Shown: one piece after another, positions 1 through 64,000 of the stretch
How the letters are laid out: each line of letters begins with the position of its first letter
Numbering within the stretch: position 1 is the stretch's first letter
Assembly: GCA_051530055.1 (NCBI GenBank)
Contig: CM121342.1
Coordinates: forward strand, 10,431,480 to 10,495,479
Source: Neoechinorhynchus agilis
Taxonomy: Eukaryota; Animalia; Acanthocephala
Length of the DNA stretch: 64,000 nt
Reading direction: 5' to 3'
Translations under genes and position numbers: made by a program
The notes under the pieces: model-generated
The model's database searches: none
Told to the model about the DNA's origin: nothing
The model's input: only the letters and a program-made list of their open reading frames with translations

Positions 1-1720
1 CCGAGAAGGATTCCTTATGCTCTTCAACAACCAGCCAAGAGCGAAATCGATCGACTAGTCAGTGCGGGTATCCACGTTCCCGTAGATTGCAGTAAAGAGT
101 ATGTAGATTGGTTAACACCGTTAGTAGTCGTCAGGAAACCTTCTGGAAAAATTCGCTTATGTGGAGATTTCCGCGTTAGAATTAACAAGTATTTAAAAGA
201 CGGAACTCATAGAATGCCGACCTTCGAGGATGTCGCACATCAGATCGCTGGTAGCAGATATTACTCTGTTATTGATCTAAAAGAAGCTTATCTGCAACCG
301 CCAATGGATGACGAAAGTAGCAAACTATTGTCTATGAGTACGCCATGGGGCACATATCGATTCACTAGGTTACCATCTGGAATATCCGCGGCGCCTGCCA
401 TCTTTCAGAATTATGTCGATAATGATTATTGAAATCAACAGAACAGAATTATTCGTCCATTGAACAAGAAGCATTAGCAGTACTATATGGGGTGAAATAT
501 TTCGTTTTCAGTTACAAACTGATCACAAGCCATTGGAGTTTATTTTTGGACGAAAGAAGGAGTTGCCGAAATTGACAAAGGGTACTCTTCTTTGGACAAT
601 ACGAATACGAAATCCATCATATTCCAGGAACCGATAATACAGTAGCTGATATGCTTTCTAGGATGCCTGATCAGACGGCGAACGATATGATCAGTGCTGT
701 TGAAATCAAATTGATAAAAGCTATTCAAACGGAAAAAACTGAGAGATTCGATCTGAGCACAGAAAGTCTACGAAAAGCTATGATGGTGGATAAGCAACTA
801 TCGAAAGTGAAACATTATGTGAACGAAAGATGGCCAAAACAATGCACAGAAGTACCGTGAGTTATTTACAACAAACGAGAGGAACTTAACCTGGAAGATG
901 GCATACTAATGTATAATCAAAAAATGTTAGTCCCAGAGTTACTCCAAAGCCATTTCTTGGAAATGATGCATCAATGACACCCTGGTGAAAACGCCATGAA
1001 AGCCTTATCTCGTTATTATTGTTGGTAGCCTCAGTTCGATCGAGATATTCTCCGGAAAGTAGAGACGTGTGAAAATTGTCAACGATTACGCCCTGAAGCA
1101 CGTGAAGCACCAGTGATTAATTGGGATATACCACAAGGTCCTTGCAAGCGAGTGCACGTTGACAAAGCAGGACCAATCGAAGGAAAATGGCACTTGGTGG
1201 TAGTAGATGCATACACGAAATGGCCCGAAGTATGGTGTGGCACCAATTTCACAACAGAAAGCGTTGTCAATCGATTACGCGAAATGTTTGTGAGGTTTGG
1301 TGTCCCAGAAACGATTGTTTCCGATAACGGTCCCCAATTTTCGAGTCACGAATTTAGTGCATTCGGCGAATCGAACGGAATCGAAGCAGTACGATCAACG
1401 CCATATCATTCGAAAACTAATGGGCTGGCGGAGAGGTTTATAAAGACGCTTAAATTAAGAGCACTGTTGACCAAGACTAATGACCGGAATAAGGATATTC
1501 TGAAGTTTCTCCTAGCATATCGGAATACACCTTATAACACCAATGGACAAAACGCCATCGGAGCTGATGTTCGGCAGGAGAGCAGCGACATGTCTAGACA
1601 ATACACGACCTACAATGGAAAAGACGATTAAGCGAAAATTACGGGCGGAATGAATGGAAAGAAGGCATTGTTCTAGCCCAAACAGTACCAAGCTCGTACC
1701 AAATATAGATGGGCGATCCC
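1..1720 (+). mobile_element. Degraded Ty3/Gypsy pol remnant (RT, partial RNase H, integrase)
   Basis: ORF 214-432 has RT motifs (YYSVIDLKEAYLQ, TPWGTYRFTRLPSGISAAPAIFQ). ORF 1113-1631 has the rve integrase core (VHVDKAGP, PETIVSDNGPQF, PYHSKTNGLAERF). Many stops and frameshifts. Confidence 0.9.
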
Positions 1721-1734
1721 GCGCACTGCAGCTT

Positions 1735-1816
1735 AAAACTTGGGTGGGAATACCTCGCGAAATATCTCCAATAAATCAAATATGCTATTACCGGGATTAT
1801 TTTCACCAAAATTACA
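1735..1816. repeat. Degenerate copy of a short palindromic MITE-like family
   Basis: The core tacctcgcgaaatatctccaataaatcaaatatgctatta recurs at ~6484-6525. The right end ccgggattattttcacc resembles the arm of the hairpin at 51411-51494. Confidence 0.5.
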
Positions 1817-2810
1817 CAAAAAGTGTGTCGCACAAGATTTCTCGTATTGCGCAATTGGCACGGAAGAATGGCTTAAATACTAATACGTCATGAAAATGCG
1901 AAAATTCCTTCAATTTTTTTTATTTTGCAAAACGGACATAAAAACAAAACCTTATTGAAAATATCGATTATTGGTATGGGGAAAAAGTCGAAATTAGTGA
2001 TCATGTTAGAAATAATTTTTTGTCATCATCGATTTGAGATAAATCCACAAAGCTTTTACTTTCATTCAGCAGAGATGTTAGCAATTTTAGAAAGCATTTA
2101 AACTAAAATGAGCAATATTATCTAAATGGCTAATAGTTAACTCATTGCTTCAAATTATCGTACTGTCGGACTACATTTAGCCTCAGAACATTTTTAATCA
2201 TGCACACTAAAATGTTTGTGTGTGTCGTATGAAACACGGAATAAAAAGACGTTCATCATCGGCCGATTTATTGGAATGCCCTCAGTAATCCTTTGGTCAT
2301 CACAATCAGACGAGTAAACGGTACTAAACATCACAGGGCTTACGCAGTAGTCCAAATAAATGAGAAAGGAACAACGTGTGGTAAAGTGCAACGGCACGAA
2401 AGAATTTTGAAAATAAAGCATTACGACGTCACTGGCAAAGACAACGCTTCGTTACGACACTGCAAAAAAATTGACATACTTTTCACTCTTTACATCCAGT
2501 CTATGATTCCTTCGAGATAATAAAGTTTGAATTGTGGTGATCATAACCAATCTCAACCTCAGTCCCAATATTCATGATTATGTTTAAACTACGTCATAGC
2601 TGCCACGTCACAACATTTTCGACCACTAATGCCAAAATGCGTACGGTCGAAAGAAGAGTCTTCTTATAATGCGTCGAGAGTAGCACAGAACTAAGAGTAC
2701 ATATATTCGGGTTATATAATAGGCTTTGACACGAAAGAATCTTCAAAATATGTTATCATCTCGACACTTTATCGTTAAAGAATAATGTAAATTTTGATTG
2801 ATTCCATCTG

Positions 2811-2941
2811 TGTAACGAAAATCGACAAGGGCGTCGTGCGCCATTGTAGAAAAATAAGTTATTCACATACATATAATGCGCGCCCGCGTTTTGTTTGTCG
2901 AATAAAACCTTTCTAAAGGTCACTGATACACGATTACAACA
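2811..2941 (+). mobile_element. Putative solo LTR (131 bp)
   Basis: TGTAAC...ACAACA termini, internal AATAAA at 2901, flanks atctg/atcag (4 of 5 match, possible TSD). Size is similar to the other LTRs in this window. Confidence 0.35.
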
Positions 2942-3059
2942 ATCAGTCTTTAAATAATTCGAATGTTACAAATTACACAACGTGAGTGTTCGTTTGATTC
3001 GGTTTTGCGAATTACCGACGTTCGTCGCATGCATTTATAAGATTTTCATCAAACAATCA

Positions 3060-4816
3060 TAACGTCTCTAACTCCGCAAAGGACGGTCTCAAGGATGGCT
3101 GAAAAAGGAGGAGGGTTGGCGTCAGGAATGGCATCCGGCTGTAAAATGCTTGCCAAATTTGGTCCCAAATGACAACCATGAACCGAATCAACCAAATGTC
3201 TAAGGCGTCTGCGCAATTTCTTCGCCCGGAGTTTGTGTTAAATCATCAAGGGCTATCGAAGCATGAACGGTCTCGGCTAAAGAAATTGGTCTGCACAACT
3301 GACCTAAGAATAGCAACGTTAAATGTGGGATCGATGACGGGAAAGGGTCGAGAAATAGTTGATATGATGAGAAGGATCGGCATACTGGGAGTGCAGGAGA
3401 CCAGGTGGAAAGGAGCGAAAGCCCATGAACTAGGCGATGGTTATAAAATAATCTACAGTTGCGAGCCAAGTGGCAGGAATGGGGTGGGAGTCATCTTGGA
3501 TAAATTACTAGTTGATTGCGTTTCGGAAGTGATCAGAACAAATGGTAGGATCATATCGGTGCGATTCGATTTAGGGGGAGAGGATATCACCATAATATCG
3601 GCTTATGCTCCGCAAATCGCATGTACAGAGGAAGAGAAACAGCAATTTTGGCAAAGCTTATCGAATACTGTTGCGAACTTGAAGAGCATTCGTTGTGCGA
3701 TTACAGGAGAGTTCAATGGACATGTGGAAGATAGAGACGGTTACGAACGAGTGCATGGGCCGAAGGTGAAAAGCTTCTTGACTTGGTCGTTTCAAGAGAA
3801 CTGCGACTAGCAAACACGTTTTTCCAAAAAGAGGATTCGAGCGGTGGAAAATCTAGTCATATTGATTTCATCTTTTACCCGATATTACTATGGAGCGAAA
3901 TAAAGAACGTCGAAACGATTCTCGGAAAATTGTGTACGACAACACCGAGTAGTAGCAGCAGACTTGACGATCAGAACAAAAAGGAAACGATATGCCCGAA
4001 AAGTGAATCCTCGAATCAGGTGGTGGTTGCTAAAGGATACTGAGCCTTGAAAACGAGTTGGTGAATCGCTAATAAGTAAGCTGGAAATGGAAGTTGACGA
4101 CTCAGATGTATGGTGGAAAAAATCATCAAAACTAATTCTGGAGGAAGGAATAGACATTCTTGGGTAGACATCAGGCAGGCCGCCTCTGTCAGGTAAAGAG
4201 AGGTGGTGGTGGAACCCAAGGGTAAAAGAAGCGATATGGCGAAAGCAAGATGCTAAGAAGATATGGGACGAAACGCGAGCAGTTGCATCTCATAAGGATT
4301 TCAAGCAGGAAAAGACAAATGCGAAAAGGGAATGGCCGACGGCAAAGAGAGACGGATAGAGAGATCTATGAGGCACTAGAAAAAGGCAATGGTAGTGGAA
4401 AGATCTTCAAGATCGCACAAATTCACAACAAAAAGTCAAACAATATTTCCAGTATCAAAAAGATCAAGGATTCGTCGGGAAGTACGCTGTCAAACGAAAA
4501 CGAGGTTCTTCTAAGAAAGCGAGAGTATTTCGATAAAATCCTGAATACAGAGAATGCGCGACAACCCAGCGAGGAGGCACCACCATGCGCGAATGCAATG
4601 CGACCGTTCTCCAACAGCAAAGTTGCGAGACTGCTTGGACGCATGAAATTGGGGGAAAGTGTTTGACCGTATGGTATCCCGATCGAAATATGGAAAGCGT
4701 TGGGCCGTTTTGATATTCAAGTGTTGACGAATCTGTATCGAAGAATATCACAAATCAGAAAAATGCCCGAAGCATGGCGAAGTGCAGTTTTTCCGACCTA
4801 CAAACAAGAAGGAGAT
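3060..4816 (+). mobile_element. RTE-clade non-LTR retrotransposon, 5' part (APE endonuclease and pre-RT region), degraded
   Basis: LRIATLNVGSMTGKGREIVDMM...LGVQETRWKG...RNGVGVIL...ISAYAPQ is an RTE-type APE domain. Frameshifted, and breaks off at PTYKQEGD. Confidence 0.85.
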
Positions 4817-5830
4817 CAGGTTACGCGAGATCAACCACGTGACTACCTGCCCTTCCTGAACATAAAGCTAAAAGCAGACAATCCTGCCGAACACAACTGG
4901 TTCAGGAAACCGTACAAGAAGGATATTGTCCTGCATCGACGATCGCACCACCCATGGGCTGTGAAACAAGCAATCTTCGGAGAAATGCTTAGAACGGCAC
5001 AAATGTGTTCGTCGACGGCTCTCGTAGGGAAGGAAGCGGAGGAACGGGTCTGTGAATTGTTCGAAAAGAATGGCTATTCGAAGCTGGATCTTAAGAGGAT
5101 GATGCAAAGAATGGAACGACCAGTTGGAAGTCGAAACCGGAAAAACGATCTTCCTCTTCTTCGAATCCCGTACGTGTCCGAACATTTTACTTGGAACGTC
5201 AAGAAGGCCATACGTGACTGCGGCATTGAAGCACGAGTAGTGCACAGGACAAATCCGTCGCTAAAGCGGATGCTAATGCGGACAATGCATCACGAAGATA
5301 CGAAGATTTGCCCAAAGGCCTGTCTGATGTGCAAGCACTACCCGAAGAATGCTGGGGCAAAAAGCGATTGCTTCTCAAGCAACGTCGTCTACGAGATCAC
5401 CTGCAGGAACTGTAAGGACGAAGGACGTTCCTGCAATTATGTCGGGAAAACAGAGCGAACACTGCGTGAACGCATCACTGAGCACGTGCGTAATGCATGC
5501 AATCCGACCAGTCCAGCGTACGCATCAATGCCCTGGGGCACCCACTTCGCTACCCGCCACGAGGGAGCCAGCCCGGTTTTTGACGTTGGGGTTCTTTATC
5601 GGGCATCAGATCCCATTAAACTCTCTATCTCGGAAGCCCTGCTGATCAACCGTAATTGGGTAGTGCGATCGGGTGCAAGTTGGGATCTCGGCTGCGAACT
5701 GGAAAACCTGAACCGCCGGGACGAATTGACAGGGAGCATGGACCTCTTGTGAACTCCCTTTGTGTGTTTTAGACTATCAAGGAACCTGAAGAAGGCGTGA
5801 GGCGCCGAAATATCGGATTCAATAAAAGAT
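4817..5830 (+). mobile_element. Penelope-like element, 3' part (RT thumb plus GIY-YIG endonuclease)
   Basis: LPFLNI, WFRKP, HRRSHHP, LRIPYVSE, then GIY-YIG NVVYEITCRNC...YVGKTERTLRERITEH. Stop at 5752, followed by a 3' terminal region with AATAAA at 5821. Confidence 0.85.
5781..5820 (+). ncRNA. Minimal type I hammerhead ribozyme-like motif in the Penelope terminal repeat
   Basis: CTGAAGA core at 5786, stem II GGCG/CGCC, GAAA, palindromic ATAT stem III and AUC triplet. Stem I pairing is weak. Confidence 0.5.
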
Positions 5831-5886
5831 TGTGTGTGTCCCTCAACCACCCCCACAACCAAAACAACACCAAACAACACCCCACA

Positions 5887-6160
5887 CTGATGCTTTCGGC
5901 GACACCTCGCTGCAAGGTCAGAGGAAGGTTTTCACGCCATTCTGAAATCAATAACGTAATTTCTCGGGCGTTGAGAACGGCGAACCCCAACATCCTGGAA
6001 CCCGCCCACCTCTGCAGACTAGACGGCCGTAGGCCGATGGAATTTCGGTCTTCCCGTGGCGGGAGGGCAAATGCCCCTGGGACGCCACTGTAACCCTCGC
6101 AGCCAGCAACATCCCCTACTCCCTCGAAATCGCGGTGGTGCCGCCAGTGCAGCGGAAGGG
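5887..6160 (+). mobile_element. CRE-like non-LTR retrotransposon fragment (RLE endonuclease region)
   Basis: [17 protein letters not shown]...[17 protein letters not shown], frameshifted. Homologous to the fragments at 31680, 55860 and 60060. Confidence 0.75.
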
Positions 6161-6288
6161 AGAAACAAAAACACCACACCAAACACCCCACCCCCAACCC
6201 AAAAAAAACAACCAACCAACACACCACAAAAACCCCAACAACCAACCCACACACCAAAACAAAACAAGTCTAAAAAATAAAAAAAACC
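6161..6288. repeat. A/C-rich low-complexity tract (a second one lies at ~5843-5886)
   Basis: About 105 consecutive bases made only of A and C, with no fixed period, then an A-rich tail. Confidence 0.8.
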
Positions 6289-6290
6289 AT

Positions 6291-6435
6291 GAACAATGTA
6301 GTAATTAAAAGGGGCATAAAGCTTATGAGTCACACAATGAAACTACATGAAAGGCTTCTTAACAGTAGACTGAGAAGAGATCCTCATCGAAGAACATCAG
6401 AGAGGTTTTATGCCAGGACGGAGCACAACAGAAGA
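6291..6435 (+). mobile_element. Continuation of the interrupted RTE element (start of RT)
   Basis: EQCSN.RGIKLMSHTMKLHERLLNSRLR...HQRGFMPGRSTTE is the segment that follows K.GD in RTE RTs. Confidence 0.8.
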
Positions 6436-6449
6436 GCACTCGAGCTTAA

Positions 6450-6548
6450 AACTTGAGTGGGAAGATGACTGATAAGGCGAGGTTACCTCGCGAAATATCT
6501 CCAATAAATCAAATATGCTATTACAGGGAGTATTTTCACCAAATTTAT
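6450..6548. repeat. Second degenerate copy of the short MITE-like family
   Basis: Matches 1722-1816 (gcttaaaacttg.gtgggaa ... tacctcgcgaaatatctcc ... tattttcaccaaa) with a 20-nt insertion. Confidence 0.5.
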
Positions 6549-6714
6549 ACTTTGACTAACTCGAAGAATTTTCTATCGATGACTTTTCTCTGTGTTCGTG
6601 CGTTTCCACGCGGGAATTTGTTTGAAAACTTTATGACGTAAAACACGAGACGGGGAATTCCGTGGGCATTTTTTGCGACATTATTTTCGAACTCTATAGC
6701 AAACTTTTTTGGAT

Positions 6715-7060
6715 AAATGTCCGGGCGGTTTGGAATATCGGGTCGAGTTGGAGGGTCCGCTCTGGTGAGAATCGGTGGTCACTGTTAGCGGGAGAGCATG
6801 TGAGGTTGGTCTTTCCTCAGGTTCTTTTCAAGTTATGATATCCGAGAAGATTGGGCAGTATGGAAAAAGGAGCGTAGGTATAGGAGGATGAAACGAATTA
6901 GGATTACGAGTGTTGTGGTCATGTGAAAAGGGGGCGACATTTGTTAAAAATTGTGGTTGTAGGGTTGAGAGGCGTTTTGATTGTTTGTTGAAAATTTTGT
7001 AAAAGCATTTGGTGGACGGGCGAAAATCAACTGTGCAAATTTTAGAGACTCTTCTATGAA
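6715..7060 (-). mobile_element. CR1/L2-group LINE 3' fragment
   Basis: Clearly homologous to 60795-61130 and 51590-51690 (gatatccgagaagattgggcag, gaaacgaattaggattacgag). Encodes a HDHNTRNPNSF-type C-terminal motif on the minus strand. Confidence 0.65.
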
Positions 7061-8130
7061 ATGTTTCTTAAAATTCGGAAATATTGCACACACCTGATTG
7101 TCGAACATCGACACCTACTCATCCGCCTCCATATTTCCTTCCCCTGCAAAATCTGGCCACCCTTCTGCCCTTTAGATCCACCACACCTCAGCGTCAAAAA
7201 TTACTTCGCCCTCCCGTCTGGAAAAAACGGGATCATAACATCTACAATTTTATAAAATTGTTCAATCCGAAGATTCGCACCTTCCACTCTGACAACACAA
7301 ATGACCCTTCATTGGCTATGTCCTTCATAAAATATTCTCCAACTTAAAAATACTCAAGAAACTCATTCGAATATCCATCAAACATATGCGACTCATCGTA
7401 ATAAATCTCTGGATTTCCTCCGGTTAAGAAAATTACTATCTCACAAGATACTTTCGGCCCGCAAAAATCCTTAGTTCTAATATTCGTTAAAGTAGCAAAT
7501 CAACATGGTGGCCGGCCATCAAAGACTGTCCACGCTACCCTGATCACTTCTCAAGCTTGTAATCTTCCAAACTGAAACATGTTCCATATTCAATCAATGA
7601 AAACTTCTGCTCTGATTCAAATTACAGCCATGCCTCCTTCTTAGACTTAACACAAACTATCACTCCGACAATTGACACTTCTGTCAATTCTCCAATGCTC
7701 AACTTAGTTTCGTCATACGAAGTTCTACAACATCTCAAGAAATTACCCCGAAATTTCTCCTCTCAACTCAAAATCCCAAAGTGGGCTCTTCGCTGCATCA
7801 TCTCCAAATTCATAGACCCTCCTACCCTCATTATAAATTGCAGCTTTTTATATAGCATCTACCCTCATGCCTGAAAACTTCTAAAGCGATTCTTCGTCCG
7901 AAAAGTAAACATCCGGTTTCCATCGAATCATTCCGTCCAATATCAATTCCGCCCTCGGCCCAAATTTTCAAAAGCGAATGCCCTACTTTGCATTTACGAC
8001 ATTCGACTGGATTTGTCGAAATCATTCGACTCTGTGGGCCATTCAAGTCGGCCTCTTATTTTAAGAATCGCCAACGATACATTCACTGTCGTGCTAACTC
8101 CTCGGTCACCCTATCCCTCACTGACAAAAT
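7061..8130 (+). mobile_element. CR1/L2-group LINE internal fragment (end of APE to start of RT), degraded
   Basis: STPTHPP motif is shared with 33568-33750 and 53022-53303. Also IPKWALRCIISKF and SFRPISI RT-proximal motifs. Confidence 0.65.
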
Positions 8131-8329
8131 CAACAAATAATAAAGACATTCGGTCGAGCAAACCGATATCGTCAGCTGGGTAAGATAGAACTTGATGGAC
8201 TCTTTATGCAACACAATTGATATGCGTTTGTCCCACTTTAGATTTTTCTGAAAATGAAGACCAAGTATACGAACAGAGGAGACACGATTGATAGGAAAAG
8301 GAAAAAGTGGTTGATCGGAAGGCTATTTG

Positions 8330-10050
8330 AGATTGAGGGGACGATTTCAAAACACTTGGTTAAGTTAAGGGTAAGACATTTAGAGGAGCAAAATGCTTGA
8401 ACGTGATAAATCTCGTTAGAAGTAATTGAGAGTTAGAAGAAGGCGTATGTATGCGTAATGATTGTAAGATCATCAGTATACAAAAAGTATTTAGAATAAG
8501 AAGAGGATGGAATAAGATCGCCAAGGAAAATGTTGAAAAAAAAGGGGGGAGAGGACAGCCCCTTGGGGAACTTCCTTCTTGATCGCTAAGGTGTTCCAGG
8601 CGATGCTCCCTATTTCTACAATTTGTAATCTATTATTTAGAAAGGAATTCAACCATTTGATTTGCCAGGCGGCAAGACCAAATTTAGAACATGTATCAAG
8701 GAGAGGACTGTGATAGACTATGAATGTCGATCTGGATGAGTCGCGAGATAAATAAAGGTTGTGCGTCGAGATTATGGAGAAGAGAATCGTAGATGCAACG
8801 AAGGGCATCCGTACAAGAAAAGATGGGCCAGAAACCGAATTGAATAGATGAAATTTTTCGATTGAAGATTGGCAGAAGGTGTACTTTAAAGCATATCTCT
8901 AAGACTTTAGAGAAGGAAGATAAGATAAAGATGGGTCGAAAACTTGAGGTGGATATAAGTTTGCCTGCTTTCGGGAGCAGGGTTAACCGAGCTGCTTTAA
9001 GGCAATTAGGGAAGATTCCGGTCTTGAAACTTTGTTTGATGGATCAATTAAATCTCGGATGATGAAGCGTAGAGCCCAGTTGAGAATGGGAGAGTTAGGA
9101 GATGATTCGCGTGGTAGTCTCCGAAGGAACCTAGAGATATCATAACTAGAAATCGTGGGATGTGATGCAGTAGAATCTGAGCACGGTTTCATAATTCTGG
9201 AAGGAAATTTTTATTAGTCTGTAATAGAGTTAAAATTACAAAGTTGTGCATTGATATAGTTTAGTGTATCACGGAGATCCGAGTTTGATAGGTTAGAGAA
9301 AGGTTTTTGTCATTCTTGGCATAGGACCCTTTTCGTGTTGTTCCACAAGATGTTAGTGGAGAAGGTGAGTTTATGCCCAAGAAATGTCTTGTGCGGGTTG
9401 AGAATGTGATGTGCAAGGGAGGATTGAAGGTGGTTGTGTGGTATGCTTTAGTTGCCTTTATTTGGGCATTTTCAAGAAAGGGGGCATCCAAAGTGGGTCT
9501 CGGTTGGAAAGGCGAATGGTTTTCTTAGAAATATCTGTAGTCATACAAAAAGATAGTATATTAGTGGGGGAAACATAGCCTCCGAGGAGTTCGGGTGAAA
9601 AATAGATTTTCTATGTTAAGAGAGATTACGCGAGATCAATTTCTTAAATGCGAAAGTGTGTTGATATCTCTTATCCCAGACCGTAAGGGGCGATGACCGG
9701 ACCTTTTTTGAGCACGTTAGGCAACTTGATTAATGTTGAAACGGGACAGTCTTCTTAAGAGCATGCGATGAAGGTCTGGTTTACTCCTGTCTTTTCTTGT
9801 TATTGTCGAGAGGAGAAATAGGCTGAGCGTTGACGAATAGTGCTGATGGTTACGAATAATGTGTTTGCAAATTTCTACGGCGTCACTGCGATTTTCTTCG
9901 GTAAAAACAATTGCGTGTTACCGAAGACTTACATTTTATCTCAAAATAGCTACCCAAATCGTTCTAACTTAATAGTGTTTCAAATGTACAAGAAGTCTGC
10001 AAGTAAAAATATAGAAAGGGCCAAAACAATGATCTGTAATCAACTTCTTT
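8330..10050 (-). mobile_element. CR1/L2-group LINE remnant with RT
   Basis: WQIKWLNSFLNNRLQIV...VPQGAVLSPLFF at 8491-8808. Heavily degraded; boundaries approximate. Confidence 0.7.
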
Positions 10051-10285
10051 GGTTTTCAAGTCGGCTTAAAGTATGTTGATTGATTTAAAAAATTGCCAAG
10101 CTTTAAGCAAGCTTCCAAATTTCGGTCTAAAAGATGAACCACAAACGAATCATCGTGGAAAGTGCAGTAAAGGCAAGTATATTTGGAAGCACTGTTATGT
10201 GATGAAAATTATAGGTTAGCCGTCGACACAAGCAACGAGCCGATATCGGATTTGTATAATTGATGTCCGTTATTGAATTGAACCA

Positions 10286-13200
10286 CTAACGATTAACGCA
10301 GTTTCCAGCGACTATAACCTTTGGTCCATAGCAGGTACATCGTTTTCGCCTACATCTCATACCAAATCGCTCGCAGTCAAGGTTAACAATACATTTTCTG
10401 CTGCTAACAACGAATCGTGGAATGCAATGTCCTTGGTAGAGTTTAAATTCGCGCCTACATTTGCATTGATGCCTAATGCACTTTTTATGGGCGCCGTCAG
10501 CATGTTTAATACAATCGAGGTCGCGATAGCATTCGGCGCTGGGTCCTGTTCCACCAGATCCAGGAATGCAAACTCCACGATAAAATACGTCACCAGGTTT
10601 GCACACACATTTCCCTTGTTTGCAGATAAAGTTATTCTTGGAATCACAATCTCTGTTACGAAGACATTCCGGGGCAGATATACGGTTTTGACATTTTAGG
10701 TTTTCCGGCAGCTCTCTATTGGCACACTGACAACGACCAGCAATGCATTTGAATCCAAACGAAACTTTACATTGGCTATCGGAATTGCACAACTTTAAGT
10801 ATCCACCATCTATTTGTAACGAGATAATGCAACGATTAAAATGGAGAACTTGGCCTTCCAAGCATGGCTTCGATTTTGTCTCAACGCAGAACTTCTTTGC
10901 GAGACATTGATACTTTAACCAAAACAATATCCTGTCAAGGTTAATACAGGCACCGTTCCAAAACATTCCATTCGGACCACAAGTACATATTCCTCCAGAG
11001 CATTTCAAATTCAAATATTTATTACAATCTTCGTTTGTTCTGCAGCCCTCAAAGAAGCCACCAACCTGCAACTGTTTCTGGCATAGACCGTTCAAAAATT
11101 TCGAATTTCGATCGCATTGACACAGCCCCCAAAAGCATAAAAGTCCGAGTTTACGATCACAATCAGCATGAGAAACGCAGGCATGGAAGTATCGACTACC
11201 GATTACGCCAGTGGCAAGCTCACAATGGTTGCTCTTCTCAATGTATCCAACAGCGCAGCTGCAATGATTGTGCATGCATAAAAGATTATTGTTAATGTTG
11301 CAATCGACGTTCCTCTGGCAAGGACTTCCCAATGAACCTGTAGATTTATATGATGGTGCAACACAAAAAAAGCCAAAAGTGCCCATAAGAAAGTTATCCT
11401 GGCAAATACAGCGACCGCATTGCAGATCGCAAACCATGCCATTGTCATTACTGCATATATATGAGGCCCTGCAATCGTAGTCTTAAAATTGAAACCAAAA
11501 TAAAAGAAATATAGAATGCAAAACTGTAAAACCTCTTCGGACACATTCTAAATGTCTCCAATATGTCGCCTCCGGACATCTGCATTTCCCATCAACACAT
11601 TTCAAAAACGACCGTTTCTCGCATTGAGCATTACTTCTACACGGCTCAAGGAACGATCCATTACCATCACTTCCTGGATTATAGTGAGTATAGAAAAAGT
11701 GAAGAGAAAAATAACAAACCAGAGTGTTCAAAACATCTAACCATATTCGATTTCTACGACATCTGCATTTCCCATTTCGGCAAACTAGCCCTTGTATCCA
11801 CTTGCATTGCGAATTGCTATTACACGGCAATAGTAATCCTTCCACAGACTCTTCCTCTAAAAATATGTTGCATTAATAGCTCTATCGAACAATTTATGCC
11901 CGTCACAAGAGAACTGCATCTTCAAGCTTAAATTTCTCACCTCCGATGGAAACGCATTGACCGGATTTCCAAACATCATCGTCCCGGCAAAGACAGTGAC
12001 CTCGAATACAGAACAATCCGATACTTTTGTTACACTCGGAGGACGACGAACATGGCTTCAAGAGACCGCCACTTGATGAATCGTCTTAAATACAATGGGA
12101 GGCATTTATAAATGTACGATTTACTGATTTTAGTTACCATCTATGGTACAATAGAATCCATTCCATTTGCTATGCTTCGCGCATTTGCAGCGTCCAAGTA
12201 TGCAAGTTAGACCAACCATTTGGTTGCAATGTTCTGGTACATTGCACCCCTTGTTTATCGATCCTTCCTCAAGAGAACCTTTGATTTTCGTTTTGAACAG
12301 TCGGAAACGAAAAATTTCACATTCACCTTCTAACGAGTTACATCTGGAATCCTTCCAATATTTATCCTCGGGGCAAACACAAAATCCGTTTTGGCAGGTC
12401 AGTCCGCTGGCTGTATCGCATTGAATATCGATATTACATGGCTTTAAAGCACCACCGCTGCCTTTAAGAACAGTCATTACTATGGACTTTATGACCAATT
12501 TTAATGTACGAACCGTCGTATGGTACACAGCGATATATACTCCAGTAACTCTTGGGCTTACAGACACATTTTCGACCTCGGCAAACAAGACCGGCAAGTT
12601 TGTTGCATTGTTTGTTTGTTCGACACGGTTCGCGCACACCCCCTGATCCTTCTTCTAGGAGTGAAGTTTTAATTTGATTTAGGTAGCAGAAAGAAGTAAT
12701 CGATATTATCTTTCAATAATACTCTTAGATCGCATAAATACATTAAAATCAATGCCGTATTACATATGACCGATTAAAAACAATCAATCACATCGTACCT
12801 TCATTTTCAATACATTTATGATCTCGCCATTGATATAACCGTGGACACCTGCACTTTCCGTCAACGCATCGCAATCCGGATTTTGTTCGGCACTGCGATG
12901 TATCCGTACAAGGAGTAAGGAGTGTTCCTCCAGCATTATCCTCGTTATCTATGTAAAATTGACTTATTATACGGACCGTGTTTAGTCGCTTCACGGTGAT
13001 ACCTTTAACTTTGATACACCTTCCGCTGAACCATATTCGATTTCTACGACATCTGCATTTCCCATTTCGGCAAACGAGCCCTTGTATCCACCTGCATTGC
13101 GAATTGTTGTTACACGGCAATAGTAATCCTCCCATGGACTCTTCCTCTAAAAATATGTTGCATTAATAGATCTATCGAAGAATTTATGCCCGTCACAAGA

Positions 13201-16200
13201 GAACTGCATCTTCAAGCTTAAATTTCTCACCTCCGATGGAAACGCATTGACCGGATTTCCAAACATCATCGTCCCGGCAAAGACAGTGACCTCGAATACA
13301 GAACAATCCGATACTTTTGTTACACTCGGAGGACGACGAACATGGCTTCAAGAGACCGCCACTTGATGAATCGTCTTAAATATAATGGGAGGCATTTATA
13401 AATGTACGATTTACTGATTTTAGTTACCATCTATGGTACAATAGAATCCATTCCATTTGCTATGCTTAGCGCATTTGCAGCGTCCAAGTATGCAAGTTAG
13501 ACCAACCATTTGGTTGCAATGTTCTGGTACATTGCACCCCTTGTTTATCGATCCTTCCTCAAGAGAACCTTAGATTTTCGTTTTAAACAGTCGGAAACGA
13601 AAAAATTTCACATTCACCTTCTAACGAGTTACATCTGGAATCCTTCCAATATTTATCTTCGGGGCAAACACAAAATCCGTTTTGGCAGGTCAGTCCGCTG
13701 GCTGTATCGCATTGAATATCGATATTACATGGCTTTAAAGTACCACCGCTGCCTTTAAGAACAGTCATTACTATGGACTTTATGACCAATTTTAATGTAC
13801 GAACCGTCGTATGGTACACAGCGATATATACTCCAGTAACTCTTGGGCTTACAGACACATTTTCGTCCTCGGCAAACAAGACCGGCAAGTTTGTTGCATT
13901 GTTTGTTTGTTCGACACGGTTCGAGCACACCTCCTGATCCTTCTTCTAGGAGTGAAGTTTTAATTTGATTTAGGTAGCAGAAAGAAGTAATCGATATTAT
14001 CTTTCAATCATACTCTTAGATCGCATAAATACATTAAAATCAATGCCGTGCTACATATGACCGATTGGAAACAATCAATCACATCGTACCTTCATTTTCA
14101 ATACATTTATGATCTCGCCATTGATATAACCGTGGACATCTGCACTTTCCGTCAACGCATCGCAATCCGGATTTTGTTCGGCACTGCGATGTATCCGTAC
14201 AAGGAGTAAGGAGTGTTCCTCCAGCATTCTCCTCGTTATCTATGGAAAATTGACTTATTATACGGACCGTGTTTAGTCGCTTCACGGTGATACCTTTAAC
14301 TTTGATACACCTTCCGCTGAACCATATTCGATTTCTACGACATCTGCATTTCCCATTTCGGCAAACGAGCCCTTGTATATACCTGCATTGCGAATTGCTA
14401 TTACACGGCAATAGTAATCCTTCCATAGACTCTTCCTCTAAAAATATGTTGCATTATTAGATCTATCGAAGAATTTATGCCCGTCACAAGAGAACTGCAT
14501 CTTCAAGCTTAAATTTCTCACCTCCGATGGAAACGCATTGACCGGATTTCCAAACATCATCGTCCCGGCAAAGACAATGATTTCGAATACAGAACAATCC
14601 GACACTTTTGTTACACTCGGAGGACGACGAACATGGCTTCAAGAGACCGCCACTTGATGAATCGTCTTAAATACAAAGGGAGGCATTTATAAATGTACGA
14701 TTTACTGATTTTAGTTACCATCTATGGTACAATAGAATCCATTCCATTTGCTATGCTTAGCGCATTTGCAGCGTCCAAGTATGCAAGTTAGACCAACCAT
14801 TTGGTTGCAATGTTCTGGTACATTGCACCCCTTGTTTATCAATCCTTCCTCAAGAGAACCTTTGATTTTCGTTTTGAACAGTCGGAAACGAAAAAATTTC
14901 ACATTCACCTTCTAACGAGTTACATCTGGAATCCTTCCAATATTTATCCTCGGGGCAAACACAAAATCCGTTTTGGCAGGTCAGTCCGCTGGCTGTATCG
15001 CATTGAATATCGATATTACATGGCTTTAAAGCACCACCGCTGCCTTTAAGAACAGTCATTACTATGGACTTTATGGCCAATTTTAATGTACGAACCGTCG
15101 TATGGTACACAGCGATATATACTCCAGTAACTCTTGGGCTTACAGACACATTTTCGTCCTCGGCAAACAAGACCGGCAAGTTTGTTGCATTGTTTGTTTG
15201 TTCGACACGGTTCGCGCACACCCCCTGATCCTTCTTCTAGGAGTGAAGTTTTAATTTGATTTAGGTAGAAGAAAGAAGTAATCGATATTATCTTTCAATC
15301 ATACTCTTAGATCGCATAAATACATTAAAATCAATGCCGTGTTACATATGACCGATTGAAAACAATCAATCACATCGTACCTTCATTTTCAATACATTTA
15401 TGATCTCGCCATTGATATAACCGTGGACACCTGCACTTTCCGTCAACGCATCGCACTCCGGATTTTGTTCGGCACTGCGATGTATCCGTACAAGGAGTAA
15501 GGAGTGTTCCTCCAGCATTCTCCTCGTTATCTATGGAAAATTGACTTGATATACGGACCGTGTTTAGTCGCTTCACGGTGATACCTTTAACTTTGATACA
15601 CCTTCCGCTGAACCATATTCGATTTCTACGACATCTGCATTTCCCATTTCGGCAAACTAGCCCTTGTATCCACTTGCATTGCGAATTGCTATTACACGGC
15701 AATAGTAATCCTCCCATGGACTCTTCCTCTAAAAATATGTTGCATTAATAGATCTATCGAAGAATTTATGCCCGTCACAAGAGAACTACATCTTCAAGCT
15801 TAAATTTCTCACCTCCGCAGGAAACGCATTGACCGGATTTCCAAACATCATCGTCCCGGCAAAGACAGTGACCTCGAATACAGAACAATCCGATACTTTT
15901 GTTACACTCGGAGGACGACGAACATGGTTTCAAGAGACCGCCACTTGATGAATCGTCTTAAATACAATGGGAGGCATTTATAAATGTACGATTTACTGAT
16001 TTTAGTTACCATCTATGGTACAATAGAATCCATTCCATTTGCTATGATTCGCGCATTTGCAGCGTCCAAGTATGCAAGTTAGACCAACCATTTGGTTGCA
16101 ATGTTCTGGTACATTGCACCCCTTGTTTATCGATCCTTCCCCAAGAGAACCTTTGATTTTCGTTTTAAACAGAGGAAACGAAAAAATTTCACATTCACCT

Positions 16201-19200
16201 TCTAACGAGTAACATCTGGAATCCTTCCAATATTTATCCTCGGGGCAAACACAAAATCCGTTTTGGCAGGTCAGTCCGCTGGCTGTATCGCATTGAATAT
16301 CGATATTACATGGCTTTAAAGCACCACCGCTGCCTTTAAGAACAGTCATTACTATGGACTTTATGACCAATTTTAATGTACGAACCGTCGTATTGTACAC
16401 AACGATATATACTCCAGTAACTCTTGGGCTTACAGACACATTTTCGTCCTCGGCAAACAAGACCGGCAAGTTTGTTGCATTGTTTGTTTGTTCGACACGA
16501 TTCGAGCACACCTCCTGATCCTTCTTCTAGGAGTGAAGTTTTAATTTGATTTAGGTAGAAGAAAGAAGTAATCGATATTATCTTTCAATCATACTCTTAG
16601 ATCGCATAAATACATTAAAATCAATTCCGTGATACATATGACCGATTGAAAACAATCAATCACATCGTACCTTCATTTTCAATACATTTATGATCTCGCC
16701 ATTGATATAACCGTGGACACCTGCACTTTCCGTCAACGCATCGCAATCCGGATTTTGTTCGGCACTGCGATGTATCCGTACAAGGAGTAAGGAGTGTTCC
16801 TCCAGCATTCTCCTCGTTATCTATGGAAAATTGACTTATTATACGGACCGTGTTTAGTCGCTTCACGGTGATACCTTTAACTTTGATACACCTTCCGCTG
16901 AACCATATTCGATTTCTACGACATCTGCATTTCCCATTTCGGCAAACTAGCCCTTGTATCCACTTGCATTGCGAATTGCTATTACACGGCAATAGTAATC
17001 CTCCCATGGACTCTTCCTCTAAAAATATGTTGCATTAATAGATCTATCGAAGAATTTATGCCCGTCACAAGAGAACTGCATCTTCAAGCTTAAATTTCTC
17101 ACCTCCGATGGACACGCATTGACCGGATTTCCAAACATCATCGTCCCGGCAAGACAATGATTTCGAATACAGAACAATCCGACACTTTTGTTACACTCGG
17201 AGGACGACGAACATGGCTTCAAGAGACCGCCACTTGATGAATCGTCTTAAATACAAAGGGAGGCATTTATAAATGTACGATTTACTGATTTTAGTTACCA
17301 TCTATGGTACAATAGAATCCATTCCATTTGCTATGCTTCGCGCATTTGCAGCGTCCAAGTATGCAAGTTAGACCAACCATTTGGTTGCAATGTTCTGGTA
17401 CATTGCACCCCTTGTTTATCGATCCTTCCTCAAGAGAACCTTTGATTTTCGTTTTGAACAGTCGGAAACGAAAAAATTTCACATTCACCTTCTAACGAGT
17501 TACATCTGGAATCCTTCCAATATTTATCCTCGGGGCAAACACAAAATCCGTTTTGGCAGGCCAGTCCGCTGGCTGTATCGCATTGAATATCGATATTACA
17601 TGGCTTTAAAGCACCACCGCTGCCTTTAAGAACAGTCATTACTATGGACTTTATGACCAATTTTAATGTACGAACCGTCGTATGGTACACAGCGATATAT
17701 ACTCCAGTAACTCTTGGGCTTACAGACACATTTTCGTCCTCGGCAAACAAGACCGGCAAGTTTGTTGCATTGTTTGTTTGTTCGACACGGTTCGCGCACA
17801 CCCCCTGATCCTTCTTCTAGGAGTGAAGTTTTAATTTGATTTAGGTAGAAGAAGAGTAATCGATATTATCTTTCAATCATACTCTTAGATCGCATAAATA
17901 CATTAAAATCAATGCCGTGCTACATATGACCGATTGAAAACAATCAATCACATCGTACCTTCATTTTCAATACATTTATGATCTCGCCATTGATATAACC
18001 GTGGACACCTGCACTTTCCGTCAACGCATCGCAATCCGGATTTTTGTTCGGCACTGCGATGTATCCGTACAGGAAGTAAGGAGTGTTCCTCCAGCATTCT
18101 CCTCGTTATCTATGTAAAATTGACTTATTATACGGACCGTGTTTAGTCGCTTCACGGTGATACCTTTAACTTTGATACACCTTCCGCTGAACCATATTCG
18201 ATTTCTACGACACCTGCATTTCCCATTTCGGCAAACGAGCCCTTGTATCCACCTGCATTGCGAATTGCTATTACACGGCAATAGTAATCCTTCCATGGAC
18301 TCTTCCTCTAAAAATATGTTGCATTAATAGATCTATCGAAGAATTTATGCCCGTCACAAGAGAACTGCATCTTCAAGCTTAAATTTCTCACCTCCGCAGG
18401 AAACGCATTGACCGGATTTCCAAACATCATCGTCCACGCAAAGACAGTGACCTCCAATACAGAACAATCCGACACTTTTGTTACACTCGGAGGACGACGA
18501 ACATGGCTTCAAGAGACCGCCACTTGATGAATCGTCTTAAATACAAAGGGAGGCATTTATAAATGTACGATTTACTGATTTTAGTTACCATCTATGGTAC
18601 AATAGAATCCATTCCATTTGCTATGCTTCGCGCATTTGCAGCGTCCAAGTATGCAAGTTAGACCAACCATTTGGTTGCAATGTTCTGGTACATTGCACCC
18701 CTTGTTTATCGATCCTTCCTCAAGAGAACCTTTGATTTTCGTTTTGAACAGTCGGAAACGAAAAAAAAAATTTCACATTCACCTTCTAACAGGTTACATC
18801 TGGAATCCTTCCAATATTTATCCTCGGGGCAAACACAAAATCCGTTTTGGCAGGCCAGTCCACTGGCTGTATCGCATTGAATATCGATATTACATGGCTT
18901 TAAAGCACCACCGCTGCCTTTAAGAACAGTCATTACTATGGACTTTATGACCAATTTTAATGTACGAACCGTCGTATGGTACACAGCGATATATACTCCA
19001 GTAACTCTTGGGCTTACAGACACATTTTCGTCCTCGGCAAACAAGACCGGCAAGTTTGTTGCATTGTTTGTTTGTTCGACACGGTTCGCGCACACCCCCT
19101 GATCCTTCTTCTAGGAGTGAAGTTTTAATTTGATTTAGGTAGAAGAAAGAAGTAATCGATATTATCTTTCAATCATACTCTTAGATCGCATAAATACATT

Positions 19201-20870
19201 AAAATCAATGCCGTGTTACATATGACCGATTGAAAACAATCAATCACATCGTACCTTCATTTTCAATACATTTATGATCTCGCCATTGATATAACCGTGG
19301 ACACCTGCACTTTCCGTCAACGCATCGCAATCCGGATTTTGTTCGGCACTGCGATGTATCCGTACAAGGAGTAAGGAGTGTTCCTCCAGCATTCTCCTCG
19401 TTATCTATGTAAAATTGACTTATTATACGGACCGTGTTTAGTCGCTTCACGGTGATACCTTTAACTTTGATACACCTCCGCTGAACCATATTCGATTTCT
19501 ACGACACCTGCATTTTCCATTTCGGCAAACGAGCCCTTGTATCCACCTGCATTGCGAATTGCTATTACACGGCAATAGTAATCCTCCCATGGACTCTTCC
19601 TCTAAAAATATGTTGCATTAATAGATCTATCAAAGAATTTATGCCCGTCACAAGAGAACTACATCTTAAAGCTTAAATTTCTCACCTCCGATGGAAACGC
19701 ATTGACCAGATTTCCAAACATCATCGTCCCGGCAAAGACAGTGACCTCGAATACAGAACAATCCGATACTTTTGTTACACTCGGAGGACGACGAACATGG
19801 TTTCAAGAGACCGCCACTTGATGAATCGTCTTAAATACAATGGGAGGCATTTATAAATGTACGATTTACTGATTTTAGTTACCATCTATGGTACAATAGA
19901 ATCCATTCCATTTGCTATGCTTAGCGCATTTGCAGCGTCCAAGTATGCAAGTTAGACCAACCATTTGGTTGCAATGTTCTGGTACATTGCACCCCTTGTT
20001 TATCGATCCTTCCTCAAGAGAACCTTTGATTTTCGTTTTGAACAGTCGGAAACGAAAAATTTCACATTCACCTTCTAACGAGTTACATCTGGAATCCTTC
20101 CAATATTTATCCTCGGGGCAAACACAAAATCCGTTTTGGCAGGTCAGTCCGCTGGCTGTATCGCATTGAATATCGATATTACATGGCTTTAAAGTACCAC
20201 CGCTGCCTTTAAGAACAGTCATTACTATGGACTTTATGACCAATTTTAATGTACGAACCGTCGTATGGTACACAGCGATATATACTCCAGTAACTCTTGG
20301 GCTTACAGACACATTTTCGTCCTCGGCAAACAAGACCGGCAAGTTTGTTGCATTGTTTGTTTGTTCGACACGGTTCGAGCACACCTCCTGATCCTTCTTC
20401 TAAAATTCGAATAAAGTTTCTTTGTTTGTCACCACTTATTGCGGATTTCGGTGTTATTTTTGGGTTAATTTTTAAATGCATTCTATTAACTGTTTTTGAA
20501 ATTAGAGATATGCCCTTGTTTTATTTCGCTAAAATATTTTTTACCTTGAGATATCTCCTTCTTACCTGTGCATTTGTGCTTTGTCCACTCGAATCCGTCT
20601 TTGCATGCACATATGCCATAGCGGCATTGCAATCCTTTTTTCGCATCACAATCTAAGTTACTGTAGCACTGACACGGGGACACATTCCCGAAAACATCGA
20701 CCGACGTTGCTGTTTTTTCGATTTTTCCTATTATATTTCATCATTTGGGTGGTTGCTCGATATTCCTTTACCTCCGTTCACATGCTCATTAAGGTAGCAA
20801 AGTAATAACAAAATATGTTGTGCTCTAAAACTCCGATATTGTAGCGATTTACACAAAAATGTCTGAGAAT
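10286..20870 (-). CDS. Giant multi-exon cysteine-rich repeat protein, paralogue 1 (EB-like 6-Cys modules, probably secreted)
   Basis: Hydrophobic segment HILLLLCYL, a 44-nt intron (20728-20771), a first PCQC module, ~42 single-module exons, then a ~1.2-kb terminal exon (10286-~11480). Module consensus is GG.L.PC-x5-C-x4-GL.C-x4-C.C-x5-W-x4-C. All six intron types in the array are phase 1 GT-AG. Start codon not resolved; no C-terminal TM segment. Confidence 0.8.
10542..11192 (-). repeat. 651-bp tract near-identical to 36471-37121
   Basis: Constant offset of 25929. The translations YFHACVSHADC...GSGGTGP are identical apart from one V/A change, while the flanking coding sequence is divergent. 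Confidence 0.92.
11739..20402. repeat. Tandem array 1: ~6.7 units of ~1290 bp, each with six exons and six introns
   Basis: Equivalent positions recur at 12130, ~13421, 14711, 16002, 17291, ~18582 and 19875. Units differ only by scattered SNPs and 1-bp or homopolymer indels. Confidence 0.97.
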
Positions 20871-21668
20871 ATACCTCAATTGAAATGGTTTCATTGGTAG
20901 CTAAGCATAAAAGATTGCCGTTTTTGTTTATAACTCAACATTCGGTTGTAAATTATGGACCTTATGTTCCACTCTTTTACCTTCTGATGCTTTGTGCACC
21001 AAGAGTTTCGCATTTGCAGCTGTATCACCCGAAAAGCAATAAATTCTATCTTGTCAATTCATTCTGGATCCTAAAAGTACCTCAAGTTTTAACTGTTTAG
21101 ATATTTCTGTAATGTTTATGGTCCGAAGCTTTGCAAACAATAAATTTCATTTCTGCAATTTTATGGGAGCCTTTTTTTAAAAAAGAGATTGTTTATGTTC
21201 GTGGTGATATTGATTGTCCAACTGATTCTTCGACAATAAAACCAGCCATATTCCGATATGATTTTGGATTCCGCCTACTTTAATTACATAAGAATCGCGA
21301 GGATATCCCCCTATTTTCAATTTCCCGACGATACTTTCCTATATCCACGCAAATCGAGTGGATGAGATCAGAAAAGCTCGTTTGAAAATAAGAAGTGATC
21401 GCAGAAATTTTATGCCTCATCGGTTGATTCCAATGTGGTTGTCCTCATGACACGTTCGGTTTACAAAAAGGAGAGTGCTTACTATGCCTTACGTTGAACG
21501 TTTAAACCAAGACGTCCAGGAACGAAATCTAACAATTGCCATTTTCGTTAATAACGTTGAAGTGTATGTGTGGATCTTGACTAATCAACATTGGATTTCG
21601 AGAGTCGTTGCTATAATTTGAATCATTCACAATGAACATATCATCCACACATACCGTCACTACTTGGT

Positions 21669-23020
<1,352 letters not shown>

Positions 23021-23324
23021 AGGGCGTCGGTACAACAAAATCATGGTTGTAAGCCGAATCACGCGCTTTTATGTCAGCTGAGGTCGGAGCAAATGACAAA
23101 TCCATGACTACTCCATTTCTTTGATCGGGGAATGTTCCTTCAAATTCAAATGCGGTAATACTCATACAACATTAGATAATAAAGAGTCAAAAATTAATAG
23201 TTTCCTTAGGAACATATGTTTGATCTTCATAGAAAGTTTAAATAGGTGGTGACGTTTTCCCCAGCGATAATGCGTTAAACATTGAAAGTCTAAAAATAAA
23301 TATCTTAAAAACTAATTTCGGCGT

Positions 23325-23786
23325 TGTGACATACGTCACATGCGTTAAATGTGACCATTCGTCACGTCCGTTACAAGGTTGTGTGTGGTTGATATAAGTG
23401 CGTTTTTGGTTTGGTAGTTGTGCGTTGATCAATAAAATACACTATTCGATACGGTATGCAGGCAGATCAATCGCAGTGGGCCCAGTGGCCGTGTGGTGTG
23501 CGCGTTCATAATGCGCTTGATATGTCGCTGGTTCAACGCCACCGGTCGCTGGGTTCCACGGGTGTGCGAGGCTGCTGGAAGGGGTGGGTCAGGTTTTGAG
23601 ATCGCCCATCGGCCCCAAAGGGGGTTGGCCCTGTTCCTTCGAGTGCGGCTGAGCGCCTCCGTTGTATGCAAGTTAGTCGAAAAAGACTCAAAAAGGAATA
23701 TAGACGAAAAGAAGATGTCATAGACAACAAAGTGTATGCGGCCTTGATAATAAATAAATAAATAATCGCAGTATGAGAACTCGACA
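23325..23786 (+). repeat. 5' LTR of Gypsy A, interrupted by a SINE
   Basis: Matches the 170-bp 3' LTR (32499-32668) once 23478-23763 and one TSD copy are removed. Confidence 0.88.
23478..23763 (+). mobile_element. tRNA-derived SINE (286 bp)
   Basis: 9-bp TSD aatcgcagt (23469-23477 and 23764-23772). A-box-like TGGCCGTGTGG and B-box-like GGTTCAACGCC are 33 nt apart. Anticodon-like arm GCGCG-TTCATAA-TGCGC; (ATAA)n tail. Confidence 0.8.
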
Positions 23787-23788
23787 AA

Positions 23789-23804
23789 TGGCGACGAGGG
23801 TGGG
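23789..23804 (+). promoter_or_regulatory. Primer binding site of Gypsy A, complementary to tRNA-Ser(GCT)
   Basis: TGGCGACGAGGGTGGG lies 2 nt after the LTR end. It differs by one base from the complement of the metazoan tRNA-Ser(GCT) 3' end as I recall it (TGGCGACGAGGATGGG). Confidence 0.75.
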
Positions 23805-24152
23805 ATTAAAGAAGAAAGCCAAGAGCGTTCTATGGTCGCTACATTAATCGAACAAAATAGGCTACTACAACAACAGATGATTGAACTTATGAGAGATGTT
23901 CGATCGGCACCAGTGAATAAAAGCACTAAAATGTTTCGATCATTTGATTCACAAGTGGAGATATGGCACAGTTACATTAGACAGTTCGAACATCACTTGG
24001 AAGCTTAACGGATAACAAACAGCGAGCAGAAAAAGCACTATCTATTATCATGGTGTGGCGGGGGCACATATCAGTTGTTGTGTAAGCTCGAGCCACGAAT
24101 CAATGGTATCGAATTCTCATACGAAAAGATCGTGGATTTGCTAACTGCTTAT

Positions 24153-27100
24153 TGTGGTAAGTACGCTATTGATTGGGCTAGCGTAAATGGGCATAAAATA
24201 GTGTGTGTTGTACAAAAACAGTTTTGTTGAAATAAAGAGGTCCGCTGTTTGGTTCATCCACCATGTCAACATCTGGTGACGAGGACAAATGGAAGACATG
24301 GATGGAGGGTATCACGGGACAGCAAAAAGTGTGGATGGAAGAGATGTTCAAAATGGTGTCCAAGGCCCAGATTGAACAGAAAAATGTGATACGGGGAGCA
24401 CAGATACCCCCATTCCGCACTTTCGATGGAGTCGAGAACTGGGCCGAGTACGTAGAACAAGCCGAAGCCCACATGGAAATCAATGGAATCAAAGAAAGCG
24501 ACGAAAAAAAGCGTAGATCCTGTCTATTGGCCTGGATGGGTCCAAAGATTTAAACAGAGCTAAAGAAGATGGTAGCCGGCCGACCGTTCGACGAAGTCAG
24601 CTATGTAGATGTCAAGTCGCTGATTGACGCTCACGTAGCACAGCCAATGCACCAGATAACGGCGCGCTACCTCTTTAGTACATGCCGTAAAGCAGAAGGA
24701 CAAACTCACGCCGAGTGGGCTACAGCACTAAGAGGAGCTGCACGAGGATGCGGTTTCTACAACAAGGAAGTTAAGGATGAATGATCAGCGGTCGACGAAA
24801 GGATTAAAGATCATATAATCGTGGCGACACCCTCGAAAGCTTTAAGAAAAGCTGCGATGCAAGGCAAGGATTCAGCATCATTGGAGGAAGTCTTAAAGAT
24901 TGCCGAAACGATCGAGGTAGCAGAAAAGGCGAGTGAGCTGTTATGTGATTCAAAAAGTAACGAGCGTTCGGATCAAAGAGGAGAGGTCGAGGTTGATCGA
25001 ATAATAAGAAGTCAAAGGTTCACAAGGAAATCAGAGGATAAGCGAGTACAAGAACCGAAAGAGAAGTTCGGTAATCGATGCGGAAAGTGCGGATTCGTTC
25101 ATCGAGATAAAGTTCAATGTCCGGCAAGTAGAGGAAAATGTTACAAGTGTGGTATTAGCGGACATTTTGCCCGAATGTGTAGAAAAGCGGGGGTGAGACA
25201 AGTAGAAGCGGTAAAAGGAGTGCAGCCTAGAGGATGAGTGGGAACTTAAGAAAGATTATGGTTGTGATGGGCTGATCTGCACTGCAAATGACGAGGGTAA
25301 TCGAGCAGAAATAACGGCGAGGGTCGATGGATGTCAAGTGACAATGGATTTTGATACTGGCGCGGAAGTTAGTATCATCGACGAGGATATGTGGAATAAG
25401 ATCGGAAAGCCGAGTTTGAAAGCGACGAAGCGATTGAAGGCGTTTGGAGGATCCGAAATAGACTGTCTGGGCAAGTGCAAAGTGAGAATCGAAACAAGAG
25501 GGATAAAGAAGAATACAGTGGTGCACGTGGTAAAAGGAACGAAGGGATGTTTATGGGGGATTGACTGGATAAAGCTGTTTGATATGGAGTTACCCCCTTC
25601 AGTGATCGTCAGGGGAATAAAGACCGTACAGGAGTCAGTGGATGAGATGCTAAAACAGTTTGAAGTACTTTTCGAGGAGAAGTGTACCCCCATCAGGAAT
25701 TTCAGAGTAACACTGCCGATTGCAGACGGTGCTCGTTAAAGAAATGGAACGATTGACGAACAAGGGGGTATTGGAACGAGTGGAGACAGGCGACACAAAT
25801 TTAGAATGGGGAACCCCTATGGTCATCACGAAGAAAAGTAATGGACAAATACGAATCTGTGAGGATTTCAGAATCACCGTCAATAAAGCTTTAAGGCAGG
25901 ACAGCTATCATATGCCAACTTTCGACGACATGCTACAGAGATTGCGGAATGGCAAGAAGTACTCTACTATTGATTTATCGGATGCTTACTTGCAGTTAGA
26001 GGTGGCAGACGACCATAGGAAACTCCTAAATATATCGACTCCATGGGGATTGTTCCGGTACCGGAGGATGCCGTTCGGACTAAGTTGCGCTCCGCAGATA
26101 TTCCAGAAATTTATAGACAATTTGTTGATAGATATCCCAAGTACCGGAGCTTATCTCGACGATATAATCATCTCCGGAAAGAATGACGCAGAACATCTCC
26201 AAAATTTAAAGGCAGTGTTCGAGCGACTTGAGGAGGCAGGGATAGGCATCAAAAGAGATAAATGTAGATTTATGGAAGCACAGGTGAGATATTTGGGGCA
26301 CAGCTTAGAAGACGGGAAAATAAAACCGCAAGGAGAAAAGGTGACTGCGATAACGCCGGCGCGATACCCACGAAATAAAAAAGAGCTTAAGTCGTTCATC
26401 GGTATGGTCAACTATCTAGAACGCTTCATTCCCGAATTGCAATCTCACTGCAGGGGATTGTATGCGTTACTGAAACAAGGAGTTCCGTGGAAATGGAGAA
26501 AGTATGAGAAGGACATCTTCGATGGAGTAAAGCGAGCGGTCCAAAATCACAAGGTCTTAGTACCTTTCTATATCAAAAGAATGACTGTGCTGACATGCGA
26601 CGCAAGCGAAGAAGGAATTGGTGCGGGATTGTTCCATAAGAAGGAAGATGGGAGCAAAGAACCGATCATGTTTGTATCCCGGACACTTACCTCAGCGGAA
26701 AAGAAATACGCGGCTATAGAAAAGGAAGCTTTAGCAATCGTCAGCTCGATCAAGAGGTTCCACCAATTCTTATATGGACATCGATTCATCTTAGAGACCG
26801 ATCACAAACCCCTGAAGCATATTTTTGGAATGCGGAGAGATTTGTCCAAGATGACGAATAATCGACTGGTACGCTGGGGCCTGTTCTTGAATCAATACGA
26901 CTTTGAGATCGAATATGTTCAAGGGGTCGAGAACAAATGTGCTGATTTTTTGTCGAGATTTCCGGTAGACCCACCAAAGCAGAAATACTCAGAGGAGGAG
27001 ACAATAACGCTACGAATGGTGCAAGAGGAGAAGGTGGAGGCTTGCGGTTTAACGAAGTCAAGATTGAAAGCGGAATCGATTAAAGATCGTCAACTGGTAA

Positions 27101-28516
27101 GGATTGGACGATATTTGCAGCTCGGATGGCCGAAAACGATACTCGATACGGTCAGGCAGTTCGCTGCCCGAGCAGGTGAGTTATCCTGCGAAAACGGCAT
27201 TGTCATGCACTTACAAAGAATTGTCATCCCATTTTCTCTGAGAAAGGAAGTGTTAGATATGTTACATCGTGGTCATCCAGGAATTGAAGGCACAAAAGCT
27301 CTATGCCGATATTACGCATGGTGGCCCGGTATAGAGGATGACATACGGCGGAAGGTAGAAGGTTGCGAAAGGTGCCAAATAGCCCGACCAAATATTCAAC
27401 AACTGCCGCTTATACCTTGGGACTATCCGGCGGAAGTGTGGGAGCGCGTGTACATCGATTTGGCGGGACCGACAAACTCCAAGATGTATTTGGCGATCGT
27501 AGATGCAAGGAGTAAGTGGCCCGAGGTTTGGTTCTTCAATACATGCAAAATAACATCCGAAATGGTGATCGATCGGATGAGGGAAACATTTGCTCGATTC
27601 GGGACTCCAAAGAAAATTGTGAGCGATAACGGGCCTCAATTTATGTCGCAACAGTTCAAGGCGTTTTGCGAAGAAAATGGGATCGAGATCATAAAGGCGA
27701 GTCCTTACCACCCACAAACGAATGGGTTGGTAGAACGATTCATAGGAACCCTTAAACGACGCGGAATGGCAGGGGAAGGAATGGATACTCGAAGGGCACT
27801 TACGGAATTTCTACAAACATACCGAAACACGCCTCATGCAATCACAGGAAAAGGTCCAGCAGAAATGATGTTAGGGAGGAGGATGAATACAGTGTTCGAC
27901 AATATCAGACCAAATACAGAGGAAACAGTGCGAGACAGGACAGCGCGAAGACAGAGGCAGAGACCGCATGGGCATATCGCGAGTTTGGGGAAGGCAATGA
28001 AGTGTGGTGGAAAAAAGGAAGAGCTGGGAAATGGCAAAGCGAGTCGTGGAGCAACGATCAGGACCGGTGTCCTATCGAATCGTGGATAAAAACGGAACGC
28101 AAAATAGGGCGCACGGGGATTTCGTGAGGAAAAGGGAAGAAGAATGTGAACAAGAAAAGGATAATGTAAGCATAAAGGTTGAAGAGGAAGAACTTCAAAG
28201 GAAGGTAGAGTTTGATGCAGAAGATGGAGGTGAAGTCACGAAATCAGGGCAGACCGAGGTGCAGCCGAAGTTAAAGAAAAACGAAGACCGAGAGCACGCA
28301 ACACCTTTCTTAAGGAGAAGTCAACGTCATCGGAGGCCTCCTATACGGCCGTACGACGAATACCGCAAAATAGGTTAGGAATTTGCGGGGGAGGAAATGT
28401 GGTAAGTACGCTATTGATTGGGCTAGCGTAAATGGGCATAAAATAGTGTGTGTCGTACAAAAACAGTTTTGTTGAAATAAACTGGTCCGCTGTTTGGTTC
28501 ATCCACCATGTCAACA
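24153..28516 (+). mobile_element. Gypsy element B, full-length, nested in the gag of A
   Basis: 119-bp LTRs at 24153-24271 and 28398-28516 (3 mismatches), perfect TSD CTTAT, PBS TGGTGACGAGGA at 24274 and PPT gcgggggaggaaa. Gag with CCHC knuckle (CYKCGISGHFARMC), protease (DFDTGA), RT, RNase H and integrase; a few stops and frameshifts. Confidence 0.95.
25720..28089 (+). pseudogene. Largely intact pol frame of Gypsy B (RT-RNase H-integrase)
   Basis: 789-aa ORF containing YLDDII, CDASEEGIGA, EKEALAI, TDHKPL, an HHCC region and IVSDNGPQF. Frameshifted at both ends. Confidence 0.9.
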
Positions 28517-31079
28517 CTTATTATGAGTGAGCAGCGCATATCGTTGTTTTAAGATACGCGTTTAATCAATGCAGAAAAAAGCCAGACCAGTCACATGCGG
28601 AATGGATTGCAGAAGCACGAGGAATAGCAAACAGATGCAATTTCTTTTCAGAAGAGATCAAGAACGAGAGATCGGCCATTGATGATCGTTTACGTGATCT
28701 CGTAATTGCCCATACACCAAATCAATATTTACGGGTGCGAGCACTGGAGTTGGATGATCCGTCATTAATTCAAATTATGAAGATTGCAAAGACCATCGAA
28801 ATGACCGTAGAGCAATAGAACAAATTCAAACGGAGGAACGAGATAAAGTTCACTTGGAAAAAGTTAATGAGATCGAGTTTAGAAAAACCAATGGGCCAAA
28901 GATGTTCAAATGTGGATAATGCGGTGGTCAACGGCATGACAAGCTATCGGATTGTTTTGCAAGGAAATTAAAATGTTATAATTGTGGCCGGTGGGGTCAC
29001 ATTCGATGATGCTGCCGCAGCAAGGGTAAAGTTGATTTCGTAGAACAAGCAGAGCGAATCGAGGATGAAATCAACCATATTGATGAAATTCAACAACGGT
29101 TTCCCTAACGATCAATGTCCTGTCCGAAAATACTCGTCTAAATTGATGGAGTACCGTTAGATATGGATTATGATACTGGAGCGGCCGTATCGATAATACC
29201 TTGCGATTTTTGGAAAAAAATGGGGGCACCAAGCTTATTTGGGGCACGAATGCTGCGAGCTTATGGAGGTGGAAAGCTGAAATCTATGGGAGAGTGTTGG
29301 CTAACGGCGTCACTATTCGACAGAATCAAAAGAGTGAAAAGCACAGTGGTGGAAGGTGGAGAAAATCCTATCTTTGGTAGACCATGGATCAAGGCATTCG
29401 AATTGGGTTGGCCGAAGGAAGTAAGAGTGAACGCGCTGGAGAAATTGGACGCGGACAGCAGATTGGAAAAGATGAAAGTTAGATATAAAGATGTGTTTGA
29501 AGAAAAAAATGGGTGTATCAAAGATTATATGGTGTCAATCAATGTAGACCGAGATGCAACTCCCCGTTGTTTCAGTAGTCGGAGGATTCCGGTATAGAAT
29601 AACATTCTAGAACCGGTGGATGCTACTTGGGAAGATGTTAAGTGGTCGACACCTTTGGCAACAATAAGAAAACGGGATGGAAGTCTACGAATATGAGGTG
29701 ATTTTCGTTTGACGATCAATCCGCATATACCACTGGATGTATATAACATGCCAACTTTCGAAGAAATAATGTTTAAAATAGCGGATGGAAAGAAATATTC
29801 AGTACTAGATTTAAAAGAGGCATACTTACAGATGATAGTGGAACCGAATCCACGTTCTCTGTTGACAATCGCCACACCCCTCGGATATTTTCGATATTGT
29901 CGGCTTCCATTCCGGGGTTTCAGCAGCGCCGTTAATGTTCCAGCGCTACATGGAACAGCTGATTGCAGATATTGATGGCGTCGCTGTTTACCTAGATGAT
30001 ATAATAATCACTGGCAAGAATGATACGAGTCATTTAAACAGATTGGAAGAAGTCTTAAAAAGGTTGCAGAAAGCTGGAATGCGAAGAAGAGGAAATAAAT
30101 GCATTTTTCTTCAACAAGAAGTGTCGTTTATGGGCTATATTTTGGATAACACTTCAATTCGACCAAGTAACGAGAGGATCAAAGCGATTCAAAACATGAA
30201 AACACCAACGAATGCAGAACTCCGAGCATTTCTCGGATCGGTAAACTTTTTGTAGAAGTTCCTACCAAATATACAAGCCAAGTGTGCAGGTTTGTATAAA
30301 CTGACGAGTTCGAAATGTGTATGGGCATGGTCAGATGAGATGACAAACCAAATCAAAAAGATCAACGATGCTTTGGCTGACGCCAACGAGTAAATTGCAG
30401 GTTATTTGTGATGGCTGTGAGCGAGGAGTCGGCACCGTTCTACTACAAGAAGCACACAAAGGAATGTATCGACCAGTAGCGTATGCGTCCAGAACATTGA
30501 AGACCGCGGGGCAAAAATATGCTCAAATCGATAGAGAAGCACTCGCACTGGTGTTCGGAGTTACCCAATTCAACATGTTTCTGGCCGGCCGTGAATTTGT
30601 GCTGAAAACTGAATTATGTATTCGGCGATAAGAGAGATCTGCGAAAAGTAGTAAACCACCGATTAGTGCGTTGGAGATTGATACTTTCACAGTACAAATA
30701 CGTCTTGGAACATATATAAGGACAGGAAAATAACATGGCGGATGTACGCTCGCGGTTCTCGTGTGAAGAAACCGAGAATGAATATGTGTTTGATGAGGTA
30801 AACGATAGCTCAATCAAACTCATACAAGAAGAAAGAGCAGATTTTTTGGGATTAACCGCAGAAAGCATAAAGGTGGCAAAAGCTCAAGACACGGTCCAAC
30901 ATCAAGTAAAGTCATTTGTGGAAACAAATTGGCCGTCGAAGACACATGCCTCATTACAAGCTTACAGCCGTCGATATACGGAGCTCGCGACCGAACACGG
31001 AATCGTGATGTGGAATACTAAAATCATAATCCCGAAAACACACCAGCAAGATGCTCTTCGTGCACTACACGCCGGACCT

Positions 31080-31679
31080 TTTGAAATGTTCCATAATTCC
31101 GCTATCCAGTCCCTGTAGCTTTGCCCGGGCTCCATTCTTGTGTTGCTGAAACGATACCGTGCAGCTACTTCATGTATTTGTTGACTATATAACTTTGATA
31201 TTGTACTTTTCAATTCTTTGAGAGAACAGTCACTGGGTTTCTTCATACCCAAACTTTTCCGGATTTTCGCGTAATTCTGCGGGCTGGTCCATGCTAAGAG
31301 GCAAGCTTGCATCACTTCTTGGGTTTCAACCTCACAGTATTCTAGATGCTTTGCCAATTGCTCTTCATAATCCTCCCACATCTCACTATCCGGATCGAAG
31401 GATCGAAAAACTTGGATATCCCTGTGGTTCTGTTCGGATCTCTTCTCGTTCGACTTTTTATGTCCCATCTGTTCGATCATTAATTGTAACAACTCCTGTT
31501 GCTTCTCTATCAGGGACTGAACCATCGAGATCCCACCCTCGTCGCCAGATGTCATGCTTTGGTTTCCTGACATGAATATATGTTTATTTTTAATATATAT
31601 CGCGCACGTACAACACATCAAAACACATAACGTTATATAATCGATATGGTTTCAATGACGTCAATTCGTCATCACTACA
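31080..31679 (-). mobile_element. Gypsy element C remnant: 5' LTR, PBS and truncated gag, antisense inside A
   Basis: Minus-strand TG...CA LTR at 31550-31679 and PBS TGGCGACGAGGGTGGG at 31532-31547. Gag MTSGDEGG...FDPDSEMWEDY...AARYRF is homologous to the gags of A and B. Confidence 0.8.
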
Positions 31680-32060
31680 CCCCCATCATCCTTTTCGTCC
31701 TTCGTCCCAATTTGTCCAGGAGAGTGAGCGCTGACGGTCCCAAGTCTCCATACGCTTCCACGGCGAAAGGGACGAAATAATAGGTCCTTAAAAGCTCTCT
31801 GTATTTTGTACGTTTTCGGACCTCAGCTACGACCGCTGAACCTCCAGGGCTCTTTTTTGAAAACTGAAAATTACTAGGGGCAAGCGTGCCCACGCAAGTC
31901 GCATCCCATAAAAGAGGTTTCCCCTCCCGCCATGGAAAAACCGTGACACCGTCAGGTCGCTTGCTGTCTAGGCGGCACAAGTTACTTGGCTCTAAAATAT
32001 TGGGCACGTGGACGGAATCTAGGGCTCTACTCAAATTGAGTTTAATTCTGAGTGTCTTGG
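31680..32060 (-). mobile_element. CRE-like non-LTR fragment (RLE endonuclease)
   Basis: [47 protein letters not shown]...FVPFAVEAYG. Cut by the LTR of element C. Confidence 0.8.
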
Positions 32061-32498
32061 AAACCTGCCTCTGGACTATCGAAAACAGTCAGAACAAAAA
32101 GCGAGACACGATGTAACAGCCAAGCCCAGAGAATTTTTTCCGAATGAGGAGGTATGGCTAAAACGAAATGATACAGAAAAATGGACTAAGGCACGAGTGT
32201 TGCATAGATCAAACTGGTCATCGTACAGAGTCCGAAATAACTCTGTCATCGTAAAGGCTCATAGTGACCATCAATTGACCATTCTAACAATCAGAGAGAA
32301 AAAGACAAGAAGAATCAAACAACAACACAGAACAGCGCATCCAACGAAGTTGGAAGTAGTGTCGAAATCGCAGTCGAGCGACGAAGAGAGAGGCAAAGGT
32401 GTCGAACCATTGTTGCGTCGCAGTCAAAGAGTTCGTAAACCCCCGAAAAGATTTCAGGATTTCATAATGAACTTTAAAACAATAGGGAAAGGGAGGAA

Positions 32499-32668
32499 TG
32501 TGACATACGTCACATGCGTTAAATGTGACCATTCGTCACGTCCGTTACAAGGTTGTGTGTGGTTGATATAAGTGCGTTTTTGGTTTGTAGTTGTGTGTTG
32601 ATCAATAAAATACACATACTATTCGATACGGTATGCAGGCAGATCAATCGCAGTATGAGGATTCGACA
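32499..32668 (+). repeat. 3' LTR of Gypsy A (170 bp)
   Basis: tgtgacatacg...attcgaca, preceded by a polypurine tract. Confidence 0.9.
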
Positions 32669-32999
32669 AGCGTTTTAAGACCAAAATTTTAAAAATCGCT
32701 ACGATCTTCAATAATAAAACTGCGCGGCTTTAGAACTTCTCAGTCTTCTTTTAAGAATCAACGAGACTGTTCCAGTGATCAAAGGAAAAGGTTTTTTAAT
32801 GTTACTGGCAAGCCGGGTCTTTTGATTAAGATTATTACATCCTTTCCTCAGCTTTTTTGGCAAGAAGCCACACCGATTTCCTACATCAGAGGAGTGATTG
32901 AAAGAGATCGATGTGGCTTCATGCCAAAAAAAGTAGAGGAAGGGATGTAATAATCTGAGAAACGTTCTTGTTCGAACCATTTCGCAACTTTAAACTCAA

Positions 33000-34170
33000 A
33001 ATTGGTAGATACTAAAAACACAAGCCAATCGTCGAATGAAATAATTTAGAACCTCTTACGTAACTGTAATTATTTTTACGAACTATTGTTTTGATTTTTT
33101 CAAAACTGCGGCAGTTCTAAAAAAAATTAAATTTAAATTTACTAATTCAATAATCACCACAAGCACAATACAGCGGCCATTCTCTTGGCCCTTTCGATCA
33201 AAAAATTTAAGGCAATAAGTCGATTGCGTACAAACAAACAATATCAGCAAATCAACCATTTTTCAAAAGAAACAAATTGTTCATAAATAAGCCGCCACTT
33301 TCGAAAACCTTGCTGAACGAGCACTTTAAATCCGTAAAATGCTTTAGTGAAACTCCAATGTTAAGAAATTTCACTCACTTCATCTGCATCAAAAGCTACA
33401 GCAATCGCTACCTTACTCTTTATCTCTCACAGGCTCTCTACACTACCCCAATCTAGAATTCATCGCCCAATGCTGGCGTCCGTCGTCCTCCTGCCTCTCA
33501 TCCTCTTTGTACCGACTTGATTGTATGATGGAGCTCATAAACTCCACAAATTAACACAATTTCTCAATTGCAGGGGATTTCAATAAACTATTGCTTCTTC
33601 TTTCCCTCTCCGAGTTGCGTCAACTTATTGATTTCTCAACTCGTATTGACGCTCACCTCGACAAATTGTTCACAAATATCGACGCCTACTCATCCGCCTT
33701 CACTCATTAAATTTTTTACACTGCAAATCATCAATCCGACTCCTAAATAGATATGAATATCTATAATTTCTGTATTTTCAATTTTTTTTTAATATCTGAT
33801 TTTGCGAACTTTCAGATTGTCATACAGTTTTCTATTTGGTTACTTTTCTTTACATTCACCACCTCCCACCAAATTCCAGCTTTTGTCCTTCCTCGACCGT
33901 CGCCATCACGCTGGCAGCATTGCCCCGTTGTACTGCCAGCGAGATATTTTGTCGAAGAAATAAGCCTGCTCTTGAGTCTCCGGTTGCCTCTCTCAATTTC
34001 TTCGAGAGATCCTTGAGCAGAGAGAGTGCCGAGCTGCCGAGCGCTCCATACGTCTTAATACCAAATGTAATCTTGATAAAGTGGACTCTGAAAACATAAA
34101 TGACCCTTCCTTGACCATGTCCTCCCCAACCTTGATCATAAAAAATTCACAAACTTCGGCAATAACGTAT
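33000..34170 (+). mobile_element. CR1/L2-group LINE fragments upstream of RPS2 (mirrored at ~57950-59120)
   Basis: STPTHPP and NDPSL motifs are shared with 7061-7350 and ~52940-53303. Confidence 0.6.
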
Positions 34171-34202
34171 TTAATCACAAACTACGCCACTTTTCTTTTG
34201 AG

Positions 34203-34210
34203 TTCTTTCT
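34203..34210 (+). promoter_or_regulatory. Candidate TCT (5'TOP) initiator of RPS2 (mirror at 57910-57917)
   Basis: TTCTTTCT matches the YYCTTTYY ribosomal-protein core promoter motif. It sits in a pyrimidine-rich tract ~55 nt upstream of the likely ATG. Confidence 0.4.
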
Positions 34211-34259
34211 CGGCTACTGCGGCACGATGTTGTTCGCGTTTACATTTTCGAGCGAGATA

Positions 34260-35093
34260 ATGGATCAGCCCCAAACTGCAGTTCCGCTTGGATCTTCACA
34301 GCCATCTCGTCGCGGTGGATTTGGTACCCGTGGGGGTAGAGGAGGTTTTCGAGGAGGTGCAGGCAGACGGCCTGGAGGTCGTCAGCAGCAGGAGAAGAAA
34401 CCTTGGGTTCCGGTTACTAAACTTGGACGTCTAGTTAAGGAGCAGAAGATTAGATCTCTCGAGGAAATATATTTGCATTCTTTACCAATAAAAGAGCCAC
34501 AAATCGTTGATGAGCTTCTGCCTTCGATTCGCGACGAAGTACTAAAAATTATGCCTGTTCAGAAACAAACTTGTGCGGGCCAACGAACTCGATTTAAAGC
34601 GATCGTAGTTATTGGAGATGGGAACGGTCACATTGGCCTCGGGATAAAATGTTCAAAAGAAGTGGCAACCGCGATTCGTGGCGCAATAATTCTGGCCAAA
34701 TTATCGGTTGTTCCTGTTCGTCGTGGATATTGGGGCAACAAAATTGGTGATCCGCATACTGTGCCATGCAAATTATCGGCGAAATGTGGAAGCGTTCTCG
34801 TTCGATTGATTCCGGCACCCCGAGGAACTGGACTCGTCTGTGCACCCGTTCCCAAGAAACTTCTTGAAATGGCAGGAGTAGAAGATTGTTGGACAAAGTC
34901 AAAAGGATCCACATGTACGCTCGCTAATTTTGCCAAGGCGACCTTTAATGCAATGGCGAACACTTATGGATTCTTGACACCGGATTTGTGGGACGATTCG
35001 ATCTACAGTGCAACGCCGTACGATGTGCATTCAGAATTGTTGCGTACTCCGGCACTCACCGCTACCGCGAGCTCTGGCTATGGTGGCCTTTAA
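34260..35093 (+). CDS. RPS2: 40S ribosomal protein S2 (uS5), intronless
   Basis: RGG-rich N-terminus, [73 protein letters not shown] and TPDLW. An in-frame upstream ATG at 34227 is possible. Confidence 0.97.
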
Positions 35094-35463
35094 GAATTTG
35101 ATTTTAAGTAAGAAAAAGTTGGAGGGCTGCCTGGAATTTGTGGCTGTTATTGCGCAATTCTAATTTTTAAATAGGAATTTGCATTTGTAAAAAACATTAT
35201 CTGAGTTTTTTGTTCAGGTGCTTTTGTACTAAGATATCGAACTTATTTTTGCGTCGGTGAAAAACCTCTTAAATACCGCTTTTTGTCCTTTGCAGTACAA
35301 GAATATATTGTATTGAGAGATTTGTCGATTATTTTTGTTTTCAGTCTTCCTCACCGTTTTCGATCCTCATATGCTTATAATTTTCGCATAATTTTGTCTT
35401 GAATTATTATCGCTCAAATTGCGATCTTTGTTTTTAAAGATTATTCATGGATTTTATTCACTA

Positions 35464-35725
35464 ATCACCGTCGTTCTTTGATCTAAAACGTTCAATCCGG
35501 CTGATATATTCAATGTGACCCTTGATTTCCATTTCCGGATTAGTTACAGTCACAAATCGTGGTTGGAAGTTCAAACTTGTAAGATATTTAAAGATTAGCT
35601 CAGAAATCAAGGAAAAGGTTTCTGCATTTAACCAACAAAATTCATCGGGTAAAAGTTAATTGTTTCATATCCTTGGCAATTTAAGCATAGTTTGAACGGA
35701 TTTATAAACTAAGGAATCCATGTCG
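35464..35725 (+). repeat. Inner inverted-repeat segment (partner 50981-51243)
   Basis: Reverse complement of 50981-51243, with roughly ten substitutions or small indels over ~262 bp. Confidence 0.92.
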
Positions 35726-36031
35726 GGATGGATTGGTACTGTAGTGCTAACGACGCAATGTGGATTCAATTTTTGTTCTTAGTTTATGGCTTACGATAGT
35801 TGAGGTAAACGTATTATAATTTGAAAAATATTTCAGAGGTACTTTTGAAACCCGATCATTTAAAGCTTCACTTACTTGTTCTAATTTTATGTAGTTTTAA
35901 AGGTGGAACATTTTGTCCTTCTACAAAACGTTTGTTAAATGTTTTTGAATAATTTTCGTCGTCTAGATCGCTATGTCAGAGATCGATTTATTGAGATCTC
36001 AAGATGGATAGTAGTATAATATTCCGTATAC

Positions 36032-39000
36032 TTATTCTATAACTGGTATCCTTTTATTGATGTGTTGAAAATGTTTGAGCTCCGGTGTAAGATTGCGACT
36101 TACACACCGACCTCCCATCAGGATCCGAGGTGCATAACACAAACATCGTCGATGTCTACACAGCATTCCATATGACTGGCAATCGAAATCGATACGACAT
36201 CTTCGATTACTTTTAAAGACCTTTTGAATGCACTTTCCTTTGTATAATATGAACCTTTGCTTGCACACACATCGATTTCTTTCACAAATCATATGAGGCT
36301 TCAAACAATCGCGCCTAGTTAAGCATTTTAAAGTGGTTAAGTCGTCGCCGGGAATGCAGTATCCTCGATAGAAAACTGAATTTCTGGGACATTTACAATG
36401 GTTGCGCATGCAGACCAATCCTTGATCTTTCCCACAGTCCGAGTCTCTACTACATTCATGGTGGTCACTTGGTCCTGTTCCACCAGATCCAGGAATGCAA
36501 ACTCCACGATAAAATACGTCACCAGGTTTGCACACACATTTCCCTTGTTTGCAGATAAAGTTATTCTTGGAATCACAATCTCTGTTACGAAGACATTCCG
36601 GGGCAGATATACGGTTTTGACATTTTAGGTTTTCCGGCAGCTCTCTATTGGCACACTGACAACGACCAGCAATGCATTTGAATCCAAACGAAACTTTACA
36701 TTGGCTATCGGAATTGCACAACTTTAAGTATCCACCATCTATTTGTAACGAGATAATGCAACGATTAAAATGGAGAACTTGGCCTTCCAAGCATGGCTTC
36801 GATTTTGTCTCAACGCAGAACTTCTTTGCGAGACATTGATACTTTAACCAAAACAATATCCTGTCAAGGTTAATACAGGCACCGTTCCAAAACATTCCAT
36901 TCGGACCACAAGTACATATTCCTCCAGAGCATTTCAAATTCAAATATTTATTACAATCTTCGTTTGTTCTGCAGCCCTCAAAGAAGCCACCAGCCTGCAA
37001 CTGTTTCTGGCATAGACCGTTCAAAAATTTCGAATTTCGATCGCATTGACACAGCCCCCAAAAGCATAAAAGTCCGAGTTTACGATCACAATCAGCATGA
37101 GAAACGCAGGCATGGAAGTATGGATGTACGAGTGCTTTCAATCCAAGTATGCATCTCTTTTCTTCCTCTACGTATCCAACAGCGCAGCTACAACGATTAT
37201 GTATACACAAAATGTTCGAACTCATGTCACAATCGGTATTCTTTTTACAAGAACTTCCAAGTGCGCTTCCAGGACGTTGAATGGGTATGCAAAATGAACA
37301 CCATGGCGACATTGTAAGTCCTTCTTTGCAAATACAACTTCCAGACAATCGATCACAAACAAAACCATTTCCTTTGTCGCATGTATTTTCCTTGTTACAA
37401 TCGTGTTCTAAGCAGGCTAACGAAACAAAGTTAACGAATCATTTTCTCTACCTTTGGGCACACATTTGTTTATTTTGAATATATAGCCACGACGGCACCT
37501 ACATTTTCCGTCAGTACATTGCAAACCAGAGTTCACACCACATTCTTTTGTTTTCTCACATGATTCGAGGAATTGGTTGTCTTCATGTGCATCTATGTTA
37601 TTACAACAATCGAGGATTTATGACAAATGCTAATCAATCGCAAACCAGGATATTTAACACATCTTCCTTCGAACCAAATTCGATTTTGACGACATCTACA
37701 CTTTCCATCAGAGCACTGAAGGCCGTAAATTCGATTGCACTGTGAATCGTTGTTGCATGGCAGCAACACACCCTCAGAGGATTCCTCTGCATGAAACGTT
37801 TTTCATGAATTCAATTAAAAGATAGAGATTACCTTTCAAGAAGATACAACGACCACGTTTCCATATCTTATCAGGGCGACATTTGCATCGACCATATACA
37901 CAATAAAGTCCGATGTTTTGGTTACATTCGAAGTTTCGAATGCACTGTTTCAATAGTCCGTCACCAAGCGACTCGTCTGAAAACCATCAGCGCATAGAAA
38001 AACGTTCAATATGAATCAATCAAACCGTCTATAGTACAGTACGACCCATTCCATTTGCTTCTTCCAACGCACTTGCATCGTCTTTCAATACAGCTTAACC
38101 CGATCGATTGTTTACAGTGCTTTGGAAGTAAACATTCTTTGTTTACGGTTCCTTCTTCTAATCCACCTATGAAAATTCGTGCCAAAAAGTAAATGACAGA
38201 ACATTTGATAGAACCTTCATACGAAACACACTTATAATCCTTCCAGATTTTATCTTCGGAGCAAACACAAAGTCCATTGCGACAGAACAATCCGGCAGAT
38301 GTGTCGCATTGGGTATTAGAGACGCAAGGCCTCAGTAATCCGTTTTCGTCTAATGAAAACCGCCATGACCAGAGCAAATTATCCAACTGCATTTCATACC
38401 TGAATGGGAAACACAACGATACTTTTTCCAATAAGTCCCCGGTTCACACATGCAGCGTCCGTTCTGACAGGTAAGATGAGCAATAACGTTACAATCGTTA
38501 TTACGTTGACATGGACTAAGAATTCCATTGAAATCTCCACCTAAGGATAAAGACAAAATTTATGAATAGTACAACACTTTAATGAAAACGTTTATGTGCG
38601 AAGGCAAACACAAAATTCAATTTATCAATGGCATAATCCTTACCTCTTTTCGGCAGACATCGGTTCCGCTTCCAGTAATGAAAATGTGGACACCGGCATT
38701 TCTCATCTATACACTTAAGACCGGAATTGTGCCCACATTCAATGTCACTGAAGCATTGATCGAGTAAATTACCGGTTGTACCAAGGTCACTTTCTGCGAA
38801 TGAATAATTGAAAAAAGTAGATTCGTATATTGAAGAAATGCTGTTCAGACCTTGATATCTTATACAACGATCTGCTAGCCATATGTGGTTTCGACGGCAT
38901 ATACACTTTCCCCGATGACAAACAAGTCCGTTGAACGAGTTACATTGCACAGTATTTCGACATGGGAGCAATAAACCTCCATTCAATTCATCACCTAGAA

Positions 39001-42000
39001 TTAAAAGTACATGAAAATGTCGCATGTCTTTGAAAGGCTGAACAATATCGCCAAGAGGTATACACCTTCTAAAAGCACGCAACGACCGGATTTCCAAAAC
39101 CGGTCCTTTCCACAAAGACATAGCCCATTCTCACAACGCAAGCCAATGAGATGGTTACACTTGGAATGTCGAGAACACGATTTCAGTATACCTCCACTCA
39201 ACGATTCGTCTATGAATGTTCTCTAAATTCAATTCAACAAAATATATGGTTATACCATCAACAGTGCAAAAAGATCCGTTCCATTTGGACCCGTTGACAC
39301 ATCCGCAGCGTCCTCTTATGCATTTTAAGCCCAACAGCTGATTACACCGTTTGTCACTTGTGCATCCTTTGTTTATCGTTAATTGTTCAACAGCACCTAT
39401 AACGCATTTTTGTGCAAATCAAGTCTAGACCATTCTGATGTTAAACATCATCCAGGGATCTACACCTTTGGTTTTTCAAGTATTTATTGTCAGGGCAAAT
39501 GCAAAGGCCGAAACGGCATTAAAGTCCGAAAATCTTGTCACACTGGCAACCAGATTCACAAAATTTTAGTATGCCATGACCTTCTAAAAACCGAGAACTA
39601 AAACTTTCAAGCATATTGTTCCAATCATATGTTGACGAAAATTAGTAGGGCTCACAACGGTACACAAGCCAGTACATTTTCGGCTTACAGATGCATCGTC
39701 CGTCTCGACAAGACCAGCGAATTCTTTGCAATCAGTATGTAACTTACAAGATCCAAGTATACCACCAAACCCTGGGTCCAAAGAAGCTACACGAGTTACG
39801 CACGCAAAAATAAAAATACCGCGACAATCGCTCCGAAACGACAAACTTCTCAAATTCAGGAATATGTAGCAGAAATGCAATTAAAAATAACGTACGGAAC
39901 GATTCAATGAGGTCAAGAAAATCACTCACTATTTTTAGGGCTGCATTTATGCTTGCGCCAACGTTGCAGTGGTGGGCAACGGCATTTATCGTTACGGCAA
40001 CGCAATCCAGAATAAGCATTACATTGCTTGGATGACTCACATGAAGTCAGAAATCCACCACCAATATCAGAACCGGTTTCTATTTGGAAAAATGTAATTT
40101 CTAATTTTTCACAATGCTAATCAATCGCAAACCAGGATATTTAACACATCTTCCTTCGAACCAAATTCGATTTTGACGACATCTACACTTTCCATCAGAG
40201 CACTGAAGGCCGTAAATTCGATTGCACTGTGAATCGTTGTTGCATGGCAGCAACACACCCTCAGAGGATTCCTCTGCATGAAACGTTTTTCATGAATTCA
40301 ATTAAAAGATAGAGATTACCTTTCAAGAAGATACAACGACCACGTTTCCATATCTTATCAGGGCGACATTTGCATCGACCATATACACAATAAAGTCCGA
40401 TGTTTTGGTTACATTCGAAGTTTCGAATGCACTGTTTCAATAGTCCGTCACCAAGCGACTCGTCTGAAAACCATCAGCGCATAGAAAAACGTTCAATATG
40501 AATCAATCAAACCGTCTATAGTACAGTACGACCCATTCCATTTGCTTCTTCCAACGCACTTGCATCGTCTTTCAATACAGCTTAACCCGATCGATTGTTT
40601 ACAGTGCTTTGGAAGTAAACATTCTTTGTTTACGGTTCCTTCTTCTAATCCACCTATGAAAATTCGTGCCAAAAAGTAAATGACAGAACATTTGATAGAA
40701 CCTTCATACGAAACACAGTTATAATCCTTCCAGATTTTATCTTCGGAGCAAACACAAAGTCCATTGCGACAGAACAATCCGGCAGATGTGTCGCATTGGG
40801 TATTAGAGACGCAAGGCCTCAGTAATCCGTTTTCGTCTAATGAAAACCGCCATGACCAGAGCAAATTATCCAACTGCATTTCATACCTGAATGGGAAACA
40901 CAACGATACTTTTTCCAATAAGTCCCCGGTTCACACATGCAGCGTCCGTTCTGACAGGTAAGATGAGCAATAACGTTACAATCGTTATTACGTTGACATG
41001 GACTAAGAATTCCATTGAAATCTCCACCTAAGGATAAAGACAAAATTTATGAATAGTACCACTTTAATGAAAACGTTTATGTGCGAAGGCAAACACAAAA
41101 TTCAATTTATCAATGGCATAATCCTTACCTCTTTTCGGCAGACATCGGTTCCGCTTCCAGTAATGAAAATGTGGACACCGGCATTTCTCATCTATACACT
41201 TAAGACCGGAATTGTGCCCACATTCAATGTCACTGAAGCATTGATCGAGTAAATTACCGGTTGTACCAAGGTCACTTTCTGCGAATGAATAATTGAAAAA
41301 AGTAGATTCGTATATTGAAGAAATGCTGTTCAGACCTTGATATCTTATACAACGATCTGCTAGCCATATGTGGTTTCGACGGCATATACACTTTCCCCGA
41401 TGACAAACAAGTCCGTGGAACGAGTTACATTGCACAGTATTTCGACATGGGAGCAATAAACCTCCATTCAATTCATCACCTAGAATTAAAAGTACATGAA
41501 AATGTCGCATGTCAAAAACATATAGGACACTTCATGCCTTCGAGAGGAGAGCAACGTCCCGATTTCCATATATAATTCTTAGGACAAACACAGCGGCCGA
41601 AAAGACAGTACAATCCAACTTTAACATTGCAGTTAAGGTTCGATGAACAGGGCTTTAGAAGTCCGCCGGCCGACGATTCGTCTATAAATCGAAGTTTTTT
41701 TTAATTATACCAATGACAGTTCAGAATAGTACCGTCAATTGTACAGTAGAAGCCGTTCCACTTACTGTGTCGGACGCACTTACACCGACCTCGGATGCAT
41801 GTAAGTCCCACTACTTGATTACATTCTTCAGGTTTTAGACATTTCTGATCGAAACTTCCATCTTCCAAAGCACCTTCGAAATTTTCCACGATGGTGAGGT
41901 GTCTATAAACGTTTTCCCAAACCTTCCAGGGATAGACATTTGTTCTGTTTCCAATACTTATCGTCCGGGCATACACAAATTCCATGGTTACAAATAAGTC

Positions 42001-45000
42001 CAATAATCGCGTTGCATTGTTCATTAAACTGGCATGGTTTCAACACATCTCCCTCACCTCCTTTTCGAGGATAAATAAGCGATGTAACATTTTTTGTGAA
42101 CCTCACCTTCGTAAGGGACGCATCTATAAATGTTCCAGTAAGTCCTAGGTTTACAGATGCAACGGCCGGCTCTACACTTGAGACCAGCAATAGTTTTGCA
42201 ATCACTGTTAGCAATACAAGGCTGCAGTACACCCGCCGATCCTTCGTCTGGATGAAAAGCATGTAAGAGATTGTCAACGTAATTCAATATTGGCTTCTAT
42301 CAAACGAATGTTCGCCAATTCGCATAAAAAAGTAAGTGCTTTTTTTTGCGAACTGCATTCGACCTTCGTGGCTATTAATTTTACTAACGTTTCTTTGGAA
42401 CGCATCTATTTCCTTGCCAATGATGGAAAGGTACGCAACGGCATTTTCCATTAATGCACTTAAGCCCAAGTCCCATTTTACAGTGCGTTGAATTCACGCA
42501 GGGCGACAGAAGTGTGCCACCACCTCCTCCTTCGGTATCTAAAAACAATTTCACATCATTGAGATGACCAATACTTCCTCTAATGATTTACCTGGGTATT
42601 TCACACACCGACCGTTGTACCACACGTAATTTTTACGGCATCTACACTTTCCTTCGATGCAGCGCAAGCCGTGGATCCAGTTGCAATGTGAGTTTTCGGT
42701 ACATGGTCCGAGAAGTTCTCCCGACGATCCATCATCTTGCATCATAAAGGGTTTGTGTTAGAGTCCATATTTCAGTTTTGAAACATGGCACAAAATTGTC
42801 TACGATCAAAATATTCATACCTTCGAGAGGAGAGCAACGTCCCGATTTCCATATATAATCCTTAGGACAAACACAGCGGCCGAAAAGACAGTACAATCCA
42901 ACTTTAACATTGCAGTTAAGGTTCGATGAACAGGGCTTTAGAAGTCCGCCGGCCGACGATTCGTCTATAAATCGAAGTTTTTTTTAATTATACCAATGAC
43001 AGTTCAGAATAGTACCGTCAATTGTACAGTAGAAGCCGTTCCACTTACTGTGTCGGACGCACTTACACCGACCTCGGATGCATGTAAGTCCCACTACTTG
43101 ATTACATTCTTCAGGTTTTAGACATTTCTGATCGAAACTTCCATCTTCCAAAGCACCTTCGAAATTTTCCACGATGGTGAGGTGTCTATAAACGTTTTCC
43201 CAAACCTTCCAGGGATAGACATTTGTTCTGTTTCCAATACTTATCGTCCGGGCATACACAAATTCCATGGTTACAAATAAGTCCAATAATCGCGTTGCAT
43301 TGTTCATTAAACTGGCATGGTTTCAACACATCTCCCTCACCTCCTTTTCGAGGATAAATAAGCGATGTAACATTTTTTGTGAACCTCACCTTCGTAAGGG
43401 ACGCATCTATAAATGTTCCAGTAAGTCCTAGGTTTACAGATGCAACGGCCGGCTCTACACTTGAGACCAGCAATAGTTTTGCAATCACTGTTAGCAATAC
43501 AAGGCTGCAGTACACCCGCCGATCCTTCGTCTGGATGAAAAGCATGTAAGAGATTGTCAACGTAATTCAATATTGGCTTCTATAAAACGAATGTTCGCCA
43601 ATTCGCATGAAAAGTAAGTGCTTTTTTTTGCGAACTGCATTCGACCTTCGTGGCTATTAATTTTACTAACGTTTCTTTGGAACGCATCTATTTCCTTGCC
43701 AATGATGGAAAGGTACGCAACGGCATTTTCCATTAATGCACTTAAGCCCAAGTCCCATTTTACAGTGCGTTGAATTCACGCAGGGCGACAGAAGTGTGCC
43801 ACCACCTCCTCCTTCGGTATCTAAAAACAATTTCACATCATTGAGATGACCAATACTTCCTCTAATGATTTACCTGGGTATTTCACACACCGACCGTTGT
43901 ACCACACGTAATTTTTTACGGCATCTACACTTTCCTTCGATGCAGCGCAAGCCGTGGATCCAGTTGCAATGTGAGTTTTCGGTACATGGTCCGAGAAGTT
44001 CTCCCGACGATCCATCATCTTGCATCATAAAGGGTTTGTGTTAGAGTCCATATTTCAGTTTTGAAACATGGCACAAAATTGTCTACGATCAAAATATTCA
44101 TACCTTCGAGAGGAGAGCAACGTCCCGATTTCCATATATAATCCTTAGGACAAACACAGCGGCCGAAAAGACAGTACAATCCAACTTTAACATTGCAGTT
44201 AAGGTTCGATGAACAGGGCTTTAGAAGTCCGCCGGCCGACGATTCGTCTATAAATCGAAGTTTTTTTTAATTATACCAATGACAGTTCAGAATAGTACCG
44301 TCAATTGTACAGTAGAAGCCGTTCCACTTACTGTGTCGGGCGCACTTACACCGACCTCGGATGCATGTAAGTCCCACTACTTGATTACATTCTTCAGGTT
44401 TTAGACATTTCTGATCGAAACTTCCATCTTCCAAAGCACCTTCGAAATTTTCCACGATGGTGAGGTGTCTATAAACGTTTTCCCAAACCTTCCAGGGATA
44501 GACATTTGTTCTGTTTCCAATACTTATCGTCCGGGCATACACAAATTCCATGGTTACAAATAAGTCCAATAATCGCGTTGCATTGTTCATTAAACTGGCA
44601 TGGTTTCAACACATCTCCCTCACCTCCTTTTCGAGGATAAATAAGCGATGTAACATTTTTGTGAACCTCACCTTCGTAAGGGACGCATCTATAAATGTTC
44701 CAGTAAGTCCTAGGTTTACAGATGCAACGGCCGGCTCTACACTTGAGACCAGCAATAGTTTTGCAATCACTGTTAGCAATACAAGGCTGCAGTACACCCG
44801 CCGATCCTTCGTCTGGATGAAAAGCATGTAAGAGATTGTCAACGTAATTCAATATTGGCTTCTATAAAACGAATGTTCGCCAATTCGCATGAAAAGTAAG
44901 TGCTTTTTTTTGCGAACTGCATTCGACCTTCGTGGCTATTAATTTTACTAACGTTTCCTTTGGAACGCATCTATTTCCTTGCCAATGATGGAAAGGTACG

Positions 45001-48000
45001 CAACGGCATTTTCCATTAATGCACTTAAGCCCAAGTCCCATTTTACAGTGCGTTGAGTTCACGCAGGGCGACAGAAGTGTGCCACCACCTCCTCCTTCGG
45101 TATCTAAAAACAATTTCACATCATTGAGATGACCAATACTTCCTCTAATGATTTACCTGGGTATTTCACACACCGACCGTTGTACCACACGTAATTTTTA
45201 CGGCATCTACACTTCCCTTCGATGCAGCGCAAGCCGTGGATCCAGTTGCAATGTGAGTTTTCGGTACATGGTCCGAGAAGTTCTCCCGACGATCCATCAT
45301 CTTGCATCATAAAGGGTTTGTGTTAGAGTCCATATTTCAGTTTTGAAACATGGCACAAAATTGTCTACCATCAAAATATTCATACCTTCGAGAGGAGAGC
45401 AACGTCCCGATTTCCATATATAATCCTTAGGACAAACACAGCGGCCGAAAAGACAGTACAATCCAACTTTAACATTGCAGTTAAGGTTCGATGAACAGGG
45501 CTTTAGAAGTCCGCCGGCCGACGATTCGTCTATAAATCGAAGTTTTTTTAATTATACCAATGACAGTTCAGAATAGTACCGTCAATTGTACAGTAGAAGC
45601 CGTTCCACTTACTGTGTCGGACGCACTTACACCGACCTCGGATGCATGTAAGTCCCACTACTTGATTACATTCTTCAGGTTTTAGACATTTCTGATCGAA
45701 ACTTCCATCTTCCAAAGCACCTTCGAAATTTTCCACGATGGTGAGGTGTCTATAAACGTTTTCCCAAACCTTCCAGGGATAGACATTTGTTCTGTTTCCA
45801 ATACTTATCGTCCGGGCATACACAAATTCCATGGTGACAAATAAGTCCAATAATCGCGTTGCATTGTTCATTAAACTGGCATGGTTTCAACACATCTCCC
45901 TCACCTCCTTTTCGAGGATAAATAAGCGATGTAACATTTTTGTGAACCTCACCTTCGTAAGGGACGCATCTATAAATGTTCCAGTAAGTCCTAGGTTTAC
46001 AGATGCAACGGCCGGCTCTACACTTGAGACCAGCAATAGTTTTGCAATCACTGTTAGCAATACAAGGCTGCAGTACACCCGCCGATCCTTCGTCTGGATG
46101 AAAAGCATGTAAGAGATTGTCAACGTAATTCAATATTGGCTTCTATAAAACGAATGTTCGCCAATTCGCATGAAAAGTAAGTGCTTTTTTTGCGAACTGC
46201 ATTCGACCTTCGTGGCTATTAATTTTACTAACGTTTCTTTGGAACGCATCTATTTCCTTGCCAATGATGGAAAGGTACGCAACGGCATTTTCCATTAATG
46301 CACTTAAGCCCAAGTCCCATTTTACAGTGCGTTGAGTTCACGCAGGGCGACAGAAGTGTGCCACCACCTCCTCCTTCGGTATCTAAAAACAATTTCACAT
46401 CATTGAGATGACCAATACTTCCTCTAATGATTTACCTGGGTATTTCACACACCGACCGTTGTACCACACGTAATTTTTACGGCATCTACACTTCCCTTCG
46501 ATGCAGCGCAAGCCGTGGATCCAGTTGCAATGTGAGTTTTCGGTACATGGTCCGAGAAGTTCTCCCGACGATCCATCATCTTGCATCATAAAGGGTTTGT
46601 GTTAGAGTCCATATTTCAGTTTTGAAACATGGCACAAAATTGTCTACGATCAAAATATTCATACCTTCGAGAGGAGAGCAACGTCCCGATTTCCATATAT
46701 AATCCTTAGGACAAACACAGCGGCCGAAAAGACAGTACAATCCAACTTTAACATTGCAGTTAAGGTTCGATGAACAGGGCTTTAGAAGTCCGCCGGCCGA
46801 CGATTCGTCTATAAATCGAAGTTTTTTTAATTATACCAATGACAGTTCAGAATAGTACCGTCAATTGTACAGTAGAAGCCGTTCCACTTACTGTGTCGGA
46901 CGCACTTACACCGACCTCGGATGCATGTAAGTCCCACTACTTGATTACATTCTTCAGGTTTTAGACATTTCTGATCGAAACTTCCATCTTCCAAAGCACC
47001 TTCGAAATTTTCCACGATGGTGAGGTGTCTATAAACGTTTTCCCAAACCTTCCAGGGATAGACATTTGTTCTGTTTCCAATACTTATCGTCCGGGCATAC
47101 ACAAATTCCATGGTGACAAATAAGTCCAATAATCGCGTTGCATTGTTCATTAAACTGGCATGGTTTCAACACATCTCCCTCACCTCCTTTTCGAGGATAA
47201 ATAAGCGATGTAACATTTTTGTGAACCTCACCTTCGTAAGGGACGCATCTATAAATGTTCCAGTAAGTCCTAGGTTTACAGATGCAACGGCCGGCTCTAC
47301 ACTTGAGACCAGCAATAGTTTTGCAATCACTGTTAGCAATACAAGGCTGCAGTACACCCGCCGATCCTTCGTCTGGATGAAAAGCATGTAAGAGATTGTC
47401 AACGTAATTCAATATTGGCTTCTATAAAACGAATGTTCGCCAATTCGCATGAAAAGTAAGTGCTTTTTTTGCGAACTGCATTCGACCTTCGTGGCTATTA
47501 ATTTTACTAACGTTTCTTTGGAACGCATCTATTTCCTTGCCAATGATGGAAAGGTACGCAACGGCATTTTCCATTAATGCACTTAAGCCCAAGTCCCATT
47601 TTACAGTGCGTTGAGTTCACGCAGGGCGACAGAAGTGTGCCACCACCTCCTCCTTCGGTATCTAAAAACAATTTCACATCATTGAGATGACCAATACTTC
47701 CTCTAATGATTTACCTGGGTATTTCACACACCGACCGTTGTACCACACGTAATTTTTACGGCATCTACACTTTCCTTCGATGCAGCGCAAGCCGTGGATC
47801 CAGTTGCAATGTGAGTTTTCGGTACATGGTCCGAGAAGTTCTCCCGACGATCCATCATCTTGCATCATAAAGGGTTTGTGTTAGAGTCCATATTTCAGTT
47901 TTGAAACATGGCACAAAATTGTCTAACCATCAAAATATTCATACCTTCGAGAGGAGAGCAACGTCCCGATTTCCATATATAATCCTTAGGACAAACACAG

Positions 48001-50540
48001 CGGCCGAAAAGACAGTACAATCCAACTTTAACATTGCAGTTAAGGTTCGATGAACAGGGCTTTAGAAGTCCGCCGGCCGACGATTCGTCTATAAATCGAA
48101 GTTTTTTTTAATTATACCAATGACAGTTCAGAATAGTACCGTCAATTGTACAGTAGAAGCCGTTCCACTTTACTGTGTCGGGCGCACTTACACCGACCTC
48201 GGATGCATGTAAGTCCCACTACTTGATTACATTCTTCAGGTTTTAGACATTTCTGATCGAAACTTCCATCTTCCAAAGCACCTTCGAAATTTTCCACGAT
48301 GGTGAGGTGTCTATAAACGTTTTCCCAAACCTTCCAGGGATAGACATTTGTTCTGTTTCCAATACTTATCGTCCGGGCATACACAAATTCCATGGTGACA
48401 AATAAGTCCAATAATCGCGTTGCATTGTTCATTAAACTGGCATGGTTTCAACACATCTCCCTCACCTCCTTTTCGAGGATAAATAAGCGATGTAACATTT
48501 TTGTGAACCTCACCTTCGTAAGGGACGCATCTATAAATGTTCCAGTAAGTCCTAGGTTTACAGATGCAACGGCCGCCTCTACACTTGAGACCAGCAATAG
48601 TTTTGCAATCACTGTTAGCAATACAAGGCTGCAGTACACCCGCCGATCCTTCGTCTGGATGAAAAGCATGTAAGAGATTGTCAACGTAATTCAATATTGG
48701 CTTCTATAAAACGAATGTTCGCCAATTCGCATGAAAAGTAAGTGCTTTTTTTTGCGAACTGCATTCGACCTTCGCGGCTATTAATTTTACTAACGTTTCT
48801 TTGGAACGCATCTATTTCCTTGCCAATGATGGAAAGGTACGCAACGGCATTTTCCATTAATGCACTTAAGCCCAAGTCCCATTTTACAGTGCGTTGAGTT
48901 CACGCAGGGCGACAGAAGTGTGCCACCACCTCCTCCTTTGGTATCTAAAAACAATTTCACATCATTGAGATGACCAATACTTCCTCTAATGATTTACCTG
49001 GGTATTTCACACACCGACCGTTGTACCACACGTAATTTTTACGGCATCTACACTTTCCCTTCGATGCAGCGCAAGCCGTGGATCCAGTTGCAATGTGAGT
49101 TTTCGGTACATGGTCCGAGAAGTTCTCCCGACGATCCATCATCTTGCATCATAAAGGGTTTGTGTTAGAGTCCATATTTCAGTTTTGAAACATGGCACAA
49201 AATTGTCTACGATCAAAATATTCATACCTTCGAGAGGAGAGCAACGTCCCGATTTCCAATATATAATCCTTAGGACAAACACAGCGGCCGAAAAGACAGT
49301 ACAATCCAACTTTAAAATTGCAGTTAAGGTTCGATGAACAGGGCTTTAGAAGTCCGCCGGCCGACGATTCGTCTATAAATCGAAGTTTTTTTAATTATAC
49401 CAATGACAGTTCAGAATAGTACCGTCAATTGTACAGTAGAAGCCGTTCCACTTACTGTGTCGGGCGCACTTACACCGACCTCGGATGCATGTAAGTCCCA
49501 CTACTTGATTACATTCTTCAGGTTTTAGACATTTCTGATCGAAACTTCCATCTTCCAAAGCACCTTCGAAATTTTCCACGATGGTGAGGTGTCTATAAAC
49601 GTTTTCCCAAACCTTCCAGGGATAGACATTTGTTCTGTTTCCAATACTTATCGTCCGGGCATACACAAATTCCACTGTGACAAATAAGTCCAATAATCGC
49701 GTTGCATTGTTCATTAAACTGGCATGGTTTCAACACATCTCCCTCACCTCCTTTTCGAGGATAAATAAGCGATGTAACATTTTTGTGAACCTCACCTTCG
49801 TAAGGGACGCATCTATAAATGTTCCAGTAAGTCCTAGGTTTACAGATGCAACGGCCGGCTCTACACTTGAGACCAGCAATAGTTTTGCAATCACTGTTAG
49901 CAATACAAGGCTGCAGTACACCCGCCGATCCTTCGTCTGGATGAAAAGCATGTAAGAGATTGTCAACGTAATTCAATATTGGCTTCTATAAAACGAATGT
50001 TCGCCAATTCGCATGAAAAGTAAGTGCTTTTTTTGCGAACTGCATTCGACCTTCGTGGCTATTAATTTTACTAACGTTTTTTGCAATAGTGCCCATTCCA
50101 TTTGTATTTTGCCTTGCATTTGCATTTATTTTTTCTGCATTGTAGGCCTAGACTTGTGCGACATTCTTGGTCTGCTGAGCATTTTGTGTTGTGCCCATGT
50201 TCTCCTTCCGTTTCTCCTTTTTTTGCTTATTTAAATATGTATACATTTTTTTCTTACCTATGCAGCGGTTTCGAAACCATTGAAATCCGTCCCTGCACGC
50301 ACACAATCCTTTTCGGCAGTACAAGCCCCTGAATATATCACAATCGTTACTCGTTTCGCATTGACACGGTATAATTGTTCCAAATATTTCAATATAGTTT
50401 TCTCTTTGGGATAGGTGACCTATTTTAAACTTTGCATTCGCTGCTTTTATTTGTTGTTTACCTCCAAAGATTTCTGCGATTAGTGAACATAGCAAAATTG
50501 CCCACGAGTTGCTAACGAAATTTGTTTGAAGGCAATTGAA
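36032..50540 (-). CDS. Giant multi-exon cysteine-rich repeat protein, paralogue 2 (may be partly pseudogenised)
   Basis: Hydrophobic WAILLCSLIAEIFG, a 42-nt intron (50420-50461), a PCQC module, ~60 single-module exons in repeating a-f order, then a terminal exon (36032-~37420). One module has a frameshift (~39707) and one a TAA (39519-39521). Start codon not resolved. Confidence 0.75.
36471..37121 (-). repeat. 651-bp tract near-identical to 10542-11192
   Basis: Partner of the tract in paralogue 1. Confidence 0.92.
37626..39028. repeat. 1.4-kb direct duplication, copy 1 (copy 2 at 40113-41513)
   Basis: Mirror ORFs 38006/40493 and 38350/40837 (offset 2487) have near-identical translations. 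Covers about seven modules. Confidence 0.93.
40113..41513. repeat. 1.4-kb direct duplication, copy 2
   Basis: Partner of 37626-39028. Confidence 0.93.
41530..50078. repeat. Tandem array 2: ~6.7 units of ~1282 bp, six exons each
   Basis: Equivalent positions at 41701, 42984, 44267, 45548, 46827, ~48109 and 49391. Units are almost identical to one another but clearly different from array 1 units. Confidence 0.97.
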
Positions 50541-50980
50541 TTAAGCCTAGCCTTGATCATACCACATTTTTGTGCACTTGAAGTTATATTCTTAGCGCAA
50601 ATCTATCTTTTGTGTGTGGTTTTTGTTTTATGCTCTCTATGTGGTTGTAAATTAAACCTTTATGTGTCACCAGCGGTGAATGGCGGTTTTAGCATCAGGT
50701 GTGCTTGTGGGATTTGAAATAAATTTTGCAGGTGATAAATTTGAATGGATGCCTTGCTACGATTTTTGGGCACTTGTTCTCAGCTGTTAGTAAGACTACA
50801 TATTTAATTTGAACATAAAAAATGTAGTTATAATTACTTGTACAATTCCATGAGTGCGCCACGCAGCGAATCAGAATTCGTTTTATCGACAGCGGAGATA
50901 TTGTACCTACCATATCTTTCAAGTTTCCTTTTATTTTGAAATGAAAACTTCTTAATTATCTGAACTAAAAGGTACCATTT

Positions 50981-51243
50981 CGACATGGATTTCTTCGTTT
51001 ATAAATCCGTTCCAAACTATGCTTAAATTGTCAAGGATATGAAACAATTAACTTTTACCCGTTGAATTTTGTTGGTTAAATGCAGAAACCTTTTCCTTGA
51101 TTTCTGAGCTAATCTTTAAATATCTTACAAGTTTGAACTTCCAACCACGATTTGTGACTGTAACTAATCCAGAAATGTAGATCAAGGGTCACATTGAATA
51201 TATCAGCCGGATTGAACGTTTTAGATCAAAAAACGACGGTGAT
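50981..51243 (-). repeat. Inner inverted-repeat segment (partner 35464-35725)
   Basis: Detached from the main right arm by ~5.45 kb of retroelement remnants. Confidence 0.92.
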
Positions 51244-51410
51244 AAGTGCTTCTGATTAAATCTAAAAGGATTGTAGATTTTAATATTGCGTTTAATAACC
51301 AATTATTATTACTAACTCACAAATTGTATTTACACGAATTCCCAGAATTAATGACAATAATACGTTTTACTTATTCCATCGATAGAAAGTCCTTCGGGAT
51401 AATAAAATTC

Positions 51411-51494
51411 CACTTTCGGTGAGAATAATCCCGGTCATTACATATTTTATTTATTCGAAATATGTAATGGCCGGGATTATTCTCACCGAAAGTG
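51411..51494. repeat. Near-perfect 84-bp hairpin (MITE-like)
   Basis: 37-bp arms (51411-51447 and 51458-51494) with one mismatch and a 10-nt loop. Confidence 0.9.
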
Positions 51495-51589
51495 TAGTTT
51501 TACTTATTGTTTTGGTCTTCTCCCGGTTAATATTTTTTTTCAATAAAAACGTTTCAAACCTCGTCGGGTTCATCATATAACCCGAGTTA

Positions 51590-54500
51590 AGTGACGTTTT
51601 GATTGTTTGTTGAAAATCTCATAAATGCGCTGGGGAGCGGAGAAGATCAATCTGGAGATTTTAGAGGGCTCTTCTATGAAACGTTTCAAGGCGACGGATT
51701 TGTGATTAGGATAGATTGCAAAGAGCGGACGAAGGGACTCCTAAATGGCGGAAGTGTTTTAAGAGGTCAAATTTAAAGATGTTGCGTTTGGGCTAAAATG
51801 TAATGTGCGAGTTCCATTTCACATTTGATTGAAATAGGCGACAAAAATTCTGACGGAGGTGACTCGCCGGATATCATTTGGAAGATCCGGGGGAGCAACT
51901 CAACGCACTTAGAGAAGTTCAGGTAATGTTTGTGATTGGTGTAGAAATCTTTGATGTGGATGATTTCGTTAGATGGTAAGGAGAGGGAGAGTTCGGAGGG
52001 TGATTGTGTGATGAGGCTGAAATCGTCGGCATATAAGAAAAGTTTGGATTGAGAGGAGATAGCTTTAAGTTTGCCTAAAAAATATTTAAAAAGAAGTGGT
52101 GATAGGACGGCACCCTGAGGTACGCCTTTTGTGAGGGATAGGGTGATCGAGGAGTTAGCACTGTAGTGAATGTATTGTTCGCGATTGTAAAAATAAGAGG
52201 CCAGCCAGTGGATATGCCACGAGTTTAGACCGAAATCGGATAAGGTCTGAAGAAGTAGTGAGTGGCCTGCAGAGTCCAATGCTTTCGACAAGTCCATTTG
52301 AATGAGCCGAGTGACATGAGATTGATTACTAAACGCGTCGTAAACGCAAAGTAGGCAGCAATAGTTTTTGAGAAGTGGAAAAGGGGGGTTTTGTGGTATT
52401 TTTCGATAATTTTTCTTGAATGATTCCGTAGAAATCGGAAGTCCATTTTTTAGGAAGAAGAATTACTTTAGCAGTTTCAGGCACAAGAGTTTGATGGCTG
52501 TGATTTAGAATGAAGGCTAGAGGGTCTACTAGTTTGCGGCTGATGCACCGAAGAGCCCAGTTTGGATTTTAGATTGAGGAAACGAATTTCAAGGTAACTT
52601 CTTGAGGTGTTGGAGGATTTCATATGACGAAACTAATGGGAGTATTGGAGAGTTGACAGAAGTATCACTTGTAGCAGTGATAGTTTGTGTGGAGTCTGAG
52701 GTGGGACAATGGCTATAATTTCAGTCATAGCAGAGGTTCTGATTGATGGAGTCTAGAGTATGTTTCAGTATAAACTATTGCAAGTTTGATAAGTGATCAG
52801 GGTTGCGTAGACCAAGAGAATCTTTGACGGCACGCCACCATGTTGAATTGTCACCTGAACGAATATTCGAGGAAAGGAAGTTTTTGCGGACCGCAAGTAT
52901 TTTAGCTTAACCGGCGCATGGAATTTCAAGATGGGTGTTGTCCATGGTGGGCCACGCTTGGATATTCGAATTTTATGATCATGGCTAGTGTCATTTTTGT
53001 TGTCAGAGTAAAGGATGCGAATCATCGAATTGAGAAATTTGATAAAATTGTAGATGCTATGATCCCGTTTATCTTAGAAGGGTAGGTGAGGTGATTTCTG
53101 ACGCCGAGGTGGAGTGGCGAGAGTGATAAGGGCAAAAGATCGGTGAGATTTCGCAGGGCAGGGGAGTTTAGAGGCGGATGGGTAGGCGTCGGTATTTGTG
53201 AATACTTTGTCGAGGTGAGCGTCAAGACGTGTTGGGAAGTCATTAGCTGACGCAACTCAGAGAAGGGTGAGATAGGAAAGTTTATTGAAGTCCCCTGTAC
53301 CAAGGGAATGGTGTGATTCGGCGGAGTTTATGAGCTGCATCATGGAATCAGGTTGACATAAGGAGGACGAGAGACAGAAGGGAAGTAGACGCCAACAATT
53401 GCGAATTCTGTGAGGCCATTTCTCAGAGGAGCTGAGAAATGGAGTGCGATGAATTCTAGATCGGGGTTTTGCAGAGAGCCAATCCTATGGGAGATGAAGA
53501 GTATGGTAGTGATTGTCGTGGGAAAGATGGCAGAATTGCTGTTGAGGAATAGTCTATTTCACCTAAGATGATAACGTCAGCTTTTTGAGGTAGGTGAAAT
53601 GAGTGATACTTCATCTAGTTTAGAGCACGCTTCAAGAGTTAAGATAGAATACTATGGGGAAGGGAATTTTTGGGGCGAATTGGTGTGCATGAGCTAAGAT
53701 TGGATGAGCCGATTTATGGTATATTTGTGTAAGGATAAAATGATAACTTTTAACTTATTTCGGGAGGGAAACCGTCTTTAATGTGGAAGGACTAGGTGAT
53801 TGTCCTTGGTGGTTTTTCGAACGCTAAAGGAGGTGCACATAATTAAAGAAGTTGGGCAGACGATACGAAGAATAAGGTGGCGGTGATGTGCATTAGAGGC
53901 GCAAGGGTCTGCAATAGGGGATTCAGGGAAGAGTGCATGATACGATGGGTCGAGTTCAGATTGGCAAGGAATGATGGACGGGGAAGGCGCATCGTGACAG
54001 AAATGAGTCGGAGAGTTGATTGTTTATGTTGGTATTTATGTCGACTTTATACATTTATAGTTCTTTGTCCCTCCTTTTGCTCGTCTTCCTACTCGTTCAG
54101 ATGTTTCTTCGAACTTTTGCTTAACTTTAACTTTCTTAGTAGTTGCTGGAGGTGAATCGCTTCGTTTTCCCTATCGCTACCTTTTATAAGTCTTAATATC
54201 ATATATCTACACCGTAATTTGAAAATCGTGAAGTACTCTAGGCTGCATATCCTCTGAGAGTGGCATCAAATCGCTAAAAAACGTTGAAGTATTCGCAGTA
54301 TTTTGAACGCCACTCGTTTTCTAAAAAATCTTCGTTTGAGTTTGGCATACTGTTGGTATCTATCAAAACCGCATTCTCCTTCGTGGCCGCTTCATTAGCA
54401 GATTTCTGTAGAACGTAAGCTTGCTTCATAGAATCCCATTTGGAAACTTTGTCTGCCTATTTGAGCCGTTAGATTTATTCTCTGCGCTTCTTGATTTCGG

Positions 54501-54650
54501 CAAACTGTTAACTTCTAATAGCTTTATTCTTTAACTGTGCTCACGGCTTCAATCAACGAGCCCTTTAGAGTATCAGTGACTTGAGGAAAGAACTGCTTTA
54601 GTACGACATCGGTAAGAGCAGAATGTTTAGCCGAGTCCCGTAAGCAAGAC
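51590..54650 (-). mobile_element. Near full-length degraded CR1/L2-group LINE (ORF1, APE, RT, C-terminus)
   Basis: RT DLSKALDS...GVPQGAVLSPLLF...YADDF at 51773-52297, APE remnants ~53000-53800, and an ORF1-like region homologous to 62000-62600 and 63600-64000. Confidence 0.8.
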
Positions 54651-54659
54651 AGCTCATCG

Positions 54660-55700
54660 CTGCGCATTCGTCCTACAACTACTCAAAGTTTAAGTTCGAA
54701 GGTGTAAATTATGACCAAGTCCACTTTCCCCAGTATTAGCAGAGCTATACATGAGATCATGCGAGAAGAAACACGTGTCGAAATTGAGCGGTGTGGAGCT
54801 ATGGATACGATATGTAGATGATACTTTCATTATCCTTGATCCCAGCACAAGTTCAACCGAAAAGCTCGAAAAGTAATTGAATAGCTGTCACCAGAACATA
54901 CAATGGACAATTGAAGAAGATTAAAATGATAGTTTGCCATTCTTGGACGTATGCGTAAGGCGGAAATATAACAGTGGTTCATGACATCGGTCTATAGAAA
55001 ACAGGGGGTTCCGCATATGGTGGTGCCATGGATGTCATCTCAGCCGGTTAAATACAAATTGGCAAGGGTCAGGTTGATGCTCATAAGGGCATTTAGATTT
55101 TGTTCCGATAGAATGAGCCTCAAAGATGAACTGGAATTGGATTTATAGTAGCAGTTTAAAAGGGAGTGAATATCCAAAGAGATACATTGACAAACGTAAG
55201 AAGGAAGCGCAAAAGAAGCACTTCATTGAAGCACCATTCATCAGCGGTCCATTGAACTCAAAAATGGTAGCTGTAATCAAAAAGATTGATAAGGACAGGG
55301 AGTTCACGATATATAATAAGAAAGGCAGAACTCTCCAAACAGTACTTCGGCCGAAGAATGAGGATGGAATATCTAGTTGTGTCTACAAGATTCCATGTTT
55401 CAACTCCAATCTTTCATATGCGGGACAAACGAACAATCTAAAAAGAAGGATTGTCGAGCACCTAAAAGCAGCTTCAAAGAAGATTGAATTCGGCAATAGT
55501 GTCCCATATTATTAGCAATGGGAACAAGGTTAATTTTGATGGTACTCAGACTCTTGCGCGGAGTGATGTAAGCCGCGACAGGGTGAGGATGGATGCCATC
55601 ATGGTAAAAAAAGGATACGTTCGTGGGCAACAAAGCGGATTTAATTAAATCAAAGTGGGGATTGCAGGTTGGATGATGAATTCGTGGAGGCTGCTAATCT
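54660..55700 (+). mobile_element. Penelope-like element remnant
   Basis: WIRYVDDTFII, IQWTIEE, LPFLDV and GIY-YIG CVYKIPC...YAGQTNNLKRRIVEH. Stops and frameshifts. Confidence 0.8.
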
Positions 55701-55859
55701 TTGGTTTGGAAATTCAGGGAGCGAGCAGGTCCTCGCCAATGGTTGCAAACAATCAGTTTGGACTAACCCCTGGTAGCGAGAATTCAATACTCTTTAATTT
55801 CAGATTCTCGTGACCTGGTGAACCAAACTCGATTGGCGGCAGTCTCTACAAGAGAATCG

Positions 55860-56520
55860 GGTGCTTAGCTCAACGCTATACAAATCGCTTCTGTGGGTAC
55901 CCTTCTCTCCGACGAGACAGTAAGGATTGTAGTGTCCCTGAGATTTGGGGTACCGATGTGCACATCCCATCGCTGCCGCTGAGGAGCGACCTTGGAACCA
56001 TCGGGACGCCATGGCCTGGTCTGTCTGCAATCAGGCGGAAGGTACTCACGACACGCCGAAGTGAACGCAATTCTTAGTCGTGCCCTGAATAATGTGAATG
56101 GGCCAAACATCTTAGAGCCAAGCAATCTTTGCCGACTCGATGGCCGTAGACCGGACGGTGTCACAGTATTACAGTGGCGAGAAGGAACATGCCTTCTATG
56201 GGACGCTACGGTAATGGACACAATCGCAGCCACAACATAAAATTCGCTACCATTAAACCAGGGGAGCAGCAACCGCCGCTGAGGAACGCAAAAGGCCAAA
56301 ATACAGGGACCTGAGTCGAAATCATCATTTTGTTCCCTTTGGCGTCGAGACATTTGAGTCGTTTGGTACGGCGGAGCAGTACCTGATCAATCAATTGTCT
56401 AAGAGATTGAGACGAATCACTGGCGATCCGAAATAAAGAGCATTCCTCCTACAAAACACGAGCCTAGCTGTGCAACGAAGCAACGCTGCATTCGTCCTTT
56501 CGACCGTTACAGCGGGACGG
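55860..56520 (+). mobile_element. CRE-like non-LTR 3' fragment (zinc knuckle plus RLE)
   Basis: GTLLSDETVRIVVSLRFG..C..H.C...HGLVC...RH.EVN, RPDGVTV..W..G..LLWDATV, FVPFGVET and SLAVQRSNAA. Confidence 0.82.
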
Positions 56521-57026
56521 CAGCTGAGTGATCCAAAGCGGTGGTGTGAATGCTTTCTGCTCCGAGAATCACTTATTGACAATAAGCACACATTCTCAAA
56601 TATCCAAAGAAATTAAACGAAGTGTGCATTGCAATATCTAAAATAAATTCACAGGAGTAAGACACTTGACCGAGAGTTTATTGAGTTTTCCTTTGACCTT
56701 TATAAAACAAAGATCGCAATTTGAGCGATAATAATTCAAGACAAAATTATGCGAAAATTATTAGCATATGAGGATCGAAAACGGTGAGGAAGACTGAAAA
56801 CAAAAATAATCGACAAATCTCTCAATACAATATATTCTTGTACTGCAAAGGACAAAAAGCGGTATTTAAGAGGTTTTTCACCGACGCAAGAATAAGTTCG
56901 ATATCTTAGTACAAAAGCACCTGAACAAAAAACTCAGATAATGTTTTTTACAAAAATTAGAATTGCGCAATAACAGCCACAAATTCCAGGCAGCCCTCCA
57001 ACTTTTTCTTACTTAAAATCAAATTC

Positions 57027-57860
57027 TTAAAGGCCACCATAGCCAGAGCTCGCGGTAGCGGTGAGTGCCGGAGTACGCAACAATTCTGAATGCACATCGT
57101 ACGGCGTTGCACTGTAGATCGAATCGTCCCACAAATCCGGTGTCAAGAATCCATAAGTGTTCGCCATTGCATTAAAGGTCGCCTTGGCAAAATTAGCGAG
57201 CGTACATGTGGATCCTTTTGACTTTGTCCAACAATCTTCTACTCCTGCCATTTCAAGAAGTTTCTTGGGAACGGGTGCACAGACGAGTCCAGTTCCTCGG
57301 GGTGCCGGAATCAATCGAACGAGAACGCTTCCACATTTCGCCGATAATTTGCATGGCACAGTATGCGGATCACCAATTTTGTTGCCCCAATATCCACGAC
57401 GAACAGGAACAACCGATAATTTGGCCAGAATTATTGCGCCACGAATCGCGGTTGCCACTTCTTTTGAACATTTTATCCCGAGGCCAATGTGACCGTTCCC
57501 ATCTCCAATAACTACGATCGCTTTAAATCGAGTTCGTTGGCCCGCACAAGTTTGTTTCTGAACAGGCATAATTTTTAGTACTTCGTCGCGAATCGAAGGC
57601 AGAAGCTCATCAACGATTTGTGGCTCTTTTATTGGTAAAGAATGCAAATATATTTCCTCGAGAGATCTAATCTTCTGCTCCTTAACTAGACGTCCAAGTT
57701 TAGTAACCGGAACCCAAGGTTTCTTCTCCTGCTGCTGACGACCTCCAGGCCGTCTGCCTGCACCTCCTCGAAAACCTCCTCTACCCCCACGGGTACCAAA
57801 TCCACCGCGACGAGATGGCTGTGAAGATCCAAGCGGAACTGCAGTTTGGGGCTGATCCAT
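57027..57860 (-). CDS. RPS2: 40S ribosomal protein S2 (uS5), second copy
   Basis: Translation identical to 34260-35093. Confidence 0.97.
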
Positions 57861-59451
57861 TATCTCGCTCGAAAATGTAAACGCGAACAACATCGTGCCG
57901 CAGTAGCCGAGAAAGAACTCAAAAGAAAAGTGGCGTAGTTTGTGATTAAATACGTTATTGCCGAAGTTTGTGAATTTTTTATGATCAAGGTTGGGGAGGA
58001 CATGGTCAAGGAAGGGTCATTTATGTTTTCAGAGTCCACTTTATCAAGATTACATTTGGTATTAAGACGTATGGAGCGCTCGGCAGCTCGGCACTCTCTC
58101 TGCTCAAGGATCTCTCGAAGAAATTGAGAGAGGCAACCGGAGACTCAAGAGCAGGCTTATTTCTTCGACAAAATATCTCGCTGGCAGTACAACGGGGCAA
58201 TGCTGCCAGCGTGATGGCGACGGTCGAGGAAGGACAAAAGCTGGAATTTGGTGGGAGGTGGTGAATGTAAAGAAAAGTAACCAAATAGAAAACTGTATGA
58301 CAATCTGAAAGTTCGCAAAATCAGATATTAAAAAAAAATTGAAAATACAGAAATTATAGATATTCATATCTATTTAGGAGTCGGATTGATGATTTGCAGT
58401 GTAAAAAATTTAATGAGTGAAGGCGGATGAGTAGGCGTCGATATTTGTGAACAATTTGTCGAGGTGAGCGTCAATACGAGTTGAGAAATCAATAAGTTGA
58501 CGCAACTCGGAGAGGGAAAGAAGAAGCAATAGTTTATTGAAATCCCCTGCAATTGAGAAATTGTGTTAATTTGTGGAGTTTATGAGCTCCATCATACAAT
58601 CAAGTCGGTACAAAGAGGATGAGAGGCAGGAGGACGACGGACGCCAGCATTGGGCGATGAATTCTAGATTGGGGTAGTGTAGAGAGCCTGTGAGAGATAA
58701 AGAGTAAGGTAGCGATTGCTGTAGCTTTTGATGCAGATGAAGTGAGTGAAATTTCTTAACATTGGAGTTTCACTAAAGCATTTTACGGATTTAAAGTGCT
58801 CGTTCAGCAAGGTTTTCGAAAGTGGCGGCTTATTTATGAACAATTTGTTTCTTTTGAAAAATGGTTGATTTGCTGATATTGTTTGTTTGTACGCAATCGA
58901 CTTATTGCCTTAAATTTTTTGATCGAAAGGGCCAAGAGAATGGCCGCTGTATTGTGCTTGTGGTGATTATTGAATTAGTAAATTTAAATTTAATTTTTTT
59001 TAGAACTGCCGCAGTTTTGAAAAAATCAAAACAATAGTTCGTAAAAATAATTACAGTTACGTAAGAGGTTCTAAATTATTTCATTCGACGATTGGCTTGT
59101 GTTTTTAGTATCTACCAATTTTGAGTTTAAAGTTGCGAAATGGTTCGAACAAGAACGTTTCTCAGATTATTACATCCCTTCCTCTACTTTTTTTGGCATG
59201 AAGCCACATCGATCTCTTTCAATCACTCCTCTGATGTAGGAAATCGGTGTGGCTTCTTGCCAAAAAAGCTGAGGAAAGGATGTAATAATCTTAATCAAAA
59301 GACCCGGCTTGCCAGTAACATTAAAAAACCTTTTCCTTTGATCACTGGAACAGTCTCGTTGATTCTTAAAAGAAGACTGAGAAGTTCTAAAGCCGCGCAG
59401 TTTTATTATTGAAGATCGTAGCGATTTTTAAAATTTTGGTCTTAAAACGCT

Positions 59452-60059
59452 TGTCGAATCCTCATACTGCGATTGATCTGCCTGCATACCGTATCGAATA
59501 GTATGTGTATTTTATTGATCAACACACAACTACAAACCAAAAACGCACTTATATCAACCACACACAACCTTGTAACGGACGTGACGAATGGTCACATTTA
59601 ACGCATGTGACGTATGTCACATTCCTCCCTTTCCCTATTGTTTTAAAGTTCATTATGAAATCCTGAAATCTTTTCGGGGGTTTACGAACTCTTTGACTGC
59701 GACGCAACAATGGTTCGACACCTTTGCCTCTCTCTTCGTCGCTCGACTGCGATTTCGACACTACTTCCAACTTCGTTGGATGCGCTGTTCTGTGTTGTTG
59801 TTTGATTCTTCTTGTCTTTTTCTCTCTGATTGTTAGAATGGTCAATTGATGGTCACTATGAGCCTTTACGATGACAGAGTTATTTCGGACTCTGTACGAT
59901 GACCAGTTTGATCTATGCAACACTCGTGCCTTAGTCCATTTTTCTGTATCATTTCGTTTTAGCCATACCTCCTCATTCGGAAAAAATTCTCTGGGCTTGG
60001 CTGTTACATCGTGTCTCGCTTTTTGTTCTGACTGTTTTCGATAGTCCAGAGGCAGGTTT
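59452..60059 (-). mobile_element. Duplicated 3' end of Gypsy A (integrase tail, PPT, 3' LTR at 59452-59621)
   Basis: Mirror of 32061-32668 within the right arm. The adjoining CRE-like fragment (60060-60301) is mirrored too. Confidence 0.9.
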
Positions 60060-60779
60060 CCAAGACACTCAGAATTAAACTCAATTTGAGTAGAGCCCTA
60101 GATTCCGTCCACGTGCCCAATATTTTAGAGCCAAGTAACTTGTGCCGCCTAGACAGCAAGCGACCTGACGGTGTCACGGTTTTTCCATGGCGGGAGGGGA
60201 AACCTCTTTTATGGGATGCGACTTGCGTGGGCACGCTTGCCCCTAATAATTTTCAGTTTTCAAAAAAGAGCCCTGGAGGTTCAGCGGTCGTAGCTGAGGT
60301 CGGCGTGTTTCTGTATGATAAGAGAAATCGTTGTACCCTCAACGATCGATCCTGCGGATGCGTTACTTTGATCGCTCTATCTTTAAGTGTTCGTACAAAT
60401 CTTTCAGCCAATCCATTTGACCGAGGGTGATAGGGTGTGATGCGGTTGTGCCGTATTCCGTTTATATTAATAACACGTTTTATTTGTTAGTGCACAAGGA
60501 GGACCCATCCGCGGCCATCAAGGAAGCTGCCGAACAATCATGACGACAGTTGCAGAATTGGACGAAAAGGAGGAATTTGTGAAAGAATATACAAAATATC
60601 CTTACCAAGAAGGTAGAAAAAGAATTCCCATCCGCTAATGTAATAGATGTTCTCATTGTTGATTTTGGAGCAGATCATAATAACACGTTTTATTTGTTAA
60701 TGCACAAAGAGGACCCATGTACCTTTGGGTCCTCATAAACACTCGAGTTCTGATTGGATACATGAATCTGGCTATTGAC

Positions 60780-62900
60780 TTTGGAGTGGATTACGAGTCC
60801 GGGCGGGTTGGAGCGTCCGGTCGGGTTGAAGTTGGTGGTAATTGTTTATAGGAGCGCTTGTAAGGTTGGTCTTTCCTCAAGTTCATTTACAGTTATGATA
60901 TCCGAGAAGATTGGGCAGCATGAAGAAAGGAGCTTAGGTGAAGTGCGAGGTATGAAACGAATTAGGATTACGAGCGTTGTGCTCGTGTGAAAAGGGAGCG
61001 ATATGTGGAAGAAATTGTAGTGGCAGGCTTGAGAGGCGTTTTGTTTGTTTTATGAAAACAGCATCAAGACATTCGATGAGAGATGGAAAATTAGCTGTGC
61101 CAATTTTAGAGGCTCTTTTGTGAAGAATTTCAAGACGGCAGATTAGCGATTTGGAAAGGTTGCAAAATACGGGATAACCGTAGGTGAGGGATGGTAAGAT
61201 AAAGCAGAAGTAAAATTTGTAGAGATCGGGTGAAAGAATTCCTAAATGTCAGAGGCGTTTGAGAAGATAAATTTTAAAGGTGTTTGTTTAGCTTGAGGAG
61301 TGTGTTGCGTGGGTCCCATTTCAAATCTTATTGAAATTAAATACCCAGAATTCTTAGCGAGGTTACTCGTAAAATGTCACTTAGAAGCTCAGGGGATGTT
61401 GTGGGGTTGCGGGAGCGAGGGGATCATTTCGAAGAATTGAGAGAAATTGAGATGGAGTTTGTGGTTGGTGCAGAAATTTTCGATGTGGATAATTCCATTA
61501 GATGTTAACAAGAGGGAAAGATGGGAGGGTGATTGATCATTGAGGGTGAGATCGTCGGCACATAAGAAAAGTTCAACGTGAGAAGAGAGAGGTTTGTCGT
61601 CGCTTACGATAATATTAAAAAGAAGTGGTGACAGCACCCCGAGGTAGGCTGATCGGGGAGGTAGATAGGCAATGAATGTACTGTTTGTGACTGTGGAGTT
61701 GCACGTAATCAAAGAAGATGGGAAATCGCTTATTCTTCGATTTTTTGGGATGGCGGAGATGTTCGAGGGTGTTTGCTAAAAATGACGGGTTATATTGGGA
61801 AGATGAGGTCTGGGTTGAGCTTCGAGGGGCGGTGGAAAGATTTTGTGATGAGTTCTTATGTGGAAAGATACGAACAGAAAGTTGTGAAGTGAGGAGTTTG
61901 TCTCCTGTTAGGAAAGCGGGAAGCTACGAGTGGTGAATTAAAAGTTACTTTGAGGAGACGTGGTCACTGGGTTAAAGGGACTTTTGGAGTTAATGCGCAT
62001 AACTGTTGATGGGGGAGGAATAGTAGAGTAAATGTCGGGGAAAAGGAGTTGACCGATACGAAGAATTTGGTGGCGGTTGTGTGCATCAGCGGCGACAGGA
62101 TCTCCAACAAGGGCTTCAGGCATATCAGAAATAAATAAGGTGCGATTTCTATCCTCGATGGAGGATTGCATGATGCGATGGGTCGAATTCAGAGCAACGA
62201 GGGATGATGGCCGGGGTGGAGAAGGCGTATCGTTACCGAAATGAATCGAAGGGTTGATTGATTTTGATGGTGTTGGCGTCAACCTTATATCCTTATAGTT
62301 ATTTTCTCCTCCTTTTGCATTTTCCCAATCGTTCAGATGTTTCGTCGATCCTTTGTTCAACCGTAGCGTCCTTATTAGTTACTTCAGCTGAATTCCTTTC
62401 GCTTTTCCTAGTGGTACCAAGTCCCTAGTAAATGTCGAAATATTTGCAGTCTTTAGAACACCACTCATTTCCAACAAATCTTTGCTTGAGTTTGGTATAC
62501 TGATGGCATCTGGCAAACCCCTATTCTTCTTTGTGGCCTATCCACTAGTCGATTTCTGTAAACCTATAGTTTTTTCTAAGAATTACCGTTTGAAACATTT
62601 TTCTGCCTCTTTGAACCGTTTGCTTTTTCCCTTCGCATTTTTTGACTTCGACCAACTGTTCACTTTTAAGAGCTTCAATTTCGAGCAGAATTGATTTCGC
62701 TAATATATCCTTAACTGTACTCATCGCTTCAATTAATTAATTCTTTAGAGTTCCAGTAAGTCGTTCGGAGCACTTATTTAGTGCAACATCAAGAAGAGCG
62801 GAATACTTGGCCGATTATCGTTCATTGTTAATTGGTTAGAGGACGTTGACGATAGAGAAACTTGTATGTAAATTTCAATGGTTTTAGCAGTCAAGAAAAC
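60780..62900 (-). mobile_element. Degraded, internally deleted CR1/L2-group LINE
   Basis: 3' motif region at 60780-61130, RT remnant VLSPLLFN...LCADDL at 61389-61712, and ORF1-like DRNRTLFISDMPE at 61938-62360. Confidence 0.72.
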
Positions 62901-62959
62901 GCACGAATGAGGCATCATTCATGCAGACATAAAACATCATCACGCTCTCGATAATGAGC

Positions 62960-64000
62960 TTCGCTGAGAAAAATCCATTATAGCAAAAATCTACGAGCGG
63001 TATGGATATATTCGGTATAGTAGGGAGGAGTTGACAAGTAAGAAGCGTTTTTGAAGGAAGGAAAATGCGGTGTATGATAGATGGAAAGTGATTTTGAGTT
63101 GAAGAGGACGGGAGTTATCAGAGTTTTTGTTGGAGATGCGCTGAACGGAGACGGGGGAAACAAAAAGAAAACAGGATTTGGGAAACGGTTGTTGATGGGC
63201 AATATTAAGGTGATGAATGTAGTGTTTCTGAAGGTCTAATTTGGATAATGTTATTATTTCGGAGATACCTGAGGGGAGGATGTTATGTGTAGCTCCGTAG
63301 TTGGATGAAATATTATGATAGTGTTTGTTGCTGGAGGCCTGTTGCGGTGATTGTTGAGAAAGATTGCTTTTGCGGTAGGCATGAGTGGTAGAGGTGTATG
63401 GACGTTTTCGAACTAAAGGTCTCGTGCGAAAATGTTTTTTGCGTAAATAGTCAAACAAGGTGGGGAGTTTTAAGATAGTTTGCTAAGCAGTTCTCAAAGA
63501 GTTAGGTGGCGAATTTCGGGAGGGTTGAGAAGTTTTGGAGCAGGTGGAGAGTTTTGGGAATTGTTGGGAGAGGTGGGGCGAATTCATAGCAACGAGAGAT
63601 GATGGCCGAGGTGGAGTAGGCCTATCATTACCAAAATGAATCGAAGGGTTGATTGATTTTGATAGTGTTCCTCATTTTGCTCTTGTTTCTACTCGTTCAG
63701 ACGTTTCTTCGATCTTTTGTTCAACCGTAGCTTTGTTAGTAGTACCTTCAGCTGAATTCCTTTCGCTTTTAATAGCGTTACCTTTTATCCCAGTTACAAT
63801 ATCATACTCCTTCACAGTAATTTTAGAATCATTAAGTACTACGGGCTGAATATCCTCTAAGGGTGGTACCAAATCCTTAGTAATTTTCGAAATATTCATA
63901 GACTTTTGAACACCAATTGCTTCCAATGAATCTTCATTTGAGTTTGGTATACTGATGGCATCTAGGAAAACCGTATTCTTCTTTGTGGCCACTCCACTGG
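62960..64000 (-). mobile_element. Further CR1/L2-group LINE fragment (ORF1 and inter-domain region), runs off the window
   Basis: 63672-63992 is homologous to ~62340-62560 and ~54080-54400. Confidence 0.6.

Follow-up and report, generated by a model that had tools for sequence, protein, structure and literature searches.

Two giant EB-repeat genes with homogenised six-module arrays in the acanthocephalan Neoechinorhynchus agilis

EB proteins of nematodes and insects use the full EB module (Pfam PF01683), which in the Pfam description carries eight conserved cysteines, and we know of no six-type higher-order cycle or homogenised exon array among them. Drosophila Dumpy and similar proteins are giant secreted components of the apical matrix, made of hundreds of disulphide-rich modules in higher-order alternation, with near-identical internal repeat blocks and a structural role. 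As for the DNA itself, spidroin and mucin genes contain repeats that are near-identical within a gene and diverged between paralogues, and alpha-satellite higher-order repeats are built on a multi-monomer unit, homogenised because only like monomers pair.

We analysed a window of 64,000 nucleotides (positions 10,431,480 to 10,495,479) of chromosome CM121342.1 of N. agilis, a thorny-headed worm parasitic in fish; all coordinates below are those of the window. A regular expression for six-Cys modules found 113 of them, all on the minus strand and grouped in two clusters (10298-20668 and 36104-50360). They belong to two giant EB-repeat genes with homogenised arrays, A and B, both on the minus strand and about 15 kb apart, which are real and previously undescribed, their general kind being already known. 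Each gene has its own start, predicted signal peptide and stop, in agreement with the paralogous pair of the original prediction; the extent 10286-50540 given there holds almost to the base, except that gene B starts at 50567 and not at 50540. Public annotation contains only fragments of both genes (ACOME3_007062 and ACOME3_007063 for gene A in NCBI; a 901-aa model, ACOME3_007068 and ACOME3_007071 for gene B), and BRAKER, although run with RNA-seq hints, yielded nothing but fragments at this locus, one model even following a wrong frame over part of its length.

Taken as a whole, we consider probable a reading that combines an architecture of EB hexamers, concerted evolution and a structural-matrix function. 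The architectural and evolutionary parts, taken separately, are held with high confidence, while the function, drawn from the architecture, is a tentative proposal.

Gene A is composed of a predicted signal peptide, an N-terminal cap, seven hexamers (42 modules of types a-f) and a multi-module terminal exon, i.e., about 52 EB modules and about 2400 aa:

10286-20894, minus strand: gene A, from the module list, the splice analysis and the 5' end read from the DNA, with its stop at 10286-10288
20772-20894, minus strand: exons 1-2, predicted signal peptide MKPFQLRAQHILLLLCYLNEHVNG, from inferred splice sites
20566-20727, minus strand: exon 3, N-terminal cap module N1 (..SPCQCYSNLDCDAKKGLQCRYGICACKDGFEWTKHKC), from DNA reading and the module list
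11739-20402, minus strand: array A, 6.71 units of 1291 bp, from blastn of the unit consensus and a repeat search
10286-11481, minus strand: intron-less terminal exon, about 398 aa and about 9 contiguous EB modules, from the ORF, the module list and Pfam

Gene B is larger, with a predicted signal peptide, two caps (N1 and N2), ten hexamers (60 modules) and a terminal exon, i.e., about 72 EB modules and about 3400 aa; the two sizes are close to the roughly 2500 and 3500 aa that had been proposed:

36032-50567, minus strand: gene B, from the module list, DNA reading and splice analysis
50462-50567, minus strand: exons 1-2, predicted signal peptide MCNSWAILLCSLIAEIFG, deduced from the DNA
41531-50083, minus strand: array B, 6.68 units of 1281 bp, from blastn of the unit consensus and a repeat search
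37462-41530, minus strand: older, unhomogenised hexamers, from the module list and type comparison
37616-39028, minus strand: internal duplication of 1413 bp, 99.5% identical to 40104-41513
39400-39880, minus strand: two apparently dead exons, one a-type with a frameshift and one b-type with an in-frame TAA
36032-37416, minus strand: terminal exon, about 461 aa and about 10 contiguous EB modules, from the ORF, the module list and Pfam

The 5' ends of the two genes are laid out in parallel. In gene A, the ATG lies at 20894-20892, and a putative exon 1 (20894-20875) is followed by a 50-nt intron and by exon 2 (20824-20772), which would end on a phase-1 donor (G/GTAAAG). In gene B, the ATG lies at 50567-50565, and exon 1 would run to 50563 (ATGTG/gtatga), followed by a 51-nt intron and by exon 2 (50511-50462), again with a phase-1 donor at its end. 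Reading the hydrophobic N-termini as MKPFQLRAQHILLLLCYL.. and MCNSWAILLCSLIA.. presupposes these inferred 50- and 51-nt introns. At the other end, both proteins are hydrophilic (gene A ends in ..AGNCVNR, with no hydrophobic tail), and the Pfam search of the hexamer and both terminal exons revealed neither a ZP domain nor a transmembrane anchor. These observations agree with the hydrophobic N-terminus and missing C-terminal anchor of the original prediction, and the products would be secreted and unanchored, with predicted signal peptides split between exons. The N1 modules of the two genes share 41% identity.

The modules, of about 45 aa each, follow the consensus GxxLxxCx5Cx4GLxCxxGxCxCx5WxxxxC, and this consensus, together with the charge pattern, bears out the K/R-rich modules with a conserved Trp described at the outset. 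All six Cys are invariant among 33 representative modules. Each hexamer module is encoded by one phase-1/phase-1 exon; all the resolved introns are phase 1, located four residues past the last Cys and 40-145 nt long, and the inferred splice sites are preserved in every unit. The family, first called EB-like, is indeed EB: against the PF01683 gathering cut-off of 24.3 bits, a hexamer scores 78.7, the terminal exons 75.8 and 98.5, and a single module 29.3, and all 33 representative modules match (E <= 1; best 1e-07). The products consist of EB modules only, as neither Kunitz nor any other domain appeared in the Pfam search of the hexamer and both terminal exons. The array modules cover only positions 21-52 of the 52 of the profile, with six Cys, and full 1-52 matches are found in the terminal exons only, across module borders. 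Judged by this coverage, the array modules are a short six-Cys variant of EB. The predicted structure of a module (pLDDT 90) contains a short turn and two beta-hairpins. Basic cores alternate with acidic linkers (pI 8.5; 12.6% Cys), types b and d not being cationic, and no processing site, dibasic or otherwise, is conserved in the linkers.

An EGF-like identity was also considered and rejected: Pfam gave sporadic weak matches only (6 of 33 modules to EGF_Teneurin, with E of 0.022 at best, and 2 of 33 to EGF_2), Foldseek hits to the EGF domains of Pfs25/Pfs28 were at E of about 5-10, and the likeness is confined to the stacked beta-hairpins.

The modules are of six types, repeated in the order a-f in every unit of both genes, as the original prediction had proposed. 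Types a, b and c are recognised by ..YRCVPY[DE], ..KYWK..C.SLE and ..KWNGFYCTID, and are followed by d, e and f. Between hexamer sets, same-type pairs are on average 46% identical at non-Cys positions versus 26% for different-type pairs, a gap that none of 20,000 label permutations matched, and cyclic shift 0 gives 49.5% identity versus at most 31% at other shifts. Modules hence group across genes by position in the cycle and not by gene. Type c reaches 70-74% protein identity; type f is the weakest pairing, with 30% between the two arrays and 43-48% through the older gene-B copy. Between hexamer sets, pS is about 0.8 (saturated) and pN about 0.3. The four lineages compared (A array, B array, B1 and B2) being saturated at synonymous sites, we infer that the six-type cycle is old.

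Within each array, the picture is quite different. Each array has seven in-register copies, with a spacing of 1289-1294 bp in array A versus 1279-1283 bp in array B, over 8664 and 8553 bp, respectively, close to the ~8.6-kb arrays of ~6.7 units of ~1290 and ~1282 bp that had been announced; about 50 worms were pooled for the hybrid assembly on which these copy numbers depend (MaSuRCA/Flye, from Illumina reads and ONT R9.4 reads no shorter than 5 kb), and short-read polishing is weak inside its repeats. In the consensus coordinates of array A, the exons of a unit follow one another as c, d, e, f, a, b, all six in phase 1, and its six introns measure 52-144 nt; the last e module of this array is truncated at the array edge. 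Array B runs from a module a (49809-49907) to a module d (41551-41649). Units are 97.0-98.4% identical in A and 99.3-99.8% in B, introns included, whereas the exons of the two genes share only 65-78% DNA identity and their introns are unalignable. The unit sequences are thus clearly distinct between the genes, as had been noted, and the closer resemblance of units from the same gene, compared with those of the paralogue, extends to silent sites and introns, so that each array is homogenised at the DNA level, as under the concerted evolution that had been suggested. The unit variants behave as constrained coding sequences: within-array pN/pS is 0.44-0.48 (0.44 in A), with a synonymous excess significant in array A (p = 0.002).

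On the contrary, the older stretch of gene B escaped this homogenisation. Its 20 modules run through the cycle e f a b c d 3.3 times, keeping the a-f register of the arrays, and its synonymous sites are saturated relative to both arrays. Its internal duplication is offset by 2488 bp, i.e., 12 modules or two hexamers. Since all the resolved module exons are phase 1-1, its two apparently dead exons could be skipped without loss of frame.

The two genes also exchanged sequence, as a tract in the terminal exon of gene A indicates:

10539-11192, minus strand: gene-conversion tract, gene A copy, 654 bp, 99.7% identical to 36468-37121 in the terminal exon of gene B

The edges of this tract are sharp and its flanks are only about 50-60% identical. 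The genes are therefore not fully independent, and the independent homogenisation initially proposed holds for the arrays, each homogenised within its own gene, but not for the terminal exons. In the mechanism that we propose, one 8.6-kb block per gene, introns included, would be homogenised by recombination, likely unequal crossing-over or gene conversion, acting within each gene, with ectopic conversion between genes in addition. Recombination would pair only like module types, and steps of six or twelve modules would follow from this.

Concerted evolution has to be weighed against two recent and separate bursts of tandem amplification, one hexamer having been amplified in each gene. The low and unequal divergence of the arrays (about 2% in A, about 0.4% in B) is what different ages would give, old unhomogenised hexamers adjoin array B, and the 12-module duplication testifies that new duplications occur. 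However, both arrays begin with module a right after the caps and both hold 6.7 units, an unlikely coincidence for separate bursts but the expected outcome if an array of seven hexamers predates the gene duplication. These shared features also make doubtful the independent amplification of the original prediction and fit an inherited array, later homogenised separately. The argument from equal length is a soft one, given the uncertain copy numbers in the assembly; all in all, we judge separate bursts rather unlikely. That the near-identical arrays, their copy numbers or the frameshifts are artefacts of the hybrid assembly seems quite improbable. The ONT R9.4 reads from pooled worms and the weak polishing would favour such artefacts, as would the nature of the indels: about 8 of the 82 array exons contain 1-nt indels, all eight being single-base and six of them length changes in homopolymer runs of 2-5 bases. 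But private substitutions are found in each unit (11-21 apiece in array A) with a coding-like synonymous excess, the regular structure recurs in two separate arrays, and the orthologue from Pomphorhynchus laevis shows hexamer repeats independently. The arrays thus exist, and doubt bears only on the exact copy number and on the indels. The exonic frameshifts in the arrays are probably ONT errors; if the indels and the stop are real, full-length frames require exon skipping. These same frameshifted exons, with the frameshifted and stop-containing exons of the older part of B, the module cut short where array A ends and the fragmentary public annotation, could also suggest decaying pseudogenes whose arrays are neutral repeated DNA. 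We find this very improbable: comparisons of hexamer sets give a pN far below pS, and pN/pS is low even among recent unit variants, the six Cys and the splice sites are kept, start codons, predicted signal peptides and terminal exons are intact, and most indels are of the kind typical of ONT error.

Concerning function, the products would be extracellular beads-on-a-string proteins, each bead being a rigid, mostly basic, triple-disulphide module and each joiner a short acidic Gly/Ser linker. Most likely, they would form a structural or matrix part of secreted material, e.g., the egg envelope, the surface coat or the copulatory cement; adhesive, shell and tegument roles had been put forward as candidates in the original prediction. 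Small cationic three-disulphide cores between acidic spacers resemble some peptide polyprotein precursors, and the products could be precursors of many cationic six-Cys peptides; conserved processing sites are, however, missing from the linkers, and two of the six types, b and d, are not cationic. They could also act at the host interface, as multivalent binders or as inhibitors (protease inhibitors, host-protein traps), as EB modules in nematodes are often accompanied by Kunitz inhibitor domains and show enrichment in secretory tissue such as the Anisakis pharynx (PMC5763927). Against this, the Pfam search found no inhibitor domain, of the Kunitz or any other type, and Foldseek with the module model gave no significant match, inhibitors and defensins included. 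We regard these binder, inhibitor and precursor roles as unlikely. Within the structural-matrix function, the hexamer had been proposed as the functional unit. The type-specific constraint (pN well below saturated pS) speaks for it, but once six diverged types exist, in-register recombination gives multiples of six by itself. Should the cycle be a true structural unit, for instance one supramolecular repeat of an acanthocephalan-specific egg envelope or copulatory cement, both paralogues would be selected for one repeat length (6.7 units, from module a) while recombination renews the units; we see little chance of this.

Among 1.84 billion representative proteins, the sole strong match was KAI0984588.1 (GJ496_007458) of P. 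laevis (E = 3.5e-240), an uncharacterised hypothetical protein of 3746 aa. Like the N. agilis products, it contains EB modules only; its first ~18 modules are encoded by one exon each, followed by a long intron-less multi-module exon, and phase-1 introns lie four residues after the last Cys at all 13 resolvable junctions. Its modules also recur with a period of six, in which the KWNG modules (type c) and the CxW modules (type e) are placed relative to each other as in N. agilis. Among the six cyclic shifts, e-f-a-b-c-d scores highest (229.8 vs at most 171.8), the type matching being weak per module (margins of 1-7%; rank 28 of 720 over all orders). It differs by its ~2.5-3 hexamers of 30-62% mutual identity, with no near-identical array in that assembly, by an intron-less part of ~45 modules versus 9-10, and by one gene found versus a pair. 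Genes A and B and GJ496_007458 would thus constitute an acanthocephalan giant EB-repeat group that we propose, sharing EB modules only, one module per phase-1 N-terminal exon, an intron-less 3' exon and a six-module period, with a type mapping moderately supported by the sequences.

Other direct matches were weak (Gryllus, Microplitis and Brachionus proteins, E of about 1e-7 to 1e-5). Nematode and insect EB proteins, e.g., "prion-like-(Q/N-rich) domain-bearing protein 25", belong to the same PF01683 family and are secreted and multi-EB, but they measure a few hundred to about 1100 aa and often include Kunitz or other domains; N. agilis uses the short six-Cys form instead of their full module. 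Dumpy is alike in architecture, but at the sequence level the Pfam DPY module gave one weak match only (E 0.03), and the N. agilis products differ from it by having no ZP domain or membrane anchor and a structural role that is a proposed one. A vertebrate egg-envelope structural protein also has many tandem small disulphide-rich modules, flexible linkers and about 10% Cys, but with two-disulphide modules of unrelated sequence, a functional analogy only. Finally, spidroin and mucin repeats are of low complexity and lie inside single large exons, whereas the N. agilis unit spans six exons and six introns, and alpha satellite is non-coding, while this unit encodes folded, Cys-knot-like modules.

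The 113 modules recovered with a six-cysteine regular expression all lie on the minus strand and form two clusters (10298-20668 and 36104-50360) that belong to two paralogous genes, gene A (10286-20894) and gene B (36032-50567), of Neoechinorhynchus agilis, an eoacanthocephalan that parasitises mullets. They share the consensus GxxLxxC-x5-C-x4-GLxC-xxGxC-x-C-x5-W-x4-C, in which the six cysteines are invariant. The spliced hexamer (i.e., six consecutive modules) and both terminal exons match the Pfam family EB (PF01683) far beyond the curated cut-off, with no other domain detected by Pfam in the hexamer or in either terminal exon, and 33 of 33 representative modules match EB individually, always at positions 21-52 of the 52-position profile. 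Judged by this profile match, the modules are a short six-cysteine form of EB.

Throughout the two arrays (i.e., the block of near-identical hexamer units in each gene), one module is encoded by one exon. The modules fall into six types, a to f, in a fixed cycle, and the donor lies four residues past the last cysteine (three for type c), usually as G/GT and always in phase 1, the codon being finished by the next exon; introns measure 40-145 nt. The DNA predicts the same layout for both 5' ends, the first two exons giving MKPFQLRAQHILLLLCYLNEHVNG in gene A, which closes at a phase-1 donor, and MCNSWAILLCSLIAEIFG in gene B. These putative signal-peptide exons lead into a cap module, N1, which is 41% identical between the genes, and gene B has a second one, N2. 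The terminal exons carry 9-10 modules each and end in hydrophilic C-termini. When damaged slots are counted, gene A holds 1 + 42 + ~9 modules (~2400 aa) and gene B 2 + 60 + ~10 modules (~3400 aa). The features are as follows:

20894, minus strand: predicted ATG of gene A, opening a 20-nt coding exon, then a 50-nt intron and a 53-nt exon
11739-20402, in gene A: array A, 8664 bp, 6.71 units of 1291 bp (limits by blastn of the unit consensus)
11481-10286, minus strand: long intron-less terminal exon of gene A
50567, minus strand: predicted ATG of gene B, ATGTG/gtatga, then a 51-nt intron and a 50-nt exon
41531-50083, in gene B: array B, 8553 bp, 6.68 units of 1281 bp (limits by blastn of the unit consensus)
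37416-36032, minus strand: long intron-less terminal exon of gene B

CM121342.1 is a 16.4-Mb chromosome of GCA_051530055.1, on which position 1 of the window falls at about 10,431,480. The N. agilis assembly, of 46 Mb, was built as a MaSuRCA/Flye hybrid from ONT R9.4 and Illumina data, mostly from ~50 pooled worms, and its gene models come from a BRAKER annotation (PMC12690905). The public models split genes A and B into at least five short fragments, which fall in 10286-13509, in 19875-20619 and in parts of 36032-50567, and most of the two arrays is left without annotation:

ACOME3_007062: 568 aa, fragment of the giant EB genes
ACOME3_007063: 192 aa, fragment with one module translated out of frame
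ACOME3_007068: 215 aa, fragment of the giant EB genes
ACOME3_007071: 152 aa, fragment of the giant EB genes
a fifth public model: 901 aa, fragment of the giant EB genes

Where ACOME3_007062 overlaps our splice reading of the arrays, its junctions are identical. Expression studies built on the public annotation will miss or miscount both genes.

The original prediction had described two giant cysteine-rich genes with a common six-module code, each homogenised independently, and its array figures proved right. The repeat search returns seven in-register copies per array, spaced by 1289-1294 bp (A) and 1279-1283 bp (B), in agreement with the blastn limits and with unit identities of 97.0-98.4% inside array A and 99.3-99.8% inside array B. 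Between the genes, exon pieces alone align (65-78% identity) and introns do not align at all. The order a-b-c-d-e-f is kept without exception in the 7 hexamers of gene A and the 10 of gene B, of which 6.7 are homogenised and 3.3, at 41447-37560, are older. We compared four hexamer sets at non-cysteine positions, namely the two arrays and B1 and B2, the two older sets of gene B outside its array. Mean identity reaches 46% for same-type pairs versus 26% for different-type pairs, a gap attained by none of 20,000 label permutations, and the in-register cyclic shift gives 49.5% identity versus at most 31% for the other shifts. By both tests, modules do not group by gene and the types are common to the two genes, as predicted. 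Type c (..KWNGFYCTID) is the most conserved (70-74%) and type f the least (30% between arrays A and B, 43-48% between A and B2). Type-specific residues are conserved, and the six types are thus not interchangeable.

Between any two of the four sets, pS is ~0.8, that is, saturated, while pN is ~0.3, so the hexamer sets are old and constrained. Compared with the consensus, pN/pS is 0.44 in array A (37 non-synonymous and 23 synonymous changes; p = 0.002 for the synonymous excess) and 0.48 in array B: the array sequence behaves as coding and is under purifying selection. The introns have diverged by 1.3% in A and by 0.2% in B, which is similar in magnitude to the synonymous divergence, and homogenisation is thus a DNA-level process that affects exons and introns alike.

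Sequence has also passed between the genes. A tract of 654 bp in the terminal exons (10539-11192 in gene A, 36468-37121 in gene B) is 99.7% identical, with sharp edges and flanks at ~50-60%, and represents a recent ectopic gene conversion; with such a tract, the paralogues are not fully isolated. Gene B moreover contains an internal duplication of 1413 bp at 99.5% identity, with an offset of 2488 bp, or twelve modules. Its older part shows a frameshift in an a-type exon and an in-frame TAA in a b-type exon, both of which are probably dead; because exons are phase 1-1, the reading frame survives if these two are skipped. Indels of 1 nt are found in 3 exons of array A and ~5 of array B. All eight concern a single base, six changing the length of a homopolymer run (2-5 bases) and two duplicating one base. 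Homopolymer-length changes are the usual residual consensus error of ONT R9.4 in repeats, where short-read polishing fails, and these indels are probable sequencing errors.

Homogenisation would operate via unequal crossing-over or conversion. Pairing would be possible between like modules only, since different types have ~26% protein identity at non-cysteine positions and the intervening introns are unrelated; each event would hence shift modules in multiples of six, as the 6-module units and the 12-module duplication illustrate. In each gene the array opens with module a right behind the cap modules and comprises 6.7 units, which argues that an array of about seven hexamers was probably inherited and homogenised separately after gene duplication. 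This fits better than two unrelated bursts, though the copy numbers in the assembly are soft. The near-equal lengths (6.71 and 6.68 units) would reflect either coincidence, an array of seven hexamers inherited by both genes or selection on array length. At its 3' edge, array A breaks off inside an e module and leaves a truncated exon of ambiguous splicing. The structural and evolutionary reading first proposed is largely right, except that the genes do exchange sequence, that the array was probably inherited, and that the hexamer cannot be taken as the functional unit from its periodicity: recombination in sixes would by itself perpetuate it. The locus offers a clean case of concerted evolution of a higher-order unit, made of six exons and six introns for folded modules and not of a low-complexity single exon. 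It records at once old hexamers, an array homogenised separately in each gene, a duplication of twelve modules, a conversion tract between the paralogues and probable dead exons, which the phase-1 design tolerates.

The surroundings of the genes contain several other elements:

21672-21891: perfect (ATA)73 microsatellite, ~0.8 kb upstream of the gene A start codon, the sole run reported by Tandem Repeats Finder (periods of at most 500 bp)
24153-28516: Ty3/gypsy-type retroelement between genes A and B, with 119-bp direct repeats (24153-24271 and 28398-28516, 97.5% identical)
25720-28089, plus strand: its pol ORF, 789 aa, with RT, RNase H and integrase domains
30962-31621, minus strand: ORF of 219 aa with a weak, sub-threshold match to SPC25, a signal peptidase subunit (E 0.0097, 16 bits versus a cut-off of 24.3)
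31819-35439 (plus) and 56698-60301 (minus): inverted duplication of 3.6 kb, 99.4% identity, bracketing gene B
34227-35093 (plus) and 57027-57893 (minus): intron-less uS5 (RPS2) ORF, 288 aa, one in each large arm, the proteins identical
35459-35731 and 50975-51248: second inverted pair, nearer gene B, 95.6%
23325-23477, 32499-32654 and 59466-59621: dispersed repeat of ~155 bp, 96%
6739-8121 versus 51586-53191 and 60800-61124: dispersed pieces of 70-400 bp, 77-89%

The 3.6-kb pair could be a real segmental duplication, through which gene B might be flipped, or else an artefact of assembly. The short dispersed repeats are probably pieces of mobile elements.

An exhaustive HMMER search of ACOME3_007062 against 1.84 billion representative proteins gives one strong match outside N. 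agilis (E = 3.5e-240), the 3746-aa protein KAI0984588.1 of Pomphorhynchus laevis; the next ones (Brachionus, Gryllus, Microplitis and unnamed metagenomic proteins) are at 1e-7 or weaker. Queried with the terminal exon or the hexamer, word-index protein searches return fragments of the N. agilis genome only. In the P. laevis gene, each of the first ~18 modules occupies its own exon, with phase-1 introns at the same position as in N. agilis in 13 of 13 resolvable junctions, and a 7.4-kb intron-less exon of ~45 modules comes next. Modules 1-12 make up two hexamers, with 30-62% identity between modules at corresponding positions. When the six cyclic shifts are scored against the N. agilis types (BLOSUM62), the register e-f-a-b-c-d comes out far ahead (229.8 versus at most 171.8); among all orders, it ranks 28th of 720. 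Assigning single P. laevis modules to types by simple identity proved too weak (margins of 1-7%), and the signal comes from this whole-cycle test only. With moderate confidence, we place the origin of the exon architecture and of the six-module period before the split between Eoacanthocephala and Palaeacanthocephala; the near-identical arrays either belong to N. agilis alone or have been collapsed in the assembly of P. laevis. As annotated, the P. laevis protein begins MFSDTRESYL.. without a signal peptide (locus 10001-11900 of WNNJ02001757.1), and its first module starts at locus position 11908; the true 5' end is probably mis-annotated or further upstream.

AlphaFold predicts that the single module, with a module alignment, folds into a short turn and then two beta-hairpins (pLDDT 90), and its prediction of the whole hexamer without alignment (pLDDT 57, pTM 0.21) is uninformative on inter-module packing. 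A Foldseek search of the single-module model against the PDB gives a best E of 3 (Dkk4 N-terminal region, Pfs25/Pfs28 EGF domains, TNFR repeats), and a PDB sequence search yields only chance antibody matches and no solved relative. The modelled fold is of a generic stacked-hairpin, disulphide-rich kind that points to no function.

Both proteins have a predicted signal peptide and no anchor. Cysteine makes up 12.6%, the pI is ~8.5 and each hexamer carries a single N-glycosylation sequon; the cores are mostly basic (net +3 to +9, with b and d near neutral) and take turns with linkers that are short, acidic and composed of Gly/Ser. This composition, from which alone a function is proposed, plausibly fits a structural or matrix protein that is extracellular and built like beads on a string, and the egg envelope, the surface coat and the copulatory cement are candidate locations. 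A role as binder, inhibitor or peptide precursor is less likely: Pfam finds no domain of an inhibitor, and processing sites are absent from the linkers. Two other readings were discarded, a mucin-like protein for want of Pro/Thr/Ser-rich stretches and with a single N-glycosylation sequon per hexamer, and a furin-type processed polyprotein for want of conserved dibasic sites in the linkers.

Acanthocephalans are aquaculture pests, and to our knowledge next to nothing has been established about the molecules that make up their egg envelopes, surface coat and cement. We found no mention of genes A and B or of the P. laevis orthologue in the literature and supplements searched, including the genome, transcriptome and proteome papers on N. 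agilis and P. laevis, and this giant secreted EB protein family, common to two acanthocephalan classes, is so far undescribed. For a matrix role, analogies are provided by the Dumpy-type giant matrix proteins and by CREMP, a protein of the avian eggshell membrane. Secreted proteins with EB modules and the concerted evolution of repeat genes are both known in kind, and the N. agilis locus is a fresh variant of them.

Follow-up and report, generated by a model that had tools for sequence, protein, structure and literature searches.

The window analysed here, 64 kb of a 16.4-Mb chromosome in the Neoechinorhynchus agilis assembly GCA_051530055.1, contains two copies of a gene for ribosomal protein RPS2 (uS5) placed in a large inverted repeat around a Cys-rich gene, and the locus raises the question of how the second copy arose and by what process the two have come to be identical. 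All the evidence comes from one assembled sequence with one spacer orientation. The assembly was a MaSuRCA hybrid of Illumina and ONT reads (minimum read length 5 kb), the ONT reads being obtained from a pool of 50 worms, with scaffolding by instaGRAAL and gap closing with TGS-GapCloser. Assembly pipelines of this kind may smooth away small differences between near-identical repeats.

Structure of the Inverted Repeat

The first-pass annotation of this DNA had described arms of about 3.6 kb that stay colinear for 3.3 kb with no net indels. BLAST alignment of the two arms (Table 1) was in agreement with this description, giving 3,622 alignment columns at 99.4% identity (gaps included) and an identical run of 3,291 nt (31875-35165 in the left arm). 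The absence of differences over these 3.3 kb may be overstated, because near-identical repeats were possibly flattened by the pipeline. In total the arms differ by three substitutions (left 31874/right 60246, left 35248/right 56890, and left 35376/right 56762) and two indels (18 nt missing on the right, and 1 nt at left 35435) over 3.62 kb. A chance or low-complexity repeat was ruled out by a match of 3.6 kb at >99.9% identity, and no short-period tandem repeats were found between 30 and 62 kb of the window.

The homology breaks off sharply at all four arm ends and the flanks are unrelated; when the inner extensions described below are included, the stops lie at 31819/60301 and at 35735/50972. 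No similarity was detected at the protein level past the outer arm ends, where the right copy is truncated, and the target site duplication (TSD) previously reported as missing at the outer ends is indeed not present there. Neither structured RNAs nor tRNAs were found as cargo, in the arms or elsewhere (Rfam gathering search, ARAGORN).

Between the arms lie 21,258 nt (35440-56697) that had been said to hold the second Cys-rich paralogue, and an EB-module Cys-rich gene is found there on the minus strand. This segment has no counterpart outside, except for transposable element (TE) fragments and one pair of 0.27-kb extensions. Since an originally longer right arm is interrupted there by about 5.45 kb of retroelement sequence, the unique core of the spacer shrinks to 15.2 kb. 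The earlier reading of a palindrome-like structure, with two intact RPS2 copies around paralogue 2, was correct as to structure; the term amplicon was too strong, there being just two copies, of which the left is clearly the source and the right is truncated. The structure is an ordinary inverted segmental duplication of a known kind, like segments flanked by inverted repeats and palindromes of the X/Y type.

Table 1. Features of the RPS2 inverted repeat and its surroundings (positions in the 64-kb window).
Feature	Position	Strand	Remark
5′ LTR of Gypsy-type element, outside the arm	23325-23477		
pol ORF, RT-RNaseH-integrase order	25720-28089		
ORF of unnamed TE domain, crossing the left outer boundary	31678-32088	-	
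Left arm, source copy	31819-35439	+	BLAST alignment, edge analysis
Polypurine tract and 3′ LTR of Gypsy-type element, left arm	32483-32653	+	
Oligopyrimidine tract CTTTTCTTTT, left	34190-34199	+	27 nt 5′ of first ATG; read from sequence
RPS2/uS5 CDS, left	34227-35093	+	288 aa, no intron in CDS
18-nt stretch of the left arm only	35166-35183	+	73 nt past RPS2 stop; usable copy marker
Left inner extension	35459-35735	+	Colinear continuation of the old duplication
Unique core, EB-module Cys-rich gene(s), paralogue 2	35736-50971	-	Coding ~50495 to 36032
1,283-bp tandem array inside paralogue 2	41531-50083		
Right inner extension	51248-50972	-	Now 5.45 kb from right arm
Retroelement-rich insertion splitting the right arm	51249-56697	.	
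RVT_1 fragment in insertion	51773-52297	-	
GIY-YIG (Penelope-like) fragment in insertion	55126-55515	+	
Third copy of TE domain, in insertion	56046-56424	+	
Right arm, derived copy	60301-56698	-	Truncated at 60301; BLAST alignment, edge analysis
RPS2/uS5 CDS, right, identical to left copy	57893-57027	-	tblastn 100% over 288 aa
Mirror copy of CTTTTCTTTT tract	57921-57930	-	
Mirror of polypurine tract and 3′ LTR, right arm	59637-59467	-	
Cut mirror copy of TE-domain ORF	60032-60301	+	Ends at residue 90 of 137

The RPS2 Genes

As had been proposed, each arm carries an intact, intronless RPS2 gene pointing inward, the two ORFs being identical and both directed toward the spacer. The domains of the encoded protein are complete in Pfam (Ribosomal_S5, E=1e-28; Ribosomal_S5_C, E=4e-25), and the protein is 73-80% identical to the uS5 proteins of rotifers and acanthocephalans. 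Exactly this protein is encoded at only two places in GCA_051530055.1, the two arms, and the next-best match among 5.8 billion proteins is a rotifer protein of 73% identity. A third RPS2 for the genome was not found in the protein database, which a badly predicted multi-exon gene could escape, and tblastn revealed no extra RPS2 fragments or pseudogenes within the window.

The two copies have 2.4 kb of upstream sequence in common, and downstream at least 72 nt. The upstream region includes the oligopyrimidine tract CTTTTCTTTT, which resembles the TOP/TCT tracts of metazoan ribosomal-protein promoters and is a candidate for the RPS2 transcription start. Judged from these sequences a doubled RPS2 dosage is plausible, and we infer that both copies are expressed.

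The RPS2 ORF is uninterrupted over its 288 aa, whereas the RPS2 genes of relatives have introns, the gene spanning 5.5 kb for 256 aa in P. laevis and 1,237 bp for 288 aa in Rotaria sordida. At RPS2 neither a poly(A) tail nor a TSD was found: its 5′ and 3′ flanks have no common word of 8 nt or more, and the longest A-run nearby is 6. No intron-containing parental RPS2 from this assembly was found in the protein database.

Direction of Copying and Splitting of the Right Arm

The outer edge of the repeat runs through TE sequence. The 3′ end of a Gypsy-type element had been noted in each arm, and a polypurine tract followed directly by a 3′ LTR is present in both; the LTR itself (32499-32653) pairs with a 5′ LTR outside the arm, and direct LTRs, the polypurine tract and a pol ORF with RT-RNaseH-integrase order identify the element as Ty3/Gypsy. 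No TSD was found at its LTRs, the flanks of which differ (...GGCGT and (T)ATGAG...), and the element is nested or rearranged, because antisense TE ORFs occupy part of the 4.4 kb that separate its pol from its 3′ LTR. Other TE fragments are present in the arms as well. These had been called LINE debris, which stands as regards TE fragments; LINE identity is loosely supported, the TE domain at the outer boundary having no match in Pfam. Homologues of this domain are known from N. agilis and from other animals, and related repeats close by contain RT and GIY-YIG fragments.

These edges show that the left arm is the source and the right arm a truncated copy of it, because the TE-domain ORF runs on leftward past 31819, and so does the Gypsy-type element. 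The left continuation of the TE domain is evidently the natural one, since the independent third copy of this domain continues likewise. The right copy of the domain stops mid-domain at 60301, beyond which the flank is unrelated.

At the inner end of the repeat, the left extension starts 19 nt past the left arm end, and its partner is found on the far side of the insertion. The two extensions lie in colinear inverted order and are 95.6% identical, with 11 substitutions and one indel in ~276 nt. The original duplication would then be at least 3.9 kb long, its right copy having been split by the retroelement-rich sequence. Diverged relatives of this insertion occur elsewhere in the window; no clean TSD was found around its 5.45 kb.

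A copy made through RNA or carried by a TE would be produced by read-through of the Gypsy-type element into RPS2, followed by reverse transcription, 5′ truncation and insertion, or by transduction by a neighbouring retroelement. In the source, the Gypsy-type element, its 3′ LTR and RPS2 share one strand; the copy begins within the element like a 5′-truncated cDNA, RPS2 is intronless, and RT and GIY-YIG retroelements adjoin the copy. However, neither end of the right copy has a poly(A) or TSD, which applies to a 3.6-kb copy as well as to one of 3.9 kb with the insertion; none surrounds RPS2 itself, and no TSD surrounds the right copy as a whole. The lack of introns is uninformative on the route of copying, because the source RPS2 is equally intronless. 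We regard this origin as very improbable.

Divergence Between the Arms and Gene Conversion

The divergence of the two copies is not uniform along their length. Three substitutions in the 3,620 nt of the arm (0.08%) compare with 11 in the 276 nt of the extension (4%; Fisher p=5.6e-11), so that differences rise from 0% in the core to ~1.5% in the inner 275 nt of the arm and 4% in the split-off 0.27 kb. Of the five arm differences, four fall within these inner 275 nt (p=1.6e-4) and the remaining one lies 55 nt from the outer edge (p=1.6e-4 and 6e-6 for the edge placement of all five). Purifying selection on RPS2 cannot account for the identity of the arms, because 2.4 kb of TE debris are equally perfect. 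In addition, a tract of 654 nt is 99.7% identical between the two EB paralogues, its flanks being only 55-65% identical; ectopic conversion is thus independently visible at the locus.

The gradient lends indirect support to gene conversion from arm to arm, with which it agrees better than with a misassembly or a copy of very recent date, and we infer conversion to be its cause. An explanation without ongoing conversion would be that 3.6 kb were duplicated in inverted form just once and very recently, the 0.27-kb pair being an older unrelated repeat or TE fragment and the 5.45 kb being already present at the target site. The near identity of the arms and the clear truncation of the right arm are what such an event would leave, and diverged TEs of the same family occur on both sides of the right arm (51890-54524 and 61419-62675, ~75%), as is compatible with insertion into an existing TE cluster. 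This explanation nevertheless needs a coincidence, namely a 0.27-kb partner that happens to lie on the right side, in the right orientation and just 5.45 kb off. The 0.27-kb sequence has no further copy within the window, unlike the genuine TE families there, which recur, and the five arm differences lie at the edges instead of being scattered.

The LTR pair of the Gypsy-type element also speaks for recency, being barely diverged (one substitution and two indels in ~153 nt). Its divergence is not significantly below the extension's (p=0.06 when substitutions are counted, p=0.28 when every event is); nonetheless it does not sit comfortably with the 4% in the extension, since the LTRs must predate the duplication. 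Dating of the duplication by an LTR-pair molecular clock against the extension was dropped, the sites being too few. Altogether, a one-off recent duplication is considered unlikely.

An assembly artefact would also yield perfect core identity. A single RPS2 region would in that case have been falsely duplicated or misplaced by hybrid assembly of pooled polymorphic worms, and the use of one assembly, pooled animals, instaGRAAL and TGS-GapCloser gives this some ground, as does the precedent of the palindromes in the first Adineta vaga assembly (PMC8494291). Against it, the window contains no N or gap; the flanks at the four arm ends are unrelated and not allelic; the copies differ by the 18-nt indel and by variants clustered at the edges; and a 96% colinear continuation broken by a TE is the mark of an evolutionary history and would not be left by a false duplication. 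Moreover, reads spanning the arms should exist, because arms of 3.6 kb are shorter than the minimum read length. An artefact is accordingly judged improbable.

The A. vaga AV13 palindromes, which had been read as evidence of ameiotic evolution, were not recovered in the chromosome-level assembly, and the scaffolding of phased haplotypes was judged their likely origin (PMC8494291). They resemble the present repeat in their palindromic gene arrangement and in belonging to the rotifer-acanthocephalan clade, and are much larger. In contrast to them, the RPS2 repeat is gapless, its flanks are non-allelic and it has an internal history (TE insertion and diverged extension). The marks of a phased-haplotype scaffolding artefact of the A. 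vaga type are absent here: neither a gap join nor allelic similarity extending into the flanks was found.

The explanation that we consider probable is an inverted segmental duplication with the source on the left and a TE-split copy on the right, the arms of which would have been homogenized by ectopic gene conversion. The copied segment (31819-35735) would have measured 3.9 kb or more and comprised the Gypsy-type tail with nested TE debris, the intronless RPS2 and ~0.6 kb downstream of it; its inverted copy would have landed ~0.5 kb upstream of the EB-module gene next to it. Afterwards, 5.45 kb of retroelement sequence would have been inserted in the right copy ~350 nt downstream of RPS2, and the 0.27-kb piece cut off by it would since have drifted by ~4%. 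The remaining 3.6-kb arms would have been held near-identical by arm-to-arm conversion, the leftover differences being those at the edges. This would have left the two identical RPS2 genes, beside which no other was found, with 2.4 kb of shared sequence upstream of each.

Inversion of the Spacer and Comparison with Known Systems

Homologous recombination between the arms should permit inversion of the 21-kb segment with no gene broken. Inverted repeats of high identity flank the spacer, as non-allelic homologous recombination (NAHR) requires, and flip-flop inversion, which the first-pass annotation had also suggested, is plausible; by analogy with known NAHR between inverted repeats (PMC3961182, PMC8327919), flip-flop isomers would be a reasonable expectation. 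The assembled orientation of the spacer is that of paralogue 1, and is presumably the ancestral one.

In primate X/Y palindromes the identity of the arms is ascribed to arm-to-arm conversion, and spacers are inverted between species; in human X palindrome P24 the inverted repeats flank FLNA and EMD (PMC8327919). The RPS2 repeat resembles these in its near-identical inverted arms with coding genes and its unique gene-bearing spacer, and also in showing structural change where arm and spacer meet on the inner side, which here takes the form of the TE sequence inserted into the right arm near its inner end. Unlike the human X palindromes (8-140 kb), its arms are 3.6 kb (ancestrally 3.9 kb), below the catalogued class; its arm gene encodes a housekeeping ribosomal protein and does not belong to a testis-biased family; and its host is an acanthocephalan. 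Conversion and inversion are here proposals based on one assembly.

Whole duplicated genes within inverted repeats, with recurrent inversions, are found in HsInv0396 (PABPC1L2A/B) and HsInv0209 (KRTAP5-10/11) (PMC3961182), which the present repeat resembles in having entire gene copies inside its arms. In these cases the inversion flips the segment and leaves the genes unbroken, because the breakpoints lie in the highest-identity stretches of the gene-bearing repeats (PMC3961182). Both orientations have been genotyped for HsInv0396 and HsInv0209, whereas one is known for the RPS2 repeat.

The plastid inverted repeat likewise contains genes of the translation apparatus in copy-corrected arms and flanks a segment that occurs in both orientations (flip-flop). 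It belongs to an organellar, multi-copy genome, and its arms of 20-25 kb have been conserved for hundreds of millions of years. By comparison, the RPS2 duplication is small, young and nuclear, with a recognisable source and a truncated copy.

A far stronger version, in which flip-flop is active in the parasite, both 21-kb orientations coexist, inversion changes the chromosomal context, and with it the expression, of the large, tandem-repeat-rich EB-module gene, and conversion shields RPS2, appears extremely improbable. If it were true, inversion of the EB-module gene would be a switch resembling phase variation in an animal, and palindrome conversion would guard the genome's only RPS2 from decay in a TE-rich region.

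Conclusions

No new mechanism is revealed by this locus. Should reads bear out the structure, it would be a small and clean case of concerted evolution in the nuclear genome of an acanthocephalan, the value of which lies in a datable duplication with a known source, a converting tract delimited by a TE, and a conversion tract between neighbouring paralogues. In annotation and expression studies of this parasite, RPS2 would have to be treated as present in two copies, with reads mapping to both. In populations, the 21-kb segment may be polymorphic for inversion, and both scaffolding and estimates of local recombination could be confused by this.

Structure of the Inverted Repeat

Self-comparison of the window gave two inverted arms separated by a spacer of 21,258 nt (35440-56697), so that the giant inverted repeat described in the first-pass annotation was correct. 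Base-by-base alignment of the arms showed five differences and 3,291 identical nt (31875-35165), in full agreement with the colinearity claimed there. As also stated, each arm carries an intact RPS2 facing the spacer (identical ORFs with complete Ribosomal_S5 N- and C-terminal domains), the polypurine tract and 3' LTR of the Gypsy-type element are inside the left arm, and the spacer holds the second Cys-rich gene, i.e., the minus-strand EB-module gene(s) (paralogue 2), which contain a 1,283-bp tandem array. The database gene calls divide the EB region into several genes.

Coordinates of the features of the inverted repeat and its surroundings (window positions; L, left arm; TE domain, repeated unnamed domain)
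Feature	Position	Strand	Remarks
Left arm	31819-35439	+	
Right arm	60301-56698	-	
Arm difference 1	L31874		Substitution, 55 nt from outer edge
Arm difference 2	L35166-35183		18-nt indel, missing in right arm
Arm differences 3 and 4	L35248, L35376		Substitutions
Arm difference 5	L35435		1-nt indel
RPS2 ORF, left	34227-35093	+	288 aa
RPS2 ORF, right	57893-57027	-	288 aa, identical to left
Gypsy-type LTRs	23325-23477, 32499-32653		1 substitution and 2 indels between them
Gypsy-type RT-RNaseH-integrase ORF	25720-28089		
TE-domain ORF	31678-32088	-	Spans left outer boundary
TE-domain copy	56046-56424	+	
TE-domain copy	5917-6122	+	
TE-domain copy	33979-34071	-	Mirror copy at 58049-58141
Reverse-transcriptase fragment	within 51249-56697	-	
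GIY-YIG (Penelope-like) fragment	within 51249-56697	+	E=8.5e-7, above Pfam cut-off
TE-domain copy at 56046-56424 (listed above)	within 51249-56697		
Several further stretches	within 51249-56697		Diverged relatives elsewhere in window
EB-module array, paralogue 1	11739-20402		~6.7 units of ~1.29 kb
EB-module array, paralogue 2	41531-50083		~6.7 units of ~1.29 kb
Paralogue 2 direct repeat, 1.4 kb	37616-39028, 40104-41513		99.5%, copies ~2.49 kb apart

The N. agilis assembly (46.2 Mb, N50 16.4 Mb, three major contigs) was made with MaSuRCA by combining Illumina reads with ONT reads from 50 pooled worms, followed by instaGRAAL scaffolding and TGS-GapCloser gap closing (PMC12690905). Such an origin from pooled animals could favour an assembly artefact, and the palindromes of the first Adineta vaga assembly were absent from the chromosome-level one and judged likely scaffolding artefacts of phased haplotypes (PMC8494291). 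An artefact is nevertheless improbable here, since the window contains no N (gap) characters, the arms are below the 5-kb minimum long-read length used, all four arm ends adjoin unrelated, non-allelic sequence, and the two copies have private differences and an evolutionary history. For a compact 46-Mb genome, the 64-kb window (about 10,431,480-10,495,479 of CM121342.1) has an unusual abundance of retroelements and long tandem arrays, and a Band_7 gene is found just past its right end.

Direction of Copying

The left arm starts within the Gypsy-type LTR retrotransposon, which has a polypurine tract immediately 5' of the 3' LTR and, following its 5' LTR, a TGG... motif; the portion in the arm is the final ~0.8 kb (nested TE debris, polypurine tract and 3' LTR). 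No target-site duplication (TSD) of this element (23325-32653) was found, and the element is nested or recombinant. A second pair of direct repeats, of 119 nt (24153-24271 and 28398-28516, 97%), brackets its pol, and antisense gag-like and TE ORFs lie in the 4.4-kb stretch from pol to the 3' LTR.

Outside the left arm, the continuation of the TE-domain ORF matches the independent copy of the domain at 56046-56424, while the right-arm copy ends precisely at 60301 (residue 90 of 137), and unrelated sequence follows. Because the ORF continues past the left edge and stops mid-domain at 60301, the left arm is the source and the right arm a truncated copy. Neither a TSD, as the first-pass annotation had already noted, nor a poly(A) tract flanks the right copy, which points to a DNA-level event; GGTAC at the inner junction is a possible 3-5-nt microhomology. 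The repeated TE domain, of the pattern …PNILEPSNLCRLD..RPDG…WDAT…KY..L…FVPF.VE..G…, gave no Pfam match; its homologues occur in N. agilis and a moth, and among unnamed proteins from metagenomes or transcriptomes, the closest named relatives of the arm ORF being N. agilis proteins. The copy at 56046 is 0.5 kb downstream of the GIY-YIG fragment, on the same strand.

A Probable Longer Ancestral Duplication

Beginning 19 nt past the left arm end, the stretch 35459-35735 pairs with 51248-50972, inverted and colinear like the arms, with 95.6% identity (11 substitutions and one indel). In the right copy, 5,449 nt containing retroelement sequence (51249-56697) lie between this inner extension and the arm. 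In the simplest reading, the duplicated segment would originally have been at least 3.9 kb, and the retroelement sequence would have entered the right copy later, after the duplication; no clean TSD was found at this insertion. A near-perfect hairpin at 51399-51507 (45-nt arms, 10-nt loop) adjoins the reverse-transcriptase fragment and may be a terminal structure of that element; it is a member of a repeat family with related copies at 1762-1811 and 6495-6581. On both sides of the right arm, 51890-54524 and the stretches 61419-62675 and 63574-63998 are ~75%-identical repeat-family members with conserved order and orientation. The right arm is bracketed by members of the same repeat families, and therefore the copy sits within an old TE cluster.

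Probable Homogenisation of the Arms

Substitutions numbered 3 in 3,620 nt of the arms, where a super-read-based assembler could have erased a few true differences, against 11 in 276 nt of the split-off inner extension (Fisher p=5.6e-11). Four of the five arm differences are within the 275 nt adjoining the insertion (p=1.6e-4), the remaining one being at the outer edge. Divergence thus rises from 0% in the core to about 1.5% at the inner edge and 4% beyond the insertion, and this gradient supports gene conversion between the arms, of which it is the expected pattern; conversion would need long uninterrupted homology and would reach the arm edges least often. Selection on RPS2 was ruled out as the cause, because the perfect identity of the arms extends over 2.4 kb of TE debris in addition to RPS2. 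The interpretation in the first-pass annotation was partly supported: its structural reading was, as was conversion-like homogenisation, while the doubled RPS2 dosage and flip-flop inversion of the spacer that it proposed would be plausible consequences.

Independently, near the inverted repeat, the terminal exons of the EB paralogues share a sharp 654-nt tract of 99.7% identity (10539-11192 and 36468-37121), borne by direct repeats 26 kb apart, both flanks aligning at only 55-65%, which looks like ectopic conversion. Units of the EB arrays, which encode Cys-rich modules, share 97.6-98% identity within paralogue 1 and 99.2-99.4% within paralogue 2; between the two arrays, similarity is only ~66%.

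The RPS2 Genes

The RPS2 protein showed 73-80% identity to uS5/RPS2 of bdelloid rotifers and the acanthocephalan Pomphorhynchus laevis. In the collection searched, the exact protein is encoded at just two places, namely the two arms (GCA_051530055.1, record CM121342.1 of 16,375,937 bp). Since no further close RPS2 from the N. agilis genome was found among 5.8 billion proteins (the next match being a rotifer protein of 73% identity), and no RPS2 fragment elsewhere in the window, the arm copies are probably the sole RPS2 genes. The coding sequence is without intron, while the genes that encode a protein of this length occupy 5.5 kb in P. laevis and 1.24 kb in Rotaria sordida. RPS2 might be of retrogene origin, but this gains no support, as neither a poly(A) tail nor a TSD was found at the gene. 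A CTTTTCTTTT tract (34190-34199), 27 nt upstream of the ATG, looks like the oligopyrimidine tract with which metazoan ribosomal-protein mRNAs begin. At 34227-34262, the ORF has 11 codons ahead of a second in-frame ATG (MDQPQ…). Since 2.4 kb upstream of the gene and 72 nt downstream are common to the two copies, their equal expression would be a reasonable expectation from the sequence.

Relation to Known Inverted Repeats

Primate sex-chromosome palindromes have arm genes, spacer genes (FLNA and EMD in X palindrome P24), an unstable inner arm/spacer and conversion between arms (PMC8327919). The N. agilis repeat works like these inverted segmental duplications, although its arms are of 3.6 kb, compared with 8 kb or more in the catalogued palindromes. 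It also resembles the inverted repeats, some containing whole duplicated genes, that mediate recurrent human inversions (PMC3961182); the assembly here shows one spacer orientation. The N. agilis structure belongs to an already known kind, that of inverted segmental duplications or palindromes.
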